Shown here: positions 1-64,000 of the stretch, piece by piece
How positions within the stretch are numbered: the first letter of the stretch is position 1
How the letters are laid out: each line of letters begins with the position of its first letter
Source: a phage
Strand: one strand, 5' to 3'
Length of the DNA stretch: 64,000 nt
Sequence record: OZ335964.1
Notes under the pieces: model-generated
The model's input: only the letters and a program-made list of their open reading frames with translations
Told to the model about the DNA's origin: nothing
Database searches by the model: none
Position numbers and translations under genes: made by a program

Positions 1-2817
<2,817 letters not shown>

Positions 2818-2851
2818 ATACGATAATGCATAAAAAGATGAGGAAATTCTA

Positions 2852-4852
2852 ATGACTCTATTATCACCGGGTTTCGAAACGAAAGAAACTACTCTCTCCA
2901 CTACCATTGTGCAATCTGCGACTGGTCGCGCTGCACTGGTGGGTAAATTCCAATGGGGTCCAGCTTTCCAGATTGTTCAAGTGACTAATGAAGTTGAATT
3001 AGTTAATAAATTTGGTCAGCCGGACAGCAACACCGCAGATTATTTTATGAGTGGTGCTAACTTCCTCCAGTATGGTAACGATCTCCGTGTTGTTCGTGTA
3101 CTGAATACAGAGAAAGCTAAAAACGCAACTACCCTCGCGGACAACGTAGAATTTAATATTACTAATGAAGGTTCCAACTATAAAGTTGGTGATCAGATTA
3201 AAGTAAAATATAACCGCACAGAAGTAGAAACGGCTGGTAAAGTAACTAAAGTTGATGCGGAAGGTAAAATTAAGGGCGTATTCATTCCTACTGGCAAGAT
3301 CATTGCTCTCGCTAAATCTGTAGGAGTTTATCCTAATCTGGCAGGGTTTACCGTTGAAATTACTTCCAGCACAGGTAACTCCAATGGTGCAATGACGCTG
3401 GCAAGCGTTGTTACTGATTCCGGTCTTCTGTTAACTGATCTGGAAACTTCCCGCGATAAAATCACTAACCAGACCTTCTTGAATAAACTCAAGAAATATG
3501 ATATGCCGTCTGTAAGTGCTATCTATGCTGGTGAAATTGGCAACTCGTTAGAAGTTGAAATCCTGGCGCGTAGTGCATTTACTGGAACTGCACCGAATCT
3601 GACTATGTACCCTTACGGCGGCGAGCGTACCGCAGCACGCAACCTTGTACCTTATGGTCCACAGACTGATGATCAGTATGCTATCATTGTTCGTCGCGAT
3701 GGTGTTGTGGTAGAATCCTTTGTATTGTCTACCCAGAAAGGAGATAAAGACGTTTACGGCAATTCCATCTATATGGATGATTTCTTTGCCCGTGGTGCTA
3801 GCCAATACATCTACGCAACGTCTCACGGTTGGGTAAAAGGCTTTAGTGGTATCATTTCTCTTGCAGGTGGTGTTTCTGCTAACGAAGCAAGCACAGGTCA
3901 TGACGGTCAGAATGATCCGTTTATCGGTGCTATGATGAAAGGCTGGGATCTGTTTGCTGAACGCGAATCTATCCACGTAAACCTGTTGATTGCTGGTGCA
4001 TGTGCTGGTGAGGCTGATACTTTCTCTACAGTCCAGAAATACGCTGTTTCCATCGGTGATGAGCGTCAGGATTGTTTGGTAATGATTTCTCCGCCGCGTA
4101 GCACTGTTGTTAACATTCCGGTAACTACCGCAGTAGACAATCTGATCAACTGGCGCGAAGGTAAAGATAACTATTCTGAAAACAACATGAATATCAATAC
4201 CACCTACGCAGTTATTGACGGTAACTACAAATATCAATATGACAAGTACAACGATGTAAACCGTTGGATTCCTCTGGCTGCCGATATTGCTGGCTTGTGT
4301 GCTCGTACAGATGCAGTTTCCCAACCGTGGATGAGTCCGGCAGGTTATAACCGAGGTCAGATCCTGAACGTGGTTAAACTAGCAATTGAGCCTCGTAAAG
4401 CACATCGTGATCGTCTGTATCAATGCGCCATTAACCCGATCATTGGTGCGGGTGGTGAAGGATTTGTGCTGCTGGGCGATAAGACTGCTACAACTGTTCC
4501 GAGTCCGTTTGATCGCATTAACGTTCGTCGTTTGTTCAACATGCTGAAAAAGAATATCGGTGATTCAAGCAAATACAAACTGTTTGAAAACAACGATAAC
4601 TTCACTCGTGCATCTTTCCGCATGGAAGTTTCGCAGTATCTGAACACGATCCGCTCGTTGGGTGGCATCTATGATTTCCGCGTACAGTGTGACACCACAA
4701 ACAACACCGCAGACGTGATTGACCGTAATGAGTTCGTGGCTAGCATGTTCATCAAACCTGCTAAATCCATCAATTACATTATGTTGAACTTCACGGCTGT
4801 TGCAACTGGTGCTGACTTCGACGAAATCATCGGTCCAGCTAATCAGGCGTAA
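2852..4852 (+). CDS. 18: Tail sheath protein (T4 gp18-like)
   Basis: 666-aa ORF directly after gene 17, size and position match T4 gp18; RBS GAGGAAA upstream. Confidence 0.9.
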   Translation: MTLLSPGFETKETTLSTTIVQSATGRAALVGKFQWGPAFQIVQVTNEVELVNKFGQPDSNTADYFMSGANFLQYGNDLRVVRVLNTEKAKNATTLADNVEFNITNEGSNYKVGDQIKVKYNRTEVETAGKVTKVDAEGKIKGVFIPTGKIIALAKSVGVYPNLAGFTVEITSSTGNSNGAMTLASVVTDSGLLLTDLETSRDKITNQTFLNKLKKYDMPSVSAIYAGEIGNSLEVEILARSAFTGTAPNLTMYPYGGERTAARNLVPYGPQTDDQYAIIVRRDGVVVESFVLSTQKGDKDVYGNSIYMDDFFARGASQYIYATSHGWVKGFSGIISLAGGVSANEASTGHDGQNDPFIGAMMKGWDLFAERESIHVNLLIAGACAGEADTFSTVQKYAVSIGDERQDCLVMISPPRSTVVNIPVTTAVDNLINWREGKDNYSENNMNINTTYAVIDGNYKYQYDKYNDVNRWIPLAADIAGLCARTDAVSQPWMSPAGYNRGQILNVVKLAIEPRKAHRDRLYQCAINPIIGAGGEGFVLLGDKTATTVPSPFDRINVRRLFNMLKKNIGDSSKYKLFENNDNFTRASFRMEVSQYLNTIRSLGGIYDFRVQCDTTNNTADVIDRNEFVASMFIKPAKSINYIMLNFTAVATGADFDEIIGPANQA

Positions 4853-4879
4853 TATAGCACACGAGAAAAGTTAAATCAA

Positions 4880-4897
4880 GCGGGGATTATTCCCCGC
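4880..4897 (+). other. Conserved GC stem-loop GCGGGGATTATTCCCCGC (copy 1, between genes 18 and 19)
   Basis: 7-bp G/C stem with TTAT loop, not followed by a U-tract; identical copy at 5424. Confidence 0.6.
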
Positions 4898-4916
4898 TCT
4901 ACTAAGGAATACTATT

Positions 4917-5411
4917 ATGGCACTTGATTTAAACGACATTACACGCGGCTTTGAATCAGGCGATTTTGCTCGTCCTAACCTGTTTGAAGTCGAGATCCCT
5001 TATCTGGGTCAAAACTTTAAGCTGATGTGTAAAGCTGCTACCGTTCCGGCTGCTACCGTAGAAAAAATTGCGGTCGGCTTCCAAAACCGTAAAATTAATA
5101 TTGCTGGCGACCGTGTATACGACGACTGGACGATTACGGTATTCAACGACGACGCACACAAGATCCGTGATGCTATTGTCGCGTGGAACGCCCAGACACA
5201 CGGTACTGGTTCTCAGATCACTGGTTCTACTCCTGCACAGTATAAGAAACAAGCGGTAGTTCGTCAACTTAACCGCAACACCGAAGCAACCAGCGAAAAA
5301 ACGCTTTACGGTATTTTCCCGCTTAATGTCGGTGAAGTTACTCTCGATTGGGATCAAAACAACGAAGTTGAAACCTTCGAGGTTACTTTCGCTATCGATT
5401 GGGTAGAATAA
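4917..5411 (+). CDS. 19: Tail tube protein (T4 gp19-like)
   Basis: 164-aa ORF in gp19 position and of gp19 size. Confidence 0.88.
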   Translation: MALDLNDITRGFESGDFARPNLFEVEIPYLGQNFKLMCKAATVPAATVEKIAVGFQNRKINIAGDRVYDDWTITVFNDDAHKIRDAIVAWNAQTHGTGSQITGSTPAQYKKQAVVRQLNRNTEATSEKTLYGIFPLNVGEVTLDWDQNNEVETFEVTFAIDWVE

Positions 5412-5423
5412 ATATATTATCAC

Positions 5424-5441
5424 GCGGGGATTATTCCCCGC
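5424..5441 (+). other. Conserved GC stem-loop GCGGGGATTATTCCCCGC (copy 2, between genes 19 and 20)
   Basis: Identical 18-nt hairpin to the copy at 4880. Confidence 0.6.
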
Positions 5442-5467
5442 TTAATATCTCCCAATCGAGGTGAATA

Positions 5468-7033
5468 ATGTTTAATAGATTAAAGATGCTTGCGCGTTGG
5501 GCGGATTTCGACAACGACAAATACGAAGAACAAATTAAAGCAAAAGCGGAATCTATCGCTGCACCAAATAACAGTGATGGTGCTACTGAAGTAGAAATAA
5601 ACGATAATACCCCCGCTAGTGCATGGAACTCTCTAACACAACAATTTTACAGCACCGACCAGAAGATTAGCAATACTAAACAGCTAATTAACACCTACCG
5701 TGGATTAATGAATAACCATGAAGTAGAAAACGCCGTTCAGAATATTGTTAATGATGCGATTGTATTCGAGGAAGGGCACGATGTTGTATCTCTGAATCTG
5801 GAATCTACCGGATTTAGTGAATCTGTTAAAGAGCGTATTCACGAAGAATTTAAAGATCTCTTAAACACTATCCAGTTTGATAAACGCGGTCAGGATATGT
5901 TCCGGCGCTGGTATGTTGATTCCCGCATTTTCTTCCATAAAATCATCGGAAAGAATCCGAAAGATGGAATTGTGGAATTACGACAACTCGATCCGCGTAA
6001 TCTGGAATATGTTCGCGAGATTATCACAGAAGATACACCGGAAGGTAAAATTTATAAAGCAACGAAAGAATATTTCATTTACACGGTAGGAAGTGGTTCT
6101 TATTGCGCGGGTGGTCAAGTATTCTCTCCGAATAGTCGCGTTAAAATCCCACGTAGCGCCATCACATATGCGCATAGCGGCTTGATGGATTGCGACGATA
6201 AATATATCATTGGTTATTTGCATCGGGCGGTTAAACCTGCTAACCAGCTTAAATTGCTGGAAGATGCTATGGTCGTTTTCCGTATTACCCGCGCACCTGA
6301 ACGTAGGGTATTTTTTATCGATACCGGAAACATGAACAACCGCAAGGCTGCGCAGCACATGAACTCAGTGGCACAGTCTTTTAAAAACCGCGTTGTTTAT
6401 GATGCGTCTACGGGTAAATTGAAGAATCAGCAAGCCAATATTTCTATGACCGAGGATTATTGGTTACAGCGTCGTGATGGTAAGGCTATTACCGATGTAA
6501 CTACATTACCAGGCGCATCCGGTATGAGTGATATCGATGATGTTCGCTACTTTAACCGTAAACTTTATGAAGCGTTGCGCGTGCCACTGTCACGTAGTAA
6601 TCTCTCAGAAGCAAATATGGTTATTGGCGGTGACGGTAATGAAATTACCCGCGATGAGCTAGAATTTTCTAAATTCATTCGTACTCTACAGACTCAATTT
6701 TCGGAAGTCCTGCGCGATCCTCTTAAATACAATCTGATTCTCAAAAAAGTTATCACAGAAGACGATTGGGATCGTGAAATAAATAATATCAAGGTTGTTT
6801 TCCATCGGGACTCTTATTATACAGAAGTTAAAGACGCGGAAATTTTAGAACGTCGAATCAACCTGATCGAACGTATCGCCCCTTACATTGGTAAATATTT
6901 CTCTAACCAGACAGTAATGCGCGATATTCTGAAATATACCGATGACCAGATGGACACCGAGAAGAAACAGATCGAAGAAGAAGCGAACGATCCGCGCTTT
7001 AAACAAACTCCCGATGAAATAGAGGATTTTTAA
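5468..7033 (+). CDS. 20: Portal vertex protein (T4 gp20-like)
   Basis: 521-aa ORF in gp20 position and of gp20 size. Confidence 0.9.
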   Translation: MFNRLKMLARWADFDNDKYEEQIKAKAESIAAPNNSDGATEVEINDNTPASAWNSLTQQFYSTDQKISNTKQLINTYRGLMNNHEVENAVQNIVNDAIVFEEGHDVVSLNLESTGFSESVKERIHEEFKDLLNTIQFDKRGQDMFRRWYVDSRIFFHKIIGKNPKDGIVELRQLDPRNLEYVREIITEDTPEGKIYKATKEYFIYTVGSGSYCAGGQVFSPNSRVKIPRSAITYAHSGLMDCDDKYIIGYLHRAVKPANQLKLLEDAMVVFRITRAPERRVFFIDTGNMNNRKAAQHMNSVAQSFKNRVVYDASTGKLKNQQANISMTEDYWLQRRDGKAITDVTTLPGASGMSDIDDVRYFNRKLYEALRVPLSRSNLSEANMVIGGDGNEITRDELEFSKFIRTLQTQFSEVLRDPLKYNLILKKVITEDDWDREINNIKVVFHRDSYYTEVKDAEILERRINLIERIAPYIGKYFSNQTVMRDILKYTDDQMDTEKKQIEEEANDPRFKQTPDEIEDF

Positions 7034-7252
7034 ATGGAAAAATTTATCGAAGCAATTAAAACCCGCGATCTAACGCTGATCGAAAAAGAATTTGATAAGA
7101 TCATGGAGGCTAAAAAAGCCCAGATCATCGAATCCCAGCGTGTAGAAATCGCTTCCAGCGTCATGATCGAAGGTGAAGAAGAAAAAGATCATGACGATGA
7201 TGAAGACGAGGAAGAAGATCACGAAGACGACGAAAAAGACGAAGAAGAATAA
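7034..7252 (+). CDS. 67: Prohead core protein (gp67-like)
   Basis: 72-aa ORF with poly-acidic C-terminus (DDDEDEEEDHEDDEKDEEE), between 20 and 21 as in T4. Confidence 0.7.
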   Translation: MEKFIEAIKTRDLTLIEKEFDKIMEAKKAQIIESQRVEIASSVMIEGEEEKDHDDDEDEEEDHEDDEKDEEE

Positions 7253-7264
7253 CAGGAAGCCAAC

Positions 7265-7672
7265 ATGATTAAAGATTTTACTCCTAAAGCCGAATTAGAA
7301 ACATTTCTACCGGAAGCACGGGAAAAGCTCGACATGTTGGCTATGTTTGAGTCAGAAGAACTGTTGAAAATCGTTGAGGGTATTTCCGCAGATGAGCCAG
7401 AATTAGCGGTTGCAATGCTGTCTATTATCGACGGAATTACTGTAAACGAGGCAATGGTAAAACATGTTAATGCCCGTGGTGAAGTCGCCCGTAAAAAAGA
7501 CCGTAAAACCCGCGAGCGTAATGCATACATGACTACTGGCTTAAGCAAGGCTAAACGCCGTCAGATTGCCCGTCGCGCGGCTAAAACAAAACGCGCTAAT
7601 CCATCTATCGAACGTCACGCAGAACGCAAGCGCAAAAAAGCAATGCGTAAGCGTAAGGCGCTAGGATTATAA
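7265..7672 (+). CDS. 68: Prohead core protein (gp68-like)
   Basis: 135-aa ORF with strongly basic C-terminus, in gp68 position. Confidence 0.65.
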   Translation: MIKDFTPKAELETFLPEAREKLDMLAMFESEELLKIVEGISADEPELAVAMLSIIDGITVNEAMVKHVNARGEVARKKDRKTRERNAYMTTGLSKAKRRQIARRAAKTKRANPSIERHAERKRKKAMRKRKALGL

Positions 7673-7683
7673 CAGGAAACAAC

Positions 7684-8379
7684 ATGGAAAAGAACGAATT
7701 ACTGATCGAACAATGGGGCGCTCCTTGTGCTCGCGGTAGTTCGTCATTGCTTGAATCATTTGATGATAAGACTACAGGAAATCTCTATATTCAAGGGATT
7801 TTCCTGCAAGCCGAAACAGTAAACCGTAATAAACGCTGGTATCCACGCGCGGTACTGGAAAAAGCGGTTACTAAATACATTCATGAACAAGTTGAGACAC
7901 ATCAAGCTCTGGGCGAACTGAATCATCCAGCAAGGGCAACACCAGATCCATCTAATGCTTGCATCATAATTGAAAAATTGTGGTGGGAAGGTAATAACGT
8001 TATGGGTAAAGCTCGCGTTATTGAAGGTGATAAAGGGGTCGGTGATAAACTCGCTGCATTGATTCGCGCTGGCTGGATTCCTGGCGTTTCCTCCCGTGGA
8101 TTGGGTCGTTTGAAAGATTCTGGACGCGGTTACAATATTGTACAGGAAGGTTTTGTGTTAACGGTTGGTGTCGATGTTGTTTGGGGTCCAAGTGCTCCTG
8201 ATGCGTGGGTCAAACCAGTGGTTGAATCAGAAGATATTGATTATAGCGTCTCAGACGCACCAGAAATCGATAAATTCGAAAAAACGATTAACCCTACACC
8301 CTCACAAGAAAACATCGTAGAATCGAATAATAACGCGTTTATGGCGTTGGCAGAGGCGCTATCTAAACGATATAAATAA
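7684..8379 (+). CDS. 21: Prohead core protease (gp21-like)
   Basis: 231-aa ORF in gp21 position and size range. Confidence 0.85.
   Translation: MEKNELLIEQWGAPCARGSSSLLESFDDKTTGNLYIQGIFLQAETVNRNKRWYPRAVLEKAVTKYIHEQVETHQALGELNHPARATPDPSNACIIIEKLWWEGNNVMGKARVIEGDKGVGDKLAALIRAGWIPGVSSRGLGRLKDSGRGYNIVQEGFVLTVGVDVVWGPSAPDAWVKPVVESEDIDYSVSDAPEIDKFEKTINPTPSQENIVESNNNAFMALAEALSKRYK
8371..8378 (+). promoter_or_regulatory. T4-type late promoter TATAAATA (gene 22)
   Basis: Exact TATAAATA about 30 nt upstream of the gene 22 start. Confidence 0.6.
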
Positions 8380-8409
8380 TATTACGTTATCAACAAGAAG
8401 GTTATAACC

Positions 8410-9204
8410 ATGCTTAAAGAAATGCTGCTCGAAGAAGCAAAACAGATCACCGTCGATGTTGCTCTCGATGATCTGTTTGAATCCGTCGAACTGTCGCCGG
8501 AAGTAAAAGAAAACTTTGGTACTATCTACGCTCAAGCGGTAAAAGCTAATGCAGTTGCACTGGCAGAAAGCCACATTGAAAAAATTGCCGCTAAAGCCGA
8601 TGAACTGGTAGAATCAAAGGTAGAAGAAGCTCGCACCGAAATCGAAGCTAAACTCTACGAAGATGCAGATAAATTCCTGAATCATCTGGGCGCTAAATGG
8701 CTGGCTGAAAATAAAGAAGCTGTTACCCGTAATATTAAAGCGGATCTGTGCGAATCCCTGATTGGTTCCCTGAAAGATGTTTTCGTTACTCACAATGTTG
8801 TAGTACCGGAAGAATCTGTAGACGTTGTTGCGGAACTGGACGAAGCACTGAAAGAAGAAAAAGAGAAAACCGCTGAACTCTTTGACGCTAAACTGACTCT
8901 GGAAAGCGAAATTCGCGGCATGAAGCGTGAGCAAGCTATTACTGAAAGCACTCGTGATCTGTCCGATACCCAGAAAGAAAAAGTTACCGCGCTGATCGAA
9001 GGTCTGGAATATAGCGAAACCTTTGATAAGAAATTGACTGCAATTGTTGAGATGGTTGCCAAGAAAGAAGAAAAACCAACTCACATTGAAGAATCACTAA
9101 ATACTGATGCCGACAAGCTGAATGTTATTGTTGAAGCTGTCGAAGAATCAGAGAAAAAAGCAACTGTAGATACTGGCGTTTCTCGCTACCTGAATTATCT
9201 CTAA
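8410..9204 (+). CDS. 22: Prohead core scaffold protein (gp22-like)
   Basis: 264-aa acidic, helical protein; TATAAATA late promoter upstream; synteny. Confidence 0.8.
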   Translation: MLKEMLLEEAKQITVDVALDDLFESVELSPEVKENFGTIYAQAVKANAVALAESHIEKIAAKADELVESKVEEARTEIEAKLYEDADKFLNHLGAKWLAENKEAVTRNIKADLCESLIGSLKDVFVTHNVVVPEESVDVVAELDEALKEEKEKTAELFDAKLTLESEIRGMKREQAITESTRDLSDTQKEKVTALIEGLEYSETFDKKLTAIVEMVAKKEEKPTHIEESLNTDADKLNVIVEAVEESEKKATVDTGVSRYLNYL

Positions 9205-9221
9205 TATAATTCGATCTACTT

Positions 9222-9229
9222 TATAAATA
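9222..9229 (+). promoter_or_regulatory. T4-type late promoter TATAAATA (gene 23)
   Basis: Exact TATAAATA about 33 nt upstream of the gene 23 start. Confidence 0.65.
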
Positions 9230-9261
9230 CTTTAGGTTAACAACAAACAAGGTTTAAAAAC

Positions 9262-10848
9262 ATGAAAACTACCAAAGAACTGATGGAAAAATGGTCTCCG
9301 CTGCTGGAAAACGAAAAACTGCCGGAGATTGCAACCGCATCTAAACAGAAACTGGTTGCTAAAATTCTGGAATCTCAGGAAGCAGATTTTGCAGTAGATC
9401 CGATTTATAAAGATGAGAAAGTAGTAGAAGCGTTTGGTGGCTTTATCACCGAAGCAGAAGTTGCTGGCGACCACGGTTACGATGCTTCCAAAATTGCCGC
9501 AGGTCAGACTACTGGTGCAATCACCAACGTAGGTCCGGCTGTTATCGGTATGGTTCGCCGTGCTATTCCTAACCTGATCGCATTTGATATTTGTGGCGTT
9601 CAGCCGATGAGCACCCCGACTAGCCAGATCTTCGCAATCCGTTCCGTATATGGTGGCGATCCTCTGAAAGCTGGTGCTAAAGAAGCATTCCATCCGATGT
9701 ATTCCCCGGATGCGTTCCATAGCTCTCTAGCTGCTAAAGGTGCAACCGCTGCTAACCCGGTAGGTACTGCATTCGCTAAACTGACTATGAATACTGCAAT
9801 CAATGAAGGTGATATTGTTCATCACACCTTTGCAGAAACTGGTATTGCATATCTGCAAAACGTAAACGGTCAGGCTGTCACCCCGTCTAAACAGGGTCAG
9901 GAATCTGACGACGAAGCAGTAATGAAACTGATCGAAGAAGGCAAACTGGCTGAAATCGCTTTCGGTATGGCTACTTCCATCGCGGAACTGCAAGAAGGCT
10001 TTAACGGTTCCCAGAATAACCCGTGGAACGAAATGTCAATGCGTATTGACAAACAGGTTGTTGAAGCGAAATCTCGCCAACTGAAAGCCCGTTATTCTAT
10101 CGAAGTTGCGCAGGATCTGCGTGCTGTACACGGTATGGACGCTGACGCCGAATTGAATGCTATCCTGGCTAACGAAGTTCTGCTGGAAATCAACCGTGAA
10201 ATCGTTGACGTAATCAACTTTACCGCTCAGGTTGGTAAGACTGGCATGACTCAGACCGTTGGTTCTAAAGCTGGTGTATTCGATCTGCAAGATCCGATTG
10301 ATACCCGTGGTGCTCGTTGGGCTGGTGAATCCTTCAAATCTCTGATCTACCAGATTGACAAAGAAGCTGCTGAAATCGCTCGTCAGACTGGTCGCGGTGC
10401 TGGTAACTTCATTATCGCTTCCCGTAACGTTGTAAACATTCTGGCTTCTGCTGATCAGGGTATTAGCGTAGCAATGCAGGGCGCTGCTCGTGGTCTGAAT
10501 ACCGACACCACTAAAGCTGTTTTCGCTGGTGTTCTGGCTGGTAAGTATAAAGTATTCATCGACCAGTATGCTCGTCAGGACTACTTCACCGTAGGTTACA
10601 AAGGCGACAACGAAATGGATGCTGGTATCTACTACGCACCGTATGTTGCTCTGACTCCGCTGCGTGCAACTGATCCGCAGTCTTTCCACCCGGTTCTGGG
10701 CTTCAAGACTCGTTACGGTATCGGTATTAACCCGTTTGCTGATAGCAAGTCTCAGTCTCCGAGTGCTCGTATCACTTCCGGTATGTTGAGCAAAGAAAGC
10801 GTAGGTAAAAACGCTTACTTCCGCCGCGTATGGGTGAAAGGTTGCTAA
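9262..10848 (+). CDS. 23: Major capsid protein (gp23-like)
   Basis: 528-aa ORF; TATAAATA late promoter at 9222; strong terminator downstream; paralogous to the gp24-like ORF at 16443. Confidence 0.93.
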   Translation: MKTTKELMEKWSPLLENEKLPEIATASKQKLVAKILESQEADFAVDPIYKDEKVVEAFGGFITEAEVAGDHGYDASKIAAGQTTGAITNVGPAVIGMVRRAIPNLIAFDICGVQPMSTPTSQIFAIRSVYGGDPLKAGAKEAFHPMYSPDAFHSSLAAKGATAANPVGTAFAKLTMNTAINEGDIVHHTFAETGIAYLQNVNGQAVTPSKQGQESDDEAVMKLIEEGKLAEIAFGMATSIAELQEGFNGSQNNPWNEMSMRIDKQVVEAKSRQLKARYSIEVAQDLRAVHGMDADAELNAILANEVLLEINREIVDVINFTAQVGKTGMTQTVGSKAGVFDLQDPIDTRGARWAGESFKSLIYQIDKEAAEIARQTGRGAGNFIIASRNVVNILASADQGISVAMQGAARGLNTDTTKAVFAGVLAGKYKVFIDQYARQDYFTVGYKGDNEMDAGIYYAPYVALTPLRATDPQSFHPVLGFKTRYGIGINPFADSKSQSPSARITSGMLSKESVGKNAYFRRVWVKGC

Positions 10849-10929
10849 TCCACTTTAATTAATCCGGTCGGGTGCAATGCCCGACTTATATGTAAACTTG
10901 ATAGTGTAGTTACTAAAAGTTTTCTTTAA

Positions 10930-10960
10930 GGGAGATCCGAAAGGGTCTCCCTTTTCTTTT
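10930..10960 (+). terminator. Rho-independent terminator after gene 23
   Basis: GGGAGATCC-GAAA-GGGTCTCCC hairpin followed by TTTTCTTTT. Confidence 0.75.
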
Positions 10961-10976
10961 GTCTAAAATAACACAT

Positions 10977-10984
10977 TATAAATA
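10977..10984 (+). promoter_or_regulatory. T4-type late promoter TATAAATA (island genes)
   Basis: Exact TATAAATA after the gene 23 terminator, about 40 nt upstream of ORF 11022. Confidence 0.6.
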
Positions 10985-11021
10985 AGATTGCAAGCCTATA
11001 TTCTAAGGGGAGCGAAAATAG

Positions 11022-11330
11022 ATGCACACACTTATAAAGACCAAAACTCCCGCCGTGTCTGCACCAATTAGCTGCATTCATAGTACCCATATGACGGTAC
11101 AAATGACAGTTGAAAGTGCTGTACAAGGGCAAAAAGTTGTCGCAGAGGCTGTTTTAGAAGGTTCTCTCGATGGCAAAGGTTGGTTCACTATTTCAGAATT
11201 GAAAGCTGATGGTAATGAATATGCAACTGATGGTGGAGCGTTTGAAACATTATGGTCATTTATTCGGGCTAAGGTAAAATCATTATCCAATGGTTCTACC
11301 GTAAATGTGTATCTTGCGAAACGGGGGTAA
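11022..11330 (+). CDS. Hypothetical protein, first gene of the 23/24 island
   Basis: 102-aa ORF with RBS AGGGGA, about 40 nt downstream of a TATAAATA late promoter. Confidence 0.5.
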   Translation: MHTLIKTKTPAVSAPISCIHSTHMTVQMTVESAVQGQKVVAEAVLEGSLDGKGWFTISELKADGNEYATDGGAFETLWSFIRAKVKSLSNGSTVNVYLAKRG

Positions 11331-11333
11331 TGC

Positions 11334-13052
11334 ATGAAGCTAAATCCAGATGCGGTTATTAATGCTGGTTCTGTTGGCGGTGGCACTGGTTCCGGCGGTG
11401 GTGGTATTCAGATCGGAACTAATGTACCATGCGGAATTAAAAATACTCATCGTTTCGAAAATGAAGCTGAACGAGACGCATATTTTACCACTAAATTTGC
11501 GGAATTGGATCGCCTAAAAACAATTATTGTTTGCGGTGGTAAACTTCAATTGTGGACAGGTGCGACCGCCGCATCGCCTTATGATAATACCAAATGGGTC
11601 GATATGACCTGGGTAATTCAAGGCGAACAGGGTACTACTGGTGAAAAAGGCGAGAATGGACGAGGTATTGCCAGAATTGAAGCGCAAATCTCTGATGATG
11701 ATCGCGAATGGAAACTAGAAATTACCTACTCAGATTCTACCACAGAAACATTAACTTTCCCTGTACCTGATGTGTTAGCTAATGTTGCGCAACGTCTTAC
11801 TGCATTAGAGGTAAGATGGACAGCAACTGGTCAGCCAGTTAATAACCTTGATGCGACTGTAGATCAGGGTCGTTATCCGGTTGGAGATAACACATACGGT
11901 AAGCCACCAATGATGGCAAATAAGGGGTCTGCTGATGTATATGTCATTGAGGGTAGCATTATTCAAGTGGTTCGTTCTATTGACGGTGGCGTGTACTCTC
12001 GTATCCGACACAACGGTCATTGGAGCGAGTGGGTCTCACAAAGTGGCGGTGGAAATGGTAGCGGTGGAGGCTTGACGGGTGATCAAGAAGCTATGTTAAC
12101 TAGCTTAGTTAATCGTCTACCGGAAATTTCACCAAATACACGCGATCTTAACACTCTACAGAAGCAAGGTCGTTTCTGTTATGATGAACGTACTACAAAC
12201 CGCCCTAATGGTACTCAGGTACACGGGTCGGTAGATGTTCATGCTTGCAAAGATCATGTATTACAAATCGCAACCAGTCTCGATGGTGTCATGTCACATC
12301 GCGCACTGGACAAAGCAAACGGTACATGGTCTGATTGGTTGCAGATAAGCGATCATACTGGTGGGGCTACGATTTACGCGTTTCCTAGAGTTTCTAGTGT
12401 ATTCACCACTTCGCAAAACTTGATTGAAGTCACAAAACCGGGCGCTGGATTCTTTTATATTCCGTGGAAATATGTTATTCATGATAACTATGGATGCACT
12501 CCACAGATCCAACACCCAGACCGTCAACAAGATGCGGATCATTGGTGGGTATGCCCGAAATCCGGTAGCTATGACATGGAATTATTGCTTGATATGAGTT
12601 TTATCAAGACACAAGCAACTATTCCGGTTCTTGCTGCTGTAACGGCATGGCACAGGAAAGCAGACGGAAGCGAGACAGAAGCCGCACGTTATCAAATCCC
12701 GTTTGATGTTACCCAGAAAAACCAGAAAACAAGATCCGCTAAACTCCGCATTAATAATTTGCCATCCGGCGAGATGATCCGCTGGCAGGTAAAACTCAGT
12801 GGTTATAGCTGGAGCGAAACTGATAACCCAGACGTAGCATTTGCACCCTTCCGCACTATGCTGATGGTCGATGAAGCAGAATACGACACAGCAAAACGAA
12901 TTGGTGCTCTTGCGTTCAATACATGGGCTAACTTCCATGCGAAAAAAGGTTTTGCTGCCGCTGTAAGTGAGGACGAAAATCAGAAAGCACGTCTTAACGC
13001 CGTTAAATGGGGTGCTGTCATTGAATCCGTCCAAGCTCAGTCACAACCATAA
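11334..13052 (+). CDS. Gly-rich protein with short collagen-like G-X-Y run; possible fibre or decoration protein
   Basis: 572-aa ORF; poly-Gly segments (GSVGGGTGSGGGGIQ, SGGGNGSGGG) and GEQGTTGEKGENGRG; RBS GGGGG. Confidence 0.6.
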   Translation: MKLNPDAVINAGSVGGGTGSGGGGIQIGTNVPCGIKNTHRFENEAERDAYFTTKFAELDRLKTIIVCGGKLQLWTGATAASPYDNTKWVDMTWVIQGEQGTTGEKGENGRGIARIEAQISDDDREWKLEITYSDSTTETLTFPVPDVLANVAQRLTALEVRWTATGQPVNNLDATVDQGRYPVGDNTYGKPPMMANKGSADVYVIEGSIIQVVRSIDGGVYSRIRHNGHWSEWVSQSGGGNGSGGGLTGDQEAMLTSLVNRLPEISPNTRDLNTLQKQGRFCYDERTTNRPNGTQVHGSVDVHACKDHVLQIATSLDGVMSHRALDKANGTWSDWLQISDHTGGATIYAFPRVSSVFTTSQNLIEVTKPGAGFFYIPWKYVIHDNYGCTPQIQHPDRQQDADHWWVCPKSGSYDMELLLDMSFIKTQATIPVLAAVTAWHRKADGSETEAARYQIPFDVTQKNQKTRSAKLRINNLPSGEMIRWQVKLSGYSWSETDNPDVAFAPFRTMLMVDEAEYDTAKRIGALAFNTWANFHAKKGFAAAVSEDENQKARLNAVKWGAVIESVQAQSQP

Positions 13053-13330
13053 TGGGGGTGTATAGGGTTATAGCTGGAGCGAAACTGATAACCCAGACGT
13101 AGCATTTGCACCCTTCCGCACTATGCTGATGGTCGATGAAGCAGAATACGACACAGCAAAACGAATTGGTGCTCTTGCGTTCAATACATGGGCTAACTTC
13201 CATGCGAAAAAAGGTTTTGCTGCCGCTGTAAGTGAGGACGAAAATCAGAAAGCACGTCTTAACGCCGTTAAATGGGGTGCTGTCATTGAATCCGTCCAAG
13301 CTCAGTCACAACCATAATGGGGGTGTATAG
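12801..13330. repeat. Perfect tandem duplication, 2 x 265 bp (12801-13065 and 13066-13330)
   Basis: Second unit repeats the last 84 codons, stop codon and 13-nt 3' flank of the 572-aa gene; identical translations appear twice in the ORF track on both strands. Confidence 0.85.
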
Positions 13331-14253
13331 TGGAACATACAGGAAAAAGGTTGCTAGATCTTAGAAATGGTTTTAATCAGGGTGAAATCACAGAAATCAC
13401 TGGTATGCCAGCTAGTGCTCTCATGGAGGCAGACGTAAGCCGCATATCTAATCAAATCAACACCGAACTAATTGATCCGGTGATTGATTTTGTTATTGCT
13501 TGCGATGAAGTTATCGCAAATGCAGCCGAGGATGCTTTAAACAAAGCCGATAGCGCCGAGAGTATGGCAGAAGTCGCAGACCGAACGGCAGGTCAATCTA
13601 TGAGCAAGGCAACCGATGCTCTAGACAAAGCGACGACCGCAGAATCGGAAGCAGGGCGAGCGCATGATCGCTTAGACAAGTTGAACATTCCACAAATCCC
13701 GAACTTAGACGGGCACACATGGAATTGGCTACCACGTTCTTTCGATAGCGTGTCTATTCAGTTGGGAAGCGGTATCACATTAGTTGATCCAGTGAACGGC
13801 AAGCCTCACATTACATGGACACCAATTAGACAGAACTACGAGACAGGAAGATATTACATCGAGGGTCGTTTTGAAGCCAGATTTAAAGTAATGTTAATGG
13901 ACTGGATTCAACAATCATCCGGTGGTCATATTTTCTATCTAGGTGGTGGTCAAAGTCTGGCATCATTTAACGGACGCGTGTCACTGGTGAATATCTCGAA
14001 TGATATAATGAAGCCGACTAATATACAAGTCAACGCATACACCGCCAAAGATACTCAAGTTATTTTCGGTGCGTGTGCTGATGCGGCAATTTCAACATCA
14101 AGGGAAGTTAAACTAGCTTTCATGGTTGATACTGGAACAGATAAATTTGACCGATATAATGATCCTGTATATGTTGATTTGGTAATGACATTCCAACGCG
14201 ACGGGGAAGGAAATTTCGGATTCGGAAATCTTTTCCCAAGCCTAAATCCTTGA
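13330..14253 (+). CDS. Fibrous protein with N-terminal domain shared with the next ORF; GTG start
   Basis: 307-aa ORF; N-terminus (ALMEADVSRISNQINTELIDPVIDFVIACD) is paralogous to the 621-aa ORF; Ala/Asp-rich helical segment then a globular C-terminal part. Confidence 0.6.
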   Translation: MEHTGKRLLDLRNGFNQGEITEITGMPASALMEADVSRISNQINTELIDPVIDFVIACDEVIANAAEDALNKADSAESMAEVADRTAGQSMSKATDALDKATTAESEAGRAHDRLDKLNIPQIPNLDGHTWNWLPRSFDSVSIQLGSGITLVDPVNGKPHITWTPIRQNYETGRYYIEGRFEARFKVMLMDWIQQSSGGHIFYLGGGQSLASFNGRVSLVNISNDIMKPTNIQVNAYTAKDTQVIFGACADAAISTSREVKLAFMVDTGTDKFDRYNDPVYVDLVMTFQRDGEGNFGFGNLFPSLNP

Positions 14254-14311
14254 TCCTATTTGTCGGGGAGAAATCCCCGACAACGTTTTCTAATATCAAC
14301 GAGGATATGAT

Positions 14312-16177
14312 ATGTTAAGAAACCGTGCAATCAAGTCAACCCCTAATTTCATTCAAGGGGATATGGGAAATATTACCTCAAGAGATAATCATGCATTAAT
14401 GGAGCATGATATTCCAACAATCTCTGACACAATTAACAGGGATCTAATTACACCAGTAATTGATTTTATCAACGAATGCGATAATATTCTACTCGATGGA
14501 ATAGGGACGGTCGCAGATACTGTTGATATTATCGAACGGAAAGCTGATAATGCAACCGAAATTTCTAATTACGCCAGTGAAAAAGCTATCGAGGCATTGG
14601 CAAAATCAAAAGAAAGTTTGACGAAAGCGGAAGAAGCAAACACGGTAGCAAATAGTGTTGCTGGTGATGCGCAAACAGCATTAACTAAAGCTAATGAGGC
14701 TAAAACGCTAACAGACAGTCTTAAAACAAAAGTTGATGGTTATGACACCAGAATCACAGAAATTGATTCTAAGGCAACTACAGCGAAATCTGACGCGTCT
14801 TTAGCAAAAGATAAGGCTGATGCACTGGAAACAACGGTCAATAGCGAGAAAACTAAACTGACAGCATTGACTACTAAGGTCGATACTCTAGAAGGTGATA
14901 TTATCAATGCTGTGGATCTGGCTGAACAAGCAAAGAATAAAGCAGATTCAGTAGAAACACAAGCCATTAATAACACCACAGAGATTACCGCTTTAAAAGG
15001 CCGTGTATCAACTGTAGAGACACAATCAGCAGAAGCCAATAGACTGGCTACCCAAGCCGATAAAAATGCGTCTACGGCGCTCTCAGACGTTTCTACGTTA
15101 TCTTCAAAGGTTGATGATGTTAAGGCTACAGCCGACGCAGCAAGCGCAAGCGTGGCGGGATTAACTCAGGATATCGGAGAAGTGCGGACACTGACAGAAA
15201 CAGCCACGACAAACATCACAACTCTTTCCGGTAAAGTTGATACCATAAAGACAACCGCAGATACAAACAAGACCAATATTGAAGCATTAACCACTCAGGT
15301 TAATGAACACACAACTAAGATCGGAGAGTTGGAAACTGGTGTATCTAACGTTAATGGTGAACTTACCACGGTCAAAGGATCGCTAACCACGGTTCAGGAA
15401 ACCGCAGCTAATGCACTTCAAAAGGCCACCAGCGCAGAAACAAAGGCAGGTAATGTAGAGACACTAATTAATAGTCTTACACCGCGTGTGGACGCGTTAG
15501 AAGGCGATTTAGGTACATTAGAGAGCACTGTTGCTGATTTATCTCCTAAAGTGACAGCAGCAACCGAAAAAGCGACTATGGCATTCAACAAAGCAACTGC
15601 CTTAGAGCAAAAAACGGAATCGATGGAAACAGAAATCGAAGATGTTCGCCTCGATGCTGGGACCGCGATGGCAGAAGCGACACAAGCTAATAGTGAGATC
15701 GCCACGTTAAAAACTAAAGTCGGTGAACTGGAAAGCGATGTTGACACAGCCGATACAATCGCAAATGAAGCATTAGCAGTTGCACAAAGGGCGGATACTA
15801 ATGCAAATACAGCCAATACAAATCTTGCAACGATAACACCAATCGTGGAAAGATTGAATGGTGCATTTGTCGGTATGATTCGAATCAGATACAAGGAAAC
15901 TCGAACTATAACGAAAGCTGGCGGTAACACTCGTCGTAAGTTGATAATCCCACAAGTTCGAAAAGGTGATATGGCATTTGCGGCATTTTTAAACGTACCA
16001 GATAAACGAGATAGTATTCTGTTTAACTGTATGATTCCTGTCGACGGCGAAGTTCACATGGCAATAAAAAATCTGCATACCGCCGCATTAGATTTTAACG
16101 ATTGGGTTCAAATATTGGTATTCCAGACAAGTACGGGTAATCCTATTGTTGACCCAGAAACAAGCCTAACAAACTAA
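14312..16177 (+). CDS. Long coiled-coil fibre-like protein with distinct C-terminal domain
   Basis: 621-aa ORF; about 450 aa of low-complexity T/A/E/K-rich helical sequence; N-terminus (ALMEHDIPTISDTINRDLITPVIDFINECD) paralogous to the 307-aa ORF. Confidence 0.65.
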   Translation: MLRNRAIKSTPNFIQGDMGNITSRDNHALMEHDIPTISDTINRDLITPVIDFINECDNILLDGIGTVADTVDIIERKADNATEISNYASEKAIEALAKSKESLTKAEEANTVANSVAGDAQTALTKANEAKTLTDSLKTKVDGYDTRITEIDSKATTAKSDASLAKDKADALETTVNSEKTKLTALTTKVDTLEGDIINAVDLAEQAKNKADSVETQAINNTTEITALKGRVSTVETQSAEANRLATQADKNASTALSDVSTLSSKVDDVKATADAASASVAGLTQDIGEVRTLTETATTNITTLSGKVDTIKTTADTNKTNIEALTTQVNEHTTKIGELETGVSNVNGELTTVKGSLTTVQETAANALQKATSAETKAGNVETLINSLTPRVDALEGDLGTLESTVADLSPKVTAATEKATMAFNKATALEQKTESMETEIEDVRLDAGTAMAEATQANSEIATLKTKVGELESDVDTADTIANEALAVAQRADTNANTANTNLATITPIVERLNGAFVGMIRIRYKETRTITKAGGNTRRKLIIPQVRKGDMAFAAFLNVPDKRDSILFNCMIPVDGEVHMAIKNLHTAALDFNDWVQILVFQTSTGNPIVDPETSLTN

Positions 16178-16206
16178 TTAATTTCATCAACTATAGGGGA
16201 ATTAAC

Positions 16207-16359
16207 ATGAGCAAGAAAAAAGATAGCTATGTTCAAATTACCAAGAAACAGTATGATGAATTAATGTTAGCGGTGGCCTATGCCATAATGCGATCTGATT
16301 TGGCGATCCAGCAAATCGAAAAGACAAATAAAAGTCTTGAGAATGTAGCAGCAAATTAA
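16207..16359 (+). CDS. Small hypothetical protein (50 aa), below the ORF-track size cutoff
   Basis: ATG with RBS AGGGGA; ends just before the terminator at 16366. Confidence 0.3.
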   Translation: MSKKKDSYVQITKKQYDELMLAVAYAIMRSDLAIQQIEKTNKSLENVAAN

Positions 16360-16365
16360 TTTTTT

Positions 16366-16397
16366 GGGGAATCCTTAACGGGATTCCCCTTTCTTTT
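16366..16397 (+). terminator. Rho-independent terminator closing the 23/24 island
   Basis: GGGGAATCC-TTAAC-GGGATTCCCC hairpin followed by TTTCTTTT. Confidence 0.7.
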
Positions 16398-16404
16398 ATA
16401 AATA
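16397..16404 (+). promoter_or_regulatory. T4-type late promoter TATAAATA (gene 24)
   Basis: Exact TATAAATA overlapping the end of the terminator T-tract, about 40 nt upstream of gene 24. Confidence 0.6.
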
Positions 16405-16442
16405 CAACCATATCCATCAATAAAAATACAGGATTCATAAAC

Positions 16443-17684
16443 ATGGCACAGATTTTCAATGAACTGTTAAAGGAATCGACTTCCTCAGTAGCAAACCAGA
16501 CAGCAAGACCACAATTATTGGCACTTACCCGCGCGGTTAACAACCTGATTTTCTCCGATCTGGTGGCAATTCAGCCAACAAATCAGCCTATTTGTGCATT
16601 ATTCGGACTTCGTTATGTTAACCGTGATGGTCAAATGACTTATCGTACCGCAGGAACGTATGGTGGTGCGGCTGGTAATCGTGATGTTTTTGAAGATTTT
16701 CAGAAAGATAAAGAATATCAGGTCGGTGATCATTTCAAATTTGATAATGTTGTATATGAAGTGATTACAGAAGGTGCAGTAGGACAGGATATTTCTACCG
16801 AAGAAGAAGCGATCTTTAAGGGAGTAGTGTCAAATAAAATTCGTTTCTTTAGTGATTATGCACCTACTGAATATTTCGAAGATGCAAACACTGAAATTTC
16901 TACTACCGATTTTGATTTTGAAAAATGGCAAGTTAATGTCGGATCTCGTAAACTGAAAACAGAATTTACGACCGAATTGATGCAAGATCTGGAAGCAAAC
17001 CAGATGAACTCTGAAAATACCGTTTTGGATCTTCTTGCTACCGTTGCATCCGAAGAAATCAATAAAGATATTATCCAGAAACTGATTACGGTATCAACTC
17101 GTTATAAAGTTAAGAGCATTACACCTGATGGCGTTCTTTCACTGGTTAACGTTCAGGACGCACCAGCACAAGCGCGTGAACTTTATCGCTATGCATGTGA
17201 AATGAGTAATCAAATGCTTCGCACTTCGTCTTTCGGTGGTACTTATGTTCTTGCATCTTCTCGTGTTGTTGGCCTCCTGCAAGCTAGTGGCTGGATGGAA
17301 GAAACTGACAATGCACTAAGTGAAGGTCGTTTACGTTGTGGTTTAGAAGTTTATGCGGACACTGTAACCCCGTTTGATTATATGATCGTTGGTTGTAAGC
17401 ATATGGTCGGTGATATGGAGAGCGTAGGTTCTCTGTTTTACTCCCCATATACAGAATCAGACGGAGCGGGTGCATATAAGAGCATCATCGATCCTAATAG
17501 CTTCAACCATAAAGTAGCGATTATGAATAGATATGCGCTTTCTGTCAACCCATACACAACCAAAGCTGATCAAGAAAACAACCAAGTAATCAAGGGTGAC
17601 GAGTGGGGCAAACTTGCCGGACGTTCAGAAATGTCCTACATGCTGGGTATCGAACTACCACCTCTTGAGATTGACAACGCTTAA
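16443..17684 (+). CDS. 24: Capsid vertex protein (gp24-like)
   Basis: 413-aa ORF, paralog of gp23 as in T4; TATAAATA at 16397. Confidence 0.9.
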   Translation: MAQIFNELLKESTSSVANQTARPQLLALTRAVNNLIFSDLVAIQPTNQPICALFGLRYVNRDGQMTYRTAGTYGGAAGNRDVFEDFQKDKEYQVGDHFKFDNVVYEVITEGAVGQDISTEEEAIFKGVVSNKIRFFSDYAPTEYFEDANTEISTTDFDFEKWQVNVGSRKLKTEFTTELMQDLEANQMNSENTVLDLLATVASEEINKDIIQKLITVSTRYKVKSITPDGVLSLVNVQDAPAQARELYRYACEMSNQMLRTSSFGGTYVLASSRVVGLLQASGWMEETDNALSEGRLRCGLEVYADTVTPFDYMIVGCKHMVGDMESVGSLFYSPYTESDGAGAYKSIIDPNSFNHKVAIMNRYALSVNPYTTKADQENNQVIKGDEWGKLAGRSEMSYMLGIELPPLEIDNA

Positions 17685-18272
17685 CTAAATATCTAACCAA
17701 GACAAATCAGATCCGCCCAAGATTTTTTCGACGGCGGATCTATTTTCTTGATGATATAAGTTAAAACATGGTATCCCATGTCTACGGGCAACATAAACAG
17801 CAATTCGAGTCCCGCCAGAAACAATCCCATTAACTTCTTTCGCCCAAAATAACACACAATCTACAGGATCATCAAGTGTCTCACCTAAGACTTGAGCAAC
17901 ATTTCTAGAAAACAGATTTTGCATGTATAACGGTATAGAACGAGGATTATCATAAACGTGTTCTAATTCATCCATCGCCAGATTTTTTTGTTCTAAGGTT
18001 TGCCATGCAATCACATCATGACCGTTATGCTTGTGGTCATAAAACTTCCAATTTGGAATGAAAATTTTTCTATAATCTGGATCGTAATACTTCATGAAAG
18101 CATTGTCCATACCGTAAGCCCCTCCAGAATGCGCTACAACGCGATTTTCTGACAATACCCTCCCAATGGTACTAGCCATTATCAAAATGTCGCTAGGCGC
18201 TTTTCTAGAGCCGATTAAAGCACATCTACGAAGTGGTTTTACGCCAAATAGATCTTGTAACTGGTCAAACAT
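17685..18272 (-). CDS. DprA/Smf-like (SLOG superfamily) Rossmann-fold protein
   Basis: 195 aa; motifs LIGSRKAP, HSGGAYGMD, LFSRNVAQVLG, SGGTRIAVYVARRHGIPCF resemble DprA signatures; RBS GGAGGAAA. Confidence 0.5.
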   Translation of the reverse strand: MFDQLQDLFGVKPLRRCALIGSRKAPSDILIMASTIGRVLSENRVVAHSGGAYGMDNAFMKYYDPDYRKIFIPNWKFYDHKHNGHDVIAWQTLEQKNLAMDELEHVYDNPRSIPLYMQNLFSRNVAQVLGETLDDPVDCVLFWAKEVNGIVSGGTRIAVYVARRHGIPCFNLYHQENRSAVEKILGGSDLSWLDI

Positions 18273-18424
18273 AATATTTCCTCCATAGAAAGCAATATCA
18301 TACTACAAGTTAATAACAAATACAAGTATCCGCGTAGCGGAAGCGAGCACAGCGAGCAATAAAACACTTCTAGCAATTGACTAATAAATGCTCGAAACAA
18401 ATTTTTATTATTCTATAAGATAAG

Positions 18425-18599
18425 TCTTCGTTTTGATCATAATTTAATCATACATGTAAAAACTACACAAAAGGATATCGCTTCGCGAACTCCTACGGAG
18501 TATAACATTTGTGTTACAATATGTATTGATTAATAATTAATCAAAGATACATTTTCTATGTTCTAAAGATCTTTCTTCGTTTTGATCATAATTTAATCA
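18425..18599. repeat. Two copies of a 26-bp direct repeat (TCTTCGTTTTGATCATAATTTAATCA) in an AT-rich intergenic region
   Basis: Exact copies at 18425-18450 and 18574-18599, 149 bp apart, inside the 413-bp noncoding region upstream of the DprA-like gene. Confidence 0.7.
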
Positions 18600-18652
18600 A
18601 ACGGTATTAATATTGTCCATATGTAAACTAAAATTATGCTAATAGCAGATAC

Positions 18653-18677
18653 AAAAAAGCCGCCCAGAAGGACGGCT
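18653..18677 (-). terminator. Terminator after ORF 18686
   Basis: Minus strand GC-rich hairpin followed by TTTTTT. Confidence 0.5.
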
Positions 18678-18685
18678 AATGTTAA

Positions 18686-19123
18686 TTATTTGTTGATAAC
18701 GATCTGATTTCGGCGAATGGTAACATTACTCTTAGAGATGATCAGATCATCCGGCACTACGTTAGTTTTGTATGGCTGGAAGCGAACAAGCATCTGATTG
18801 CGTTTAGACCCTTCCTTAATCTTGATTTCCATCTGGATATTGTTGCCTACGTGAGCAACCGCAATTTCACCTTTATTATCATAGACCCACTTGCTGGTAA
18901 CGTCGCCAGCGAAAGCCTTAATAACTTGCAATGCTTCGTCGTATGCGGTAGAACTGTGAACGTTCAGAAGACCAGCCGTTGCCAGACGTGAGCAAGTGAT
19001 CGCCGGAGACTGCCAAACATCAACATTAATTTGCTCAATCAGAGTAACACCGCCCTGATCAACTGCTTTGAATGCTTCGAACATTGCTTTTTTCATTGCT
19101 ACGTGGTTTTTACGGAATTTCAT
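18686..19123 (-). CDS. Hypothetical protein
   Basis: 145-aa ORF followed by a rho-independent terminator. Confidence 0.5.
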   Translation of the reverse strand: MKFRKNHVAMKKAMFEAFKAVDQGGVTLIEQINVDVWQSPAITCSRLATAGLLNVHSSTAYDEALQVIKAFAGDVTSKWVYDNKGEIAVAHVGNNIQMEIKIKEGSKRNQMLVRFQPYKTNVVPDDLIISKSNVTIRRNQIVINK

Positions 19124-19169
19124 AATTAGTCACCTCTATTGATTAGTTATTCATAATATTAATTACAAA

Positions 19170-19445
19170 TCAGGACATTGCCCGTTTGAATGCGTCCATT
19201 ATAACAGTGTTATTTGGCTTGTCAACACGTTTTTGAACTTTATTTTTAAATTTTTTGTTGATGTGGTGTTTACGATAAACAACCTTTTCACGGTTGGCGT
19301 AAGCCTCGCGTGCATCTTTTACCATCAACCATGCTTTAGCGGCATCTTGTCCGCTGATCCCGCCAATCTTCTTAGCAATATCAACAAAATTAAGACCGTG
19401 GTCTTCGCGTAGCATGTAAACCATTAACGCAGTTTTCTTGTCCAT
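19170..19445 (-). CDS. Hypothetical protein, possible HTH (start chosen at MDKK)
   Basis: ORF-track frame 19170..19553; internal ATG at 19445 has a G-rich RBS and overlaps the stop of the upstream small ORF. Confidence 0.4.
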   Translation of the reverse strand: MDKKTALMVYMLREDHGLNFVDIAKKIGGISGQDAAKAWLMVKDAREAYANREKVVYRKHHINKKFKNKVQKRVDKPNNTVIMDAFKRAMS

Positions 19446-19642
19446 CACTTCGCCCCATTGACGATTAACAGTATAGTGATCAGTACCGGAAACTGGATCA
19501 TGACAGTACCAAAAAACCGGATAAACGCATTTTCTGATTTCCATACATGACATGCGACTAGCTGATAGACCATTGTTGCAACCAAAGCCAGAAAATACAT
19601 CTCGATTGGTGTTTCTTTGATCAATCGTACAATCTCATTCAT
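19445..19642 (-). CDS. Small hydrophobic (membrane) protein
   Basis: 65-aa ORF with RBS GAGGTG; mostly hydrophobic residues. Confidence 0.4.
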   Translation of the reverse strand: MNEIVRLIKETPIEMYFLALVATMVYQLVACHVWKSENAFIRFFGTVMIQFPVLITILLIVNGAK

Positions 19643-19795
19643 ACTTCACCTCATACATTCATAAACACAACAACGAATAGGACAGTAACAGTTATTAAAG
19701 CCATTTTCAACCCCATATTCATAATATTTTCCTCATAGGGTAACGCCCTGTTGATGTGTGCCATTATAAGCCAATAAATCGCGCTGTCAAGCATA

Positions 19796-19824
19796 AAAAC
19801 AAAAAAGCCACCCCGAAGGATGGC
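19796..19824 (-). terminator. Terminator after the shorter hoc-like gene
   Basis: Minus strand GC hairpin (GCCATCC-TTCG-GGGTGGC) followed by a T-run. Confidence 0.6.
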
Positions 19825-19836
19825 TGATAAGTTTCA

Positions 19837-21072
19837 TTAAGCAGGAGGCGTTTCACGAATGCGTAGCATCTTCTCTAAGATCTCTCGATCCAGTCGGTGT
19901 AATTCGCTTGCGTTATACATAAATCCGTTTCGTGATTCCATACAGATGCAATCACCAAATTTTTCTTCCGCTGCCGCGATAGTCTCGATATCGTGTGCGT
20001 ATCGGCTATCTTCATAGACAGCACGATCCCTCCAGTCTTGCCCTTTCTCGTTGAACTTCACGATCTCATCAAATACCCACCATCCAATGTAGATAAATGA
20101 CGTATTACGCCACGGAATCGGGTGTACATAACGTAACATACTATGAAGAGATTCAACCACTTCTACGGCGCAATGAGAGCTTCCTTTGTCCTCGATCAGT
20201 ACATCGTTTTTATTCAGCGTCTGATAGAGTTCAGCAACACACCAGAAATTAGCGGTGTCATCGGTGGTTGCGGCGTCTTTGTGTAGGTATCCATTAGGCA
20301 TAATAACGAATCCTTCAATGGCTTCTCCTTCCTCACTACCGATCAGTGTAGGTGCGGACTGCCCTTCACGTTGCAAATACCATTTTTGCTTAACTTTAAG
20401 CGGTGGCATAGATGCAGGAACATTACCAACGGTAACTCCCATAACACGATAAGGTAGTGTGAGTTCTTTACCCAATACAACCGTTTTTTCTAGCGGGAGA
20501 TCTTCAACTACAGACAAAGCGATAGACACCAGATCAATTGCTGCGGAGTCCATCGACGCTTCCGATTCGCCCCATACTTTAACCTTGTATTCGCCGTTCT
20601 TGTCATCGGTAAAGTTAGGGATAATAAGCGTATCTGTATTATTGCCTAAGTCTACGCCATTGTGCTCCCATTTGAAATTAAGGGTATAGTTATTTGCGGG
20701 AGATTGCCCGGTGGAGTATGCTACCGTTGCCACTATTCCGGTTTGTTCGTCATGCGGAACGTATTGAGAATGTTTATCAAGTTTGACAACCAATTCCGCT
20801 TCGGTCATCTTGAATACGTTAGATTCTACTACTTCTTGTGTGTCTGTGTCGGTTACTGTAACTTTATAGTTGCCAGCATTTGCAGACGTTGCACCAGTTA
20901 TTTTAATTGTTTTTGTTGTTTCCTGCAACGGCTGATCGTTATGCGACCATGCATATGTTACGTTTTGTGGTACTGGATCGCTGCCAACTGCTTCAATAGT
21001 AGCTGAAACGTTGAAAGTATCACCAGCCAGGAAACAACGACGGTTTGATTTTACTGTAACTGTGAATGCCAT
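19837..21072 (-). CDS. hoc: Hoc-like Ig-domain capsid decoration protein (shorter paralog)
   Basis: Ig-like repeats plus C-terminal YVHPIPWRNTSF...ESRNGF module shared with the upstream paralog; start set at MAFTVT (RBS GGAG) after the upstream terminator. Confidence 0.7.
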   Translation of the reverse strand: MAFTVTVKSNRRCFLAGDTFNVSATIEAVGSDPVPQNVTYAWSHNDQPLQETTKTIKITGATSANAGNYKVTVTDTDTQEVVESNVFKMTEAELVVKLDKHSQYVPHDEQTGIVATVAYSTGQSPANNYTLNFKWEHNGVDLGNNTDTLIIPNFTDDKNGEYKVKVWGESEASMDSAAIDLVSIALSVVEDLPLEKTVVLGKELTLPYRVMGVTVGNVPASMPPLKVKQKWYLQREGQSAPTLIGSEEGEAIEGFVIMPNGYLHKDAATTDDTANFWCVAELYQTLNKNDVLIEDKGSSHCAVEVVESLHSMLRYVHPIPWRNTSFIYIGWWVFDEIVKFNEKGQDWRDRAVYEDSRYAHDIETIAAAEEKFGDCICMESRNGFMYNASELHRLDREILEKMLRIRETPPA

Positions 21073-21087
21073 AATAGCCCACTCCAT

Positions 21088-21113
21088 GAAAAAAGATCGC
21101 CCCGAAGGGCGAC
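21088..21113 (-). terminator. Terminator between the two hoc-like genes
   Basis: Minus strand: GTCGCCC-TTCG-GGGCGA then TTTTTT. Confidence 0.65.
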
Positions 21114-21121
21114 CATATTGA

Positions 21122-23665
21122 TTAAAATAGTTGTGTACCATCAACCAGATAACCATTACGTGATTCGAGTACATGGGTATTGCTATAGTGGTGCAGCGAT
21201 GCCGCAATCGTCTCGATCTCGTCTGGATAACGGGTATGCGCGTAATCTTCCAGCCAGTTTAACCCCTCGGCATTGCAGCGATCAATTTCATCGAGTACCC
21301 AATACCCCTGATACTGGAAAGAAGTTCGACGCCACGGAATCGGGTGTACATATCGTTTAAGTTGCGCGGTAGTGAATACCACTTTAACTTTTTCGGTATG
21401 TGCAACATGACCTGTGTCATCTTTAATCTCTGCGTAGTAAGTCGCCTGGTGATTTTGTTTGCTGATCTGGTCTTTCGGGATCGTCAATACACGGTTGGTA
21501 GCACCTTGTATCTCTGTATCTCGTCCATTTTGGATCTTATGCCACTGCCACGCTACCGCTTTAGTATCATCAACATGTTCCGCATGTGCTTCTAACCGAA
21601 TATCCTGATTCTGGCCTTCTTTTGCCACAACATCGACCGGATGTTTCATGATATTGATGTTAGTATGCGGTGACATAGTGATTTCGGCTGCATTCGTTTC
21701 TAGCGTCCGCTCTGCCGCTTTAATTTCTGCGGTATAACGTCCAACGTCAGACGGTTTTGCGTGTTCAATGACCAACACCTCGGAATTTGCGCCGGGGATC
21801 GGTTTACCGTCCTTTTTCCATTGGTAGGATGGTTTAACCCCGATTGTATTGGTTGCTTGAGCGTGAAGCATAACCCTTTCGTTGTAATTTGCGTGCGTGC
21901 TTTGTGGATGCGTGACAATCTGTAGATCGTTCGGGACAATCGTCGGATCGTCAGTTACCAATACCCGCACGGCCTCGGACATTTTAGACACTCGATGTTC
22001 ACCGAATCCCGCAGATACACGACATGTATACACGCCAGTAGATGATAACTGTGCGTGTTCTTCGCCGTATACATTACGTTGCTCTACCCCCATAGGAAAC
22101 AGGTCTTCTCCGTCTTTAAACCAACGATACCGCACGGGTAGCGCATCATTGGAAGTCGCGGTGATAGTCAGCGCCCATTGTCCACCTGAACGAACACTAA
22201 CGGCTTTTGGTTGCACATCAATATTGATGTTAGCGCGGGAGTTGTCTACTGTCACCTGAACTTCATTTGATTCTTTGGTGATTCGGTGGTTTTGAATCCC
22301 CATAGAAACAATACATTTATAAGTTCCCTCATCTGCTTTAGTAATGGCAGAAAAATGCAGTGCAGTTGACGTTTTACCCGGCAACAATTCGCCGTTTTTA
22401 TACCACTGATAATCGAGTTTATAATGTTCATAGTCGGTTGTTGCTTGACAAATCAGTGATTGTGCTGAACTCACGCGAACATTATTGATTGTCTGTGGTT
22501 GTTGGGTGATCGTAATGGTAGGAGCAGCACCGACAAGCAAACTTGCTTCCTGAGTGTCTACGGTCCGGTTTTCTCCATAAGTGATTATGGCCTTATATTT
22601 CGCCTGATTAAGATCCTGTGTTGCTGGAATGATGTGCAATTCCTTATTAGTTTCCCCTACAATCGGTTTAAACTCTTGATCGCCATCTTTCTTGATATAC
22701 CACTGAATTTTAACAGGTGAATAGTTTGTTGCATAATCAACTTTAAACAAAGCGAGAGCACCAGCACCTACGTTAATTGTTAACGGTTCTTGTGTCACTC
22801 GAAAGAATGCGCGATCATCAACAACTACTTTACAATCTTTAGAATATACGGTAGTATCAGCTTGACGAACTTCCAAACGCCAGATACCAGCGTCTTTTTT
22901 CGTTACGTTAGGGATGATCATAGCAGACCCGTTTTGTTCTGGGACCATTCTGCCATTATGAATCCACACATATTCAATTCGACGGGTAGCATCATCCGAA
23001 GTTACAGCAACTTCTAGATCCAGTCGCCCATCTTCCGGTACATGAACTTCCGGCGCATATTGCTCATTGAGATGAATAACCGGAGCATCTTTATTTTGTT
23101 CAACTACCACCGGACTGATCCAATAGAATGACCGTGCATCATCTTCTACAAAAACTTTGCAAGTATAGTTGCCAAAGTCTTCATAACTAACGCGGTCAAC
23201 ATGCACAGAGATATTATCAGGAGTTTTATCACCTGATAGCTGTACATGGTTGCGATACCAAATATAAGCCGCTCGATGATTTTCTTCAATAAACGGGGTA
23301 GCGAAAATATCCAAAGATTCGCCTAATCGCTTGTAAATGTAAGTTGGTGATTGATCGTGTGGTGCGATAAAAATACGTCGCTCGACCAGAATTGGCTTTA
23401 TATCCACATATTCCATTGGATTTTCTGCCAATTTAACACGCGCGGTGTAAGTACCGAATTGATTTGCATCCATCTCGGCAATATACAGAGATTGATCCAC
23501 ATCCGATACTTGATCCGCTGGTACACTTTGTCCGTTTAGCTTCCATTCTACAATATAGTCTTTAAAATCTGCTGTGCTAACTACAACTTTAAGTAAGAGT
23601 TCACGGCCTACAGAAGCATAAACCGGACCCATAGTTTGATGCAATACATTGATTTTATTAGACAT
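21122..23665 (-). CDS. hoc: Giant Hoc-like protein with multiple Ig-like domains
   Basis: 847 aa; repeated beta-rich Ig-like units (e.g. GTYTARV, GNYTCKV, GTYKCIVS, GVYTCRVS, GRYTAEIK); C-terminal YVHPIPWRRTSFQYQGYW...ESRNGY capsid-binding-like module; hoc position after gene 24. Confidence 0.75.
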   Translation of the reverse strand: MSNKINVLHQTMGPVYASVGRELLLKVVVSTADFKDYIVEWKLNGQSVPADQVSDVDQSLYIAEMDANQFGTYTARVKLAENPMEYVDIKPILVERRIFIAPHDQSPTYIYKRLGESLDIFATPFIEENHRAAYIWYRNHVQLSGDKTPDNISVHVDRVSYEDFGNYTCKVFVEDDARSFYWISPVVVEQNKDAPVIHLNEQYAPEVHVPEDGRLDLEVAVTSDDATRRIEYVWIHNGRMVPEQNGSAMIIPNVTKKDAGIWRLEVRQADTTVYSKDCKVVVDDRAFFRVTQEPLTINVGAGALALFKVDYATNYSPVKIQWYIKKDGDQEFKPIVGETNKELHIIPATQDLNQAKYKAIITYGENRTVDTQEASLLVGAAPTITITQQPQTINNVRVSSAQSLICQATTDYEHYKLDYQWYKNGELLPGKTSTALHFSAITKADEGTYKCIVSMGIQNHRITKESNEVQVTVDNSRANINIDVQPKAVSVRSGGQWALTITATSNDALPVRYRWFKDGEDLFPMGVEQRNVYGEEHAQLSSTGVYTCRVSAGFGEHRVSKMSEAVRVLVTDDPTIVPNDLQIVTHPQSTHANYNERVMLHAQATNTIGVKPSYQWKKDGKPIPGANSEVLVIEHAKPSDVGRYTAEIKAAERTLETNAAEITMSPHTNINIMKHPVDVVAKEGQNQDIRLEAHAEHVDDTKAVAWQWHKIQNGRDTEIQGATNRVLTIPKDQISKQNHQATYYAEIKDDTGHVAHTEKVKVVFTTAQLKRYVHPIPWRRTSFQYQGYWVLDEIDRCNAEGLNWLEDYAHTRYPDEIETIAASLHHYSNTHVLESRNGYLVDGTQLF

Positions 23666-23743
23666 TTGCTATCCTCTTTTTAATTGCATAACGGAACTAC
23701 AATTAAAATCATAACAAATGCTTCACTTCTTACTAACAAGTAT

Positions 23744-24445
23744 TTACTTGAGAGTATGGAATTGACTATGTTTAGTTTCTCGTACCTTGACAGACCCATC
23801 ACGCTTGATATAATAGATCAACGATTTCAAAGTATCGTGTACATACGCGTGCGGGAAACGTTCTGGGTGTGCTTTCCAATCTGGGGTATTCTGAATCCAG
23901 TCGAAAATCCACCACGGAAGGCAATAATAACCGCGACCGCCACCGATCAGATTAATGGTTGGACGGAAGTTAGTTAGGTCAATCATATCATTGGTAACAT
24001 CTGCGCGGTGTTCTGCTTCGTCAGAGAAAATGTCAGCTACCGGAGTTTCTACAACTTCCGGTGTCGGTTCATGCTTGACTTCCTCTACGGTTTCATTTAC
24101 AATCGGTTTCTCTTCGATGATTTCTGTTTCCGGTTCTTTCATAGCTTCAACCAGAGACGGATCAACTTCATCGAATACTACTTTATCTTCTGCGGTATCT
24201 GCTGCAACAATCAGATCGGTGATACTGGTTCCTTCGGTAGCGTTATCAGCTTCCATTTCTGTTGCTAGTTTATTGAGTTCTGATTCTACGTTGGTGATCA
24301 TGGTTTCCAGTGACCAAGTTTTCTTCACCTTAATGTCAAACTGTTTAGCGTAATCAGCTAATTCATTTTTAGCTGTCTTTTGTGCTTCTTTATCGTCGGA
24401 CGCCGCAATAGAGCGGAGTTCTTCGAAATATTCTTTATCAAACAT
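23744..24445 (-). CDS. Acidic protein in the inh position (Inh-like, by synteny only)
   Basis: 233-aa ORF between hoc and uvsW. Confidence 0.4.
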   Translation of the reverse strand: MFDKEYFEELRSIAASDDKEAQKTAKNELADYAKQFDIKVKKTWSLETMITNVESELNKLATEMEADNATEGTSITDLIVAADTAEDKVVFDEVDPSLVEAMKEPETEIIEEKPIVNETVEEVKHEPTPEVVETPVADIFSDEAEHRADVTNDMIDLTNFRPTINLIGGGRGYYCLPWWIFDWIQNTPDWKAHPERFPHAYVHDTLKSLIYYIKRDGSVKVRETKHSQFHTLK

Positions 24446-24471
24446 GTTATTCTCCTAAATGGGGGTGTTTG

Positions 24472-24479
24472 TATAAATA
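24472..24479 (+). promoter_or_regulatory. T4-type late promoter TATAAATA (uvsW)
   Basis: Exact TATAAATA about 40 nt upstream of the uvsW start. Confidence 0.55.
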
Positions 24480-24518
24480 TCGGTATACTGTATTTATTAT
24501 AACGTGAGGCTATTTGCG

Positions 24519-26021
24519 ATGCACGATATTAAGATTCATTTTATCAATTATTCCCATGTACAGATTGAATGTAGCGATTCAATCTTGATGGAGATGCGGG
24601 AATACTTTAGTTTTGAAGTCGAGGGCGCACAATTTCAAAAACGTGTGCGTTATGGTGGATGGGATGGGCGTATTCGTCTGTTAGACTATAACGGAAAATT
24701 ACCAATTGGCCTAACTAAAACCGTTGGAATCTTTGCTAAAAATATGGGCTATTCTGTTTGGGTAGATCCTCGCTTATTCGAAAAAGAACAAGTTACAGAA
24801 GAAGAAATTACAAAATGGTGTAATGACCTAGAATTATATTCCGGTGCTAATAGAATTACCCCGCATTGGTATCAATCAAAAGCAGTATTTGAAGGTATTC
24901 ATCATAAACGTAGAATGTTAGTTCTTCCCACGTCTGCTGGTAAATCTGCTATTGCTTGTATGTTGTCTCGTTGGTACTTAGAAAACTACGAGGGTAAGGT
25001 GCTGATCATTGTCCCGACGACCTCGCTTGTTCTCCAGATGCGTGATGATTTCGTAGATTATCGCCAGTTTCCTTATGAGGCAATTCATACTATCATGAGT
25101 GGAACTAGTAAACACGTAGGGGATCGCCTGATCGTTGTAAGTACATGGCAATCTGCATGTAAACAACCTCGTGAGTGGTTCCAACAATTCGGGATGGTTA
25201 TTGTTGACGAATGTCACAAGGCCACTGCTAAAAACCTGCTAAACATCGTTACTGATATGGATCATTGCCAATTTAAGATCGGCATGACTGGTTCCCCTCG
25301 TGACGGGAAAGCTAACATGATGCAGTATGTCGGGCTTTTCGGTGATATTTCTAAGATCGTGAGTATTGACCGCCTGATGGAAGAAGGTCAAGTGACAAAA
25401 CTGAAAATTAACTGTCTTTTCCTTCGTTATACCGATGAGGAATGTAGCGCGGTTAAGGGGCGAGAATATGCGGAAGAGATCAAGTATATTACATCTAACC
25501 CACGACGAAATAAGTTTGCTTGCAATTTGGCGCTAAAACTCGCTAAGAAGGGCGAAAACGTATTCCTGATGTTCCGCAATACTAAGCACGGAAAACTTAT
25601 GTATGATGCGTTACAGAAGGTACACGACAAGGTTTATTATATTGACGGTGGAGTCAAGACAGAAGAACGTGATGAATTTAAGAAATTAGCGGAAGGGGAA
25701 ACAGGGATCATTTGCGTTGCATCCTATGGTGTGTTCTCTACTGGTGTTTCCATCAAGAACTTGCATCATGTTATTTTCGGGCATCCAGTTAAAGAATCAA
25801 CCATTGTTAGACAGAGTATCGGTCGTGCATTGCGTAAACATGGTTCTAAAGACATTGCGACGGTCTGGGATCTTATCGATCATTTGGCAGTAAAGACAAA
25901 GAGCAAGAATGCAAAGAAACAATTCAGCCATCTGAATTACGCTCTTAAACACGCGTTAGAACGCATTAAGATTTATAACGCTGACCGTTTTGAGTATGTC
26001 ACCAAAACTATTGAGATTTAA
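24519..26021 (+). CDS. uvsW: UvsW DNA/RNA helicase
   Basis: Aligns with T4 UvsW from MHDIKIHF; helicase motifs PTSAGKS, VIVDECHKA, ASYGVFSTGVS; TATAAATA late promoter upstream. Confidence 0.9.
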   Translation: MHDIKIHFINYSHVQIECSDSILMEMREYFSFEVEGAQFQKRVRYGGWDGRIRLLDYNGKLPIGLTKTVGIFAKNMGYSVWVDPRLFEKEQVTEEEITKWCNDLELYSGANRITPHWYQSKAVFEGIHHKRRMLVLPTSAGKSAIACMLSRWYLENYEGKVLIIVPTTSLVLQMRDDFVDYRQFPYEAIHTIMSGTSKHVGDRLIVVSTWQSACKQPREWFQQFGMVIVDECHKATAKNLLNIVTDMDHCQFKIGMTGSPRDGKANMMQYVGLFGDISKIVSIDRLMEEGQVTKLKINCLFLRYTDEECSAVKGREYAEEIKYITSNPRRNKFACNLALKLAKKGENVFLMFRNTKHGKLMYDALQKVHDKVYYIDGGVKTEERDEFKKLAEGETGIICVASYGVFSTGVSIKNLHHVIFGHPVKESTIVRQSIGRALRKHGSKDIATVWDLIDHLAVKTKSKNAKKQFSHLNYALKHALERIKIYNADRFEYVTKTIEI

Positions 26022-26066
26022 TAAATAGGGGGGTATATGCCCCTTTATTTGACGGAGATTAAAAGA

Positions 26067-26306
26067 ATGTGTATTAGTTTTAAAAGATTTCTGGTGGAGG
26101 CCGCAATTGATGGCTTCATGAATAAAATCTATTCCTGTAATACTCTTGATGGATTGGATGAACTGGAAGGATATTACGAGAAGCGTAAAAAAGAGACTGA
26201 GCTTAAACCTGCTGATGATATCTCTATTCGTGATGCTATCGCCGGACGACGTAAACAACTGGAAGCAGAGAACGAGCCAGAAGAGGAGCCGGAAGAAGAA
26301 TTTTAA
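26067..26306 (+). CDS. UvsW.1-like small acidic protein (by position)
   Basis: Start chosen at MCISFKRF (RBS GGAG); acidic C-terminus. Confidence 0.45.
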   Translation: MCISFKRFLVEAAIDGFMNKIYSCNTLDGLDELEGYYEKRKKETELKPADDISIRDAIAGRRKQLEAENEPEEEPEEEF

Positions 26307-26313
26307 TATATAT

Positions 26314-26338
26314 AAAAAAGCCCCATCAATGATGGGGC
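26314..26338 (-). terminator. Terminator downstream of the uvsY operon
   Basis: Minus strand GCCCCATC-ATTG-ATGGGGC followed by TTTTTT. Confidence 0.55.
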
Positions 26339-26377
26339 AAACAAAACCAATTTAAAATCGGTTATCAACAAATATTT

Positions 26378-26554
26378 TACAAAAGCAACATAGTGCTTTC
26401 TACCAGTTGTTCTTGTTCTTCTGCATCCGATTCATTCAGATGATTCTGGCTGGCAATTTCAGCACAATAGCCAGAGTGAACAACATGGTCGTTTACTTTA
26501 ATCCCTAAAGCGGGTTCTACTGGTGTTTTGCACACCGGACAAATACAGGTCATA
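26378..26554 (-). CDS. Small Cys-rich protein (58 aa), below track cutoff
   Basis: MTCICPVCKT...HSGYC; RBS GGAGG; upstream of uvsY region. Confidence 0.35.
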
Positions 26555-26574
26555 AACTTTCCTCCTACCTTTAT

Positions 26575-26982
26575 TTATCGTCCAGATTCTAGCATACGCA
26601 ACTCTATAGCATTCTTGATCGCGAATCCTCGTGATTTGATTATATCAAGAGCCTTGCCAGCAAAATCCATAACCATTTGATAATAAGCAATTTTTGTATC
26701 AATTGGTAGGATCTCGTCGTCTGCCGTCATAACTACTTTCAATTCGGTTGAAGAGTATTCAACTCGACACCACTCATCGCTACGGTTAGTATAAAAATCA
26801 AGTTTATTCTTAACCGCTTTCTTTTTCTTTGCTTCCAGCGCAATGATCTCGCGCTTTGCTTCACTATACACACGAAGCCATTTAGAGTAAACTACAGGGT
26901 TGTTAAGTGCTTCCCATTGCAGCTTAGTAGCATCGATCTTCACATCTGCGTCAAGCTGGTCTTTTAGTTCATTCAGATCCAT
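26575..26982 (-). CDS. uvsY: UvsY recombination mediator
   Basis: Aligns with T4 UvsY (KLQWEA, YSKWL, KSRGFAIK); start set at MDLNELK with RBS GAGG. Confidence 0.85.
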   Translation of the reverse strand: MDLNELKDQLDADVKIDATKLQWEALNNPVVYSKWLRVYSEAKREIIALEAKKKKAVKNKLDFYTNRSDEWCRVEYSSTELKVVMTADDEILPIDTKIAYYQMVMDFAGKALDIIKSRGFAIKNAIELRMLESGR

Positions 26983-26997
26983 AATAAAATACCTCAA

Positions 26998-27384
26998 TCA
27001 CTTAGACAATCTTACTTTGAGTTGTTCTAACTCATCTGGATTATCTATAACGGAAAAGTAAACAGTAACAATAATAGAGTTCTCATCATACTGCGGAGTA
27101 ACGTCTACGTCAAGTCTTTTTACGCGTGGTTCGTAATTCCTGATCGCCTCGTTAATGTTCTTAGACAGGGTATCCACTGTCAGTGGGTTGATGTTCTCAA
27201 ACAGTGCTCGGTTTAAGTCGCACCCAAAGTTGGGATCGAACGGGCGAGACCCCTTAGTGGTTGTGATGATCAGTAATAAGGAATCTTTAACCGCTTTAAT
27301 CCCTGTATTCTTCTTTAAATCGTTGTTCCATGCTCGCTTAAACTCTAGGTTTAAGTCAGTGTACATCTGGTTAACTGTTGTCAT
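26998..27384 (-). CDS. 25: Baseplate wedge protein gp25
   Basis: Aligns with T4 gp25 (ITTTKGSRPFDPNFGCDL, NYEPRV, FSVIDNPDE). Confidence 0.88.
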   Translation of the reverse strand: MTTVNQMYTDLNLEFKRAWNNDLKKNTGIKAVKDSLLLIITTTKGSRPFDPNFGCDLNRALFENINPLTVDTLSKNINEAIRNYEPRVKRLDVDVTPQYDENSIIVTVYFSVIDNPDELEQLKVRLSK

Positions 27385-27391
27385 AACTACC

Positions 27392-28030
27392 TCAAAGGAT
27401 CGTTAGAAATTCATTAAGACCCCTGATCGAATGAATACCGGACTCCCCACACTCACATTTGATCGGTACTGCCAGTGTGATTTGTGGACCTGTCAATTCA
27501 TCGATGATAGTCTCTACGTGTTCTGTTGTCAACATGCTTAGTATGGTGTCGAAGTCTTGCTCGTTTAGGTCATTAATATCAAATTCCTGATTATCTATGA
27601 CAATATAATCAATACAAGCAATTACCATCTGCATGATATCGTCATCTTCTGTAAAACGCGGAGGACGGAATTTAATTTTAACCCCTCCTAAATCTAACAG
27701 ATATGGTTCTGTGTCTGGGATCTGTGTCCGTTCAACGTTAAGATTGTATTCTTTCTCTTTGTTACATACTCCACACACCCACGTAGATTTGAAATTTTCT
27801 TTTGCTAGGCTATGACACCATAGCATAAGGAATAGATATTCAGCCTCGCACTTCTCTAGCTCTAATGCGTTAATTCCTGTACATTCATTGATAATGTCTA
27901 ATACCGCTTCCTTAAGACGTCCAGTGCTCTTATATTCTACTAATTTTTGAAATTCTTCATAGGTGAATGCTCTAGCGGTGATCGTCTTATCACCTAACTT
28001 GATCTTGAAAATATGTTGCATAGTATACAC
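27392..28030 (-). CDS. 26: Baseplate hub protein gp26-like
   Basis: 212-aa ORF divergent from 51, as in T4. Confidence 0.7.
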   Translation of the reverse strand: MYTMQHIFKIKLGDKTITARAFTYEEFQKLVEYKSTGRLKEAVLDIINECTGINALELEKCEAEYLFLMLWCHSLAKENFKSTWVCGVCNKEKEYNLNVERTQIPDTEPYLLDLGGVKIKFRPPRFTEDDDIMQMVIACIDYIVIDNQEFDINDLNEQDFDTILSMLTTEHVETIIDELTGPQITLAVPIKCECGESGIHSIRGLNEFLTIL

Positions 28031-28056
28031 CTCTTATGATACATAGAAATTATTTA

Positions 28057-28064
28057 GTATTTTA
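28057..28064 (+). promoter_or_regulatory. T4-type late promoter TATAAATA (gene 51)
   Basis: Exact TATAAATA about 25 nt upstream of the gene 51 start, in the 26/51 divergent region. Confidence 0.55.
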
Positions 28065-28089
28065 TAAATACCCGAAAGGGGGGTGTATT

Positions 28090-28863
28090 ATGAATGTTAT
28101 ACGAATTAAAATGCCAGATGGCGGGGCTAAACGTTTTAAGCCATTCACTGTAAAAGATTATCGTGATTTTCTTTTAGTTTCTGCTGATATGAAGGGCAAT
28201 CCATCGGAGGAACAATTGATTCTAGATGAATTGTTGGAGGAATTATACCCTGATGTGGACCCGATATTCCGAGAATATATTTTCCTGAACGTTTTTACTA
28301 GCTCAATAGGTAAAACAAAATTACCACTTTCTTTTAAGTGTCCAACCTGTGGTAAGGAAAAACGAATACTGTTAAACCTTGCGGTTCCAGCACTACATCC
28401 AATAGTCCTAGAAACGGCTGGGCTTAAAATTAAATTTAAGTATGTGAAACCATCAACCGACTACGCAAAAACGTTTCTAGAAGCGATTGAGAGCGTTTCT
28501 GACGGTGATAATGAGTATGCATGGACCGAATTGTCAGAGGAAGTGCGCGATCAGGTTATAGATTCTATATCCTTCGCAGAATTTGAAACAGTAGTAAAGA
28601 AAATGCACACCATTTTGATTGAACAGAAGATCAAATGCTGCGATACACACGAATTAAGATACACCGATTTACTAGGGCTTTATAAGCTACTTCTGAATCC
28701 AGATGAAATTTTTACTTTTTATAGGATCTCGCATTTACTTGTAAAAAATAACTACTCATTTGGTGATCTGATGAATATGATCATGGTCGAAAGGAATATA
28801 GCATTGGCGCTAGTTGAAAAGGACGTTAAGGAGGCTAATAATGCAAAGACCCGGATTTCCTAA
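28090..28863 (+). CDS. 51: Baseplate hub assembly protein gp51-like
   Basis: Start at MNVIRIK with RBS GGGGGG; TATAAATA at 28057. Confidence 0.7.
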   Translation: MNVIRIKMPDGGAKRFKPFTVKDYRDFLLVSADMKGNPSEEQLILDELLEELYPDVDPIFREYIFLNVFTSSIGKTKLPLSFKCPTCGKEKRILLNLAVPALHPIVLETAGLKIKFKYVKPSTDYAKTFLEAIESVSDGDNEYAWTELSEEVRDQVIDSISFAEFETVVKKMHTILIEQKIKCCDTHELRYTDLLGLYKLLLNPDEIFTFYRISHLLVKNNYSFGDLMNMIMVERNIALALVEKDVKEANNAKTRIS

Positions 28864-29950
28864 TGTCTCCATAAAGCTATATCAGGATTATGAGGCATTT
28901 TCAGAAAACAGATTTGTTGAGTTAGGTGCTACGTTCATTACTATGACTCTTCGTGATTCCTTACGCGGAATTAATGAGGGGCTATTGCAGATCTATGATT
29001 CCAAAGCCCTACATACAAAATTGACAGGAACAGAGATAATACAAATTTCACTATCAACGGCTAATACTGAACAAGTATTCAACCGTGTATATGGTATCGC
29101 TCATAGTAACGTAACCGTTGATGCTAAGGGTGATAATATCATAACATTCCAGTTGAAAAGCTATCATGAAACATTGAATCGAAAATTTTCTCGCGCCACT
29201 GACACTAACGCGGTTAATAACGTTACAAGTATGATTGATGCCATTTATAAGGATGTTCCATTGTGGAAGCCTAAAATTACTGGCGTAAACGTTTTTATTC
29301 CTAAGTGTCCGTGGGTAAGTACCATCAATGACTATTTTGAATATATCCGCACGCATGGTCAAAGCGTAGATAATGAATCATTTGTCTATTGCTGGGAAGA
29401 TTTCGACGGGATCAAGATCACCGATCACAAGTTGTTAATGGAAAGTGATCCGATTCCTGCCATCGTCACAGAGCCGACCTTGATGGGGCAATTTATGGAT
29501 ATGAGTAATTATTTGATGGTTTTCAACTTTGAATGGGATACTAAGAGTAACGCGGTTACGAAAAATTCATTCAATAACGTTACTTACACTACCATAGACT
29601 TCATCACAAAACAGTATAATAAAATCATTGTTGGTGATGGGGATAATATAGCACACTTCGCGCATGGTGGCGCTTATGGTAATCTGACATATAAAAACGC
29701 ATATCTCGAAGGAACTAAACTAGCAACTTTTGGACAATATGACTCATATGCTAGCGCGGTATGTCATGGTAATTTCTCGTTACGTCCGGCACAAAAACTT
29801 AGATTCTTTGATGCCAAACAGCAAATTAGAACAGATTTTATTGTTGATGAAATTGTCCATGAAATATGCCGTGAACAATCGCTAACACACATTCACATGT
29901 TTAGTCATAGCGAGATTTTGAAAGACGTTACATTTGAAGGTAAAATATGA
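28841..29950 (+). CDS. 27: Baseplate hub protein gp27
   Basis: Start MQRPGFPNVSIKLYQDY aligns with the T4 gp27 N-terminus; RBS AAGGAGG. Confidence 0.85.
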   Translation: MQRPGFPNVSIKLYQDYEAFSENRFVELGATFITMTLRDSLRGINEGLLQIYDSKALHTKLTGTEIIQISLSTANTEQVFNRVYGIAHSNVTVDAKGDNIITFQLKSYHETLNRKFSRATDTNAVNNVTSMIDAIYKDVPLWKPKITGVNVFIPKCPWVSTINDYFEYIRTHGQSVDNESFVYCWEDFDGIKITDHKLLMESDPIPAIVTEPTLMGQFMDMSNYLMVFNFEWDTKSNAVTKNSFNNVTYTTIDFITKQYNKIIVGDGDNIAHFAHGGAYGNLTYKNAYLEGTKLATFGQYDSYASAVCHGNFSLRPAQKLRFFDAKQQIRTDFIVDEIVHEICREQSLTHIHMFSHSEILKDVTFEGKI

Positions 29951-30468
29951 TGACTGATACTAAACCATCTTTAAAATTTGTCGTTCCTGTCAAGAATATC
30001 ACCGTTAACGGCAAACAAATCAAGATCCCCAAAATGGGGATCAAACAGCATAGACTATTAAAAGATGTTCGAAGCTGTGATGAGACTTTAAAAATTCTAC
30101 TTGATTCTATTCATCCGGGATTGAATGCGGCAGAAGCAGAATTTGTCATGCTTCATATATGCGCCTTTAATGGCAAGTGTCTAGAAGAAAAGGATGGCTT
30201 GCGACTGGATGATGTTTATATTTGTACGGAATCGGAGTTTGAATTTAATGGCGATAAATTCAAGTTTAACGCGCCTATGCTCTCTTCTGAATATACACAT
30301 GATGATGCAAATTTCCTAAGCAATCACTATCACGATCCTAGTGTAGACTTTCATAAATTCCCTGCGTTTATTATGAATTGGGCTACAGGATTAAGAAAAA
30401 CCGTTGCCTTAGATACTCCAGAAGGTACTATCTATGGTGGCATTAACATATTGGATCGCCTATCATGA
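29947..30468 (+). CDS. 28: Baseplate hub protein gp28-like
   Basis: 173-aa ORF translationally coupled to 27 and 29. Confidence 0.7.
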   Translation: MMTDTKPSLKFVVPVKNITVNGKQIKIPKMGIKQHRLLKDVRSCDETLKILLDSIHPGLNAAEAEFVMLHICAFNGKCLEEKDGLRLDDVYICTESEFEFNGDKFKFNAPMLSSEYTHDDANFLSNHYHDPSVDFHKFPAFIMNWATGLRKTVALDTPEGTIYGGINILDRLS

Positions 30469-32141
30469 ATGACGCATTAACATCATTTCGCGGAATGCGT
30501 AAAGACGCAGAAAATAATCCGCTTGATAAATTGGACAAATTAGATAAGCTGGATTCTATTGATAATCTTCAAGCTGCCAGTGAATTGGTAGCAGAGACAG
30601 TAGAACAAAAATCTAATGAAGTTATTGGAGCGGTGGAGGATAACACCGCTGCTAACGAATTGACGGCAGAGAATACCCAATCTACCGCCAGCAATACCCA
30701 AAAATCTTATGAGGAATTACAAAAACTGAATGATTTCTCTTCTCAAATGAACGAGAAATTACGCGGTTTTGGGATCATGATGGAACGCCGATTCAGTGTC
30801 GTTTCTAAGATCACCAGTGGCCTAGACGCAATTGAAAAGGCCATTAAGGACGAAAAACAGCCGGAACAGACTATGCCATCTCCTCAACCAGTTTTGCCTA
30901 CTGTACCGGAACAGCAAAATAACAATAACTATCCTACGTTACCTAAGAAACCTAAAGACGATAAGAAAAATAAAGATAAGAATAGCGACCATGACAATAA
31001 TATGCAAATGCTAATAAAAGTGGTTCGCGGTGGATTTAAAGAGACAGTCGGTGTAACAAACAAGATATTCTCTATGCTGTTCAAAATGACAGTGACCGCA
31101 TTGCTTGAAGTTGCTAAATGGGGTGCTATTCTTCTGGGGATCGTTGTTGCTGTTGATACTCTAATGATTCATTTTAGACACTGGAGCACATTATTTGACA
31201 AGAATTTCAAAGAATTTAAAGACAAGGCGGGTGATTGGGGACCTACGCTAGATAAAATTTTTAGTTCTGTTGAAAGTATACAAAACTATTGGGAAAATAA
31301 AGAATATGGTGAGCTTGTAGCTGAGCTTGTAACTGGTTTAACTGATGTATTGATAGATGCATTTTTTCAGCTTGACCGGATAATAACTAAAGGTCTTGCG
31401 TCAGTCCTTCGTTCTATTCCCGGTATGGGATCATTAGCGGATACTTTAGAGTATGGTGCATTGAAACAAGCACAATCTCGCAGTGGCATTAAAATGGATG
31501 ACCGAGAAAAAGCATTATATGCTCGTATGTCGAAAGAAGAAGATATTAAGAAAGGTATGCAGACTAAAGCAAAACTAGCAAATCAACAATATAGTGATGT
31601 TGCTAGTATGCAGGTTGAGCCTATTTTAACTAAACAAGAAACCTATGAAATTAATAGGATGAAAGAACTAAAAACTGTTAGTGATGATGCTTACAGAAAG
31701 AGCAGTGATATTACGGTTGATATCGAGGGTGATATGGTTAAAAATATCTCTATGTTAAAGACTGTGAAGCCAGGAACTCGACCGGATAAATTGTCTGTTC
31801 TTGATAAAGATGTTAACGAACATCGTAAAGCATTGGATAATCCAGATTTGCTTTCTACCGATAAGCAGAAAATTAAAGATCTTCTTGACCAATATGATCA
31901 GATTCGCGCGTCTAAAAATGTTCCTACTGTAACTCCGCCTCCGCCTGATGATACAGATACCGCAAAGCAAGCGAAATCAATAGAGCAAGGGCAATTGCAG
32001 AATATTAGAAACGATAATACGGTTACTAATACTGCTAACGTTGCCAATACGCAGATCTATAACAATAATAGGACAGTGCAGATAACTAGACCTCAAACTA
32101 ATACACCTTCTCCTGGACTATTACAAAAAGGAATAGTTTAA
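30465..32141 (+). CDS. 29: Baseplate hub / tail length determinator gp29-like
   Basis: 558-aa ORF with internal hydrophobic segment, in gp29 position. Confidence 0.75.
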   Translation: MNDALTSFRGMRKDAENNPLDKLDKLDKLDSIDNLQAASELVAETVEQKSNEVIGAVEDNTAANELTAENTQSTASNTQKSYEELQKLNDFSSQMNEKLRGFGIMMERRFSVVSKITSGLDAIEKAIKDEKQPEQTMPSPQPVLPTVPEQQNNNNYPTLPKKPKDDKKNKDKNSDHDNNMQMLIKVVRGGFKETVGVTNKIFSMLFKMTVTALLEVAKWGAILLGIVVAVDTLMIHFRHWSTLFDKNFKEFKDKAGDWGPTLDKIFSSVESIQNYWENKEYGELVAELVTGLTDVLIDAFFQLDRIITKGLASVLRSIPGMGSLADTLEYGALKQAQSRSGIKMDDREKALYARMSKEEDIKKGMQTKAKLANQQYSDVASMQVEPILTKQETYEINRMKELKTVSDDAYRKSSDITVDIEGDMVKNISMLKTVKPGTRPDKLSVLDKDVNEHRKALDNPDLLSTDKQKIKDLLDQYDQIRASKNVPTVTPPPPDDTDTAKQAKSIEQGQLQNIRNDNTVTNTANVANTQIYNNNRTVQITRPQTNTPSPGLLQKGIV

Positions 32142-32142
32142 T

Positions 32143-33189
32143 ATGAAAATTCAAATTTTGGATGATGCTAAAGATACTATTAATCGGGGTATCAAAGCAT
32201 CTGCTGGGTTTACTAAAAAACCAGATAATACAACATTAACCGCACAATTTCCGTCTGAACGAGCTAGCGGTAATGATACTTCTGGTATATACATAAATGA
32301 CCTTTATAATAACGGCTTGTTGTTTACTGCCTATGATTATAAAGAGCGTGTTACCGGTTCTCTTCGAAATTTCAGAAACGAACATAGTACATTGCGTGGA
32401 TTTGGTGCACAAGGAAAGATAAGCGACAAGGAATTTTATCAAACATCTTTTGATCGCGAGGCTGTTGCTAATATCCTACTTCCTCGTAGTCAATCCGATG
32501 TTGACTCGGTGAGTCATAAGTTTAATGATGTGGGTGAATCTCTCGTTACACGTGGTGGTGGCACTATTTCTGGTGCGTTGTCTGCTATGGCATCAACCGC
32601 CGTATTTGGTGGTTTGGAGAGTTTAACGGGTGGTTATCTTGCCGATAAAAACGAACAGATTTATAATACCGCTCGTAGCATGTATGCTGGCGCAGATCCT
32701 AGAACTAAAAACTATGTTTGGCACTTAACACCACGTAGTATTGAAGACCTGCGCAATATATTGATTATCTATGAAACTTTTGTAGAATTGTCTTATGGTT
32801 CCAGCGGTATTTCTAGCACAGCAAAGCAATTAAAAGCGGAAGTTGATGCATGGTATAAAAAGACAATTCTTTCTAAGACGGTTCCAGAAGGAGCGGATAC
32901 TTCCGGTACTTTGTTTGAGGGCATAACAGACTTTTTGACCAACGTGACCACGGTATCGAATCCGACTATATGGATGATCTCTAACTTTGGTAAACGTTCT
33001 GCTTATGAAGGTCGTAGCGACGTTTTCGGTCCAGCGCAAATTACTAACGTAAGGCTTGACAAATCACCAGACGGTAAATTTGGTGGTTTGGCTATTTCTC
33101 CTAACTTGCCTAGTACCTTCGTTCTGGAAGTATCGTTCAGGGAGATTCTTACTCTTTCTCGCGGTACTGTGTTTGGGAGTTCATTATAA
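32143..33189 (+). CDS. 48: Baseplate tail-tube cap gp48-like
   Basis: 348-aa ORF in gp48 position and size range. Confidence 0.8.
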   Translation: MKIQILDDAKDTINRGIKASAGFTKKPDNTTLTAQFPSERASGNDTSGIYINDLYNNGLLFTAYDYKERVTGSLRNFRNEHSTLRGFGAQGKISDKEFYQTSFDREAVANILLPRSQSDVDSVSHKFNDVGESLVTRGGGTISGALSAMASTAVFGGLESLTGGYLADKNEQIYNTARSMYAGADPRTKNYVWHLTPRSIEDLRNILIIYETFVELSYGSSGISSTAKQLKAEVDAWYKKTILSKTVPEGADTSGTLFEGITDFLTNVTTVSNPTIWMISNFGKRSAYEGRSDVFGPAQITNVRLDKSPDGKFGGLAISPNLPSTFVLEVSFREILTLSRGTVFGSSL

Positions 33190-34118
33190 TGTTTGATTTA
33201 AAAGATTTCAACGAACAAGCCGCAAATCTTGATTTTCAGCGTTCTAATCTATTTTCGGTGGCATTTGCCACCGTTCCTAGTAGCAAGACACAGCAAATTT
33301 TAGAAAATTTTGGTGGTGCTATTCATGATATTATACCAGGTAAATTAAATGATTATTTTGGTATCACAGAGGGTGATTATACCGATGCTGTAAAAAATTT
33401 GGCTATACATGGAGTGCGCAGAGCCGTTACATCGTCAGGTGTCAAAAAGTATCTTTTGGGTGCAATGTCATCCCGTGTAGTTCAATCTCTTTTGGGGCAA
33501 TTTGAAGTTGGTACATATGTCATGGATTGGTTCAACATGGCATATAAGACAAGCGGTTTGATGGTATATGCTGTTAAGGTTCCAGAAAACCGATTGAGTT
33601 ATGAAATGGACAGAAACCACAATGCGCCTAACATTAGAATTACTGGACGTGATTATGACCCGTTGATTCTTAGCTTTAGAATGGACGCTAGCGCGTCTAA
33701 TTACAGGGCGATGCAGGATTGGGTTAACTCTGTAGAAGACCCCGTTACAGGGCTTCGTGCGCTTCCTGTAGACGTTGAAGCAGATATTCAAGTTAACCTA
33801 CATAATCGCATGGGTGTACCTCACACTATCATGATGTTTAATGGTTGTGTTCCTGTTGGGGTTAGTGCACCTGAGTTGAGTTATGAAAACAACAACGAGA
33901 TCACTACATTCGACGTGACGTTTGCTTATAGGACAATGCAAGTTGGTGCTGTTGGTGAGCAAGCCGCTAGAGAATGGATTGAAGATAAGGCCATAAACCT
34001 TATTCAAAATACTATAGGTGAGGGTAAAACAGGTTCATTAACTTCTGCTGGTAGTGCATTATCTAGATTGCAGGGTGTTGGTGGTAGGGTAGTTAATACT
34101 ATCACTAGATTATTTTAA
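33189..34118 (+). CDS. 54: Baseplate tail-tube initiator gp54-like
   Basis: 309-aa ORF in gp54 position; bidirectional terminator follows. Confidence 0.8.
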   Translation: MFDLKDFNEQAANLDFQRSNLFSVAFATVPSSKTQQILENFGGAIHDIIPGKLNDYFGITEGDYTDAVKNLAIHGVRRAVTSSGVKKYLLGAMSSRVVQSLLGQFEVGTYVMDWFNMAYKTSGLMVYAVKVPENRLSYEMDRNHNAPNIRITGRDYDPLILSFRMDASASNYRAMQDWVNSVEDPVTGLRALPVDVEADIQVNLHNRMGVPHTIMMFNGCVPVGVSAPELSYENNNEITTFDVTFAYRTMQVGAVGEQAAREWIEDKAINLIQNTIGEGKTGSLTSAGSALSRLQGVGGRVVNTITRLF

Positions 34119-34121
34119 TAC

Positions 34122-34148
34122 AAAAAGGGGGCAAATGCCCCCTTTTTT
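34122..34148. terminator. Bidirectional terminator between gene 54 and the convergent lipoprotein gene
   Basis: AAAAA-GGGGGC-AAAT-GCCCCC-TTTTTT. Confidence 0.75.
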
Positions 34149-34653
34149 AATTTAGCAGATCTTCACACTGTTTACGCAGTTTATGACGATATTCTTTAGA
34201 TTGCAGTAGTTGTACTTTTTCATAATCCCCTATTTCATATGCATTTGAGAGATCATCCTGATATGCTGCCTCTGTACCAATTCGGCAAATGTCGTATTGA
34301 CGGGCTTTTTTCAAATCTAATTGTTCTCTCTCAAATTCTTTTCTTCGTTTTTCTTCTCGCTCTTGATACTTTTTATTTTGATATTCGATGTTGCTCTTAA
34401 TCTCTGCAATTCGTTGCTGTGCTTCTTGTGGCAATCCTACACGCAAAGCGGCTTCATCTTTTTTCTGTAACAGGTCGATAACACAGTATTCTGGTTCTTG
34501 ATAAGTCTGATTACCATGTGGATGGTAGTACCAACGAGCGCAATGTTCTTCGATTGACTGTATAGAAGCCGTAGCCGTTCGATAGTCTTTAATATTAGCA
34601 CAACCAGTTAACATGAATACAGCCGCAAGTCCGATTGGTTTAATCATTTTCAT
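34147..34653 (-). CDS. Predicted lipoprotein
   Basis: Signal peptide with lipobox (AAVFMLTGC); charged helical remainder; translationally coupled to the upstream ART-like gene. Confidence 0.55.
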   Translation of the reverse strand: MKMIKPIGLAAVFMLTGCANIKDYRTATASIQSIEEHCARWYYHPHGNQTYQEPEYCVIDLLQKKDEAALRVGLPQEAQQRIAEIKSNIEYQNKKYQEREEKRRKEFEREQLDLKKARQYDICRIGTEAAYQDDLSNAYEIGDYEKVQLLQSKEYRHKLRKQCEDLLN

Positions 34654-35474
34654 TTAGTCACCTCACCGAAAATTGTAAATTGTCTACGATTCTCATCGCC
34701 GAAAGATTCTACTACGTCGTTTACCTTTATGCAAGTCCCGCGCGGTAAAATTACTTCACATTCGCAAGGATTCCATGCAATTGACCCAACAACAAAACCT
34801 TTATGATCTTTTACGTCAATTACCCATGATACATTACAAGAATGTTGCATCTTTCCGGTCATTGATTCATATCGATTCTCACAATAAAGGCTAGTGCTAT
34901 TTGAAAGCCAGCCTCCAAAGATGATCGGTGTCATGCTGGTCGACACAAAGTTTTTAAAGGTAAATTCCTTATCTTCAATAATACGCTCTATTGTCTGAAT
35001 GTCAAGATGTTGACCGCGATAAAGAGTACCGTTTAACTTTTCGGTTTTATCCATGACACAATCCATCAAATCGACGATCTCTGATATCTCATCGGTCATG
35101 TCTTCTTCCCCTAAGAGAGCACCATTTACCCATTCGTATTGTTCAGACACATAATCACAGATTGCATTATATTCTGCTGGGGTTATGTTGTTATGTTTGT
35201 AATGTTTGAACACATTATCTCCAAAGTCTTCAGAGTGTACTTCATACATCACATTAATGATTTTCTTGACAAATCCATAATCTTGTGTCTCGCGCTCAAG
35301 GAAGCGGATAACATTCACGTAATCATCAAAGTTAATCTGATCGCTGATCATCTCAGTGATCATGTAACCATTAATCCCCTCAATGTCATATGTTTCAATA
35401 TAATTGTCCATACGTTCCATCATTGATTCGCGTGATTCTTCCGAAAGACGAAAATCCTGTAATTTCTTGAACAT
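34650..35474 (-). CDS. Alt-like ADP-ribosyltransferase paralog
   Basis: R-S-E triad context: LYRGQ, FVSTSM, CECEVILPRG, parallel to the motifs in the alt-like ORF. Confidence 0.6.
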   Translation of the reverse strand: MFKKLQDFRLSEESRESMMERMDNYIETYDIEGINGYMITEMISDQINFDDYVNVIRFLERETQDYGFVKKIINVMYEVHSEDFGDNVFKHYKHNNITPAEYNAICDYVSEQYEWVNGALLGEEDMTDEISEIVDLMDCVMDKTEKLNGTLYRGQHLDIQTIERIIEDKEFTFKNFVSTSMTPIIFGGWLSNSTSLYCENRYESMTGKMQHSCNVSWVIDVKDHKGFVVGSIAWNPCECEVILPRGTCIKVNDVVESFGDENRRQFTIFGEVTK

Positions 35475-35552
35475 TTTAAACCTCCCATATAACAGAAAAC
35501 GGGGCTAGTATAAAACTAGTCCCCGTTTGAGTCAACCATTATTTCTTAAAAA

Positions 35553-37604
35553 TTACATTTTAAATTTATCTGGCATAGCGTCTACAGATACCAGATCAGC
35601 GATAAGCTGACGTAGAGTTGCCTTATCTGCTTTCTTACGTTCGGTTTTAGCTTCGGTAATAAAGCTGGAGAAAGACAGGTCAGAAGCAGGTTTAACAACA
35701 CCTTCACGGATGAATGCATCACCGTCCGCGATCATCTCGCCAGATTCTTGTAATGCTGCCAGTTCATTTTTGTTCATAATATGTGCCTCAATGTAATAAG
35801 TTTCTTGTGAATCCGTCGATGCCGTAGCACGAGTTACCGTATCAAAGGATAACACAACACCGCGAGGAAGTAAAATCTCGCATTCTTTGTAAGCAAATGC
35901 TTTGTTACCTACTGGCAATACAGGGATGTTTTCCGCGCCAGCAATGGAGAAAGCAACATTAGCGCCACCTTCACCGCGAGATCCAGCCATAGAATCTACA
36001 CCAGCAACGGCACTAGCCACGTTTGCATTCCAGCCACCAAAAATGTTAGGTGCAAGGGAAGTGCTCACATAGTTTTTAAAGTAAAACGCTTTTTGCTTAC
36101 GTGCAGTTTCCCACATTTGAGACCGGAAGTCCATACCACGATACAGAATAGTACCAGGATCAAGTTTAACGCCATAGTTAGAGAAGGCATTATCCAGTGC
36201 ATCGCACATCTTGACCAATTCTTCTGGATCTGCGATGCCTTCAAACTCTTCCAGCTTACGGTCGGTTAGGAAGTTGTTCATATTGATGTATGCTGCATCG
36301 GCATATTCGCTCAACACAAAACCTTCCGCGCCAGGCAGATCAAGATCAATATCTGCCATCATTTCACCCATGTTGCTAGCAATTGCTTCAAACATACCGG
36401 AAGCAACATTACGTAGGGCATCGGTTTTAATCTGGGTGATATGACTACGCAGCATTTCAGCTTTTACATCTGCTGGCATAGACTGGTCTACTCGATCCAT
36501 TGCCAGTGCGGTGATCTTGTTTTCGAATACTTCCTCGCTCATGATTTCTTTTAAGCGTTTGATTGATGCTGCGATAACTTCCGCAGACAACGGATCATAT
36601 TGATCCTGAACTTTTACCAGTTCACTTACTGCGTATTTTGCATCGGCTTCGCTTTCAAAAATAGTACGCATGAAACCATAGCGAGTGATAATATCACTTG
36701 TCCAGTCATTCAGAGAACGGGCGGTTGAACGTTCTAAGGCTTGACGATCAATCAGAGTATTAAACTGTTTCTTAGGTTCGGCTTCGGTGATATCTTCTTC
36801 CGGTTTAAGATTAATTTTTTCTGGATGATTCACATAGTCGCTGTTATAGGTCGCTTGAGTTTTCAGCATTTCTTCTTTAGTCAAACGAGACTTAGCCGCT
36901 ACACGTTGTTCTGCTTCCGCGTTTCGTTCTTCTTCTGATGCAAGGCTAGCCGCATACGCTTCATCTTTAGTCAGAGATTCACCAGTAGCTTTAGATACCC
37001 AGCGATCACCTAAATCACTTTCTACTTTAGTGAACAGGGAATCATCAAGTTTAATCCCTTTAATCTTATCAATCGACATCCCGCGACGCTTGACAACAAC
37101 TAAAGCGATCTTTTTGCTGGTCATTACTTCCTGCTGGAATACTTCAAACTTAGGAGTACGACGCACCAAACGCTCTATAACGCGCTTAACCAGTTCGGTC
37201 TTACCTTTCATGCGGGATACGTTAAAACGGAACATAACAGCGTCTAATTGCGCTTTACGGGCTGTTTCCATAACCACATCAAAAGCACTTGCCATAACTG
37301 CAATCGGGTTATCGCCTAGACCATTTTTAAGCTGTACAATACGACCGCTTTTGTTCATCTCGCACAGTACAACATGTGCGGTCTTGTCACCCATACGAAT
37401 GATTTTAGGTGTTTTGTTGGTGAAGTTACAAAGACGGACAATCACATCTTTATCGCGTGTCTGTACTGCAAAAAGCTGTTTAGGGTTCTGCTTAGGCTTT
37501 AAGCACTGTACCGGAGCAATACTACCAAAGTTTTCTTCCTCTTCCGTCAACAGCCATTTCTCGAAAGATTCAATCATTAGATCGTCGATTTCTAAGTTAA
37601 ACAT
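35553..37604 (-). CDS. alt: Alt ADP-ribosyltransferase (internal head protein)
   Basis: 683 aa, T4 Alt-sized; C-terminal ART motifs ILYRGMD, YVSTSL, ECEILLPRG; position after gene 54. Confidence 0.8.
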   Translation of the reverse strand: MFNLEIDDLMIESFEKWLLTEEEENFGSIAPVQCLKPKQNPKQLFAVQTRDKDVIVRLCNFTNKTPKIIRMGDKTAHVVLCEMNKSGRIVQLKNGLGDNPIAVMASAFDVVMETARKAQLDAVMFRFNVSRMKGKTELVKRVIERLVRRTPKFEVFQQEVMTSKKIALVVVKRRGMSIDKIKGIKLDDSLFTKVESDLGDRWVSKATGESLTKDEAYAASLASEEERNAEAEQRVAAKSRLTKEEMLKTQATYNSDYVNHPEKINLKPEEDITEAEPKKQFNTLIDRQALERSTARSLNDWTSDIITRYGFMRTIFESEADAKYAVSELVKVQDQYDPLSAEVIAASIKRLKEIMSEEVFENKITALAMDRVDQSMPADVKAEMLRSHITQIKTDALRNVASGMFEAIASNMGEMMADIDLDLPGAEGFVLSEYADAAYINMNNFLTDRKLEEFEGIADPEELVKMCDALDNAFSNYGVKLDPGTILYRGMDFRSQMWETARKQKAFYFKNYVSTSLAPNIFGGWNANVASAVAGVDSMAGSRGEGGANVAFSIAGAENIPVLPVGNKAFAYKECEILLPRGVVLSFDTVTRATASTDSQETYYIEAHIMNKNELAALQESGEMIADGDAFIREGVVKPASDLSFSSFITEAKTERKKADKATLRQLIADLVSVDAMPDKFKM

Positions 37605-37645
37605 TTTATATCCTCTAGTTGATAACCTATAAACCTATATTTATG

Positions 37646-37672
37646 AAAAAAGGGGCTTAACGCCCCCTTTTT
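37646..37672. terminator. Bidirectional-type terminator upstream of alt
   Basis: AAAAAA-GGGGC-TTAAC-GCCCC-CTTTTT. Confidence 0.65.
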
Positions 37673-37673
37673 A

Positions 37674-37886
37674 TTATAATGCACCATCAAGCAATTGCTC
37701 TAAGGTGTATCCTGAATAGTCTTTTTCAATCAGGATATATTTTCCTACTCGTTTAATCCAGCCACGCATTTCAACGTATTCTGCGTAGTTGATAGTGCGA
37801 GTTGTTCCATCTTCTAGCAAAGCAGTACCGATTTCGTTAATGCGGTCATAAGTTACGTCGGTGATGATGATTTCGATGTTAGCCAT
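37674..37886 (-). CDS. Hypothetical protein
   Basis: 70-aa ORF behind a conserved early promoter cassette. Confidence 0.5.
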   Translation of the reverse strand: MANIEIIITDVTYDRINEIGTALLEDGTTRTINYAEYVEMRGWIKRVGKYILIEKDYSGYTLEQLLDGAL

Positions 37887-37921
37887 TTGATACTCCTTAG
37901 TAGTTCGTTTCGGTATGTGTG

Positions 37922-37950
37922 CATTATAGGGGATCGATGATCCCCTGTCA
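37922..37950 (-). promoter_or_regulatory. Early sigma70-like promoter cassette (TTGACA-N17-TATAAT) with palindromic spacer
   Basis: Minus strand: AAAAAGTTGTTGACA GGGGATCATCGATCCCC TATAAT, then conserved leader ACCGAAACGAAC and RBS before ORF 37886. Confidence 0.6.
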
Positions 37951-37958
37951 ACAACTTT

Positions 37959-38477
37959 TTAGTTATTTTTTAATTGCTCATCTTGCAATAAAGCAATCAC
38001 ATGCTGGCGATGTTCTTCCGACTGAGGCACACCGAAAAAGTTTGTTTTGTAGAAATACTCTAATCGGTCTTCTCGTGTGCTCTCTTCCATCATGATCGCG
38101 GGTAGTCCGAGATTTCGGAAACGTCGCTTTTCTGCTGGCGTAAAATCGCTGTAATACAGCATAGAATCATCATTACCAGCAATGCTAAACTCATCCTTCA
38201 TGAAAGAGAATATTGCGTTTAAACGCTGTTTACCGTCCACGATTTCGATCTCATAGCGAGAGCCATCATCAATCTTAGCCATTGCGATAGCACCAACCGG
38301 AAAATCATTAATCAGGTTTTCGATAAACATACGTTTGTTTTCTGTGTCCCATACTAAAGGACGCTGATAATCTGGGTTCATGTTGATAAAGCCATCTTCT
38401 AGCCATGCTTCATAGACAGATATGACAAAGTTTTTAGTATTGGTATAGTAACGGCGTTTAGGCGTTAAACGGTTCAT
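37959..38477 (-). CDS. DUF262 / ParB-like domain protein
   Basis: Motifs PDYQRPLVW and IVDGKQRLNAI match the DUF262 (GmrSD N-terminal) signature; start set at MNRLT with RBS AGGAGA. Confidence 0.5.
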   Translation of the reverse strand: MNRLTPKRRYYTNTKNFVISVYEAWLEDGFINMNPDYQRPLVWDTENKRMFIENLINDFPVGAIAMAKIDDGSRYEIEIVDGKQRLNAIFSFMKDEFSIAGNDDSMLYYSDFTPAEKRRFRNLGLPAIMMEESTREDRLEYFYKTNFFGVPQSEEHRQHVIALLQDEQLKNN

Positions 38478-38478
38478 G

Positions 38479-38811
38479 TTATAGTCTCCTGAATGGATCA
38501 TCACGTAAATCAATATCTTTTAAGAACTCATCCCATGAATGGCGGATATTGTTCTTAATTCTCCAGATAAGCGCAGGGATTGAACGCTCTCCCATCTGGA
38601 AGTAAGGATCATATGATCCGTATGCCCAATATGCTACTACAATTCCACAATCAGCGCAATAGTATTCTATTTCACTTGCTGGCGACCAAAGTCCATCAAT
38701 ATGATCGGTGATCTTGCTTTCGATGTTATGGCTATGGCAATCAGGGCAACGGATGCAATGACCTTGTTTATCGTAATTTGACGTTAGCGAATACTTAAAC
38801 AATCTCATCAT
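38479..38811 (-). CDS. Zinc-ribbon protein
   Basis: CIRCPDC...C..C..YYCADC cysteine pairs; translationally coupled between the MTase-like and DUF262-like genes. Confidence 0.45.
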   Translation of the reverse strand: MMRLFKYSLTSNYDKQGHCIRCPDCHSHNIESKITDHIDGLWSPASEIEYYCADCGIVVAYWAYGSYDPYFQMGERSIPALIWRIKNNIRHSWDEFLKDIDLRDDPFRRL

Positions 38812-39572
38812 AGATCCTTATTGGCTTCAAATACTGCCTTTGCGAATCCTCGCGGGGTAAGTGACCTGATAGTCTTTGTTCTGGTTCCTTTCCCGCCTAG
38901 CTTAGAATGCTGTTTACTGTACCCTTTCTCAATCGGCAACGGTTTCTTTTCTGGCATTATAAAGCCTTGTCCGGTCCATAAGCAAGTCTTTTTCGGGTAC
39001 ATATCACGGGCGGCAATATACTCAGGAAACGTAGGATGTATATCATCTTCCGGCAAATAACCGCCATATTCCCACGGGTGGAACATGTAATCAGGCTTAC
39101 GCCACATGCTAGAGATAACGCTTACAGGATTCTCTATCATGTAGGGAACTCCTAGCCATTCACCCAAATAAGCTGTTATTTTAGCTGCCCGTACATCATG
39201 AACTTGAATTAATGGTCCTTGCTCTCGTTTCTTTCGTTCAAAGTGTGCAGCGCCACTAACAGCTAAATTTGAACAGCTAGGAAACGCAAAGATCATATCC
39301 GGTTTGCCCCATTCAAGATCCATCGCCCTTTCCAACCAATCCAGATCTATCCATGAATTAACATAAGTTAAATTTGGGTGTTCAAATCGAGTGTTATACT
39401 TTTTATATGTTCCATGATCGGCATCATCAGCATTAAAGCAGATCACTTTATGACCTGCTTTAGCCCATTCTAGACCCATAATACCGGACCCATCGAATGT
39501 ACAAAATATAAGTTTACTTTCCGTGGTTTTCATGATAGCCATACTCTCTTTCTGCTTTGGTTCTAACTGCAA
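38808..39572 (-). CDS. SAM-dependent methyltransferase-like protein, possibly DNA cytosine-C5 type
   Basis: Motifs FDGSGIMG (motif I-like), FPSCSNLAVSG (PC-like), MIENP (ENV-like); true start probably an internal Met because of overlap with the upstream HNH gene. Confidence 0.4.
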   Translation of the reverse strand: MQLEPKQKESMAIMKTTESKLIFCTFDGSGIMGLEWAKAGHKVICFNADDADHGTYKKYNTRFEHPNLTYVNSWIDLDWLERAMDLEWGKPDMIFAFPSCSNLAVSGAAHFERKKREQGPLIQVHDVRAAKITAYLGEWLGVPYMIENPVSVISSMWRKPDYMFHPWEYGGYLPEDDIHPTFPEYIAARDMYPKKTCLWTGQGFIMPEKKPLPIEKGYSKQHSKLGGKGTRTKTIRSLTPRGFAKAVFEANKDL

Positions 39573-40050
39573 CGGCTTCTTCTAGTGTGTCGAAACACCC
39601 TAGATATTTTCTATCACCGCGTCGACCGCCGCCAATTCTAACTACCCATTTATTGTATTTGTTTTTATGTATTCCACTATGTCCGCTTGTATTCTTTTTA
39701 GACTTTGTTTGATTTCTCATGTTGTCGCGGTGTAGTTTAAGTTCAAAGTTAACCGCTCTATTATCTGTCTTAATGTGATTAATATGATCTACTTCATATC
39801 CTTCTGGTATAGGTCCATTGTGGATAATATAACATACTCGATGAACTTTGTAGTTAATAATTTTACCGTCAATTTTTATTGACGATTCAAGATAACGTCC
39901 ACCACTTCCTAGTGACCCGACCTCCTTTCCAGCCCATGCAGCATTCCATTGTTTTATTCTTGATGGGTGTATATCTGTTCTCTCCTTCCATGTAAGGATA
40001 CCAGTGTCAGGATCATAATTAAAGTATTTCTTCCAGTCTATATTGTTCAC
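39514..40050 (-). CDS. HNH homing endonuclease with AP2 DNA-binding domain
   Basis: HNH core (YEVDHINHIKTDNRAVN) and AP2-like region (KWVVRIGGGRRGDRKYLGCFDTLEEAVAVR). Confidence 0.75.
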   Translation of the reverse strand: MNNIDWKKYFNYDPDTGILTWKERTDIHPSRIKQWNAAWAGKEVGSLGSGGRYLESSIKIDGKIINYKVHRVCYIIHNGPIPEGYEVDHINHIKTDNRAVNFELKLHRDNMRNQTKSKKNTSGHSGIHKNKYNKWVVRIGGGRRGDRKYLGCFDTLEEAVAVRTKAEREYGYHENHGK

Positions 40051-40298
40051 GCTGCCCCCATTGGTTTGATAGTAACAGAATCTAAAAGACCTTTGTTAGC
40101 CAGTTCGCGGCAAGTTTTCAGATCCGTAACTTCCCAGCCAGCCGCAATCAGGTTATCAATCAGGCTGTTAGCAACTTCTTCGCTCATGAAAGAGCACTGT
40201 TTGCCGATGGTGTAGCGTACACGCTGTAATTTCAGTTTACGGAAGCCTTTAACGTTCAGGTCTTTAGCGATTTTCTTTGCGGTTTCGATGTTAGCCAT
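40047..40298 (-). CDS. Hypothetical protein
   Basis: 83-aa ORF directly downstream of an early promoter cassette. Confidence 0.5.
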   Translation of the reverse strand: MANIETAKKIAKDLNVKGFRKLKLQRVRYTIGKQCSFMSEEVANSLIDNLIAAGWEVTDLKTCRELANKGLLDSVTIKPMGAA

Positions 40299-40338
40299 TG
40301 TTTGATTCTCCTAAGTGGTATCTCGTCTTGATGTTTGT

Positions 40339-40368
40339 ATTGTAGGGGATCTCCCGATCCCCTGTCAA
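40339..40368 (-). promoter_or_regulatory. Early promoter cassette (TTGACA-N18-TACAAT), palindromic spacer
   Basis: Spacer GGGGATCGGGAGATCCC; conserved leader and RBS AGGAGA before ORF 40298. Confidence 0.55.
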
Positions 40369-40381
40369 CAACTTTTTTAGA

Positions 40382-40855
40382 TTATTTGCACCAAATTCGA
40401 ATTATTTCGTCTCGTTCAAATTTCTGCCAGATTACTCGGTCACCCGCTGCCATGATACTGACAAATCCAGTTGTGTTTCCTGTGTACTTGCTTTTAGTCT
40501 CGGCATCATATTCAAAGAATGGTGCTTTAAGATCGCTAAACTCATCTTTTCCCACAAACTTCATAACATGACGATGCGCGTAATATTCGCTTCTTAGTGT
40601 TGTTGTGATAGTTCCGTCATTATTTGATTTCAGATGTAATTCTGCATCTTCATAAAGACTTGCATCTCGTTGTTTACTTTCAATACCGTCGTTATATGTT
40701 GATTTCGTTGCACTCCAACATTGATAAGTTTTATCAACATTTTCGATCTTTTCCTGTGTCATATCAAAAAGCGGTGCAACCTTTTTCTTAGCCGCGTGTG
40801 CTACGTTGGTCATGGACAGTGCTGCAACAACCACAATAGCAATAATCTTCTTCAT
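40382..40855 (-). CDS. Secreted/periplasmic protein
   Basis: N-terminal signal peptide (MKKIIAIVVVAALSMTNVAHA); RBS AAGGAGA. Confidence 0.55.
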   Translation of the reverse strand: MKKIIAIVVVAALSMTNVAHAAKKKVAPLFDMTQEKIENVDKTYQCWSATKSTYNDGIESKQRDASLYEDAELHLKSNNDGTITTTLRSEYYAHRHVMKFVGKDEFSDLKAPFFEYDAETKSKYTGNTTGFVSIMAAGDRVIWQKFERDEIIRIWCK

Positions 40856-40919
40856 AGTATTCTCCTTTTGTTTTGTGTTGGGAGTATCTTAGCGACACTC
40901 CCGTTATTTTTCAAATCTT

Positions 40920-41201
40920 TTATTCGTGATTAGTTTCGATGTTATACATTTTGCACCAGTTCAGCCAATCGCCCAGATCTTGATAGTTGATGCTTTTATC
41001 TGCTGCCATCGTTTTGGTCTTGATACCCATATGTGCGTTATGAGTAAGCATTTTTACAGTGAACTCAATTTTATCGCCTTTAGCTTTAACATCAACCAGT
41101 TTGGTCCACTGGCTACCAGCGCCGCGAATGTTCATACCAACGATGTTTCCGATGTATGCTTCTTTGTTTTTCAGGATTTCGGTTGCTTTGATGAATTTCA
41201 T
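40920..41201 (-). CDS. Hypothetical protein
   Basis: 93-aa ORF behind an early promoter cassette. Confidence 0.5.
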   Translation of the reverse strand: MKFIKATEILKNKEAYIGNIVGMNIRGAGSQWTKLVDVKAKGDKIEFTVKMLTHNAHMGIKTKTMAADKSINYQDLGDWLNWCKMYNIETNHE

Positions 41202-41234
41202 TTTTGATTCTCCAGTTCGTTTCGGTATGGGTGT

Positions 41235-41263
41235 ATTATGCTATGTTCTTACTTTGGTGTCAA
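41235..41263 (-). promoter_or_regulatory. Early promoter cassette (TTGACA-N17-CATAAT)
   Basis: Upstream AAAAAGTTG UP-like tract, conserved leader CCGAAACGAAC, RBS GGAGAA before ORF 41201. Confidence 0.55.
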
Positions 41264-41270
41264 CAACTTT

Positions 41271-41540
41271 TTAGATATTTTCAGAAATAAATTTTAAAAC
41301 TTGACGTAAATGTTTCTCATCTTTGATAGTCGCCGGAAGTTCTTCTTTTACTTCCTGTGCAAGATAGATATTTCCGTTCCAAGTGAAAGATCCGTCTTCG
41401 TTTACGCGATAGCTGAACATCCACTCGCAATCATTTTCGATTTCATATACACACAGAAGGGTGTAATCGTTAAAGCTATTGATTTCAAGGTCGAAGCCGT
41501 GACGTTTTGCAAAGTTGGTAGTGGTTTTAGTCAGTGCCAT
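41271..41540 (-). CDS. Hypothetical protein
   Basis: 89-aa ORF behind an early promoter cassette. Confidence 0.5.
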   Translation of the reverse strand: MALTKTTTNFAKRHGFDLEINSFNDYTLLCVYEIENDCEWMFSYRVNEDGSFTWNGNIYLAQEVKEELPATIKDEKHLRQVLKFISENI

Positions 41541-41580
41541 TGTTTGATTCTCCTAAGTGGTATCTCGTTTCGATGGGTGT

Positions 41581-41609
41581 ATTATGCTATACACAGGATC
41601 TGGTGTCAA
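41581..41609 (-). promoter_or_regulatory. Early promoter cassette (TTGACA-N17-CATAAT)
   Basis: Conserved leader CATCGAAACGAGATAC and RBS AGGAGA before ORF 41540; sits just downstream of a terminator. Confidence 0.55.
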
Positions 41610-41634
41610 TGCCTTTTTTAAAAATTTTGGCAAT

Positions 41635-41658
41635 AAAAAAGCCGACACTAAGGTCGGC
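41635..41658 (-). terminator. Terminator after ORF 41667, immediately followed by a promoter cassette
   Basis: Minus strand GCCGAC-CTTAGT-GTCGGC followed by TTTTTT. Confidence 0.6.
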
Positions 41659-41666
41659 TAATAAAA

Positions 41667-41975
41667 TCAACGAGATAGATAATCGTTTTGCGCGATCTGG
41701 TCGGCGTATGCTGGTGTTATGTCAATCGCCAACACTTTAACGCGTGCTTTCTTGCGACCTGGGTTTTCTCGTAACCAGTGCTCATGACCGTGCACATTTT
41801 TATATTTTGATGCGGTTTCGAAGGTACGGATCGGACCTGGATAATCTGCGTAAAGGATCTCTAGGTCTTCGGTGATGTAAAAATATACATCATAATTACT
41901 GTTCTCTAGTTTAAGCAGAGAATTGCGAAATTGTGGTAAATTCTCGCGGGTAAATTCAACTACAAGATTTTTCAT
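41667..41975 (-). CDS. HxHW-motif small protein, family member 1
   Basis: YDVYFYITED...HGHEHW...VKVLAIDI; start set at MKNLVVEF (RBS GAGGA after the terminator). Confidence 0.5.
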   Translation of the reverse strand: MKNLVVEFTRENLPQFRNSLLKLENSNYDVYFYITEDLEILYADYPGPIRTFETASKYKNVHGHEHWLRENPGRKKARVKVLAIDITPAYADQIAQNDYLSR

Positions 41976-42000
41976 AGTGATATCCTCATTCAGATAGATT

Positions 42001-42019
42001 AAAAGGGGCTTAATGCCCC
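42001..42019 (-). terminator. Terminator after ORF 42025
   Basis: Minus strand GGGGC-ATTAA-GCCCC followed by TTTT. Confidence 0.55.
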
Positions 42020-42024
42020 CTATA

Positions 42025-42312
42025 TTAAAACAGTCCTTCCTGTACACCGTAGTAGAGTTCATCGCTGATAATTTCATTAATGCGACGGTGTGCATATTCC
42101 TGATTTGCGAAGTTGTCAGCAAGTTCTACTTTAGTTTCGCCGTCATGAGTCCATTTAGTGATAACTTTACCATCTGCAAATTTGAAGTTGAACTCTTTAG
42201 CTACCGCATCGCGTACCAGACATGCAAACTTGTTGTTGCGGATTGCATTATCGGTTTCGTGTGCAGCGTGAGCAAATTTGTTAACTTTCAGAGTGATAGT
42301 AATGTATGCCAT
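42025..42312 (-). CDS. Hypothetical protein
   Basis: 95-aa ORF behind an early promoter cassette. Confidence 0.5.
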   Translation of the reverse strand: MAYITITLKVNKFAHAAHETDNAIRNNKFACLVRDAVAKEFNFKFADGKVITKWTHDGETKVELADNFANQEYAHRRINEIISDELYYGVQEGLF

Positions 42313-42358
42313 AATTTGATTCTCCTAGTTAGAAAGTGTATCTCGTTTCGATGGGTGT

Positions 42359-42387
42359 ATTATGCTATACACCCGATCCGGTGTCAA
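42359..42387 (-). promoter_or_regulatory. Early promoter cassette (TTGACA-N17-CATAAT), palindromic ACACCGGATCGGGTGT
   Basis: Conserved leader CATCGAAACGAGATAC and RBS AGGAGA before ORF 42312. Confidence 0.55.
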
Positions 42388-42394
42388 CAACTTT

Positions 42395-42673
42395 TTATAA
42401 AATAATTTTTTGATATTTTTCTATGATGTTCGTGTAATTCACATCAACCGCTATCACCGTTGCTTCGAATCCACCGTTTAGCCAATGGCTATGGTCATGA
42501 TCGTGAAAGAAACCAAGACCAGTGCGAAGACCTTCTTTATATTCGGCGCGTACATTTAGAGAATCGTCGATAAACAGATAAAACCATGAATTTTTACTAG
42601 GATTGATGATACAACCTTTCAGATTAGGGAGAATATCACGACTAAGAATAAACTTATCACCTACTTTGAACAT
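42395..42673 (-). CDS. HxHW-motif small protein, family member 2
   Basis: WFYLFIDD...HDHDHSHW...TVIAVDV; start set at MFKV (RBS GAGGA). Confidence 0.5.
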   Translation of the reverse strand: MFKVGDKFILSRDILPNLKGCIINPSKNSWFYLFIDDSLNVRAEYKEGLRTGLGFFHDHDHSHWLNGGFEATVIAVDVNYTNIIEKYQKIIL

Positions 42674-42677
42674 AATA

Positions 42678-42998
42678 TTAGTCCTCACTTATAAGGTCAA
42701 ACCAATTGTTTTTCGCATAATGCTTAATGCGTGCTTGATCTGCTTCCGCTGGTGATAGATTCCATGCAACCACTACAACTTCTGACGCATCGTCATCCGT
42801 TTCTGATACCCAATGATTGTGATTCATACAGTTATTTGCGATCGAGTGAGCAAATGATTTCATCACTGGAGACGTATAATCATAGTAACGGATTTTCAGA
42901 TTTTCATCAACGTACAAATAGATCGTATAAGGTTTATATTCAGTAACCAGTAACAGACAGTTACGCAATTCTGGGAAAATATTTTTAGTTAATTTCAT
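42678..42998 (-). CDS. HxHW-motif small protein, family member 3
   Basis: YTIYLYVDEN...NHNHW...EVVVVAW. Confidence 0.5.
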   Translation of the reverse strand: MKLTKNIFPELRNCLLLVTEYKPYTIYLYVDENLKIRYYDYTSPVMKSFAHSIANNCMNHNHWVSETDDDASEVVVVAWNLSPAEADQARIKHYAKNNWFDLISED

Positions 42999-43200
42999 AT
43001 TCTAGTTCTCCGTAATATACGGTAATCCATTTTTCTTCATACTTTGTATCTTTCCAACACACAATCCCGTTTACTGTGCAATCTTTGGAATTGACGAATG
43101 ATTCATATTGTTCTGCATCTTCCATCATTGCATGAGCGGTCTTTTCATCGAATATATCGCAGATCGCTTTATATGCTCGATAATCTTTAAATTTGCTCAT
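42985..43200 (-). CDS. Small protein, paralog of the next ORF
   Basis: MSKFKDYRAYKAI...MMEDAEQ...GIVCWKDT; start set at MSKF. Confidence 0.45.
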   Translation of the reverse strand: MSKFKDYRAYKAICDIFDEKTAHAMMEDAEQYESFVNSKDCTVNGIVCWKDTKYEEKWITVYYGELEYEIN

Positions 43201-43202
43201 AA

Positions 43203-43412
43203 TTAAGACCACTCAAGAGTTTTTGAAAACACATCTATCCATTGTTGAGTATATGCGGTTTCTTTCCATGATACAATACCAGTCGAATAATGGTTTTTGT
43301 TTCCAGAAAAGGACGGGCATTTTGATGCATCTTCCATCATCTTTTCGGCGAACTCCGCGTCATATACCCGCAGGATCTGTTGATATGCTTTATAATCTTT
43401 AAATTTGCTCAT
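43203..43412 (-). CDS. Small protein, paralog of the previous ORF
   Basis: MSKFKDYKAYQQI...MMEDASK...GIVSWKET. Confidence 0.45.
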   Translation of the reverse strand: MSKFKDYKAYQQILRVYDAEFAEKMMEDASKCPSFSGNKNHYSTGIVSWKETAYTQQWIDVFSKTLEWS

Positions 43413-43677
43413 AATTGTTAACTACCTTATCAGCTTCTTTTATTGTTTTTACATCAACTGCGATAATCCGTAAAGGTTCGTCGAAGGTCCACCAATGATC
43501 GTGAATATCGGCTTGTGATTTATCACCAAAGGAATCACGAATATCATTTTTACATTTATAGCTAATGTGACCTTCATAGTCAACATAAAGGTAATTATCG
43601 AAAATCGGCGTTTTTAAGATCATACCGAAAAATCTTTCTTTGTGTGTCTTATCCAGTGTTGCAGTAATTCGCATCAT
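43399..43677 (-). CDS. HxHW-motif small protein, family member 4
   Basis: DNYLYVDYEG...IHDHWW...LRIIAVDV. Confidence 0.5.
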   Translation of the reverse strand: MMRITATLDKTHKERFFGMILKTPIFDNYLYVDYEGHISYKCKNDIRDSFGDKSQADIHDHWWTFDEPLRIIAVDVKTIKEADKVVNNYEQI

Positions 43678-43689
43678 AATATATTCCTC

Positions 43690-43869
43690 TTAGAAAGGGA
43701 TGGTCATTTCTTGAGCTTGTACATTCTCGTTAGGATTAAACTTCATCCAACCGATATTGTCTACCAGCATATGTACATTTTTATCATATCCTACGTGAGT
43801 AGTCAACACTAAATGTGCTTTACCTTCAACGATGATTTCCATGTACTTCTGAACTTCGATAGCTTTCAT
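43690..43869 (-). CDS. Small hypothetical protein (59 aa), below track cutoff
   Basis: ATG immediately downstream of an early promoter cassette and its RBS GGAGAA. Confidence 0.4.
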   Translation of the reverse strand: MKAIEVQKYMEIIVEGKAHLVLTTHVGYDKNVHMLVDNIGWMKFNPNENVQAQEMTIPF

Positions 43870-43902
43870 TTTTGATTCTCCGTTTGTTGTCTTGATGGGA
43901 GT

Positions 43903-43931
43903 ATCTTACTACTCCCTTTAATCATTGTCAA
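43903..43931 (-). promoter_or_regulatory. Early promoter cassette (TTGACA-N17-TAAGAT) with GGGAGTA/TACTCCC palindrome
   Basis: Conserved leader and RBS before small ORF 43869. Confidence 0.5.
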
Positions 43932-43934
43932 CTA

Positions 43935-44102
43935 TTATTTGTTAATTTCTGGTGCGTTGCTCGGATAGTAACCTTCTTTAACACCTAGATATTTTGCAAC
44001 CATTCCGGGGATCTTCTGTGCTACTACGATATCGAATTTCAGGTAGTCTTCACCGTGGTTTGCTACAATGTATGCTTCGCATTCTGCTTTAGTCTGGAAC
44101 AT
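43935..44102 (-). CDS. Small hypothetical protein (start set at MFQTK)
   Basis: The longer track ORF would run into the promoter cassette; internal ATG has RBS AGGAGA. Confidence 0.4.
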   Translation of the reverse strand: MFQTKAECEAYIVANHGEDYLKFDIVVAQKIPGMVAKYLGVKEGYYPSNAPEINK

Positions 44103-44135
44103 TTTTATTCTCCTATATCTCGTTGGTATGTGTGC

Positions 44136-44164
44136 ATTATAGGGGATCACCGATCCCCTGTCAA
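44136..44164 (-). promoter_or_regulatory. Early promoter cassette (TTGACA-N17-TATAAT), palindromic spacer GGGGATCGGTGATCCCC
   Basis: Conserved leader ACCAACGAGATA and RBS AGGAGA before ORF 44102. Confidence 0.6.
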
Positions 44165-44169
44165 CAACT

Positions 44170-44463
44170 TTATAATGCTTTATATGCGTATTTCATAAAT
44201 TTGTCTGCCACTTCATTGGCATGTTCAGATTCTACGCCTGATTCGAGAACAATAGCTAGGTCGGTTTCGTCATTCCCGCCGTACCAATGATTTGATGTTC
44301 GATTTTTTTCAATTGGAAATTGGTCACTTTTATCTGTGCGACAAAATACATCTAAATGCTCGTCGATGTAAAAGATCCAATCCTCATAAAGAATAACGGT
44401 ATTAGCCAGATTTTTATTACCTTCAACGAAAGGTTCGGCTACAAACAAATTAGTATGTTCCAT
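44170..44463 (-). CDS. HxHW-motif small protein, family member 5 (divergent)
   Basis: WIFYIDEH...SNHW...LAIVLE. Confidence 0.45.
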   Translation of the reverse strand: MEHTNLFVAEPFVEGNKNLANTVILYEDWIFYIDEHLDVFCRTDKSDQFPIEKNRTSNHWYGGNDETDLAIVLESGVESEHANEVADKFMKYAYKAL

Positions 44464-44520
44464 AGTATTTTCCTCAATTTGTGGGAGAGTATTGCCCCTC
44501 CCGATGATTGTTATATTATA

Positions 44521-44841
44521 TCACACAAAATGGCGTGTCAATGCTTCTTTTGCGGTTCCGCTAAGACTTTCGATCTCGCCTGGCATAACATCAACTGCCA
44601 GAACTTCTACAACATCCTCTGATCCTAACCAGTGAGTATGACCTTTGTAGAACTTGATAACCAGACTACCTTCCTCGTCCCATTTAACGCTATCGCTAGC
44701 CCACCACACATCACCGTCGATAAAGTTGATGTAAAGCACACTACGCCACATTGAATTAATTACTTTCAATACTGCGCCTTTCATCTCTTCCACGGTGTGG
44801 TCTTCCATTTTGAAGACCTCACCTACCTGAACTTTTGCCAT
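44521..44841 (-). CDS. HxHW-motif small protein, family member 6
   Basis: VLYINFIDGD...GHTHW...VVEVLAVDV. Confidence 0.5.
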   Translation of the reverse strand: MAKVQVGEVFKMEDHTVEEMKGAVLKVINSMWRSVLYINFIDGDVWWASDSVKWDEEGSLVIKFYKGHTHWLGSEDVVEVLAVDVMPGEIESLSGTAKEALTRHFV

Positions 44842-44858
44842 TTAGTCACCTCTCTTTA

Positions 44859-45038
44859 TTACATAACAATCACGCCAGCCGTTGAAAGTTGATGTTTCAA
44901 CTGAGCATTTTCTGCTACTGTCAAATCAATGATTTCTTGTGACGCTGCAATCATATAACCATTGGTGATATTGTTTTGCATCAGTTCAATGGTTTCTTCG
45001 TTGTAGCGGATTTTAGCGATGATTTCGTTGAAGTTCAT
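44859..45038 (-). CDS. Small hypothetical protein (59 aa), below track cutoff
   Basis: ATG directly after a promoter cassette and RBS AGGAGA. Confidence 0.4.
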   Translation of the reverse strand: MNFNEIIAKIRYNEETIELMQNNITNGYMIAASQEIIDLTVAENAQLKHQLSTAGVIVM

Positions 45039-45072
45039 GTTTGATTCTCCTAGTTCGTTTCGGTATGTGTGT

Positions 45073-45101
45073 AGTATAGGGGATCACCGATCCCCTGTCA
45101 A
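45073..45101 (-). promoter_or_regulatory. Early promoter cassette (TTGACA-N17-TATACT), palindromic spacer GGGGATCGGTGATCCCC
   Basis: Conserved leader ACCGAAACGAAC and RBS AGGAGA before small ORF 45038. Confidence 0.6.
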
Positions 45102-45114
45102 CAACTTTTTTGAA

Positions 45115-45591
45115 TTATTTTTCTTGATGCTCGCGCTCGTACTTTTCGAAATAAAATTCTACTGGCTGGTCGTGGATTGACAGTAAGCCAAAGCGTTTAG
45201 CCGCTCGCAACCCCATATTGCGCTGAATGTACTTCTGGAAGTTCTCGCGTATACACTTACGCCAGTATTCTAAGCCCATACAGCTTTTATAAAGATTGCA
45301 TTGCACACACGCCGGATTCATGTTATCAAGTATATCATGCTCCGGTTTATGCATTCCTACAACCTTATACTTCCACGATCCATCATCATTACGGGCAATT
45401 CGTCCATTTTCATCATAGACTACTTTTGAGCGTCGTAATACTGGTTTGATGTGGTCTGCGTGCCAGCGATCCCCTAGTTCCTCGCCACAATAGGCACAAT
45501 GTCCACCATATTTCATTTTCAGGATCTGGCGTTGCTCTTTCTTTGACAATTTTTTAGGTTTAGGGGCTTTCGCCCCTTCATTATCACACAT
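45115..45591 (-). CDS. HNH endonuclease family protein
   Basis: CAYCGEELG...HADHIKP...NMNPACVQCN; translationally coupled to the ligase gene. Confidence 0.6.
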   Translation of the reverse strand: MCDNEGAKAPKPKKLSKKEQRQILKMKYGGHCAYCGEELGDRWHADHIKPVLRRSKVVYDENGRIARNDDGSWKYKVVGMHKPEHDILDNMNPACVQCNLYKSCMGLEYWRKCIRENFQKYIQRNMGLRAAKRFGLLSIHDQPVEFYFEKYEREHQEK

Positions 45592-47086
45592 CGAATACCT
45601 CTTTTACTGTATTTGCAGTGGTCTTGTCGTAGCGAATACGTTTGATGATCGGGAGAAATAAAGAGAACTCCGGTTCATCTTCTTTACGTGATTTGCTGCG
45701 GATATACCCGTTGCATGTCATCTCAATGACTTTTCCAATCAGGTTATGACGGTCAGCCCATAACATTTCTCGGTCAAGTTCATTTCGACGATCGAACGGA
45801 ATTACACGTTCGATACCATCATCACCTTTTTCGGTTGTAGTGTCGGTTAATCCCGATCCGGTGTTAGTCATCATTCGTCCACACGCACTACGGACAGTAA
45901 AACCGCCTACCTTATTGGGGTCTTTACTATGCGGATATACATCAACAATTTCCGCGTCGAAGTCAATCACTTCTTTAAATTTAACCTGATCTTTACTACG
46001 GCGATCTTCAAATACACCATGCAGATTTTTAAGGATAATACCTTCTAAGCCCATGTTTACATAGCGATGATATACTTCGCGAGCTTCATCGATATTGTTA
46101 ACTACAGTATTTTCGATTATCTGAACACGAGGATCGTTAAGTTCTTCAACAATCTGTTTTAGTTCTTCGAATCGATCTTTATATTGCTTCGTTGCTTTCT
46201 CGTTTCCGTAATACACATCACGGTCGATAACATCCCAGACAGTGTAAACAATACATTGGGCTTCTTCTTTTGGAATAGTTCCTTTCAGTGATTTGTTGAG
46301 GATACCATTTCCGGTCTGACGATCTGCAACAACGGATTCTTTTACTGCTTCCGCTACTGGCGTTAATGGTATTTCCTCTTCTTCAAATATCCATGACAGA
46401 GTACCATCATAAACGCTCTCAACGAAGTTCTGCGCTGGTGTTTGCGAAAGGGTAGGCATATATACCAATTCGCCATCTAGAACAATTCCACGGCCTCGTA
46501 GACGCTCTAAAACAGAAAACAAATCATCCAGCCCCTGGTAGGTATTACCTGAACGGGTATATATTGCTAATGTTTCCCCGTCAATATCAGCCATACCACG
46601 AGCGCCATCACTTTTAAGTTGTGCATATGCCGGATATTTGATATTAGCAATAGCCTTATCAGAATATGACGATGCAAGGTGGCATGGTTGCTGGGGGATC
46701 AGTTTCTTCCATACCTTGTTTGAAGTGGTAGCGGAACAACCGCATTCCAGATCACGATTCAGGACCATCATTGCAACTTTAGCATCATCTTCTGACAAGC
46801 AAGTCAGAGTATCGGTAACTAGCTGTAATGCTGCATTACCAGTTACTTGACGCGTGGCAAGTTTATTTTTAAAGACCTGCAATGCACCGGATAAAGACAA
46901 TACAGACGAATAGCGCGATGGTTTATCGTATTTCTTTACGCCAAACGTAACCTGTTTGCAATATGCCAGATAAAAGCATTCTTTCAGCGTTTCATTGCTT
47001 GCAGATTCTTTCAGGATCTTTTCTTTCAGCGATGTTTTGTCGGTCGCTGCAAGCTGGTTAATGATATTAAGAATTGACATTTTCAC
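45584..47086 (-). CDS. 30: ATP-dependent DNA ligase (gp30)
   Basis: Aligns with T4 DNA ligase: TGNAA, MMVLNRDLECG, YAQLKSDGARG (adenylation lysine motif), EGIILKN, GGF. Confidence 0.9.
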   Translation of the reverse strand: MKMSILNIINQLAATDKTSLKEKILKESASNETLKECFYLAYCKQVTFGVKKYDKPSRYSSVLSLSGALQVFKNKLATRQVTGNAALQLVTDTLTCLSEDDAKVAMMVLNRDLECGCSATTSNKVWKKLIPQQPCHLASSYSDKAIANIKYPAYAQLKSDGARGMADIDGETLAIYTRSGNTYQGLDDLFSVLERLRGRGIVLDGELVYMPTLSQTPAQNFVESVYDGTLSWIFEEEEIPLTPVAEAVKESVVADRQTGNGILNKSLKGTIPKEEAQCIVYTVWDVIDRDVYYGNEKATKQYKDRFEELKQIVEELNDPRVQIIENTVVNNIDEAREVYHRYVNMGLEGIILKNLHGVFEDRRSKDQVKFKEVIDFDAEIVDVYPHSKDPNKVGGFTVRSACGRMMTNTGSGLTDTTTEKGDDGIERVIPFDRRNELDREMLWADRHNLIGKVIEMTCNGYIRSKSRKEDEPEFSLFLPIIKRIRYDKTTANTVKEVFDV

Positions 47087-47546
47087 CTCGTTTTGTTAAA
47101 CGTTCACGAATATCATTGAGGATACTACAAAATTCCGATTCGGTCAATATGGTCTTTAACGGATCAGTTCCACCTATGCTATGACGCAATTTCTTATTTC
47201 CGGTAGCGAGTAATGCTTTACAAAATTCTGGGTTATTCCGTGCCATCGTAACAAATGCCAGATGCACCAGTCTGTAATAATGCTCACTCATTCTATGAAT
47301 CGGGCGACCCTGAAAATATAGCATGTGATTCTCTATCTTTTCAGCCCTTCCGGTTCTTTTTGCTTTGCCACCGTGCATCAAAAAGATTTCTCTTTGTCTC
47401 TGAGGGTTCTTAAATCTTAGCCCCTGTAAAAATCCTTCTGTGCTGTTAATATCGCAACCAAATAGACGGAATGGTCTTTTATTGAAATTACTCAATTCAC
47501 CCGATGGATAAGGTCCACCCGCATAGATATCAATTTCAGAAGTCAT
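47067..47546 (-). CDS. NADAR / YbiA-like (DUF1768) domain protein
   Basis: Aligns with E. coli YbiA: SGELSNFN / GDFSNFA, STEGF / SEHYF, QREIFLMHGGKAKRTGR / REEIRRV..AARMGR, ALLATGNKKLRHS / LLATAPAKLVEH. Confidence 0.65.
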   Translation of the reverse strand: MTSEIDIYAGGPYPSGELSNFNKRPFRLFGCDINSTEGFLQGLRFKNPQRQREIFLMHGGKAKRTGRAEKIENHMLYFQGRPIHRMSEHYYRLVHLAFVTMARNNPEFCKALLATGNKKLRHSIGGTDPLKTILTESEFCSILNDIRERLTKRGENVNS

Positions 47547-47700
47547 TGAAACTAATCTCGCTAATCATAGAGAACGGATCATAATCGTCATGAGGAATAT
47601 CGATAGTAATCGAATGAGGATTTACCCATACACCAAACTGGTCTTCTTCGGTGAATACTTCGGTATGGATTTCGTGGATGTTTACATTCATAGTTTTCAT
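47536..47700 (-). CDS. Small hypothetical protein (54 aa), below track cutoff
   Basis: ATG at 47700; stop overlaps the start of the NADAR-like gene. Confidence 0.35.
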   Translation of the reverse strand: MKTMNVNIHEIHTEVFTEEDQFGVWVNPHSITIDIPHDDYDPFSMISEISFNDF

Positions 47701-47782
47701 AATAAAATTCCTTAATAATCAATAACTTACAAAATCATATAGCCAAAATATAGGCGGGATTATTTCCCGCCGTTTAAAATCA

Positions 47783-48106
47783 TTAACCGTAAACTACCAC
47801 AATATTCTGTTTGTGCGTTACAGTCCATTTCAGGTCGATCTCTTCTTCCTTCTTAACGCCGTTAATAACGTCTGGATGAGGAACTTTATTCATCTTGCCA
47901 TGTGGCAGTAGAACAATTTTACCCAGCAATTCTTTATCTACAGTTTCACCAATATCAATAATCTTACCTACCAGCGGAATCTCGCCCATAGTGCGCTTTT
48001 GCTCAATAATGATCCCCATAGAGCTTTTTACTTCGGTCCCTGCGCTTTCTGCTTTAGCTTCGATAATTACATAATCACCAAGTGCTTTAGGAGTTTTAAC
48101 GGTCAT
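47783..48106 (-). CDS. 31: Co-chaperonin gp31 (GroES-like)
   Basis: 107 aa; aligns with T4 gp31 (GDYVIIEA, VPHP); position next to 30. Confidence 0.8.
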   Translation of the reverse strand: MTVKTPKALGDYVIIEAKAESAGTEVKSSMGIIIEQKRTMGEIPLVGKIIDIGETVDKELLGKIVLLPHGKMNKVPHPDVINGVKKEEEIDLKWTVTHKQNIVVVYG

Positions 48107-48147
48107 AATTTTATTACCTCTTCAAATCAATACAGTTTAATGATGAA

Positions 48148-48468
48148 TTATTTATAAATTTCGACGATCTGCGCTGGAGTCAGCCCGTCTACATTAATCA
48201 GACTATCAAGCCCAAAACTACGGAAACCTTCAACTGCAATTTCATATACTGGCAAAGATGTTTCTGATTCTTTACGCGGTTTTTCAACATTCGGAACTAA
48301 CCACTTTTCGTATGTTTCAAACGGCATCAGTGCCGGATCTCTCGTAGCGATCATCTCGCGGACAGTACCATCTTTCTTAGTAAACTGCAAAGAGTGAGTA
48401 CCGACCGAAAACATTTTCTTTAGTGCTTCACGAAGTGCGATATTATCAATTTGTTCGGTCATTATCAA
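48148..48468 (-). CDS. Hypothetical protein
   Basis: 106-aa ORF between cd and 31. Confidence 0.5.
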   Translation of the reverse strand: MIMTEQIDNIALREALKKMFSVGTHSLQFTKKDGTVREMIATRDPALMPFETYEKWLVPNVEKPRKESETSLPVYEIAVEGFRSFGLDSLINVDGLTPAQIVEIYK

Positions 48469-48961
48469 TACCCTTCAAATCAGTCAATAATGCTTTTGGA
48501 ATACGCGTGATCGTAATATCTGCATTATTAAGAATATCAGCCCAATCACGCCCACCATTTCGATCATATGTGTCGCAATAGTATAGATGTTTAATTCCAC
48601 TGTTTGCAATTGCTTTAGCGCAATCTGGACACGGTGAAGCAGTACACCACATACTAGCACCTTCAATCGATACACCGCTACGGGCAGCAAACAAAATAGC
48701 ATTTAATTCAGCATGGATCTCGTTTTTCTGTGACCATGCACTATGTTCTGGTCGTTTTTCTGGGATCATTTTGCCGTCATCATCCAGCCAACCGCTTTTA
48801 TGTGCATGACAGCTACAATTTACTTGCCCTGCTGGAGTGCCGTTAAATCCAGTAGAAATGATTCGCCCGTCTTTTTCAATTAGTGCGCCTACCTTCCACG
48901 AAACGCATTTAGAGTTCTTTGCGATTAGATAGGCGATCTGCATGTAAGTTTGTGACAACAT
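48446..48961 (-). CDS. cd: dCMP deaminase
   Basis: Zinc-binding motifs HAELNAI and PCPDCAKAI. Confidence 0.88.
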   Translation of the reverse strand: MLSQTYMQIAYLIAKNSKCVSWKVGALIEKDGRIISTGFNGTPAGQVNCSCHAHKSGWLDDDGKMIPEKRPEHSAWSQKNEIHAELNAILFAARSGVSIEGASMWCTASPCPDCAKAIANSGIKHLYYCDTYDRNGGRDWADILNNADITITRIPKALLTDLKGIDNDRTN

Positions 48962-48982
48962 AATATAATCCTCACATATTAA

Positions 48983-49186
48983 TTAACCGTATACGCGAAA
49001 GTATTCTACTGTTCCGTCGCTATACTGTTTTACATTGAATGTATTCACGCCATGATCATTGCTCATAATGACATATACACTGCGACGCTCATCACCAAAC
49101 GGGTTAACTGGTGCGGGTTCAATTTCAACATTAAAACCACGTTTAGCAAGTGCTTCGCCTAATTGCTTGAGTTTATCGGTAAACAT
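48983..49186 (-). CDS. Hypothetical small protein
   Basis: 67-aa ORF between pseT and cd. Confidence 0.4.
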   Translation of the reverse strand: MFTDKLKQLGEALAKRGFNVEIEPAPVNPFGDERRSVYVIMSNDHGVNTFNVKQYSDGTVEYFRVYG

Positions 49187-50064
49187 TAAAAGTCTCCGTA
49201 GTTAACCTGAAAACATTCTACACCAATTGAGCGGTACATGTCAACCACTTGATCACGGTCGTCTACTGCCAAAACAACATGATAACGCGGTGCAATTTCA
49301 GAGAAGAAAATCTCTTTCTTCACTTCATGGTCAGGACGACGATCATTAGTTTCGCGCTGGAAGTGATCACTAGGTTCAATACCTTGTTCACGCAACCATT
49401 GCAGCGTATCTTCCTCGCAAACATCCTCACGTCCTGAGCACGTAATGATACGATAGCCATTATCACGATACAGTTTAAGCATTTCGATCACTTGCGGACG
49501 CGGTTTATCTTCTTTGACCTTTGTCCAGTCAAACGGATGACGACCGCCCTTATCCGCTAATGTTCCATCAATATCAAAGATCACTGCCTTCGGCAGCATT
49601 GTATTCGGTTTGTATACTTCTTGACCCATATATTCCTGCATCAGATAAAATTGGTTACGCAAATGAGAAAGTGGAATTGCTTTCTCGCCGCGATAGAAAT
49701 TACGTTTCTTTAGTGTCTCAAATGATTCATTGAACACTTGTTCAGTATACACCGCGTTAAATTCTTTTGCAAGTTCTTTGTAGAATACACGATGTTTTTC
49801 TTTCAGGTTGGTATCGGAGATAATGATACTCAATCCGCGTGATAGAGTCTCACGAGCAATCATTCTCTGAATAGACTCTACCAGCTTTTCTTTTTCCTTA
49901 GTATACTTGTATTTCAAAAGTGAGTCAACACCAAACAACATAAGACGAAGATCATCGCGATTCACATTACGATAATTACTAAACCGTTTACATGTTTCCA
50001 TAGCCCATGTAGTTTTACCAGACCCAGAACAACCAACGGTTAAAATCACTTCACATTTCGGCAT
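49186..50064 (-). CDS. pseT: Polynucleotide 5'-kinase / 3'-phosphatase
   Basis: Walker A GCSGSGKTT plus HAD phosphatase motif DIDGTLAD; start set at MPKCEV. Confidence 0.85.
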   Translation of the reverse strand: MPKCEVILTVGCSGSGKTTWAMETCKRFSNYRNVNRDDLRLMLFGVDSLLKYKYTKEKEKLVESIQRMIARETLSRGLSIIISDTNLKEKHRVFYKELAKEFNAVYTEQVFNESFETLKKRNFYRGEKAIPLSHLRNQFYLMQEYMGQEVYKPNTMLPKAVIFDIDGTLADKGGRHPFDWTKVKEDKPRPQVIEMLKLYRDNGYRIITCSGREDVCEEDTLQWLREQGIEPSDHFQRETNDRRPDHEVKKEIFFSEIAPRYHVVLAVDDRDQVVDMYRSIGVECFQVNYGDF

Positions 50065-50516
50065 TATTTCTCCTTCGGTTTGCACCGTTCCTCATTAAGT
50101 TCTTTGCGATAATAACACATGATCAACTTACTTTCAAGTGTATATCTCTTAATATCAGCCAACCAAACTCTAAATTTTTGGGAGTCCTCCCACGACATAG
50201 AAACTCTAGGTTTACCGTCTATTGTATCCACTTTCAGGTTAATGTCAACTTTTTCTATTGGTGCTGGTAGTGGAGGATGTAATTTCGGTTCCTGTGAATA
50301 ATGGTCCATTGTACACGAAGAAAGAGCAAATACAATAGGCACAGCGAAGACATGGATTATGGCGGTCTGAAAATTCTTATGTGCTTTCTTAAACATCCAG
50401 TGTATCACGAAAATTGAAAACACCATAAGGATAATAATGCTTGCACCTATCCCCAGATAATCAACCAGATTAAAATTGTTTATCTGCTCTTGCGTAGGCA
50501 ATATTTCTATGCTCAT
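50064..50516 (-). CDS. Membrane protein
   Basis: Two hydrophobic helices at the N-terminus. Confidence 0.5.
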   Translation of the reverse strand: MSIEILPTQEQINNFNLVDYLGIGASIIILMVFSIFVIHWMFKKAHKNFQTAIIHVFAVPIVFALSSCTMDHYSQEPKLHPPLPAPIEKVDINLKVDTIDGKPRVSMSWEDSQKFRVWLADIKRYTLESKLIMCYYRKELNEERCKPKEK

Positions 50517-50848
50517 TTAGTAGCCTCCTTTAATTCTTCGGTAAACTCCTTAAATGAATCATTAAGCTGTTTCTCTACCAACTTGGGTTTTTGTGCTACT
50601 ACATAGCCTCGTGTAGCGTCTTTCATTGCTTTGTTTTGTTCTTCTGCAAACTTAGTTCTTATTCCGTACATCTCCTTTTGTAGTGAGTCTACGACCTTCA
50701 TCTTTTCATCTGTCTTTTTCTTATACTCTGTAAATTCCTGATTCAGACGATCTACCTCCTTTTTATTTTCCCACCACATATTGCCACCTACCCCCAGCAA
50801 TACAGATATGATAACAATGTATATCAGCTTTGACATATTACCCCCCAA
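50513..50848 (-). CDS. Membrane-anchored protein
   Basis: N-terminal hydrophobic helix then charged coiled region. Confidence 0.5.
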   Translation of the reverse strand: MGGNMSKLIYIVIISVLLGVGGNMWWENKKEVDRLNQEFTEYKKKTDEKMKVVDSLQKEMYGIRTKFAEEQNKAMKDATRGYVVAQKPKLVEKQLNDSFKEFTEELKEATK

Positions 50849-50881
50849 CGACGAAAGGCGGGGAACTAGCCCCGCTTATTA

Positions 50882-52051
50882 TTACCAATCAATCTTATCA
50901 GCCGGAATTAGTTTCTTATAATTCCGTAGATAGTAAGTTTTCATTGAAGCCAGAATACGGTCATAATCAAGACCATCAAATGCAATCATCAGACACATGA
51001 AAATATATGCTTGTGCATCACCATGTTTACGTGATTCGATAGTCGCATTGGATGCATATGTCTTTCTGTCTTCTCCAGCGTGTGCGTTATAAAATTCTGT
51101 TGCTGTCGTGAAGGCATTGCGAAGAATAGACCTGAATGCTTCCTCGAATAGCTCGATTCGTTCCAGTGCTTCCGGTTCTCCTTCATATGCAGCACGCAAA
51201 TCATCGGTTTCGCTTTCTACGACATAGTAGATCAGGTTATTAGGAAACATCGATGTGTTTTTAATGTTGTGCACACCAATATACCATTCACTCTTCACTT
51301 TGAACATTTGACCGTCTTTAGTGCGTGCAACAATTCCTTCGATACCTTCTGCGGTCCGAACTTCATCAAGAATATTGCTAAAACGCGCTGAATCAACCTG
51401 TAACGCATTTACCAGATGAGGACGTAGGATTGCGTCAGCAAATAGCATTTGATGCGGTACGTACTCTCCTGTGACGTTATGGCGTACATTCAGAAGTGTT
51501 AGCGACGGTTCAGAATATTCTACAACAATTCGGTTGCTGGGTGCTGTATATTCAAAGTTGAAAGTATAATCAGACCCAATATCGGCGATCTTAGCGCGTA
51601 GATCCGCATACTTCTCTGAATACAGAAGACCGTTTGCTCTCTCTGCCTGGCTTGAGTACAAGGCCGCTTTAGACTTCAACTGAACATAGCCGTTATCAAT
51701 GTATGTGCTTACTAGACTACCGTCCATTTTGTCCATGACCATTTCCACATCTTCCGGCTTAAAGCGAGCGCGATCATTCTCACCTAAATTAAAAAACTTC
51801 TCCATAGGACGAGATGCAATGCGGACAGGTCGGTCTTTATCATCGATTTCAAACATGATCCCGCGACACTCTAACGCATCTGGTTTATTCCACATTTCCG
51901 GTTTGCTCAAGTACAGATAACTAAAAATGCGCATACGGGTTTGCATTGCCGTAATTTCATCTTTGTAATAGAACGTATCAGATCCGTCACATAGTGCCAT
52001 CAGATTTTTGAACAATGCTAAAACTTTTTTGTTGTTTTCTTTTGTTGACAT
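50882..52051 (-). CDS. rnlA: RNA ligase 1
   Basis: Nucleotidyltransferase motif KMDGSL; T4 RnlA-sized; synteny with pseT and denA. Confidence 0.8.
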   Translation of the reverse strand: MSTKENNKKVLALFKNLMALCDGSDTFYYKDEITAMQTRMRIFSYLYLSKPEMWNKPDALECRGIMFEIDDKDRPVRIASRPMEKFFNLGENDRARFKPEDVEMVMDKMDGSLVSTYIDNGYVQLKSKAALYSSQAERANGLLYSEKYADLRAKIADIGSDYTFNFEYTAPSNRIVVEYSEPSLTLLNVRHNVTGEYVPHQMLFADAILRPHLVNALQVDSARFSNILDEVRTAEGIEGIVARTKDGQMFKVKSEWYIGVHNIKNTSMFPNNLIYYVVESETDDLRAAYEGEPEALERIELFEEAFRSILRNAFTTATEFYNAHAGEDRKTYASNATIESRKHGDAQAYIFMCLMIAFDGLDYDRILASMKTYYLRNYKKLIPADKIDW

Positions 52052-52448
52052 AATTTGTGTTCCATTCTGGTTTAAATTTGGTGATCAAAACAGGTTCTTC
52101 GATATCGGCAGTGCTTATAATATCTTTACCCGTTGGATTCTCGATGTACAACTCAAAGCATTGGCGGTAATAGAATGTTACTGTCTTACCTTCCTCTAGC
52201 GCCTTATGAATATTCTTACTCTTGCGAGTATCCGCTGTTGGTGTTTGTCTGTTAATGCTCGTCCGGTAATAATTGATCCGCTTTCTGAGATTAACAGTCT
52301 GACCAATATATACCAGTTCATCATCAACCACAATAGCGTAAAGAACATTTAAACGGTTCTTCTGAGGCGGTAGAATCACATCACCATCTTTACACTCTAA
52401 ACATGAATATTTAACGAATCCATAGTTTTCTATTAGCTCATTAATCAT
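51987..52448 (-). CDS. denA: Endonuclease II (GIY-YIG)
   Basis: Aligns with T4 DenA: NVLYAIVVDDELVYIGQTVNLRKRINYYRT. Confidence 0.8.
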   Translation of the reverse strand: MINELIENYGFVKYSCLECKDGDVILPPQKNRLNVLYAIVVDDELVYIGQTVNLRKRINYYRTSINRQTPTADTRKSKNIHKALEEGKTVTFYYRQCFELYIENPTGKDIISTADIEEPVLITKFKPEWNTNYVNKRKQQKSFSIVQKSDGTM

Positions 52449-52498
52449 TATCCTTTCCTCACGTCACAACAAAGGCGGGATTTCTCCCGCCCACCTTA

Positions 52499-52897
52499 TT
52501 AACTTTCCAGAATATCGCGAGCTTCGTTACGCTCCTTGATGATTTTCAGGACAAATTCCAGTTTTTCTTTGTTCAGTGTTCCGTTTTCCATTGCTTCTTT
52601 GACGGTAAACACTCCGCCACCTTGCCCGTATACAGTGACAGTGATTTCACCTAACATCGTGGTATGAAAACCGCCAATTTTCGGTGATTCGAAAGAAACA
52701 ATCACCTCACGGATAGTATTGCCATCGTTGATTTCTTCCAGCGTAATATCGCTTTTGTAAGCGGTTGCTTTAACCATACGGATCAGCATAGTCTGATCTG
52801 GGGAGATGGTCATTTTGTCCATTGCATGTTGCAATGCAGCGTAACCGAAAACTTTAACGAAGTCCAGAACGTCTTTGCGAGTTTGAAATTTAATCAT
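52499..52897 (-). CDS. Hypothetical protein
   Basis: 132-aa ORF behind an early promoter cassette. Confidence 0.5.
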   Translation of the reverse strand: MIKFQTRKDVLDFVKVFGYAALQHAMDKMTISPDQTMLIRMVKATAYKSDITLEEINDGNTIREVIVSFESPKIGGFHTTMLGEITVTVYGQGGGVFTVKEAMENGTLNKEKLEFVLKIIKERNEARDILES

Positions 52898-52938
52898 CTT
52901 GATACTCCTTAGTAAGTTAGTTTCGTTTCGATGGGGGT

Positions 52939-52967
52939 ATCTTACTACCCCCGTTTCAGGCTGTCAA
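52939..52967 (-). promoter_or_regulatory. Early promoter cassette (TTGACA-N17-TAAGAT) with GGGGGTA/TACCCCC palindrome
   Basis: Conserved leader CATCGAAACGAAAC and RBS AAGGAG before ORF 52897. Confidence 0.55.
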
Positions 52968-53186
52968 CTACTTTTTAATGACAAGTTCGAATTTTGCTAC
53001 CTTACGTCCTCGTTTATTGAAAGCAACCCACGGACGGTTTTCAATGTAGAACAATTCTTCGCCAATAATGAATACTGGCTGATTGTAAAGGCGACCCATC
53101 AGGTCACGCTGGCGAATGGTAGTAGATTCGTATACTTCGCCTACTACAAAGTGTTTGCTGATAGAGTCGGTGCAAGTAAATTTCAT
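52968..53186 (-). CDS. Hypothetical protein
   Basis: 72-aa ORF behind an early promoter cassette. Confidence 0.45.
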   Translation of the reverse strand: MKFTCTDSISKHFVVGEVYESTTIRQRDLMGRLYNQPVFIIGEELFYIENRPWVAFNKRGRKVAKFELVIKK

Positions 53187-53219
53187 TTTGATTCTCCTGT
53201 GTTTCGTTTCGATGGGGGT

Positions 53220-53248
53220 ATCTTACTACCCCCGCTATTCAGTGTCAA
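53220..53248 (-). promoter_or_regulatory. Early promoter cassette (TTGACA-N17-TAAGAT) with GGGGGTA/TACCCCC palindrome
   Basis: Near-identical to the 52939 copy; RBS AGGAGA before ORF 53186. Confidence 0.55.
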
Positions 53249-53255
53249 CTACTTT

Positions 53256-53474
53256 TTACTTGTTGTATTCATTCCACCATTGAGTGAGCTTATCAATTAT
53301 TTTTGTGTTTCTATCCAACTTATCCCACCGTTTTCGAGGGTTTATCAACCGGAATAGGTAAGGTGTACTTGTTAAGTGAACTCTGTCAATATAGTGATTG
53401 ATGTACTGTTTTTCAATTCTAAGTTTCATCTTTTTACGATGAAAATATGCAATGACTTGTTCTTCTGTTTCCAT
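53256..53474 (-). CDS. Hypothetical protein
   Basis: 72-aa ORF behind an early promoter cassette. Confidence 0.45.
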   Translation of the reverse strand: METEEQVIAYFHRKKMKLRIEKQYINHYIDRVHLTSTPYLFRLINPRKRWDKLDRNTKIIDKLTQWWNEYNK

Positions 53475-53498
53475 ATGTTCCTCCGTTTCGATGTGCGT

Positions 53499-53527
53499 AT
53501 TATGCTATGGCAAGATCTGATTGTCAA
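53499..53527 (-). promoter_or_regulatory. Early promoter cassette (TTGACA-N17-CATAAT)
   Basis: Conserved leader CATCGAAACGGAGG before ORF 53474; directly downstream of a terminator. Confidence 0.5.
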
Positions 53528-53538
53528 CACCCAATAAC

Positions 53539-53562
53539 AAAAAAGTCGCCACTATGGGCGAC
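53539..53562 (-). terminator. Terminator after the HAD-like gene
   Basis: Minus strand GTCGCC-CATAGT-GGCGAC followed by TTTTTT. Confidence 0.6.
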
Positions 53563-53574
53563 TTTGAACAAACA

Positions 53575-54051
53575 TTAATCATGACCGTGATTTGCAATAT
53601 CCGCTCGCGTCTTATCTTTGTGATTTCCTACGTCAAAGACACGATAACCATTTTCACGCAAAACTTTAATCACTTCTGGGTTATCTTCGAATACCCCCAC
53701 TACTCCATCTTTATCAAAGGATTTAATTACCTCTAATTTGATGTGATAGTCTTTACGGGAATCGGTACGTCCTCTCATAAAGATTTTATCAAAACATACA
53801 CCGTTAGAAATTAACCAATCAATTGTTTCCATGTAAGCATGTGAACTTCGTCCGGTGAGGATGTAAATCAAATGCCCGTTGTCGGAAAGAGCATTGATAA
53901 CACGGATTACATCGTAAATGGGGGAATCTCCCCCACATGCCTTGTTATATTCGATCCATGACTCGACTTTATCAAGATTTTCGGTTGGCATCTTTGCTAG
54001 TCGATGTGTTGGATCTGTGATCGTAAAATCTAAATCGACAAAATATATCAT
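53575..54051 (-). CDS. HAD-superfamily phosphatase-like protein
   Basis: N-terminal DxD motif (FVDLDFTITD) and ILTGR; translationally coupled to nrdB. Confidence 0.5.
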   Translation of the reverse strand: MIYFVDLDFTITDPTHRLAKMPTENLDKVESWIEYNKACGGDSPIYDVIRVINALSDNGHLIYILTGRSSHAYMETIDWLISNGVCFDKIFMRGRTDSRKDYHIKLEVIKSFDKDGVVGVFEDNPEVIKVLRENGYRVFDVGNHKDKTRADIANHGHD

Positions 54052-55208
54052 AGATATTTCCCGAATCGGTTGTAGTCATCGTCTGTTAAATCGGTATTAA
54101 CCTGAGACACCAGATACATAATCTCTACTTCCTGCGCTGCATTCTGCACTTCGTCAGAGTTTAACCACTTACGCATCCACGGTAAAGGATGACGACGAAC
54201 ACTAAACGGGCTTTTCAGTCCGGCAGCACGCATACGGGAATCTGCCAGGTATTCTACATAGGTTTTCAGAATTTCCGGTGACAGGTTAGGAATTGCCCCC
54301 ATTGCGAATAGGTGGTCTACCCATTCTTTTTCTTGCTCGACAACATCCAGAAAGATTTTCGTTGCTTCGTCTTCAAGTTCTTCCGCAATCTGTTTCCACT
54401 CATCACCATCAGCCCCCGTTTGCCATTGACGAATAATGTATTGTGTGCCTTTTAAGTGAAGTTGTTCATCACGCGCAATAAATTTCATGATCTTCGCGTT
54501 ACCTTCCAGTAAACCACGTTCGGCAAAGCTGAAAGTACATGCAAAGGACACATAAAAACGGATTGCTTCCAAAGCATTGACGCAGTGTGCACACAGATAA
54601 ATCGAAGCCATCAGATCTCGTTTTGTATCTTCAAAAAATCTTCTTGCATCATCTAATGCTGTCGGGTCGTCTCGTTCTTCCCAATAGCGGAGATCTTCTT
54701 TTGCGTTCTCATACTTACGAATCCAATAGAGAACATCATCATAATATTGCCCGATAGATTCCGCTCGCTTCATGATAGCAGGGTTATCGATGATCTGGTC
54801 AAACTCACTAGCCGGATCAATAAAACAGTTACGCATAATGTGAGTATAACTGCGGCTATGAATCGTTTCGCTGAATGTCCATGTTTGCAACCATGTATCA
54901 AGAGTCGGATCAGATACAATTGGACCAAATGCTGCGGACGGTGCGCGACCTTGAATAGAATCAAGTAATGTCTGATACTTCAAGTTTTCGGTAAAGAAAC
55001 GCTTTTCAACGTCACCCATATTAAGATATTGAATGCGGTCAGTTGCAAGCGAGATCTCTTCTGGACGCCAGAAAAATGACAATTGCTTTTCGATCAGTTC
55101 TTCAAATACTTGATGACGCTGAATATCATAGCGAGCGATACCCAACCCACTACCCAGAAACATCGGTTCGTTCATAATATCAACATGTTCGCGGTTAAAT
55201 ACGCTCAT
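54048..55208 (-). CDS. nrdB: Ribonucleotide reductase small subunit
   Basis: Class Ia R2 features (FSETIHSRSYTHI, acidic C-terminal tail); continuous ORF, no intron. Confidence 0.9.
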   Translation of the reverse strand: MSVFNREHVDIMNEPMFLGSGLGIARYDIQRHQVFEELIEKQLSFFWRPEEISLATDRIQYLNMGDVEKRFFTENLKYQTLLDSIQGRAPSAAFGPIVSDPTLDTWLQTWTFSETIHSRSYTHIMRNCFIDPASEFDQIIDNPAIMKRAESIGQYYDDVLYWIRKYENAKEDLRYWEERDDPTALDDARRFFEDTKRDLMASIYLCAHCVNALEAIRFYVSFACTFSFAERGLLEGNAKIMKFIARDEQLHLKGTQYIIRQWQTGADGDEWKQIAEELEDEATKIFLDVVEQEKEWVDHLFAMGAIPNLSPEILKTYVEYLADSRMRAAGLKSPFSVRRHPLPWMRKWLNSDEVQNAAQEVEIMYLVSQVNTDLTDDDYNRFGKYL

Positions 55209-55223
55209 TAATTCACCTCACTA

Positions 55224-55391
55224 TCACTTTTTAACACAAAAGAACTTAGTATTTCTGTTTATTTCGTTATCCTGTTGCAATTCCTGCACGGCTTCAAAAC
55301 AACTTTGATGTGATGAAAACTCCACGCTGGTAACAGTTCCTTTATTATATGAGCCTACGCTAACGGAAAGCAATAACCATATTGTAGCCAT
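55224..55391 (-). CDS. Small protein with N-terminal hydrophobic helix (55 aa)
   Basis: MATIWLLLSV...; paralog of the next ORF; below track cutoff. Confidence 0.35.
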   Translation of the reverse strand: MATIWLLLSVSVGSYNKGTVTSVEFSSHQSCFEAVQELQQDNEINRNTKFFCVKK

Positions 55392-55564
55392 TAGTTCACC
55401 TTCTGCTTTTCAACACAGTACAGATTCATAAAGCGTTTATTGTCTTCGCGGATAATCTCGCGAGCTTTAACGCAATCCTGCTTTGTTGCAAATTCAATAC
55501 TTGACATGTTTCCGTAATTATACATTGAATTGCTGATTGCAATCAATAACCATACAGTAGCCAT
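55391..55564 (-). CDS. Small protein with N-terminal hydrophobic helix (57 aa)
   Basis: MATVWLLIAI...; paralog of the previous ORF; TAATG junctions on both sides. Confidence 0.35.
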   Translation of the reverse strand: MATVWLLIAISNSMYNYGNMSSIEFATKQDCVKAREIIREDNKRFMNLYCVEKQKVN

Positions 55565-55731
55565 TATTCGACAACCTCAAAGCATTTATCATCAGGAAGA
55601 ATAGCCCATTCTACGCCGTATTCATCCTCAACGTAGTAGCAAGTCCCATCATGTCGAGCATCATATACATCACCGACAACAAAGCTATCGGCTAGTTCAA
55701 AATCTACAGCAACACATTTTAATTTGGTCAT
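55564..55731 (-). CDS. Small hypothetical protein (start set at MTKLK)
   Basis: RBS GAGGA; the longer track ORF would overlap the promoter cassette. Confidence 0.4.
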   Translation of the reverse strand: MTKLKCVAVDFELADSFVVGDVYDARHDGTCYYVEDEYGVEWAILPDDKCFEVVE

Positions 55732-55762
55732 AATAAAATCCTCACTTGTTTTTGATGGTTGT

Positions 55763-55791
55763 ATTATAGCGGGGATTTCTCCCCGCGTCAA
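55763..55791 (-). promoter_or_regulatory. Promoter-like element (TTGACG-N17-TATAAT) with GCGGGGA/TCCCCGC palindromic spacer
   Basis: Between nrdA stop and small ORF 55731. Confidence 0.45.
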
Positions 55792-55800
55792 CACTTATTT

Positions 55801-58044
55801 TTACAGTTTGCAAGATGAACATTCGCTAGCGTCTTCCGTACCATCAGCACCATCACGCACGTTAGCGTAATACAGTGTCTTGAGGCCGTAATATTGAGCA
55901 AATAACATATCATCTAATACATCAGCAATATCGACTTTACCAGTCTTATAAGTGCTTGGATCATAGGATGTATTGGAACTAATCGCCTGGTCGACAAACT
56001 TCTGCATAATAGCTGCCAGTGTCAGATAAGGCTTGTTACCTTTCTTGATCAGTGTCCAAAGCAAGTCAATAACATCAGCATTATTCTCTACGTTCGGAAT
56101 AACCTGATTAAATTGCCCTTCTTTCGATCCTTTAACCGATACAATCCCGCGAGGCGGTTCAATACCGTTTGTGCTGTTAGACACCTGAGAAGACGACTCA
56201 CAAGGCATCAGCGCCGAAAGCGTACTGTTACGAATGCCATATTTTTTCAGGTCTTCGCGCAGTTCTTCCCAATCCATCTCATACACCGGGTCAACCAGTT
56301 CATCTACTGTCTTTTTGTACCAGTCGATAGGCAGTTCACCGCGACCATAACGTGTTTCGTGCATCAGTTCGCAAGCACCCTTCTCTTTAGCCAGTTGCAC
56401 ACTAGCCTTAATCAGAGCATATTGCAAGCGTTCAAACGTTTTATGCGTAAACTCGTTGGCGTCTTCATATGTGAAGAAATTATCCGCCAGATATGATGCA
56501 AAGTTAGTCACACCAACACCCAGAGAGCGACGTTTTTTTGCTGTCAGAGCTTGTTCTACGGGATAATCCTGGTAATCTAACAAGTTGTCAAGTGCACGCA
56601 CCATAACCATAGCAATGCGTTCTACTTCTTCCATGTTTTCGATATCGAAATTACCTAAAACATATGCTGCCAAAGTACATAGGCTGATCTCTGAATCATC
56701 ACGCCCCATTGGTTTAGTAGGCAGTGCAATTTCGCAACACAGGTTAGATTGTTTAATCGGTGCTACATTGCGAATAAACGCCCCGTGATTGTTCATGTTG
56801 TCTGTGAACGCTGGATAGATTCGACCAGTGTTAAAACGTTCAATTGCCACCGCTAAAAACAGGTCTTCGGCTTTAACACGAGTTTTACGAACACTCGGAT
56901 CTTTTTCCAGTTTTTCGTAAAGCTGGCGGAAACCTTCCTCATCTCGGAAGTACAGATCCCACAACAAGCCACCTGCAACATCTGGACTAAACAGAGTAAT
57001 GTAATCCCGTTTAAGGAATCGCTCTACCATCAGGTTATTAATCTGTACGCCGTAATCAAGATGGCGAATGCGGTTATCTTCTACCCCTTTGTTGTTCTTC
57101 AACACAATAAGACTTTCAAACTCTAAATGCCACATTGGGTAATAGAGAGTCGCCGCCCCGCCACGAATACCGCCTTGTGAGCATGACTTAACGGCAGTCT
57201 GAAAATGTTTCCAGAATGGGATAACGCCAGTATGACGAACTTCACCATGCCCGATCTTAGATCCTTCCGCGCGAATCATGCCAGCGTTGATACCGATGCC
57301 AGCACGCTTACTAATATACTTGATGATTGCATTTGCTGTTTCGTTGATGCCCTGCAATGAGTCATCAGATTCGATCACCACACACGAACTAAATTGGCGT
57401 GTTGGAGTACGCACACCAGCCATAATCGGAGTAGGAAGAGAAATTTGCTTATTAGCAACAGCATTATAAAAATCAATCACATGTTCAAGTCGATTTTCTG
57501 TCTCTTCTTGATGTAAACACATACCGATCAGCATATACGCAAATTGCGGTGTTTCGATGATTTTCTTAGTGCTGCGATCCTGAACAAGATATTTCTCTTT
57601 TAATTGCATCGCACCAGCATAGGTCATTTTAAAATCAAGTTTATGATCGATGAATTTCTCCAGATATTCCACTTCTTCACGGGAATACTTTTGCAGAATT
57701 TCGCGATCATATTTTCCGGTTGCAATATTACGCTCAATATGGCTGTAAAAATCAATCGGTTGGAATTGACCGTATACTGATTTACGAAGCGCGAACATTG
57801 CAAGGTTACTTGCTACATATTGATAATCAGGTGTTTCTACAGTAATGTTGTCTGCGGCGACCTTAATCAATACTTTCTGGATATCGTTGGTAGACATACC
57901 TTCTGTCAGAAGTGGTTCAACCATATCAAACAATTCATATGGATCAACGTTATGACCTTCGGCTGCCGCTTCCAGAATTTTCATTACTTTTTCTTTTTCA
58001 AACGGAACAGTCAGACCGGAAGACTTAACAACATTTTTAATCAT
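55801..58044 (-). CDS. nrdA: Ribonucleotide reductase large subunit
   Basis: 747 aa; ATP-cone N-terminus, active-site NLCCEI, C-terminal CSSC-type redox tail. Confidence 0.92.
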   Translation of the reverse strand: MIKNVVKSSGLTVPFEKEKVMKILEAAAEGHNVDPYELFDMVEPLLTEGMSTNDIQKVLIKVAADNITVETPDYQYVASNLAMFALRKSVYGQFQPIDFYSHIERNIATGKYDREILQKYSREEVEYLEKFIDHKLDFKMTYAGAMQLKEKYLVQDRSTKKIIETPQFAYMLIGMCLHQEETENRLEHVIDFYNAVANKQISLPTPIMAGVRTPTRQFSSCVVIESDDSLQGINETANAIIKYISKRAGIGINAGMIRAEGSKIGHGEVRHTGVIPFWKHFQTAVKSCSQGGIRGGAATLYYPMWHLEFESLIVLKNNKGVEDNRIRHLDYGVQINNLMVERFLKRDYITLFSPDVAGGLLWDLYFRDEEGFRQLYEKLEKDPSVRKTRVKAEDLFLAVAIERFNTGRIYPAFTDNMNNHGAFIRNVAPIKQSNLCCEIALPTKPMGRDDSEISLCTLAAYVLGNFDIENMEEVERIAMVMVRALDNLLDYQDYPVEQALTAKKRRSLGVGVTNFASYLADNFFTYEDANEFTHKTFERLQYALIKASVQLAKEKGACELMHETRYGRGELPIDWYKKTVDELVDPVYEMDWEELREDLKKYGIRNSTLSALMPCESSSQVSNSTNGIEPPRGIVSVKGSKEGQFNQVIPNVENNADVIDLLWTLIKKGNKPYLTLAAIMQKFVDQAISSNTSYDPSTYKTGKVDIADVLDDMLFAQYYGLKTLYYANVRDGADGTEDASECSSCKL

Positions 58045-58113
58045 ATTACCTCACTTCATATTTTAGCAGGAACAAGTTTATCCTCCATATTGGGGGCTTT
58101 CGCCCCCCTTTGT

Positions 58114-59346
58114 TTATACTGCCATTTGAGCGGTGATTGCTGGATGGCTTTGATAGTTGTGAATTTTAAAGTCTTTCGGAGTCTTTGTCAATACCTCATC
58201 TAATGATTTAAATTCCGGCAACTCAATTGTTGGTTTATCAAACGGAACACGGCTTAACTGTTCCATAACTTGATCAAAATGGTTTTTGTAAATGTGAGTA
58301 TCTCCACCAGAGAAAATCAGTTCTCCTACCTCAAGATCACACATTTTCGCTATGATGTGAGTTAACAGCGCATAGCTGGCAACATTAAAGGGCAAGCCCA
58401 AAAAGCTGTCTACGCTTCGCTGAAACCACATACAAGACAGTTTACCTTCATTGACATAGAATTGTACGAACGGATGACATACACCCAATACAGCATTATG
58501 TGTTCCTTGTACGTTCCATGAGTCAATGATGATACGTCGATCCGTTGGATTGTTTTTAATTTGTTCAATCACGTTTTGTAACTGGTCTTCCCAAATCTTC
58601 GGGCGATAGACATATTCTTCATCGTCTTTAGTGCTCGATGTGTCTACGTCCATACTAGCAAAGATCGTGGTATCTGGCGCTAAAATATCCCCGCCCAGAT
58701 AATCACTATCAAGCAGATAACCGAAATAACCATCATCTACCCATTCCTGGAATCCCCACAAGCAATATGCATCATTAACAAAATTAGATTGAGTCTTCCA
58801 GTGGTCTGCTACTAAGAATAGATTATATTCAGAATCAAACTCTTCATAACGCATACCACGCCAGATGGCACATAAACGGTCTTCTGTTTCATTGGTTGGC
58901 GTAAAGTCTTCTACCCACGGGTGCTTAAATGTATGTGTATATTTGCTCTTAACGCGCTTAATTTTGATTTCACCGTGTGGATGAATCGGTTTGCGTCGCC
59001 AAGCCATACCATACATATTGCCGACATTATAACCATTGAATCGCAAAGGATTCTTTTCTTTCATATCAAGACAGTTGCCGCGCCAAATGTCGAAGGCTTC
59101 TTCGTCAAACTTACCGCGTGTAATTTCCTGTAAGCGACGGCGGTCAAGTGATCCCTCCATAAACCATAGCAACTCGCCAATTACAGAGGCTGTAGCCATC
59201 TTTTTAGTGGTCAGTAAGGGGAAACCCTTGCTTAAATCGATTCGCATCTCTGCGCCGAATTTAGAGAGCGTACCTACCCCCGTGCGGTCTTCACGAGGCC
59301 AGCCATTATCAAGAACATCACGCAACAGTTTCAAATATTCTTTCAT
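58114..59346 (-). CDS. td: Thymidylate synthase with a large in-frame insertion
   Basis: Aligns with ThyA at both ends (DRTGVGT, LLWF, RRIIIDSWNV, CHPFVQFYVNEGKLSC, FLGLPFNVASYALLTHI, GGDTHIY); about 130 extra residues between them; no intron. Confidence 0.88.
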   Translation of the reverse strand: MKEYLKLLRDVLDNGWPREDRTGVGTLSKFGAEMRIDLSKGFPLLTTKKMATASVIGELLWFMEGSLDRRRLQEITRGKFDEEAFDIWRGNCLDMKEKNPLRFNGYNVGNMYGMAWRRKPIHPHGEIKIKRVKSKYTHTFKHPWVEDFTPTNETEDRLCAIWRGMRYEEFDSEYNLFLVADHWKTQSNFVNDAYCLWGFQEWVDDGYFGYLLDSDYLGGDILAPDTTIFASMDVDTSSTKDDEEYVYRPKIWEDQLQNVIEQIKNNPTDRRIIIDSWNVQGTHNAVLGVCHPFVQFYVNEGKLSCMWFQRSVDSFLGLPFNVASYALLTHIIAKMCDLEVGELIFSGGDTHIYKNHFDQVMEQLSRVPFDKPTIELPEFKSLDEVLTKTPKDFKIHNYQSHPAITAQMAV

Positions 59347-59587
59347 CCCACTTCACCTTTTTCTTATTGATTGCTTTCTTACGCAGTTTTGCTACTGTCT
59401 CGTCAATATCGATAAAGACAACGCCCGGATCGAATACAGTAACAGGTCTTGAAATGTCGCTATTTTCCTGTACTGGAAGCCATGACGCTTTAGCTTCATC
59501 ATAGAGATATTGTAAACCGTAATAATCTACGGCTACTGCGTAGTTTTCACTGGTAGCTGACCATAATTGAATAATGGTTATTTTCAT
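59318..59587 (-). CDS. Hypothetical protein (start set at MKIT)
   Basis: ORF between frd and td. Confidence 0.45.
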   Translation of the reverse strand: MKITIIQLWSATSENYAVAVDYYGLQYLYDEAKASWLPVQENSDISRPVTVFDPGVVFIDIDETVAKLRKKAINKKKVKWDERIFETVA

Positions 59588-59680
59588 TATTGTTCCCGTC
59601 CGCAATGTAAACACCGACTACCAGCAAACATCAAAGATTCACCACAATGTTTGCACTCATAATCTGTCAGAATTTTCATG

Positions 59681-60250
59681 TTACACCTTCTTACGTTCTA
59701 AAATTTGTTCGCTGATCAGGTAATCATCAAGGAAGTAATTATGTTCTTCTTTTGTTGCAAAGTCAAAATATAATTCCTGAATCATTTCCTTAGAGATACC
59801 AACATCATATTCAAATGGATCGTTGATTCCTGAACGTTGAACATACGTTAACACAATACGATCCGCAAAGTCAACCGCTTTTTCAATCAGGGAAGGTCCA
59901 CCGATAACACTTACCAAACCTTGCGTTTTCTCTAGGGCTTTTAACAGATCCTTCAATTCAATTCCAGTGTACACATCAGGTTGGTCGCCGTTTTTTGTTT
60001 TCGGTTCTGGCTTGCTGGTATCGGTGCTAACAACCACATTCAAGCGCCCCCAAAGTGCTTTAGGCAGACTTTCAAAGGTATTACGTCCCATTACTACCGC
60101 AGCAAAATCAACCTCACCAATGGTGCGGATTTTAAAGTTCTCCATATCTTTTTTGATTGGACGACCCCACGGTAAACCGCCTTTAAAACCAAAAGCCCAA
60201 TTTTCATCCGACATTTTAGTGTCACCAATCGCAAATACACATTGAATCAT
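59681..60250 (-). CDS. frd: Dihydrofolate reductase
   Basis: DHFR N-terminal motif (GLPWGRPIKKDMENFK); start set at MIQCVFA with RBS AGGAGA. Confidence 0.85.
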   Translation of the reverse strand: MIQCVFAIGDTKMSDENWAFGFKGGLPWGRPIKKDMENFKIRTIGEVDFAAVVMGRNTFESLPKALWGRLNVVVSTDTSKPEPKTKNGDQPDVYTGIELKDLLKALEKTQGLVSVIGGPSLIEKAVDFADRIVLTYVQRSGINDPFEYDVGISKEMIQELYFDFATKEEHNYFLDDYLISEQILERKKV

Positions 60251-60264
60251 AATATAATCTCCTG

Positions 60265-60594
60265 TCAAATCAATTTAAAGAAGTTTTCGTTTACATTTTC
60301 TTCGGTGATTGCTGTCTTAAATTCAGCTTCATCATCAGGCGAAACATAATAGCGTTCGGAATAATCACGCCACATTTTCAGTAAGCTAACACCAACATTA
60401 ACACCATTTTCCCAGAAACGGAATACAATTTTATGTGCGGTGTAACGGTAATCACTTTGAATCAAGCTACCATCCCCGCGACGAGATTCATAAACCGTAA
60501 TACATTCACGATTAGCGGCTTTAATGCATTCTTCAATAGTTCCACACGAGACAATTTCGGTTGATTCGTCTACGATTTTTTCTACTGTCCACAT
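60265..60594 (-). CDS. Hypothetical protein
   Basis: 109-aa ORF behind an early promoter cassette. Confidence 0.5.
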   Translation of the reverse strand: MWTVEKIVDESTEIVSCGTIEECIKAANRECITVYESRRGDGSLIQSDYRYTAHKIVFRFWENGVNVGVSLLKMWRDYSERYYVSPDDEAEFKTAITEENVNENFFKLI

Positions 60595-60625
60595 AATATA
60601 ATCCTCTCTTTGTTTCTATGTTTGT

Positions 60626-60653
60626 ATTATACATCATCTGTGTTCGGCGTCAA
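60626..60653 (-). promoter_or_regulatory. Promoter-like element (TTGACG-N16-TATAAT)
   Basis: Upstream of ORF 60594 with RBS GAGAGGA. Confidence 0.4.
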
Positions 60654-60979
60654 CCTTTTTGTTCCATGAAAAGCGGTGCTGTTTCTTCTTTCAGTTTAAT
60701 AACTAGCGCGGAAACTTCATCAAGAAAATCTTTTTCCATATGAGCAAGCATTGATTTAGAATCTTTGATGACTTTCAAAGAATATTCACTTAGATTTCCT
60801 TTTCCTAACAATAATGCGGGATACACACTATGTGGGATCTCGATTTCATGATATTCACTCATAGTATAATATTTGTGAATTTTTAAATCTATATTTCTTC
60901 GTTGTACGTCTACATCAGCAATGACATACAGAAGTTCGATTTTATCACTTTTCTGGGAAAGGGTAGCATTCAAAAACAT
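60650..60979 (-). CDS. Hypothetical protein
   Basis: 109-aa ORF behind an early promoter cassette. Confidence 0.5.
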   Translation of the reverse strand: MFLNATLSQKSDKIELLYVIADVDVQRRNIDLKIHKYYTMSEYHEIEIPHSVYPALLLGKGNLSEYSLKVIKDSKSMLAHMEKDFLDEVSALVIKLKEETAPLFMEQKG

Positions 60980-61008
60980 TGTTAATCCTCCGTTGTTTCG
61001 ATGAGTTC

Positions 61009-61036
61009 ATTATACATTACCTCGCCAACATGTCAA
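61009..61036 (-). promoter_or_regulatory. Early promoter cassette (TTGACA-N16-TATAAT)
   Basis: Conserved leader CATCGAAACAACGGAGG before ORF 60979; directly downstream of the gene 32 terminator. Confidence 0.5.
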
Positions 61037-61063
61037 CACCTTTTTCATAAATTTTTAGGCAAT

Positions 61064-61087
61064 AAAAAAGCCTCCCCGAAGGGAGGC
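61064..61087 (-). terminator. Terminator after gene 32
   Basis: Minus strand GCCTCCC-TTCG-GGGAGGC followed by TTTTTT. Confidence 0.7.
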
Positions 61088-61098
61088 TGTAAAATTCA

Positions 61099-62073
61099 TT
61101 ACATCGCTAACAGAGAGTCCAGGTCATCCAGATCAGAAGCGGAGGAAGTACCGCCACCCAGGTCCAGAGATGCCATCAGATCATCAGCGGAAGAATCTGA
61201 CGCCGTGCTAGCTGCGTTAATACCAACTACAGTGCTAGCTGCGGTAATACCAGAATCGAATGCATTTAAAGCAGCGTCAAAATCGTCAAGCTGGCTGTTA
61301 ATCGCTGCCGCAGCACTGGAAGCCGCAGCACCAGCTACCATAGAAACGCCCATAGTTTTCTTAAATTTGGTTTCCAGTTCATCGAACGGTTTAAACTGGC
61401 TAGGCGCTACAATCTCTCCCAGGTCAACCATGTTTTCCATCAGATATTTCTGATATGCTTCGTCTTCAATTTTCGGAAGCTGTGATTGCTGCATGAAACG
61501 AGAATCATCATAGTTCTGGTGTTTATCAACCTTCTTAGCTTTCAGGAGGAAGTTAGCACCGGAGAACACACAAGTTACATCGACCGGAACTTCGCCCATA
61601 TCGGTATTCACGTTCACCATTGCAACGATCTTATCATAAATTTTCTGACCGAAGCGGAATTTGAATACCTTACCTTCATTTTCTGGTGCTTGAGGATCTT
61701 TCAGTACCAGAATATTTGCGTAGTAAGAGGCTTTACGCTTAATCAGTTGCCATTCGGTTTTGTCGGTATTGTACAGGTCTTTTTCGTTAATATATTTGCA
61801 CACAGGGCAAGAATCAAAATCACCGTGGGTGCTGGAGCAGTTTTCCCAATACCATTTTCCATTAACTTTGAAGGAATGGTTTACCAGTTTCACAATCGGC
61901 AGACCGTCTTCTGTCTTAGACGGCAGGAAGCGAATCAGGGCTTCACCGTTACCTGCTGCATCAGTCTTAATCTTCCACTCTTTCGGGTCTTCTTTGGAGA
62001 AACCGTTGCCACCTTTCAGTGCGGCCAGTTGAGCTTGCAGTTTGGAGCTATCTTGACGACGAAACATGTTCAT
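61099..62073 (-). CDS. 32: Single-stranded DNA-binding protein gp32
   Basis: Aligns with T4 gp32 (LIRFLPSK, NGKWYWENCSSTHGDFDSCPVC, NILVLKDPQAPENEGKVFKFRFG, acidic Ser/Asp-rich C-terminus). Confidence 0.92.
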   Translation of the reverse strand: MNMFRRQDSSKLQAQLAALKGGNGFSKEDPKEWKIKTDAAGNGEALIRFLPSKTEDGLPIVKLVNHSFKVNGKWYWENCSSTHGDFDSCPVCKYINEKDLYNTDKTEWQLIKRKASYYANILVLKDPQAPENEGKVFKFRFGQKIYDKIVAMVNVNTDMGEVPVDVTCVFSGANFLLKAKKVDKHQNYDDSRFMQQSQLPKIEDEAYQKYLMENMVDLGEIVAPSQFKPFDELETKFKKTMGVSMVAGAAASSAAAAINSQLDDFDAALNAFDSGITAASTVVGINAASTASDSSADDLMASLDLGGGTSSASDLDDLDSLLAM

Positions 62074-62133
62074 AATTATACCTCTTTATACATTAACTAT
62101 TGATTAATTTACGTTTTATACTATATCAGATAC

Positions 62134-62730
62134 TTAATTGCTTGTCAATACTTTATCAATTATATCTAACAGTTTTGGCTTTCTATTTTCAAATTCTAAC
62201 ATCTCTTCGGGAGAAATGTCAACTACTTCTGTTTTGTTGAAAAAGTTTGGGTCTATAGCATCAGCAACAAAGTTTCTCGCAAGTGCTGCCGCTTTCTCAT
62301 GAACATATATTCCCAAATATATCAACTTCTTTCTTTCGACCTGAATATTGGCAACATATTTACCATCTCGTTTATAAAGACTAACACCGATATATTCAGA
62401 CGATCGACCTTTCTGTTTACCCATATTTCTTGAGTTTTGTTGCTCGTTCGCATCTCTCAAGTTTTCAATCCTATTATCTGTTATAATTCGGTTAACATGG
62501 TCAACGTATTTTGGCATGTATCCATGATGCATAAAGAAAATTATTCTATGCTCTTTATGATGTTTACCATCGATACACACCAATCTGTATCCATGACTAG
62601 GATTAACTCCACCCGCTCTAGATCCGACTTTATGCTTTCTGTTTGTCGATATCTTGCGAATCAGCTTACCGTTATCATATTTAAAGAGTTCATGACAACG
62701 AGCATACAATTCAGGATCATATGTTTTCAC
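62134..62730 (-). CDS. HNH homing endonuclease with AP2 domain
   Basis: HNH core (YVDHVNRIITDNRIENL) and AP2-like (YIGVSLYKRDGKYVANIQ...YLGIYVHEKAA); sits in the 32/59 intergenic slot. Confidence 0.7.
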   Translation of the reverse strand: MKTYDPELYARCHELFKYDNGKLIRKISTNRKHKVGSRAGGVNPSHGYRLVCIDGKHHKEHRIIFFMHHGYMPKYVDHVNRIITDNRIENLRDANEQQNSRNMGKQKGRSSEYIGVSLYKRDGKYVANIQVERKKLIYLGIYVHEKAAALARNFVADAIDPNFFNKTEVVDISPEEMLEFENRKPKLLDIIDKVLTSN

Positions 62731-63394
62731 CTTTTAACCTCGATATTTCTTTACACTCTTTAACTACTTTAACAAATAATGCTCTTGCTTTTGCGGCGTC
62801 AATAACAAGTAGTTTCTTGTACGCCTTCATTTTAACACTATAAGTTTGCCAAATCAAGTCTTTGGCTACCTTGTCGTGTTCGTCGATTATATTTAGAAAG
62901 CTATCTAACAACATAAACGACTCAAACGATATAATCCGATTTTGCAGTAGTTTAAAGATACCGCTAGTTTCGGTTGCGGGATTGTATGTAATTAGCTCTT
63001 TAAGAGTAACCCCGCGTTTCTCGGAGAAGTATACCAGACTTTTAATGTCATCGTCAAATCTTGTTGCTGCATCAGTGATCTTACCGATATACTCCATGTA
63101 AAATCCGTATGCGTCAACATCAGTGATTTCGCCTACCCATGCATCGGTATTAGCTACCAGATTGCTTAGGAATAGGAAGTATAATTCTCTTAGATTGTAC
63201 TTTTCCGCTAATTTCGCGAAATAATACTTATCTCTGCGTTTATTGAATGCGGCATCAGATAACCGCATCCTCCAATTGTATTTTACGCAATCGTAACGCC
63301 CGTTCATATGAGCTTTCATCATGCAATATAACATATACACAGATTTAGCATTAATTCGCATATCTGGATCTGGAGGAAGACGGTTTCTGATCAT
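62717..63394 (-). CDS. 59: Helicase loader gp59
   Basis: Aligns with T4 gp59 (KSVYMLYCMMKAHMNGRYD, KYNW, LVANTDAW, IISFESFMLLDSFLNIIDEHD). Confidence 0.88.
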   Translation of the reverse strand: MIRNRLPPDPDMRINAKSVYMLYCMMKAHMNGRYDCVKYNWRMRLSDAAFNKRRDKYYFAKLAEKYNLRELYFLFLSNLVANTDAWVGEITDVDAYGFYMEYIGKITDAATRFDDDIKSLVYFSEKRGVTLKELITYNPATETSGIFKLLQNRIISFESFMLLDSFLNIIDEHDKVAKDLIWQTYSVKMKAYKKLLVIDAAKARALFVKVVKECKEISRLKGENI

Positions 63395-63403
63395 ACATAC
63401 CCC

Positions 63404-63673
63404 TTAAATATCGAGAGTGTTGGTCGGTTCGTCGATCACTCCCTTCCTGAGCGTTCTATTTACTATACATTCTTGTGTGATCTTGTCAATAATGGACACC
63501 GGAATATATTTCTGATAGTGACCATATTCTATAGAGTTTTCCTCTACAAACTGCGTTGTCGCTTCAAGATAGGTCAATCCCTCTTCAACAACTAGTTTTT
63601 CGATTGCAAGACCGTTTGCTGTTTTGTTCGCGGCTTTTACCGCATGTTCATTAAGCATTGAACACCCGATCAT
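63404..63673 (-). CDS. 33: Small protein in the gp33 position (late transcription accessory factor, by synteny only)
   Basis: 89-aa ORF between 59 and dsbA. Confidence 0.4.
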   Translation of the reverse strand: MIGCSMLNEHAVKAANKTANGLAIEKLVVEEGLTYLEATTQFVEENSIEYGHYQKYIPVSIIDKITQECIVNRTLRKGVIDEPTNTLDI

Positions 63674-63926
63674 AGAGTTCTACTGCTTCGTCGCGTTCTG
63701 CTTCGAAGGTTTCGCGCTGTTGTTGGTGATACAGTTTAAACAGAATGCCCCACATTTTACCGTCTACGCCTAATTCTTCTTTAGCACGCTGCTTTATCTC
63801 TTTGATCTTATCGCCGTATGCTTCTTGAATGGTTTTCTGATCGCTGGCTTCTTTAATCAGTTGTGCCAGGGTATTTCCGTGCACTGCTTCGTCAAATACT
63901 ACTTTTTCTTTTTTCTGTTCAGTCAT
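63651..63926 (-). CDS. dsbA: dsDNA-binding protein DsbA
   Basis: Aligns with T4 DsbA (FDEAVHG, FIKEASD, RAKEELGVDGKMW, FEAE, ELYD.VF). Confidence 0.85.
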   Translation of the reverse strand: MTEQKKEKVVFDEAVHGNTLAQLIKEASDQKTIQEAYGDKIKEIKQRAKEELGVDGKMWGILFKLYHQQQRETFEAERDEAVELYDRVFNA

Positions 63927-63947
63927 AATATTAACCCTCTTTAGTCA

Positions 63948-64000
63948 TTAATTGAAAACCACGTTCAGCTTTTGAGATTTCGCTAGGACGTAAATCGTCA
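63948..64000 (-). CDS. Partial CDS, 3' end of a gene in the rnh position (truncated by window edge)
   Basis: Open frame entering from beyond 64000 with a stop near 63948; synteny only; frame not certain. Confidence 0.25.
   Translation of the reverse strand, partial: TIYVLAKSQKLNVVFN

Follow-up and report, generated by a model that had tools for sequence, protein, structure and literature searches.

We propose that the alt locus in the stretch of phage DNA analyzed here (sequence record OZ335964.1, 64,000 nucleotides; hereafter the window) is divided into two separately timed transcription units, one consisting of alt alone and the other of an early, catalytic-only copy of Alt together with a variable envelope lipoprotein. 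For this explanation as a whole we estimate a probability of about 0.55. The phage is an RB49-type coliphage (Krischvirus), and because the gp48/gp54 block adjoining the locus is only 76–87% identical to that of RB49, we place it in the JK32/Whisky lineage. In the direction of minus-strand transcription the gene order is alt (35553..37604, 683 aa), a 274-aa ADP-ribosyltransferase (34650..35474; hereafter the short ART), and a 168-aa lipoprotein (34147..34653), in agreement with the coordinates given in an earlier reading of the DNA made from its letters alone (the sequence-only reading). The lipoprotein gene is convergent with gp54 (33189..34118, plus strand), from which it is separated by a terminator hairpin, GGGGGC-ATTT-GCCCCC, at 34122..34142 (read from the sequence and its predicted fold, −20 kcal/mol). 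A T run follows the stem on the minus strand and the A run before the stem gives T's on the other strand; a counterpart of the hairpin was found in RB49 and in the metagenomic locus L006.

The arrangement of the short ART is already known. RB49 (NC_005066) has the same genes in the same order, RB49p183 and RB49p182, with a short ART 99.3% identical to that of the window. RefSeq labels RB49p183 as [quoted passage not shown], and RB49ORF183c was given as a paralogous duplication of alt by Nolan et al. in 2006 (PMC1524935). Tandem copies of alt are common among T4-type phages. The observation of the tandem genes repeats this RB49-type annotation and publication, and the T4-type picture of host takeover is unchanged by it.

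Full-Length Alt and Its Upstream Signals

T4 Alt is a packaged, arginine-specific ADP-ribosyltransferase of the Alt/VIP2 R-S-E clade, and its gene is at the same locus, beside the baseplate genes 48 and 54. The 683-aa protein of the window matched T4 Alt over its full length (27% identity over 695 columns, E 1e-61), is 99% identical to RB49 Alt, and was assigned to phrog_802 (9e-181) and PF03496 (2.4e-09). It has the full architecture, with an N-terminal region of ~330 aa and a conserved C-terminal tail flanking the ART domain, and by homology it would be a packaged, injected enzyme.

An intrinsic terminator on the minus strand (37648..37672; stem GGGGC/GCCCC and a T run) closes the upstream early gene, a 70-aa ORF at 37674..37886, and is predicted to isolate alt from early transcription. 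This arrangement before alt was also seen in RB49 and in L006, a distant locus. A late-promoter-like motif, CATAAATA, lies at 37638..37645 on the same strand, 41 nt upstream of the alt start codon, and L006 carries AATAAATA in its place. Only 15 NATAAATA sites occur in the 64-kb window when both strands are counted, and most of these are 32–61 nt upstream of a same-strand gene start, a spacing like that of the alt site; those whose genes were identified precede late genes (e.g., gp18, gp22, gp23, and gp24). In the mechanism we propose, this first unit, with alt behind a terminator and a late-type promoter, would supply the full-length enzyme, which on the T4 model is incorporated in the head and delivered by injection.

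The Short ART Is an Intact Paralog of Alt

The short ART, the ortholog of RB49p183, matched phrog_15144 (3e-197) and passed the curated cut-off of Pfam family PF03496 (ADPrib_exo_Tox) with 58.2 bits versus 23.4 (E 9e-16, residues 82–266). Its motifs are LYR153GQ (Y152-R153-G154), S178-T179-S180, and E238-C-E240 followed by VILPRG, with minus-strand codons at 35018-35016 (R153), 34943-34935 (S-T-S), 34763-34761 (E238), and 34757-34755 (E240). These motifs align with those of Alt in the window (37% identity over 109 aa), of Tre1 (PDB 6dre), and of T4 Alt, which shares the catalytic domain (31% identity over 181 aa, E 1.5e-22), and the catalytic residues are invariant in the 9–10 relatives aligned, down to 24% identity. 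The tandem ARTs with an R / S-T-S / E-x-E arrangement described in the sequence-only reading are thus borne out, with Alt in phrog_802, the short ART in PF03496, and their catalytic motifs co-aligning; the alignment of catalytic domains that it had named as a check revealed no lost catalytic residue. An E-x-E motif predicts arginine-specific mono-ADP-ribosylation, and this is the activity we would expect of the short ART. Its AF2 model (pLDDT 85, pTM 0.85) has a C3/VIP2-like ART fold: Foldseek matched the model with probability 1.0 to Vis, C3bot2, CDTa, Certhrax, and iota Ia (E 7e-11 to 1e-8), and Tre1 was also among the structure matches.

The short ART aligns only to positions 330–602 of the 674 in phrog_802. 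It stops short of Alt at both ends, by the first ~330 and the last ~70 residues, and has none of the ...MPDKFKM tail, a conserved C-terminal feature common to Alt and intermediate forms. A copy of this kind might be a decaying, inactive remnant of an alt duplication, comparable to alt.-1 and alt.-2 of T4, which are degenerate alt remnants at the equivalent position. However, what remains in T4 is N-terminal and split into pieces of 61 and 67 aa, whereas the copy in the window retains the whole catalytic domain, with invariant catalytic residues, a confident ART fold, and a dN/dS of 0.03–0.05. Its length is also steady across 41–99% identity (272–288 aa, in six protein clusters, down to 41%), and it is present in 59 of 59 Krischvirus records at 97.1–99.3% identity to that of the window. 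The idea of a decaying remnant is, in our view, close to refuted. The gene has its own promoter-like cassette (described below) and its own Shine-Dalgarno sequence, GGGAGG (35481..35486, minus strand, sequence read), which ends 6 nt upstream of the ATG at 35474. The claim in the sequence-only reading that the short gene is an independent, intact paralog of Alt, and not a fragment, is supported by these features.

A PeSL-Type Cassette and the Timing of the Short ART

Between alt and the short ART there is a PeSL-type cassette on the minus strand (35496..35535; promoter scan score 10 of 12). Its features occur in the order expected of such elements: an AT-rich TTTTTAAGAAATAATGG, a −35 box TTGACT (35535-35530), a 17-nt spacer, a −10 box TATACT (35512-35507) that deviates from consensus, and a stem-loop, AAACGGGGACTAG...CTAGCCCCGTTT (35528-35498), that overlaps the −10 box and has a T tract after it (35499-35496), with GGGAGG and the ATG following. 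The hairpin is present in the predicted fold (whole-intergenic MFE −22.3 kcal/mol), and the element is kept, with compensatory stem changes, in L006, L009, and L010, whose ARTs have no more than 41–47% identity. The NATAAATA late motif was not found within 120 nt upstream of the short ART. Two points count against the proposed mechanism: the −10 box is not the consensus, and the PeSL stem-loop could allow some late alt transcripts to continue into the short ART.

PeSL cassettes of this kind in RB49 and phi1 were found by experiment to be strong early promoters and terminators: with lacZ as reporter they reached ~13,000 Miller units, and their termination was about on a par with that of rrnB T1 (PMC2839356). 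The class described there in which a polyG/polyC stem-loop overlaps the −10 box fits the cassette in the window. PeSLs are associated with the most variable genes, and set against the RB49/phi1 PeSLs of Arbiol et al. (2010) and Comeau et al. (2014), that of the window is in a conserved module and not in a hyperplastic region. By its sequence anatomy and by analogy with these elements, the window's cassette is a putative strong sigma-70-type early promoter fused to a terminator that would end alt transcription.

Because the short ART is truncated and has a PeSL upstream, while alt instead stands behind a terminator and CATAAATA, we consider it most likely that the short ART is an early product and stays out of the virion. 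The comparison with T4 Alt points the same way: the short ART has neither the N-terminal region, the C-terminal tail, nor the late promoter, and since an early-type promoter precedes it instead, it is probably not a virion protein. The sequence-only reading had taken it for a packaged internal protein, a premise that these differences do not support.

The opposing view is that the short ART is a second packaged head protein, expressed late when transcripts from the alt promoter read through, directed by its N-terminus into the prohead core, cut by gp21 after L-S-E12, and injected. Its N-terminus, MFKKLQDFRLSE/E, does contain (L/I)-x-E, the T4 prohead protease motif (L10-S11-E12), and I-K-E or L-Q-E occurs among the first 13 residues of distant short ARTs. 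Short ARTs also begin with MF or MFN, like Alt, packaging is presumed for every full-length tandem copy of alt in other genera, and T4 gpAlt sheds only a small N-terminal peptide (PMC9958956). However, the motif is short and common, being expected by chance within the first 20 residues of roughly one protein in five, and it is missing near the N-terminus of the L009 short ART. Packaging would also have to proceed without the first ~330 residues of Alt, without the C-terminal tail that Alt and the intermediate forms have in common, without a late motif upstream, and from a gene separated from alt by a terminator-like stem-loop and a sigma-70-type promoter that are kept across deep divergence. 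We judge a packaged short ART to be unlikely.

On the reading that the short ART is early, the second unit would be bicistronic under the PeSL, and its first gene would encode an Alt paralog cut to the helical-plus-catalytic part (Alt residues ~330–600) with all of its NAD-binding and catalytic residues kept. This enzyme would be newly synthesized in the cytoplasm during early infection, where it would modify host proteins. T4 has early ADP-ribosyltransferases of about 200 aa, ModA and ModB, and by analogy the short ART probably resembles them as a small stand-alone R-S-E ART acting from an early promoter after infection. It would do so though unrelated to them: BLASTP of the short ART against ModA and ModB gave no detectable relationship (E above 0.5 for both), and their genes are at a different locus. 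The single Krischvirus Mod-like gene, RB49p014, is beside srd (33% identity to ModB, E 8e-10), and a second Mod-like gene was not found in RB49. Krischvirus phages, which are used in phage-therapy collections, carry three ADP-ribosyltransferases. A stand-alone Alt catalytic domain could have its own target, as the sequence-only reading had raised, for example a host defence protein instead of RNA polymerase, and a catalytic-only copy behind an early-type promoter would be a clean reagent for studying the function of the Alt domain without delivery from the head.

The ART–Lipoprotein Pair and Its Relatives

Duplication of alt at this locus, upstream of gene 54, is also seen in Dhakavirus KIT01 (three copies), Moonvirus NM4.3 (two copies), and Aeromonas phage 44RR (ORF187c/188c; PMC1524935). 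The tandem copies of other genera are about 680–707 aa, whereas the second copy in the window is the catalytic part with its own promoter/terminator cassette. The KIT01 and NM4.3 copies are 3–35 nt apart and therefore leave no room for a PeSL-like cassette, and downstream of the tandem arrays comes alt.-3 (DUF5498) in place of a lipoprotein gene. The pairing of short ART and lipoprotein was found in the metagenomic loci L006–L009, in which the ARTs are only 41–47% identical. Upstream of the pair there is a full-length alt in L006 and L007, a truncated 588-aa ORF in L009, and a 63-aa fragment in L008.

In the window, the short ART stop and the lipoprotein start overlap as ATGA (34653-34650). 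This translational coupling and the adjacency of the two genes hold in every relative found, among them phages with ARTs of 41–47% identity, and could indicate that their products form one functional pair, an enzyme with a partner, inhibitor, or immunity protein, which would explain the lasting association. ART toxin/immunity pairs are known, and Tre1-Tri1 (6dre) was among the sequence and structure matches of the short ART. However, the export signal and four invariant cysteines of the lipoprotein point to the periplasm, whereas the ART lacks a signal peptide and depends on NAD in the cytoplasm. A near-invariant ART (97–99%) beside lipoprotein alleles that are 28–78% identical is also the opposite of what co-evolving partners would display, and we regard a functional pair as quite improbable. 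Since we read the short ART as early and unpackaged, the lipoprotein, which the sequence-only reading had found to be unusual company for a packaged protein, would be ordinary early-gene company.

The Lipoprotein: Predicted Export and Possible Role

The lipoprotein gene (34147..34653, minus strand) is the positional ortholog of RB49p182, to which its product is 34–35% identical overall and 27% identical over the mature part. The ORF begins MKMIKPIGLAAVFMLTGC, and the signal peptide (34600..34653, minus strand, sequence read) has a basic n-region, MKMIK, a hydrophobic h-region, PIGLAAVFM, and a lipobox, L15-T16-G17-C18, that fits [LVI][ASTVI][GAS]C, its Cys18 encoded at 34602-34600. All members of the family, distant ones included, have G17 and C18, and the coupled, lipobox-containing gene reported in the sequence-only reading is confirmed. 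The mature protein is all-alpha, and four of its cysteines (C38, C57, C123, and C163) are invariant. This is not a chance ORF: it is at the same position in 59 of 59 Krischvirus records, and its dN/dS is ~0.08 (window versus JK32). The family numbers about 10 clusters among 1.8 billion proteins; Pfam and NCBIfam searches returned weak signal-peptide matches and no family beyond these, and a PDB fold search returned no match.

The residue at +2, after Cys18, is Ala in the window and Val or Ser in homologs, and not Asp, so that by the E. coli +2 rule an outer-membrane lipoprotein is predicted. In the proposed mechanism, translation of the protein would be coupled to that of the short ART; after export it would acquire its lipid at Cys18, be sent to the outer membrane, and probably be held together by two disulfides.

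An outer-membrane protein with a periplasmic helical domain is broadly o-spanin-like, and the lipoprotein might belong to the lysis machinery, as an o-spanin or in lysis timing, with no part in exclusion or competition. However, RB49 has a spanin pair, pseT.2/pseT.3, already annotated elsewhere in its genome, and the lipoprotein gene is behind an early-type promoter without a partner i-spanin gene. Deep allelic diversity in one genus would likewise be unexpected of a spanin, which must match its i-spanin partner, and a lysis role appears very improbable.

Other early phage proteins are sent to the envelope, such as the outer-membrane lipoproteins Llp of T5 and Cor. T4 Spackle, which has two cysteines, is small, helical, and periplasmic. 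The likeness of the lipoprotein to Llp/Cor and to Spackle/Imm lies in envelope export and is an analogy only, as no similarity to known envelope exclusion proteins was found by sequence, profile, or fold. T4 Sp and Imm gave no tblastn match in the 64-kb window; in the RB49 genome Imm gave none, and Sp gave only an E 0.05 match inside gene 41, which is not credible.

Lipoprotein Alleles and Recombination

Across the 59 Krischvirus genomes the lipoprotein is only 28–78% identical to that of the window, which makes its gene the most variable of the region. Its 34% identity to RB49 is the lowest for a full-length ortholog in the window, while its neighbours are at 99% and 87%. Synonymous sites are saturated, with a dS of ~1.95 compared with 0.07–0.37 in the neighbours, and alleles within the genus are as divergent (28% identity) as those of distant phages. 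Because the synonymous sites are saturated while dN/dS is low, the variants are old alleles swapped by recombination and not the products of fast drift. The blastn breakpoint at which identity to RB49 falls is at 34582, right after the signal-peptide region, and that region (34600..34653) holds the 5′ recombination boundary of the variable cassette. We propose that otherwise near-identical phages exchange alleles by recombining within the conserved sequence of the signal peptide and within the 3′ flank.

The allele groups do not follow the type of the neighbouring gp48 or the gp37 tail-fibre tip, and gp5 is at least 98.8% identical among the records listed. Models of receptor masking or of Spackle-like self-exclusion are therefore unsupported by co-variation. 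The role we favor for the lipoprotein is envelope-level competition, for instance by excluding superinfecting phages or by interfering with other phages or with a variable host envelope component, although taken alone this assignment is tentative and stands at well below even odds. If it is true, the operon would couple cytoplasmic host takeover with exclusion at the envelope. At similarly low odds, the lipoprotein may found a new phage-only family, outer-membrane-anchored, disulfide-stapled, and helical, whose periplasmic action is directed at competing phages or at a host envelope component that varies, its ancient and interchangeable allelic cassettes being maintained as a balanced polymorphism behind an invariant early ART. 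The gene is the sharpest polymorphism in an otherwise near-identical block, and polymorphisms of this kind often mark phage–phage or phage–host conflict.

The alt Locus and the Short ADP-Ribosyltransferase

The window comes from a T4-type phage of the genus Krischvirus, and 59 phage records, including those of RB49, Phi1, JSE, JK32, and Whisky, match bases 33900-37900 at 94-98% nucleotide identity. The sequence-only reading had described three minus-strand ORFs in this region, and its coordinates proved to be exact: alt (35553..37604, 683 aa), a shorter Alt-like ADP-ribosyltransferase gene that we refer to as the short ART (34650..35474, 274 aa), and a lipoprotein gene (34147..34653, 168 aa) whose ATG overlaps the stop codon of the short ART as ATGA. 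All three are convergent with gene 54 on the plus strand (33189..34118). The 683-aa product is identified as Alt by its match to phrog_802 (9e-181), and shares 27% identity with T4 Alt over its whole length.

The short ART scored above the Pfam threshold for the ADP-ribosyltransferase exoenzyme family PF03496 (58 bits versus 23), and its motifs, Y-R153-G, S178-T-S180, and E238-C-E240, align with those of Alt (37% identity, catalytic core). R153, S178-T-S180, and E238-C-E240 were invariant across all relatives found, the most distant of which had 24% identity. The AlphaFold model of the short ART was confident (pLDDT 85, pTM 0.85) and matched the solved structures of Vis, C3, iota Ia, CDTa, Certhrax, and Tre1 with a probability of 1.0. 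Its dN/dS, in comparisons of the window with JK32 or RB49, was 0.03-0.05, which together with the motifs and the model supports that the short ART is an intact, constrained enzyme with predicted activity, and the sequence-only reading was right to take this gene for a paralog of alt. The E-x-E motif in this clade of ADP-ribosyltransferases predicts arginine specificity, and such specificity is predicted for the short ART.

If made early, the short ART would resemble ModA and ModB of T4 in function, although it is not related to them. ModB has been tested with NAD-capped RNA as a substrate. A single Mod-like gene, adjoining srd, is present in RB49, and Krischvirus, like T4, therefore has three ADP-ribosyltransferases. 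The possibility that the short ART is a full substitute for a missing Mod enzyme was rejected, as RB49 has that one Mod-like gene and only the second Mod is missing.

Duplication of alt has been noted before. Nolan et al. 2006 (PMC1524935) listed RB49ORF183c, 44RRORF188c, and T4 alt.-1/alt.-2 as paralogous alt duplications, the RB49 record annotates RB49p183, the counterpart of the short ART, as "similar to C-terminal part of T4 Alt protein", and one record (W115) already names the product of the next gene a putative lipoprotein. Tandem alt copies are common within the family: three full-length copies stand in tandem in Dhakavirus KIT01 and two in Moonvirus NM4.3, followed in each phage by alt.-3 and gene 54, whereas T4 has kept merely two small N-terminal remnants of an alt duplicate. 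The arrangement of alt and the short ART, being already annotated and published, is thus of low novelty. No earlier description was found of the cassette with its early-type promoter, nor of the way in which the lipoprotein gene behaves as a set of ancient alleles.

Transcription Signals and Packaging

The gap between alt and the short ART is 78 nt long and contains, in order, TTGACT, a 17-nt spacer, TATACT, a T tract, and GGGAGG ahead of the ATG of the short ART, with a stem-loop (AAACGGGGACTAG...CTAGCCCCGTTT, at 35528-35498) that overlaps the -10 box TATACT. This is the anatomy of the promoter/stem-loop cassettes (PeSLs) of RB49 and phi1, which in reporter fusions acted as sigma-70 promoters of very high strength and also terminated transcription efficiently (PMC2839356). 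The cassette was also present in metagenomic relatives whose short ARTs are 41-47% identical to that of the window. At that distance both promoter boxes were unchanged and the stem had compensatory changes, and the cassette is therefore conserved better than the genes surrounding it.

Upstream of alt there is a terminator and then the motif CATAAATA, 41 nt before the alt start. The window has only 15 NATAAATA sites on both strands together, most of which precede the start of a gene on their own strand by 32-61 nt, and the sites assigned to genes belong to late genes (e.g., gp18, gp22, gp23, and gp24). A scan of both strands of the window found no NATAAATA in the 120 nt upstream of the short ART. 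The most economical reading of these signals is that alt would be expressed late and its product packaged, and that the short ART and the lipoprotein would form an early unit.

The sequence-only reading had taken the short ART for a packaged internal protein, and this was not upheld, given the PeSL-type cassette, the lack of an upstream late motif, and the parts of Alt that the short ART does not have. It covers only positions 330-602 of the 674 in the Alt profile, and is without the first ~330 residues of Alt and the conserved C-terminal tail ending MPDKFKM. In alignment A3 this tail (DGD.L.E.G ... P.KF..) is common to window Alt (residues ~610-683) and P0018 and P0019, two relatives of intermediate length (415 and 316 aa), and the short ARTs are without it. 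Head incorporation is one possible role of the tail. It is also possible that the short ART is packaged and that the prohead protease acts on its N-terminus, as the protein starts like Alt and has a potential cleavage site, L-S-E, at residues 10-12, although that motif is too short to carry much weight. From its signals and domain content, we consider that the short ART is probably not a packaged protein. A literature search found no virion proteomics or transcript data for Krischvirus.

A further PeSL was observed at 37923-37951 on the minus strand, and belongs to the class in which the stem-loop separates the two promoter boxes. It is a perfect sigma-70 promoter (TTGACA-17-TATAAT) with the palindrome GGGGATCATCGATCCCC in its spacer, and is upstream of a 70-aa ORF (37674..37886).

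The Lipoprotein and Its Alleles

That the gene downstream of the short ART is a real lipoprotein gene was confirmed, as its product starts with MKMIKPIGLAAVFMLTGC, which has the form of a standard lipoprotein signal and includes a lipobox. The residue directly after the lipobox cysteine is Ala. Under the E. coli sorting rule, Ala in that position directs a lipoprotein to the outer membrane, and this location is predicted for the phage protein. Its family comprised 11 clusters among 5.8 billion proteins, and a profile search of 1.84 billion representatives returned about ten true members; all members were from Krischvirus-like phages. Searches for remote homology of the lipoprotein returned nothing informative.

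In the relatives with 41-47% identical ARTs, a lipoprotein gene again comes directly after the short ART, either overlapping it or a short distance away, and its product has the same pattern of cysteines. The next gene is convergent, and in the metagenomic loci L006-L008 it is gene 54. Upstream of the short ART, L006 and L007 have a full-length alt, L009 has an ORF with a truncated 588-aa product, and L008 has only a 63-aa fragment.

Among the 59 Krischvirus records, the short ART was 97.1-99.3% identical to that of the window. A band of 60-80% ART identity in 10 records of a tblastn summary was discarded, as weaker hits had been merged in; the stricter search gave the higher range in 59/59. 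The lipoproteins of these records formed groups with 76-78%, 46-47%, and 28-35% identity to that of the window. As allele groups, a window/JK32 type, an E26 type, and an RB49 type were distinguished. In global alignments with RB49, the short ART, Alt, and gp54 were 99.3%, 99.0%, and 87% identical, respectively, and the lipoprotein 35% (33.7% in a tblastn scan), with 27% in its mature part. Among all full-length orthologs in the 64-kb window, the lipoprotein shows the weakest conservation relative to RB49, and the breakpoint in nucleotide identity is at 34582, directly past the signal-peptide codons.

Fast positive selection was rejected as the cause of this divergence, since in the comparison with JK32 the dS of the lipoprotein gene was saturated at about 1.95 and its dN/dS was about 0.08. 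The dS values of its neighbours were 0.17 (short ART), 0.065 (alt), and 0.37 (gene 54). The divergence is old, not fast. Alleles within the genus (28% identity, mature part) are as distant as those of distant relatives, and two allele groups have almost identical C-terminal 45 residues and different N-terminal halves. The saturated dS, low dN/dS, within-genus distances, and shared C-terminal residues argue that the lipoprotein gene is a cassette whose alleles are ancient and individually held under purifying selection, and that phages exchange these alleles through recombination between the conserved sequence of the signal peptide and the 3' flank.

At a distance of 6 kb from the lipoprotein, the window encodes another exported protein that is variable. 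This 157-aa protein (40382-40855, minus strand) belongs to no Pfam family and starts with a signal peptide that looks cleavable (MKKIIAIVVVAALSMTNVAHA). It is only 57% identical to its RB49 ortholog, with neighbours at 95-99%.

Possible Roles of the Lipoprotein

Co-variation gave no support to either receptor masking, as by Llp of T5, or Spackle-like self-exclusion against the tail lysozyme. For the former, co-variation with the gp37 tail-fibre tip was absent: the tips of phages with the 46-47% allele are 79-94% identical to that of RB49, a range overlapping that of phages with the RB49-type allele. For the latter, the identity of gp5 is 98.8% or higher throughout the Krischvirus records listed, and gp5 so cannot drive lipoprotein diversity. 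Linkage to the divergent baseplate-hub block was likewise rejected; phages with the 46-47% allele include some with the 88% gp48 type and some with the 76% type, and the lipoprotein cassette therefore moves independently. In RB49, tblastn detected no homolog of T4 Imm, and T4 Spackle gave only a spurious match (E 0.05) inside gene 41. The missing homologs leave room for another envelope-level exclusion function, but prove nothing. The ART and the lipoprotein are unlikely to be direct partners, as the two are expected in different compartments and very different lipoproteins are paired with a nearly invariant ART.

Other Features of the Window

Relative to RB49, identity is 82-98% for the head and tail genes of the window and mostly 93-100% for its early genes to the right of 34582. 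In the baseplate-hub block (26575-34118; genes 25, 26, 51, 27, 28, 29, 48, and 54), the proteins are 65-87% identical to those of RB49, a drop that suggests module-scale exchange; JK32 and Whisky have the same hub type. Between gp23 (9262-10848) and gp24 (16443-17684) there is a gap of about 5 kb (11022-16177) that looks like an insertion amid the head-gene module. Its ORFs encode a 572-aa protein without a Pfam hit, a 307-aa protein, and a 621-aa protein that is a long coiled coil and matches tropomyosin and the alanine zipper, and none has an RB49 counterpart. On the minus strand in 19837-23665, hoc shares only 55% identity with its RB49 counterpart. The protein beside it, of 847 aa, contains several immunoglobulin-like domains (Ig_3, E 2e-41), has only 25% identity to RB49 across 43% of its length, and may be a second, larger capsid-decoration protein.

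Two nuclease-type proteins are encoded on the minus strand near alt. One is a 178-aa HNH endonuclease (39514-40050; HNH_3, E 7e-15), probably of the mobile homing type, for which tblastn gave no match in those RB49 regions that were searched. The other, of 184 aa (37959-38513), has at its N-terminus a domain of nuclease type, GmrSD_N (DUF262; E 6e-20). Its RB49 counterpart, annotated as a hypothetical protein, is 98% identical.

Follow-up and report, generated by a model that had tools for sequence, protein, structure and literature searches.

The window, the whole 64,000-nucleotide stretch of phage record OZ335964.1 analysed here, belongs to a Krischvirus (RB49-like) and is 96-97% identical to Krischvirus genomes. 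Its genes from alt to gene 32 follow the order of RB49 ORF184-241; this is the hyperplastic region of RB49 and phi1. In this region lie 14 co-oriented minus-strand copies of a promoter-bearing cassette, between about 37884 and 61059. They were recovered with an nhmmer profile that was seeded with ten copies and searched against both strands of the window. The four copies outside the seed have E values of 8e-14, 2e-9, 1.5e-8 and 9e-5, and the profile found no cassette on the plus strand. An earlier note on this DNA had counted about 14 minus-strand copies; all of these stand, but a fifteenth at 40856-40925 had been overlooked. The elements are listed below. All are on the minus strand, the plus-strand coordinate of the first -35 base is given in brackets, and the number between hexamers is the spacer length.

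35470-35557, minus strand: related element between alt and the next gene, outside the range of the earlier note; TTGACT-17-TATACT; long hairpin over the -10, then TTTT, -20.9 kcal/mol.
37884-37973, minus strand: cassette 1 (37951), before the ORF185 homolog; TTGACA-17-TATAAT; spacer hairpin GGGGATC-ATC-GATCCCC, -14.1 kcal/mol.
40296-40390, minus strand: cassette 2 (40368), before the ORF190 homolog; TTGACA-18-TACAAT; spacer hairpin GGGGATC-GGGA-GATCCCC, -17.2 kcal/mol.
40856-40925, minus strand: extra cassette, PeSL193/192 ortholog, upstream of the ORFan192 homolog (40382-40855); degenerate -35 TTGAAA, 17-nt spacer, -10 TAAGAT; 9-bp hairpin over the -10, -16.2 kcal/mol, z -5.6.
41199-41285, minus strand: cassette 3 (41263), PeSL194/193 ortholog; TTGACA-17-CATAAT; no hairpin or upstream terminator, -2.0 kcal/mol.
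41538-41659, minus strand: cassette 4 (41609); TTGACA-17-CATAAT; weak 6-bp hairpin over the -10; canonical terminator 41640-41659 directly upstream.
42310-42409, minus strand: cassette 5 (42387), PeSL199/198 ortholog; TTGACA-17-CATAAT; 8-bp hairpin GGGTGTAT-AGCATA-ATACACCC over the -10, -14.0 kcal/mol.
43867-43953, minus strand: cassette 6 (43931), PeSL205/204 ortholog; TTGACA-17-TAAGAT; hairpin GGGAGTA-GTAAGA-TACTCCC over the -10, -12.2 kcal/mol.
44100-44186, minus strand: cassette 7 (44164), PeSL206/205 ortholog; TTGACA-17-TATAAT; hairpin GGGGATC-GGT-GATCCCC.
44464-44563, minus strand: weaker family member of PeSL208/207 type; TTGACA-15-TATAAT (or 17-TAATAT); hairpin in the transcribed leader.
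45036-45123, minus strand: cassette 8 (45101); TTGACA-17-TATACT; hairpin GGGGATC-GGT-GATCCCC.
52895-52989, minus strand: cassette 9 (52967); TTGACA-17-TAAGAT; hairpin GGGGGTA-GTAAGA-TACCCCC over the -10, -14.0 kcal/mol.
53184-53270, minus strand: cassette 10 (53248), PeSL228/227 ortholog; hairpin over the -10 as in cassette 9, -14.1 kcal/mol.
53472-53565, minus strand: cassette 11 (53527), PeSL229/228 ortholog; TTGACA-17-CATAAT; no internal hairpin; canonical terminator 53542-53565 directly upstream.
55729-55813, minus strand: cassette 12 (55791), PeSL234/233 ortholog, downstream of nrdA; TTGACG-17-TATAAT; hairpin GCGGGGA-GAAA-TCCCCGC, whose first G is at the same time the last (sixth) base of the -35, -19.0 kcal/mol, z -5.9.
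60592-60675, minus strand: cassette 13 (60653); TTGACG-16-TATAAT; no hairpin.
60977-61088, minus strand: cassette 14 (61036); TTGACA-16-TATAAT; no internal hairpin; canonical terminator 61069-61088 directly upstream.

Each cassette opens with an A-rich tract that contains the stop codon of the upstream gene. The -35 and -10 hexamers follow, with the spacer between them, then a start site at CAT, a leader rich in A and C, a ribosome-binding site (RBS) of GGAG type and the ATG. The elements that the earlier note had described (A-rich tract, -10, leader and RBS before the ATG) are present in all 14 copies. So are its spacers of 16-18 nt, which is the range measured, and its assignment of hexamers: TTGACA in 12 copies and TTGACG in the two whose -35 to -10 cores have 55763 and 60626 as their low plus-strand coordinates. 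The -10 is TATAAT, TATACT, TACAAT, CATAAT or TAAGAT. The RB49 early-promoter consensus has T or C at -12, in agreement with mapped 5' ends (PMC1524935). Matches to TTGACA-N15-19-TANNNT number 23 in the window, 22 of them on the minus strand, against 5.5 +/- 2.1 in shuffles, and none of 100 shuffles reached 23. The module had been placed before most small genes; by our count from the gene list it precedes 13 of about 30 (some 43%), plus ORF225.

Mean pairwise identity over whole cassettes is 66%, compared with 55 +/- 4% for shuffled cassettes. Two pairs had been called near-identical (44136 with 45073, and 52939 with 53220; -35 starts 44164/45101 and 52967/53248), and their -35 to -10 cores are indeed 97% and 93% identical, falling to 85% and 80% over the whole cassette. 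Such repeats are not an assembly artefact, because 61 independent phage records contain the family, at 445 places in all; absence from independent assemblies had been named as what would speak against them. Sixty of the 61 are RB49-like Escherichia/Shigella phages, and the sequence family is confined to Krischvirus.

A stable hairpin with a G-run and a C-run lies in the spacer or over the -10 in nine of the 14 cassettes, and nine fold at -12 kcal/mol or below, with z mostly below -2. Many of the spacers had been read as perfect palindromes. They are really stem-loops of 7 bp with loops of 3-4 nt, and GGGGGTAGTAAGATACCCCC, given as a spacer, spans the last eight spacer bases, the -10 (TAAGAT) and six bases beyond. 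Stems of at least five different sequences and registers fill the same place in the cassette, the 5' arm always G-rich and the 3' arm C-rich. At the site of cassette 5, RB49 has a GGGGATAT/ATATCCCC stem that differs from the window's through compensated base changes. In two classes the stems are 95-96% paired, with one to three compensated pairs per class; this covariation is statistically weak, since the observed score was reached in 19-75 of 500 shuffles.

Like canonical rho-independent terminators, the cassettes close a gene at its 3' end with a GC-rich stem-loop. Unlike them, the internal hairpins have no T-run, and hence none passes a canonical intrinsic-terminator scan. The tail of the spacer class is the -10 hexamer itself (UAUAAU), and the class that overlaps the -10 has no U-rich tail at all; it is followed by AUCGAAACG, so that termination by this class is doubtful. 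Canonical terminators stand directly upstream of 41609, 53527 and 61036; the earlier note had remarked that several copies follow a terminator. They are found at three of the five copies without a strong internal hairpin and at none of the nine that bear one; cassettes 41263 and 60653 have neither.

These repeated modules of about 85 bases are the published PeSL promoter-plus-hairpin cassettes of RB49-type coliphages, defined and tested first in the RB49 alt-gene 32 hyperplastic region (Arbiol et al. 2010, PMC2839356). The finding is thus correct but not new, since PeSLs have already been described for the same genome region. That the cassettes are PeSL (promoter-early stem-loop) units of an RB49-like T4-type coliphage, as had been proposed from the letters, is very probably the best explanation, and it is borne out by the identity of the region and by orthology to named RB49 PeSLs. 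Genus, genomic region and architecture all agree with the PeSLs of RB49, phi1 and JSE (PMC2839356): the stop codon of the upstream gene lies in an AT-rich tract, followed by TTGACA-N17-TATAAT, a stem-loop with a G-run and a C-run, SD and ATG, with the same classes of stem-loop placement (spacer, over the -10, upstream). Window copies are orthologous or near-identical to PeSL 206/205, 193/192, 194/193, 199/198, 205/204, 228/227, 229/228 and 234/233. Cassette 44164 differs from RB49 PeSL206/205 in nothing but a single-base deletion near the RBS; in a lacZ reporter the wild-type PeSL206/205 clone yielded some 13,000 Miller units (PMC2839356). PeSLs are also described from other T4-like lineages, PST/T4 and nt-1/KVP40 (Comeau et al. 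2014, PMC4122927). They too join an early promoter to a stem-loop among small variable genes, near indels, but their hexamers (TTTACW..TAYWAT and TTGYVH..TAWWAT) and stems (AGNA-loop-TCNT and A3-4G3-loop-C3T3-4) differ from those of the window, and in most of them the stem-loop precedes the promoter.

The only difference from the PeSLs of RB49, phi1 and JSE is the particular combination of modules; some window cassettes are therefore new chimeras of published ones. Anatomy, orthology, chimeric cassettes and cassette-bounded indels (the last also seen among the published relatives) are all observed in the window. Four cassettes are cleanly chimeric, the crossover lying within the cassette itself. 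Cassette 37951 joins a left part from RB49 PeSL187/186 to a right part from PeSL186/185; its crossover zone includes the conserved leader, downstream of the hairpin, and falls between -10 and SD as in published RB49 and phi1 mini-circles. Cassette 45101 joins PeSL212(211)/210 on the left to PeSL210/209 on the right, the cassettes that flank ORF210 in phi1 and RB49. Cassette 52967 combines RB49 PeSL227/226 and PeSL226/225, and ORF226 is absent from the window. Cassette 41609 is a chimera at a site where RB49 and OZ035808 have an extra 0.4 kb or so (RB49 ORF195-196).

Relative to the RB49-type set the window is without ORF186, 191, 195/196, 207, 210/211 and 226, and it has in addition the ORFan192 homolog and an ORF at 60650-60979. 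Cassette 2 forms one edge of an ORF191/ORF192 swap and one edge of a 3.5-kb deletion in FL04, the other edge of which is cassette 6. The junction of the missing ORF207 falls at the RBS (44461-44477) of the weaker member at 44464-44563. Cassettes 60653 and 61036 are the edges of one variable slot, which holds ORF 60650-60979 in the window, is filled by an endonuclease gene of 1.4 kb in both RB49 and phi1, and is empty in JSE. The earlier suggestion that such cassettes drive modular shuffling gains support from these chimeras and from the gene order of seven relatives: a gene-sized indel or replacement occurs in at least one of the seven at nine of the 14 junctions with a cassette and at 11 of the 35 gene junctions without one (one-sided Fisher p = 0.037). 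Under a stricter null, intergenic gaps of at least 40 nt, the comparison is nine of 14 cassettes with four of nine gaps and is not significant (p = 0.31); two of these four broken "non-cassette" gaps are PeSLs under the broader, published definition. Flanking alignments overlap by 42-106 nt at six cassette junctions, with one cassette in the window and two in the relative, and by 17 nt at most at other junctions. Such a direct-repeat signature is to be expected wherever every small gene has a similar promoter; it marks where the crossovers fell and does not show selection of cassettes for shuffling.

Homing-endonuclease insertion in T4-like phages likewise makes single genes present or absent between close relatives in the same region, and most other structural differences from the relatives involve such genes. 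In contrast to cassette junctions, where 42-106 nt of cassette sequence are repeated, most junctions that lack a cassette of the strict family have an endonuclease gene or little or no repeated flank. Examples are an HNH_3 gene (39514-40050) and an HNH_3+AP2 gene (62134-62730) in the window and, in relatives, endonuclease genes adjoining gene 31 and nrdB. The exception is the ORF240 endonuclease of RB49 and phi1, which occupies the slot between cassettes 60653 and 61036.

If the PeSL explanation is correct, host sigma-70 RNA polymerase would read each cassette as a compact expression unit right after infection. The A-rich tract would act as a UP-like element while holding the upstream stop codon, ahead of near-consensus -35 and -10 hexamers; transcription would begin at CAT, 7 nt past the -10, and a short, unstructured, A/C-rich leader would lead to the GGAG-type RBS and ATG. 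In most copies the hairpin, whether in the spacer or over the -10, precedes the point where the cassette's own transcript would begin, and it would therefore appear only in RNA reading in from upstream. There it might attenuate or terminate transcription, or at least make a protective 3' end, the spacer class taking its U/A-rich tail from the -10 hexamer; copies that lack an internal hairpin tend to be preceded closely by a separate canonical terminator. The PeSL211/210 stem-loop terminated as well as rrnB T1 (PMC2839356). As direct repeats of about 85 nt recurring between many small, non-essential genes, the cassettes would also let the very active homologous recombination of the phage cross over inside them, deleting, inserting or swapping the genes between, and every product would retain a working promoter and RBS. 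In both RB49 and phi1, sequencing has revealed mini-circles whose crossovers lie between -10 and SD or ATG. Promoter activity, terminator activity and mini-circle formation are literature results from those two phages (PMC2839356), and by analogy they would hold for each window copy.

Could these simply be ordinary strong early promoters, alike through common descent and shared constraint (UP element, hexamers, start site, RBS), with recombination incidental and the hairpins being terminators of upstream genes squeezed into short intergenic gaps? This is possible, if distinctly less probable than not, and differs from the PeSL explanation mainly in emphasis. The conserved parts are the hexamers, A-tract and RBS, hairpin-less copies have ordinary terminators upstream, and breakpoints at cassettes do not significantly exceed those at other long intergenic gaps. 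However, the likeness reaches parts that a promoter can dispense with: 44164 and 45101 have the same spacer (17/17), and 52967 and 53248 the same 33-nt block of hairpin plus leader. Upstream and downstream halves are also mixed and matched with clean crossovers, and mini-circle junctions inside PeSLs have been sequenced in both RB49 and phi1 (PMC2839356).

We consider it unlikely that the hairpins act as DNA, extruding as cruciforms or single strands and provoking breaks or template switches that would make the cassettes active recombination hotspots instead of passive homology. Across 32 orthologous cassette pairs the -35 shows 0% mismatches and the -10 shows 1%, while the spacer reaches 8% and the 60-nt stretches on either side about 2%, a pattern that also counts for the PeSL explanation. 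The spacer/hairpin segment, at 8.0%, evolves some four times faster than its flanks. In PeSL206/205 orthologs the loop reads GGT in four genomes, and two others have ACC, the exact reverse complement; stem-loops are reported to block sequencing reactions on single-stranded template (PMC2839356). Yet gene conversion between cassettes explains the loops equally well, because each genome has both variants; crossover zones include DNA downstream of the hairpin (the leader in 37951; -10 to SD/ATG in the mini-circles); and a 7-bp stem is short for extruding a cruciform.

Very improbable is the earlier idea that the GATC inverted repeats are protein-binding operators or Dam-methylation switches of early promoters, serving for example in shut-off or replication sensing: GATC does occur 11 times against 2.3 expected in the promoter cores, which total 420 nt; in seven of 14 cassettes (three without the GGGGATC hairpin) it occupies spacer positions 4-7 or 5-8, and a DNA methyltransferase gene lies in the region (38808-39572, phrog_757). 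But eight of the 11 come from a single sub-family of hairpins that share descent, GATC over the whole genome is as frequent as expected (observed/expected 1.03), and the methyltransferase matches no Pfam or NCBIfam model, Dam-type families included. GATC is not required in the cassettes. In relatives, same-position cassettes carry the GATC-free hairpins GGGGAGGATAACTCCCC and GGGAGGTTAAACTCCCC, a stem such as GGGGAG..CTCCCC replacing the GATC stem, and in SFHK24 GATC is lost (CCGGATA and CCAGAAC). Several unrelated stem sequences occur at the same site, which favours structure over a specific recognition sequence.

The cassettes of the window are a textbook case of an already published element, the promoter-early stem-loop (PeSL), and phage group and genomic region are also those of the published cases; all that is particular to the window is which modules it has and which chimeric cassettes result. 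Krischvirus genomes including ECD7, JEP8, RB49, phi1 and JSE share 96-97% identity with the window region, whose gene order (alt, ligase, gene 31, cd, pseT, rnlA, denA, nrdB, nrdA, td, frd, gene 32) is that of RB49 ORF184-241. The stretch from alt to gene 32 is the hyperplastic region where PeSLs were defined (Arbiol et al. 2010, PMC2839356). As described there, a PeSL has an AT-rich tract that includes the stop codon of the gene upstream, a sigma-70 promoter close to perfect and a G-run/C-run stem-loop that may take any of five positions, and its 3' end is formed by a Shine-Dalgarno (SD) sequence and ATG; 51-52 PeSLs are given per genome, mostly upstream of ORFans.

The pattern TTGACA-N15-19-TANNNT has 23 matches in the window (22 of them on the minus strand) compared to 5.5 +/- 2.1 in shuffled sequence. 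An nhmmer profile made from ten obvious copies and run on the whole window found 14 strong minus-strand cassettes within 37890-61059, while the plus strand gave no hit; those four that were not in the seed have E values of 8e-14, 2e-9, 1.5e-8 and 9e-5. A chance origin is ruled out by this search together with the shuffles, none of 100 of which reached 23 matches.

Cassettes found by the profile, by first base of the -35 hexamer, with internal hairpins (RNA folding) and canonical terminators with T-runs directly upstream
37951, minus strand: spacer hairpin GGGGATC-loop-GATCCCC
40368, minus strand: spacer hairpin GGGGATC-loop-GATCCCC
41263, minus strand: no internal hairpin
41609, minus strand: weak 6-bp hairpin over the -10; terminator at 41640-41659
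42387, minus strand: -10-overlapping hairpin GGGTGTAT-AGCATA-ATACACCC
43931, minus strand: -10-overlapping hairpin GGG(A/G)GTA-GTAAGA-TAC(T/C)CCC
44164, minus strand: spacer hairpin GGGGATC-loop-GATCCCC
45101, minus strand: spacer hairpin GGGGATC-loop-GATCCCC
52967, minus strand: -10-overlapping hairpin, as in 43931
53248, minus strand: -10-overlapping hairpin, as in 43931
53527, minus strand: no internal hairpin; terminator at 53542-53565
55791, minus strand: spacer hairpin GCGGGGA-GAAA-TCCCCGC
60653, minus strand: no internal hairpin
61036, minus strand: no internal hairpin; terminator at 61069-61088

The earlier note had counted about 14 copies, twelve with TTGACA and two with TTGACG; the profile search gives exactly 14 with the same split, and the core positions of the two TTGACG copies (55763 and 60626) agree. 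The anatomy it described, with an A-rich tract, a 16-18-nt spacer, a leader, a strong RBS and ATG, is what we see. The spacer falls within this range in every cassette, the -10 is TATAAT, TATACT, TACAAT, CATAAT or TAAGAT, and at least 10 of the 12 hexamer positions match the TTGACA/TATAAT consensus in all 14 cassettes (at least 11 in 11 of them). This is the near-consensus sigma-70 promoter of PeSLs, with its spacing of about 17 nt. An A-tract (e.g. AAAAAGTTG, AAAAAGTAG) abuts the upstream side of the -35 in 12-13 of the 14, and in most the upstream gene ends inside it with TAA, which gives the AT-rich tract with upstream stop codon. Downstream of the -10 there is a CAT triplet, its A 7 nt after the hexamer, in an A/C-rich leader of 24-46 nt (e.g. 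CATCGAAACGA or CATACCGAAACGA). The 3' end carries the SD and start codon: GGAG, GAGG or AGGA lies 4-11 nt ahead of the ATG that opens the ORF in all 14.

All cassettes lie between alt and gene 32 (RB49 ORF185-241), and 13 of the 14 genes downstream are small ORFs that the RB49 annotation lists as hypothetical proteins. Hyperplastic location, co-orientation with early genes and ORFans downstream are thus those of PeSLs. It was an overstatement, on the other hand, that cassettes precede most small genes, as they precede only 13 of about 30, plus ORF225; those without a cassette are arranged as overlapping stop/start arrays. Of the two pairs singled out as near-identical, 44164 and 45101 share 97% of the promoter core and 85% of the whole cassette, and 52967 and 53248 share 93% and 80%.

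Side-by-side comparison with RB49 intergenic regions shows orthology of window cassettes to individual published PeSLs. Cassette 44164 differs from PeSL206/205 (the element between RB49 ORF206 and ORF205) by nothing but a single-base deletion near the RBS. Almost base-for-base matches pair 41263 with PeSL194/193, 43931 with 205/204, 53527 with 229/228 and 55791 with 234/233, while in 45101 the left part comes from the ORF210-upstream cassette and the right part from PeSL210/209. The comparison also brought out a cassette that neither the earlier note nor the profile had found, because its -35 is degenerate; the count of 14 holds for the strict family, and this one is to be added:

40856-40925, minus strand: 15th cassette, ortholog of PeSL193/192, TTGAAA-17-TAAGAT

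Its hairpin has 9 bp (-16.2 kcal/mol, z = -5.6), and it precedes a homolog of ORFan192 (40382-40855; 87% nucleotide identity over the aligned block).

A sensitive blastn search with one cassette matched 445 sites across 61 phage records. Apart from one marginal match in an Erwinia phage (E = 5e-4), which we regard as promoter-consensus noise, the records are those of RB49-like Escherichia and Shigella phages. The repeats are thus not missing from independent assemblies, as the earlier note had proposed they might be if it were wrong, and an assembly artefact is rejected. No Rfam family matches 34000-64000 at gathering thresholds, which means that the cassettes do not belong to any curated RNA family.

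To examine shuffling, we aligned 35000-63000 with seven relatives, RB49, phi1, OZ035808, JSE, ECD7, SFHK24 and FL04. Of 49 gene junctions, 14 hold a cassette, and an indel or replacement is found in at least one of the seven relatives at 9 of these 14 compared to 11 of the 35 without a cassette (one-sided Fisher p = 0.037). Compared to other intergenic gaps of at least 40 nt the enrichment is not significant (9/14 versus 4/9, p = 0.31), and two of those four breakpoint gaps (40856-40919 and 44464-44520) are PeSLs under the broader published definition. Since the enrichment is lost against long intergenic gaps, the argument rests on the chimeric junctions and not on the statistic.

Junction structure is more telling than the breakpoint count. 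At six cassette junctions (37951, 40368, 41609, 45101, 52967 and 61036) the two-sided alignments overlap by 42-106 nt, meaning that the window has one cassette where a relative has one or more genes between two; at non-cassette junctions in the seven relatives the overlap is at most 17 nt. Three-way alignments reveal four clean chimeras, 37951, 41609, 45101 and 52967, whose left part is the upstream cassette of the relative and whose right part is its downstream one. The switch lies inside shared cassette sequence, in 37951 within the conserved leader CATACCGAAACGAA. In JSE the cassettes that flank the window ORF 60650-60979 are fused into one, and in FL04 a deletion of 3.5 kb extends between cassettes 40368 and 43931. 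The association of indels with exchange inside the cassette, as in PeSLs, is therefore observed, and the comparison of gene order suggested earlier as a check yields both chimeric cassettes and cassette-bounded indels. Together with the shared phage group, region and orthology, this supports the PeSL identity that had been claimed from the sequence.

If the cassettes were transposable elements, they would be expected to carry terminal inverted repeats or a target duplication. There are neither, the junctions are homologous crossovers within the cassette, and a Pfam scan of five ORFs of the region found no transposase (two HNH endonucleases, one GmrSD_N, two without a match). Most structural differences between the window and the seven relatives away from strict-family cassettes involve homing-endonuclease genes. 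Relatives carry such genes beside gene 31 and nrdB, and the window has two:

39514-40050, minus strand: HNH_3 homing-endonuclease gene, replacing ORF189.1 beside the methyltransferase gene
62134-62730, minus strand: HNH_3+AP2 homing-endonuclease gene between genes 59 and 32 (the AP2 match is weak, E = 7e-5, below the Pfam gathering score)

Both are absent at these sites from all seven relatives, and there is no cassette at the junctions of either.

RNA folding predicts a stable hairpin (-12 to -19 kcal/mol, z mostly below -2) in nine of the 14 cassettes, in the spacer in five and over the -10 in four; a G-run/C-run stem-loop in or beside the promoter is thus present, as in PeSLs. The inverted repeats had been described as perfect palindromes. 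They are hairpins with loops of 3-6 nt, and GGGGGTAGTAAGATACCCCC, taken for a spacer, instead covers the -10 (TAAGAT). In 55791 the sixth base of TTGACG is the first G of the stem. That several copies come right after a terminator is borne out for 41609, 53527 and 61036; such a separate terminator accompanies three of the five cassettes without a strong internal hairpin compared to none of the nine with one. Cassettes 41263 and 60653 have neither.

Could the internal hairpins be intrinsic terminators themselves? All lie upstream of the start site of their own cassette and would be present only in transcripts entering from upstream. In the spacer class the -10 hexamer furnishes a UAUAAU tail; hairpins that overlap the -10 have AUCGAAACG as their tail, which makes classical intrinsic termination there doubtful. 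None of the hairpins has a T-run, and the canonical scan, which looks for a GC stem followed by a T/U run, reports only the three separate terminators at the cassettes. We do not call the internal hairpins intrinsic terminators.

Divergence was scored in 32 orthologous, non-recombinant cassette pairs.

Mismatches by cassette segment
-35 hexamer: 0/192
-10 hexamer: 2/192 (1%)
A-tract: 1%
Leader: 3.2%
Spacer: 8.0%
60 nt upstream of the A-tract: 2.2%
First 60 nt of the downstream gene: 1.6%

Although the spacer changes quickly, relatives keep the potential to form a hairpin. Stems at the spacer site are GGGGATC/GATCCCC, GGGGAG/CTCCCC and GGGGGTC/GATCCCC (with a G-T pair); at the -10 site they are GGGTGTAT/ATACACCC, GGGGATAT/ATATCCCC and GGGGGTAT/ATATCCCC. 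Covariation supports the stems weakly: 95-96% of cells are paired in two classes, there are 1-3 compensated pairs per class, and 75, 19 and 64 of 500 shuffles reach the score in the three hairpin classes. The variety of stems at one site is the stronger argument that structure is kept rather than sequence.

At the PeSL206/205 site (44136-44164 in the window) the loop is GGT in the window, RB49, JSE and ECD7, its exact reverse complement ACC in OZ035808 and phi1, and ACA in SFHK24. The GGT/ACC difference could be due to loop inversion or to gene conversion from another cassette. In the available parts of the PeSL papers we found no mention of this loop orientation at one orthologous site, of a hypervariable spacer beside invariant hexamers, of the complementarity of hairpins and terminators, or of a -35 base recruited into a stem. 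One speculative suggestion is that the hairpins, beyond attenuating read-through transcription, also initiate recombination on DNA, by extrusion of a hairpin or cruciform and then either cleavage or template switching during replication. It is hinted at by the spacer/hairpin segment, which changes about four times faster than its flanks, and by the loop that occurs both ways; we consider it improbable. If correct, the cassettes would be active hotspots resembling a minimal, enzyme-free mobile element.

The GATC motifs led the earlier note to suggest operator or Dam sites. GATC is indeed enriched locally, with 11 occurrences in 420 nt of promoter core versus 2.3 expected and presence in 7 of the 14 spacers, and at expectation genome-wide (observed/expected 1.03). 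Eight of the 11 fall in the four GGGGATC..GATCCCC hairpins, and the enrichment reflects descent within one hairpin family. A regulated promoter or operator calls for a recognition sequence conserved across copies and relatives. At the same positions, relatives have lost GATC or swapped the hairpin for a GATC-free one, and several unrelated stem sequences share the hairpin site, so the suggestion is not supported.

What the PeSL cassettes of the window do may be judged from their orthologs in RB49 and phi1, from which promoter activity, terminator activity and mini-circles are known. Desplats et al. (2002) reportedly mapped 5' ends in RB49. According to PMC1524935, 5'-end mapping fits the early-promoter consensus of RB49, in which position -12 is T or C, and motA is absent from RB49. 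PMC2839356 gives about 13,000 Miller units for the PeSL206/205 promoter and termination by the PeSL211/210 stem-loop as good as that of rrnB T1. It also describes mini-circles with ORF191-194, ORF192-193 or ORF210, obtained by inverse PCR, whose crossovers lie between the -10 and either the SD or the ATG.

PeSL cassettes explain how small accessory genes are gained, lost and swapped in T4-type phages with expression intact. This matters for host-range adaptation and for how stable therapeutic phages of the RB49/phi1/JSE group are. The value of the window is confirmatory: it is another independent genome with the predicted recombinant topologies, namely a single chimeric cassette where relatives hold a gene between two. 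In practice, cassettes flag early transcription units for annotation, and their positions predict differences in gene content among close relatives.

Other promoters and genes of the window
35470-35557, minus strand: related promoter TTGACT-17-TATACT between alt and the next gene, outside the range of the earlier note; a long hairpin over the -10 followed by TTTT makes it promoter and terminator in one sequence
19160-19830, minus strand: consensus promoters TTGACA-16-TATAAT at 19790 (directly after a terminator) and 19225, in the half of the window otherwise given to late genes; similarity to the cassette family is only weak (19225, E = 0.35)
37959-38513, minus strand: ORF187 homolog with a GmrSD_N (DUF262) domain, E = 6e-20
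38808-39572, minus strand: DNA methyltransferase gene (phrog_757, E = 5e-89)

The methyltransferase matches no Pfam or NCBIfam model. Type IV restriction enzymes, which target modified DNA, have GmrSD_N as their N-terminal domain, and the presence of this domain in a phage early region is unexpected. GGCC is strongly under-represented in the whole window, with 19 occurrences where trinucleotide frequencies predict 68 (ratio 0.28), which suggests avoidance of a GGCC-type restriction site.

Follow-up and report, generated by a model that had tools for sequence, protein, structure and literature searches.

Only one member of the phage methylase family treated here has been tested experimentally, namely Dcm of phage K42 (KarlJaspers-like, Drexlerviridae), which is the trigger of retron Ec86 (bioRxiv 10.1101/2023.08.16.553469). 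Expressed alone in E. coli, K42 Dcm gives 5mC on the msDNA, as detected by LC-MS, and a catalytic mutant gives none; loss of Dcm lets K42 escape Ec86, a retron that the B-derived strain BL21(DE3) carries natively (bioRxiv 10.1101/2023.08.16.553469). That K42 Dcm recognizes CCWGG was, in the same study, an assumption carried over from the E. coli enzyme, with mutation of the msDNA site as the one line of support. For the DUF262 domain, the motifs QR, (I/V)DGQQR, and FxxxN of GmrS have been named (PMC4619093), and PeSL (promoter-early stem-loop) cassettes have been reported for phages RB49 and phi1 (PMC2839356, PMC4122927). Here we compare these systems with a gene cluster in a stretch of phage DNA of 64,000 nucleotides (record OZ335964.1, hereafter the window), which we read as one early transcription unit composed of independent accessory genes.

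The window comes from a Krischvirus, an RB49-like coliphage of the T4-type myoviruses. The alt gene occupies positions 35553..37604, and in RB49 gene 30 lies ~10 kb further on the same strand, with ~28 small ORFs before it, so the initial annotation was correct in placing the cluster in the alt-30 hyperplastic region. The genes follow one another on the minus strand in the order orf83, HNH, methylase, Zn ribbon, and DUF262, with strong sigma-70/PeSL promoters at both ends. The opening element (40339..40368, minus strand) is a PeSL-type early promoter with TTGACA, a GGGGATC..GATCCCC stem-loop in an 18-nt spacer, and TACAAT (scan score 11/12). It precedes the first gene of the unit, orf83 (40047..40298, minus strand), an uncharacterized homolog of RB49ORF190c that falls in phrog_14908. 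The second element (37923..37951, minus strand) is a perfect PeSL-type promoter, TTGACA-GGGGATCATCGATCCCC-TATAAT, which starts 8 nt past the DUF262 stop, closing this unit and starting the next one, with orf70 and alt. PeSL-type promoter matches in the window number 13 against 1.1 expected. A consensus scan of the minus strand between the two promoters gave no convincing terminator-like site, the sole site returned (39087..39065) falling within the methylase coding sequence. As predicted from its promoters, the locus is one early transcription unit.

The three ORFs downstream of the HNH gene were confirmed on the minus strand between 37959 and 39572, where they had first been described as three translationally coupled genes, at coordinates that correspond to the longest ORFs with TTG starts. 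Shorter products are indicated by the annotated RB49 and phiS orthologs and by the sequence itself. The methylase likely starts at ATG 39533 (241 aa) or ATG 39542 instead of TTG 39572, the Zn-ribbon protein at ATG 38811 or 38808 (110 or 109 aa), and the DUF262 protein at ATG 38477 (172 aa), which has AGGAG in front. The genes are indeed present and tightly packed: the methylase TGA overlaps the Zn-ribbon ATG(s) (CTATGATGAG), the Zn-ribbon TAA and the DUF262 ATG are one base apart, and the HNH gene overlaps the methylase start by 20 nt. What had to be revised is the starts, which were those of maximal ORFs, the methylase being likely 241 and not 254 residues long.

The methylase (38808..39533, minus strand; a homolog of RB49ORF189c) is a short Dcm-like DNA cytosine-C5 methyltransferase. 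This assignment, made in the initial annotation, is borne out by fold and family membership, and several GenBank records already name the gene putative C5 methylase or Dcm. The protein matches phrog_757 over its full length (E 5.2e-89, residues 8-253 of the 254-aa ORF), shares 53-94% identity with the 53 further sequences in the family alignment, and belongs to a family with 5137 homologs and 1579 phage records. Pfam did not recover this relationship: neither the C5 profile PF00145 nor any other family matched at E <= 1 or E <= 10, an NCBIfam scan gave no match, and a precomputed PF00145 match is carried by 3 of the 120 homologs listed. A sequence search against PDB sequences likewise gave no useful match, and a profile search matched no solved methyltransferase. 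The link to C5 enzymes came from structure prediction, which gave a confident model, and fold search alone. In the model, the predicted catalytic-domain fold is that of the canonical enzymes M.HhaI, M.HaeIII, E. coli Dcm, and DNMT3A/B, with 183-192 residues superposed, and the protein shares with them motif I (FxGxG), the catalytic Cys, and the glutamate of motif VI. The window protein is ~90 to 180 residues shorter than the canonical enzymes (241 aa vs. 327-328 for M.HhaI and M.HaeIII). The target-recognition domain is essentially missing, with ~30 residues between strand 183-188 and the IRSLTP segment, where this domain would sit, and motif IX is fused with motif X (IRSLTPRGFAxAV). An N6/N4 methyltransferase was considered for this gene and rejected, as the protein has no DPPY-type motif and its fold matches are C5 enzymes.

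The motifs FDGSG, FPSCSN, and ENP, on which the first assignment had been based, are all present and lie on family-conserved columns. FDGSG (motif I) and ENP (motif VI) are conserved; in motif IV, the Cys is kept and Ser replaces the preceding Pro. The catalytic-loop codons (TTT CCT AGC TGT TCA AAT; 39267..39284, minus strand) thus encode F-P-S-C-S-N, a variant of the family F-P-P-C-T-D/N. The closest homologs listed have PPC in 120 of 120 cases, whereas the window has PSCSN, with the catalytic Cys retained. The gene is under purifying selection (dN/dS 0.07-0.12).

K42 Dcm belongs to the same family and is of similar size (236 vs. 241 aa). The motifs FDGSG, P-x-C, ENP, PKKT, and IRSLTPRGFA are common to its family and the window methylase, and both predicted structures resemble DNMT3. 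The two differ in their phages, a T1-type siphovirus for K42 and a T4-type myovirus here, and the window allele reads PSCSN against PPCTD in the family consensus, including a 236-aa G29-2 homolog (~57% identical to the window protein). In this homolog, C82, E128, K175, and K176 are the positions mutated in K42 Dcm, and through it C87, E134, K181, and K182 of the window protein align with them. By analogy with K42 Dcm, which is active alone in E. coli, the methylase would need no phage partner. The protein is probably the catalytic domain of a SAM-dependent DNA cytosine-C5 methyltransferase, nearly devoid of a target-recognition domain, and would methylate cytosines in a short, sparse motif by itself (CCWGG is assumed for K42). 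Such methylation would shield the phage genome from EcoRII and similar type II enzymes in dcm-lacking hosts, and the same activity would be what retron Ec86 senses.

Some observations weigh against this reading. CCWGG is depleted in the window (O/E 0.35), which suggests that CCWGG sites are not fully protected. Nucleoside HPLC-MS of Krischvirus TB34, which carries the methylase gene, detected no modified bases, and RB49 DNA is cleaved by HpaII and NheI; any methylation must therefore be thinly spread and spare CCGG. E. coli B is a routine host of RB49, and this fits poorly with a CCWGG methylase that triggers Ec86, unless the phage evades the retron. The change from Pro to Ser beside the catalytic Cys could itself reduce or alter activity. 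We also considered whether this locus underlies the cytosine hypermodification that has been reported for Krischvirus SAP, and rejected the idea, since the coding sequences of the methylase, Zn-ribbon, and DUF262 genes are identical in SAP and the unmodified TB34. The 5.7 kb compared between these phages differ by a 79-bp promoter-cassette duplication and two 1-nt indels outside the three genes.

The Seg and Mob enzymes of T4 are free-standing homing endonucleases that lie beside the conserved genes that they cut. At the locus described here, an HNH_3 homing-endonuclease gene (39514..40050, minus strand) is an insertion, present in some relatives only, that separates orf83 from the methylase and lies immediately upstream of the latter, as originally noted. 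It matches PF13392 (HNH_3) at 54.9 bits (cut-off 24.8, E 6.9e-15) and phrog_99 at E 3e-53. No AP2 domain was found by Pfam, even with the isolated C-terminus at E <= 10; a single BLASTP comparison with an approximate plant AP2 sequence showed only a weak similarity, with 44 residues aligned at 30% identity (E 5e-5 for that one comparison). Relatives differ at the slot between orf83 and the methylase, which is empty, contains an 81-aa ORF, or contains the HNH gene; the last is found in the window and phiS and is missing from RB49, L016, and L017. The initial annotation had read the HNH gene as a sign that the whole module is mobile. The gene does behave as a mobile insertion, but one tied to the methylase gene and not to the operon. 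The methylase gene contains a divergent 5' tract (39270..39545, minus strand), a putative homing co-conversion tract, with 79% nucleotide identity to the HNH-less Krischvirus alleles, against 96% downstream. The divergence is limited to the first ~285 nt of the gene and ends at the catalytic-loop codons, where the RB49-type allele reads CCACCGTGCACC and the window-type allele CCTAGCTGTTCA. With divergence confined to this part of one gene, we rejected the HNH gene as mobilizer of the whole module. PSC is found only in the two HNH-carrying Krischviruses (window and phiS), and RB49, L016, and L017 have PPC.

A locus search with the single HNH protein returned nothing, and tblastn against phage records succeeded. 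The nearest homologs (64-67% identity) lie in 13 T1-like phage records, where they overlap a feature that is annotated as cytosine or DNA methyltransferase in 8 of the records; in the two records opened, the HNH gene is directly upstream of the methylase gene and overlaps it. The two HNH-carrying T1-like (Warwickvirus) phages examined have a PDC loop, and locus L004, with the same HNH-methylase arrangement as in T1-like phages, keeps PPC. We did not meet an association between this HNH lineage and dcm-like genes in the literature, in searches not aimed at it. The HNH protein may be a homing endonuclease specialized on dcm-like genes, and the 5' third of the methylase gene, with its unusual PSC catalytic loop, could have arrived through such homing.

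The Zn-ribbon protein (38479..38811, minus strand; 109/110 aa) is an uncharacterized homolog of RB49ORF188c in phrog_2993. Its designation as a Cys-rich zinc ribbon agrees with a conserved or nearly conserved CxxC...CxxC pattern: among 22 sequences, C21, C24, and C54 are invariant and C51 is kept in >=90%. The family also has a YWAYGS.DP motif. Pfam zinc-ribbon matches stayed below their cut-offs (Zn_Ribbon_TF, 19.8 bits vs. 29). A word-indexed homolog search gave one cluster only, and an exhaustive representative search was used instead, which found 164 representatives at E<=1e-3. The Zn ribbon is probably a common small early phage protein.

The DUF262 protein (37959..38477, minus strand; a homolog of RB49ORF187c in phrog_1583) is a stand-alone protein of 172 residues with a ParB-Srx-type fold. 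The signature YQR..VW and IVDGKQR, pointed out at the outset, is present, and the match to PF03235 is well above its cut-off (72.6 bits vs. 33.2, E 6.3e-20). This is a true DUF262/GmrSD_N domain, and it stands alone: Pfam detects no second domain, the protein ends at residue 172, and the next promoter starts 8 nt past the stop, leaving no room for a nuclease domain. The protein therefore cannot itself be a GmrSD-type nuclease. In an alignment of eight short DUF262 proteins (seven homologs and the window), YQR..VW, DGKQR, F...N, and GVPQSEEH are invariant. The motifs occupy Q38-R39, I79-V80-D81-G82-K83-Q84-R85, and F142...N146 (FYKTN), where all residues except I79 and V80 are invariant and the first Q of DGQQR is K. 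The best AF2 model has a pLDDT of 88.6 (the other four, 50-58), and its Foldseek matches include Noc, ParB, BrxU, PadC, Osa, and sulfiredoxin; the predicted similarity to solved BrxU (E 1.5e-3, 13% identity) is at the level of fold only. A sequence search against the PDB gave chance matches to sliding clamps only. The PADLOC models NsnA and PD-T4-2_A match the protein, over the shared DUF262 domain of much longer proteins only. A truncated GmrSD pseudogene was considered and rejected, as the short length is kept across genera and dN/dS is 0.03-0.06. The protein may be a minimal ParB/Srx-type nucleotide-binding domain that binds or hydrolyzes NTP and acts on a DNA or protein partner early in infection.

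Taken together, the genes of the unit are probably co-transcribed and translationally coupled, yet independent, having been assembled within Krischvirus. We assign a probability of about 60% to this explanation as a whole, including the roles proposed above for the methylase, HNH, Zn-ribbon, and DUF262 proteins. It builds on the gene structure, family memberships, folds, distribution, and recombination pattern shown here, and adds an activity, a target motif, and a biological role that we infer for the proteins of the unit. The only link between the three genes that is supported is a transcriptional one. Outside Krischvirus, 0 of 79 methylase loci have a Zn ribbon or DUF262 gene within 3 kb, and 0 of 53 DUF262 loci have a methylase or Zn ribbon within 4 kb; a trio acting as a conserved defence or anti-defence system was rejected on these counts. 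Neither partner lies near the Zn-ribbon homologs of JenP2, VLCpiS10a, and PM-CJR, and no methylase or Zn ribbon lies beside the DUF262 genes of RB43, Slopekvirus, and ST64B. The trio is found together in Krischvirus only, and we therefore regard its members as ordinary accessory genes rather than as a novel system of three parts. The functional module envisaged in the initial annotation is accordingly not upheld: each family is widespread singly, a metagenome contig (L008) has an orf83 homolog directly before the Zn-ribbon/DUF262 pair with no methylase between, and the K42 enzyme works by itself. The Zn-ribbon and DUF262 genes are tightly coupled in translation and occur together in L008, which allows for a functional connection within this pair.

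Several readings compete with this explanation of independent accessory genes. In one of them, the three proteins form one DNA-modification system, in which a methylase with almost no target-recognition domain would need the Zn ribbon and/or the DUF262 protein to load it onto, or to open, dsDNA. In its favor, the methylase (241 aa) has only ~30 residues in the target-recognition position, and translation of the genes is coupled. A phage thymine dioxygenase, which modifies DNA bases, needs a ParB homolog to act on dsDNA (PMC13229309), and an N6/N4-type DNA methylase gene (TSPPYF) in contig L005 is overlapped at its end by a short DUF262 gene. We nevertheless judge such a system quite improbable, as the combination is absent from all 79 methylase and 53 DUF262 loci outside Krischvirus, a DNA methylase accounts for 1 of 67 immediate DUF262 neighbors, RB43, Slopekvirus, and ST64B have unrelated genes beside DUF262, L008 does without the methylase, and K42 Dcm is active alone. 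A different proposal concerns the methylase allele, which P86S/T88S may have impaired or changed in specificity and which may have been fixed for immunity to the HNH enzyme and/or escape from Ec86. The divergent tract ends exactly at these two codons, PSC is confined to the HNH-carrying window and phiS against PPC in 120 of the 120 closest homologs listed, the two HNH-carrying Warwickvirus phages examined have PDC, and K42 escapes Ec86 on Dcm loss. However, the allele retains the Cys, the glutamate of ENP, and both lysines of the KK pair, purifying selection acts on the entire gene (dN/dS about 0.1), and L004 has the HNH gene with PPC, so we hold this proposal to be unlikely.

The remaining readings concern the DUF262 protein. 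Mimicry of the N-terminal nucleotide-sensing domain of GmrSD/BrxU/SspE-type defences, through a mixed dimer or sequestration of nucleotide or DNA, is rather unlikely. It would suit the GmrS domain and motifs, the BrxU fold match, and the early promoter; DUF262-only proteins can be type IV subunits, GmrS1 being required with GmrSD2 in ECOR17 (PMC12373910), and Krischviruses do meet BrxU, to which SAP is sensitive and TB34 is not. It is weakened by the ordinary cytosine of RB49 and TB34 DNA, which makes these phages no substrates of modification-dependent enzymes and the need for an inhibitor doubtful, by a BrxU likeness that is confined to the fold, and by the known phage GmrSD inhibitors (Ip1-3), which are unrelated injected proteins (PMC12373910). 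We consider highly improbable an exclusion or nuclease function of DUF262, perhaps with the Zn ribbon, against competing DNA such as that of modified T-even phages or the host: no nuclease motif is identifiable in the protein, no partner nuclease is conserved beside its gene, and the PADLOC matches (NsnA, PD-T4-2_A) that point this way cover only the DUF262 domain that it shares with much longer proteins. Nuclease activity is nonetheless found in some ParB/Srx proteins (Osa, plant sulfiredoxin) and was proposed as possible for GmrS (PMC4619093), Osa is among the fold matches, and a member of the family is encoded by the temperate phage ST64B. More broadly, short DUF262 proteins of about 165-180 aa occur in Krischvirus, Pseudotevenvirus, Slopekvirus, and other T4-type genera, and in temperate phages such as ST64B. 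It is a tentative and rather unlikely possibility that they are phage nucleotide-switch proteins, with the Zn ribbon as partner in Krischvirus, which would disarm host DUF262 defences by subunit mimicry (of GmrSD/BrxU, SspE, or Dnd-type systems) or would activate a DNA-modifying enzyme on duplex DNA, by analogy with the ParB partner of phage thymine dioxygenases.

Identifying the methylase adds little beyond an unusual catalytic-loop variant, as the gene is already named and a characterized member of its family exists; tight packing in a T4-type hyperplastic region is no evidence of a functional system where the neighbors are shuffled PeSL cassettes. One lead is the widespread and uncharacterized family of short DUF262-only phage proteins. 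Another is an HNH lineage that travels with dcm-like genes across phage families, with catalytic-site codons as its apparent target; such travel could account for the transfer of methylase alleles among unrelated phages. Since the Dcm activity of a phage determines whether it is sensitive to retron Ec86 and to restriction of the 5mC-dependent or EcoRII-like kind, there is some value in knowing which alleles of therapeutic Krischviruses are active.

Set beside the systems described to date, the unit does not differ notably from the PeSL modules of RB49 and phi1, in which both bracketing elements have the same architecture (-35 box, GC-rich spacer stem-loop, and -10 box), and is an ordinary PeSL-bounded module. 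Its HNH gene resembles the Seg/Mob-type endonucleases as an optional gene between two conserved genes, present or absent among close relatives, with a one-sided divergent tract in the adjoining gene; as with those enzymes, the lineage occurs in unrelated phages beside one gene family, here dcm-like, and by this pattern its homing activity is putative. The DUF262 protein is orthologous to RB43ORF182c, ORF274 of Slopekvirus VAC66, and Sb33 of Salmonella phage ST64B, all uncharacterized, which share 35-39% identity over the full length, the same size, and the invariant residues, and differ in having gene neighbors unrelated to those in the window. With the type IV enzymes GmrSD and BrxU, in which DUF262 is joined to a C-terminal DUF1524 His-Me nuclease, the protein has in common the PF03235 domain, its motifs, and the ParB/Srx fold. 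In contrast to them, it has no DUF1524/HNH domain, is under one third of their length, carries an extra invariant GVPQSEEH, and is encoded by a phage early gene rather than being a restriction enzyme.

A sequence search with the 2.7 kb around the three minus-strand genes (37959-39572) matches 64 phage records, and every record among the matches listed is an RB49-like Krischvirus (Straboviridae), at 95% identity or slightly more. The full stretch is covered by phage phiS only; ~20% of it is missing in the other matching records. According to the RB49 annotation, alt lies on one side of the locus and gene 30 on the other, with ~28 small unnamed ORFs separating the two genes, so the initial annotation was right to place the locus in the alt-30 hyperplastic region. 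Full-length Alt, an ADP-ribosyltransferase of 683 aa, is encoded at 35553..37604. It is adjoined by a second Alt-like ADP-ribosyltransferase (34650..35474; 274 aa; phrog_15144) that matches its C-terminal catalytic part, the same arrangement being found in RB49ORF183c.

The three minus-strand ORFs are present exactly as first described, with the quoted motifs of their proteins, but an ORF listing of the window reveals that the coordinates take each ORF at its maximal length, from a TTG codon. Shorter products are annotated for the orthologs, with 238, 109, and 172 aa in RB49 (RB49ORF189c/188c/187c) and 241, 109, and 172 aa in phiS, and the window sequence agrees with these. The methylase (gene 1) has ATGs at 39542 and 39533, both falling within HNH at its 3' end; its TGA is overlapped by the Zn-ribbon (gene 2) ATG(s); and the DUF262 (gene 3) ATG at 38477 is preceded by AGGAG and lies one base past the Zn-ribbon TAA. 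The overlaps, the one-base spacing, and the AGGAG therefore indicate that the genes are real and translationally coupled, as had been proposed.

A consensus sigma-70 promoter (TTGACA-17-TATAAT) starts 8 nt past the DUF262 stop, and a second promoter, which agrees with the consensus at 11/12 positions, precedes orf83 at 40368..40339. The minus-strand stretch between the two yielded no convincing terminator in a consensus scan. The predicted transcription unit thus exceeds the three genes and reads orf83 (40047..40298), HNH (39514..40050), methylase, Zn ribbon, and DUF262. Both bracketing promoters carry a GC-rich stem-loop (GGGGATC...GATCCCC) in the spacer and on this basis have the promoter-early stem-loop (PeSL) architecture, known from RB49 and phi1 as a recombination substrate of modular shuffling (PMC2839356). 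The window holds 13 matches to TTGACA-N17-TATAAT (<=1 mismatch) versus 1.1 expected. All 13 are on the minus strand, including those at 37923, 44136, 45073, and 55763, and several have the GGGGATC...GATCCCC spacer. In RB49 (locus L001, 3285-3603), a cassette made up of RB49ORF186c (180 nt) and its own PeSL separates DUF262 from the orf70 homolog; this cassette is absent in the window (37886-37959) and phiS. Short PeSL-like repeats occur at several intergenic positions.

Gene 1 has no match in Pfam, NCBIfam, or PDB sequence searches, family profile included. The methyltransferase call is nonetheless correct: PHROGs assigns the protein to phrog_757, "DNA methyltransferase" (E 5e-89), although the Pfam profile search is silent. 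The family has 5137 matches in the protein collection and occurs in 1579 phage records, mostly enterobacterial phages of many types. Sole expression of its 711-bp K42 "Dcm" gene raised 5mC on retron Ec86 msDNA by LC-MS, a C82A/E128A/K175A/K176A mutant gave no 5mC rise, and K42 without the gene escapes retron Ec86; CCWGG specificity is the authors' assumption, backed by mutating the msDNA site (bioRxiv 10.1101/2023.08.16.553469). The 711-bp homolog of phage G29-2 (236 aa; ~57% identical to the window methylase) matches precisely at these four positions (C, E, K, and K), and the window methylase aligns with it at all of them. The methylase is a member of a known short phage Dcm-like family with one characterised member, and several Krischvirus GenBank records already name the gene "Dcm" or "putative C-5 cytosine DNA methylase". 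Its dN/dS between alleles is 0.07-0.12, which shows that the protein is under selection.

Because HPLC-MS of TB34, a Krischvirus carrying the methylase gene, found no modified nucleosides and RB49 DNA is cleaved by HpaII and NheI, any methylation must be infrequent and lie outside CCGG. The window has only 26 CCWGG sites versus 74.5 expected, so only a tiny share of cytosines would be affected by methylation there. E. coli B serves as the host for growing RB49, and the B-derived BL21(DE3) natively carries retron Ec86 (bioRxiv 10.1101/2023.08.16.553469); such growth is not expected for an Ec86-triggering enzyme. Several restriction sites are strongly avoided in the window (GAATTC, 0 observed versus 18 expected; RCCGGY, 1 versus 26; observed/expected 0.28 for GGCC, 0.35 for CCWGG, and 0.37 for CCNGG), while GATC, TCGA, and CGCG are at expectation. 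This pattern fits a phage with unmodified cytosine that depends on avoiding such sites. Phage SAP is reported to be fully cytosine-modified and TB34 unmodified, with genomes 99.96% identical (PMC13390438). Over 5.7 kb compared, SAP carries the PeSL promoter cassette directly downstream of DUF262 as a tandem duplication of 79 bp (SAP locus L152, 2038-2116; TB34 locus L151, 2037), the other differences being two 1-nt indels at more distant positions. The duplicated stretch makes up 79 of the 112-bp genome-length difference, and an SNP caller may overlook it.

Besides the window, the HNH gene is found in phiS only among the 64 related records, and the site separating orf83 from the methylase occurs in three forms: empty (relative L016), an 81-aa ORF (RB49 and relative L017), or the HNH gene. 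Synonymous divergence is far higher in the methylase (dS 0.32-0.50) than in the Zn-ribbon and DUF262 genes (0.03-0.19). Against three HNH-less Krischvirus alleles, methylase differences are limited to the opening ~285 nt (39270-39545, minus strand), with 79% nucleotide identity there and 96% downstream. The tract, which looks like a homing co-conversion tract, stops at the catalytic-loop codons, TTT CCT AGC TGT TCA AAT in the window versus TTC CCA CCG TGC ACC AAT in RB49. The encoded loop is F-P-S-C-S-N in the window and phiS versus F-P-P-C-T-N in RB49, L016, and L017, and P-P-C is present in 120/120 closest homologs of the window methylase. With 64-67% identity, the nearest HNH homologs come from 13 T1-like phage records; in each of the 13, the match overlaps another annotated feature, named as a cytosine or DNA methyltransferase in eight. 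In two of these examined (Warwickvirus), HNH lies directly upstream of a dcm-like gene and overlaps its start, an arrangement shared by contig L004; the loop is P-D-C in both Warwickvirus alleles and P-P-C in L004. We read this lineage as a homing endonuclease dedicated to dcm-like genes, which probably cleaves at the conserved PPC codons or close by, some carrier alleles holding putative immunising changes. All domain calls of the initial annotation hold besides AP2: the HNH part of its HNH-AP2 homing endonuclease is right, and the AP2 part was not confirmed.

Gene 3 clearly matches Pfam PF03235, as had been called. The short family measures 162-178 aa, with one member of 282 aa, and its alignment has invariant Y-Q-R..V-W, D-G-K-Q-R, F...N, and G-V-P-Q-S-E-E-H, the first three of which correspond to the motifs that Machnicka et al. 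defined for the GmrS domain (PMC4619093). The predicted structure is a DUF262/ParB-fold domain; this assignment derives from one model from eight sequences (pLDDT 88.6; fold matches Noc, ParB, BrxU, and sulfiredoxin), the other four models being poor (pLDDT 50-58). The protein has no nuclease domain, nor space for one before the promoter 8 nt past its stop. RB43/RB16/Lw1, Slopekvirus, T4-type phages of Cronobacter and Yersinia, and ST64B have orthologs that are 35-39% identical. Gene 3 thus encodes a genuine, conserved protein that stands alone and is no fragment. The Zn ribbon conserves two CxxC pairs and a YWAYGS.DP motif among homologs. Its family comprises 164 representative proteins of 50-140 aa (exhaustive search) and occurs in 293 phage records (tblastn); in JenP2, VLCpiS10a, and PM-CJR, the homolog lies amid small early genes without a nearby methylase or DUF262.

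We sampled two sets of viral loci, 55 around a short DUF262 gene and 80 around the methylase, which left 53 and 79 once Krischvirus entries were set aside. None of the 53 has the methylase or the Zn ribbon within 4 kb, and none of the 79 has the Zn ribbon or DUF262 within 3 kb, so the proposed coordinated modification or anti-restriction module is not supported. Just one DNA methylase (PF01555) occurs among 67 immediate DUF262 neighbours, probably the case of metagenome contig L005, where DUF262 (4001-4507; 46% identical to that of the window) overlaps the end of a 357-aa TSPPYF protein (2953-4026), by its motif an N6/N4-type DNA methylase. It is conceivable, by analogy with a phage ParB-like activator of thymine dioxygenase (PMC13229309), that DUF262 acts as a partner of the methylase, but K42 Dcm functions alone (bioRxiv 10.1101/2023.08.16.553469). 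The sole conserved pairing among loci examined outside Krischvirus is in metagenome contig k141_110561 (L008, 23-1528), which has orf83 (74% identity), Zn ribbon (67%), and DUF262 (56%) in window order, with neither methylase nor HNH between orf83 and the other two. This suggests either that an older orf83/Zn-ribbon/DUF262 block gained the methylase, with or without HNH, by insertion or that the methylase was lost in this contig. The evidence supports co-transcription of the three genes, perhaps a Zn-ribbon/DUF262 link, and nothing beyond.

The stand-alone DUF262 family and the HNH lineage associated with dcm-like genes merit experiment. The components are of known kinds throughout: a short phage Dcm-like methyltransferase, a Zn ribbon, a DUF262/ParB-fold domain, an HNH homing endonuclease, and PeSL cassettes.
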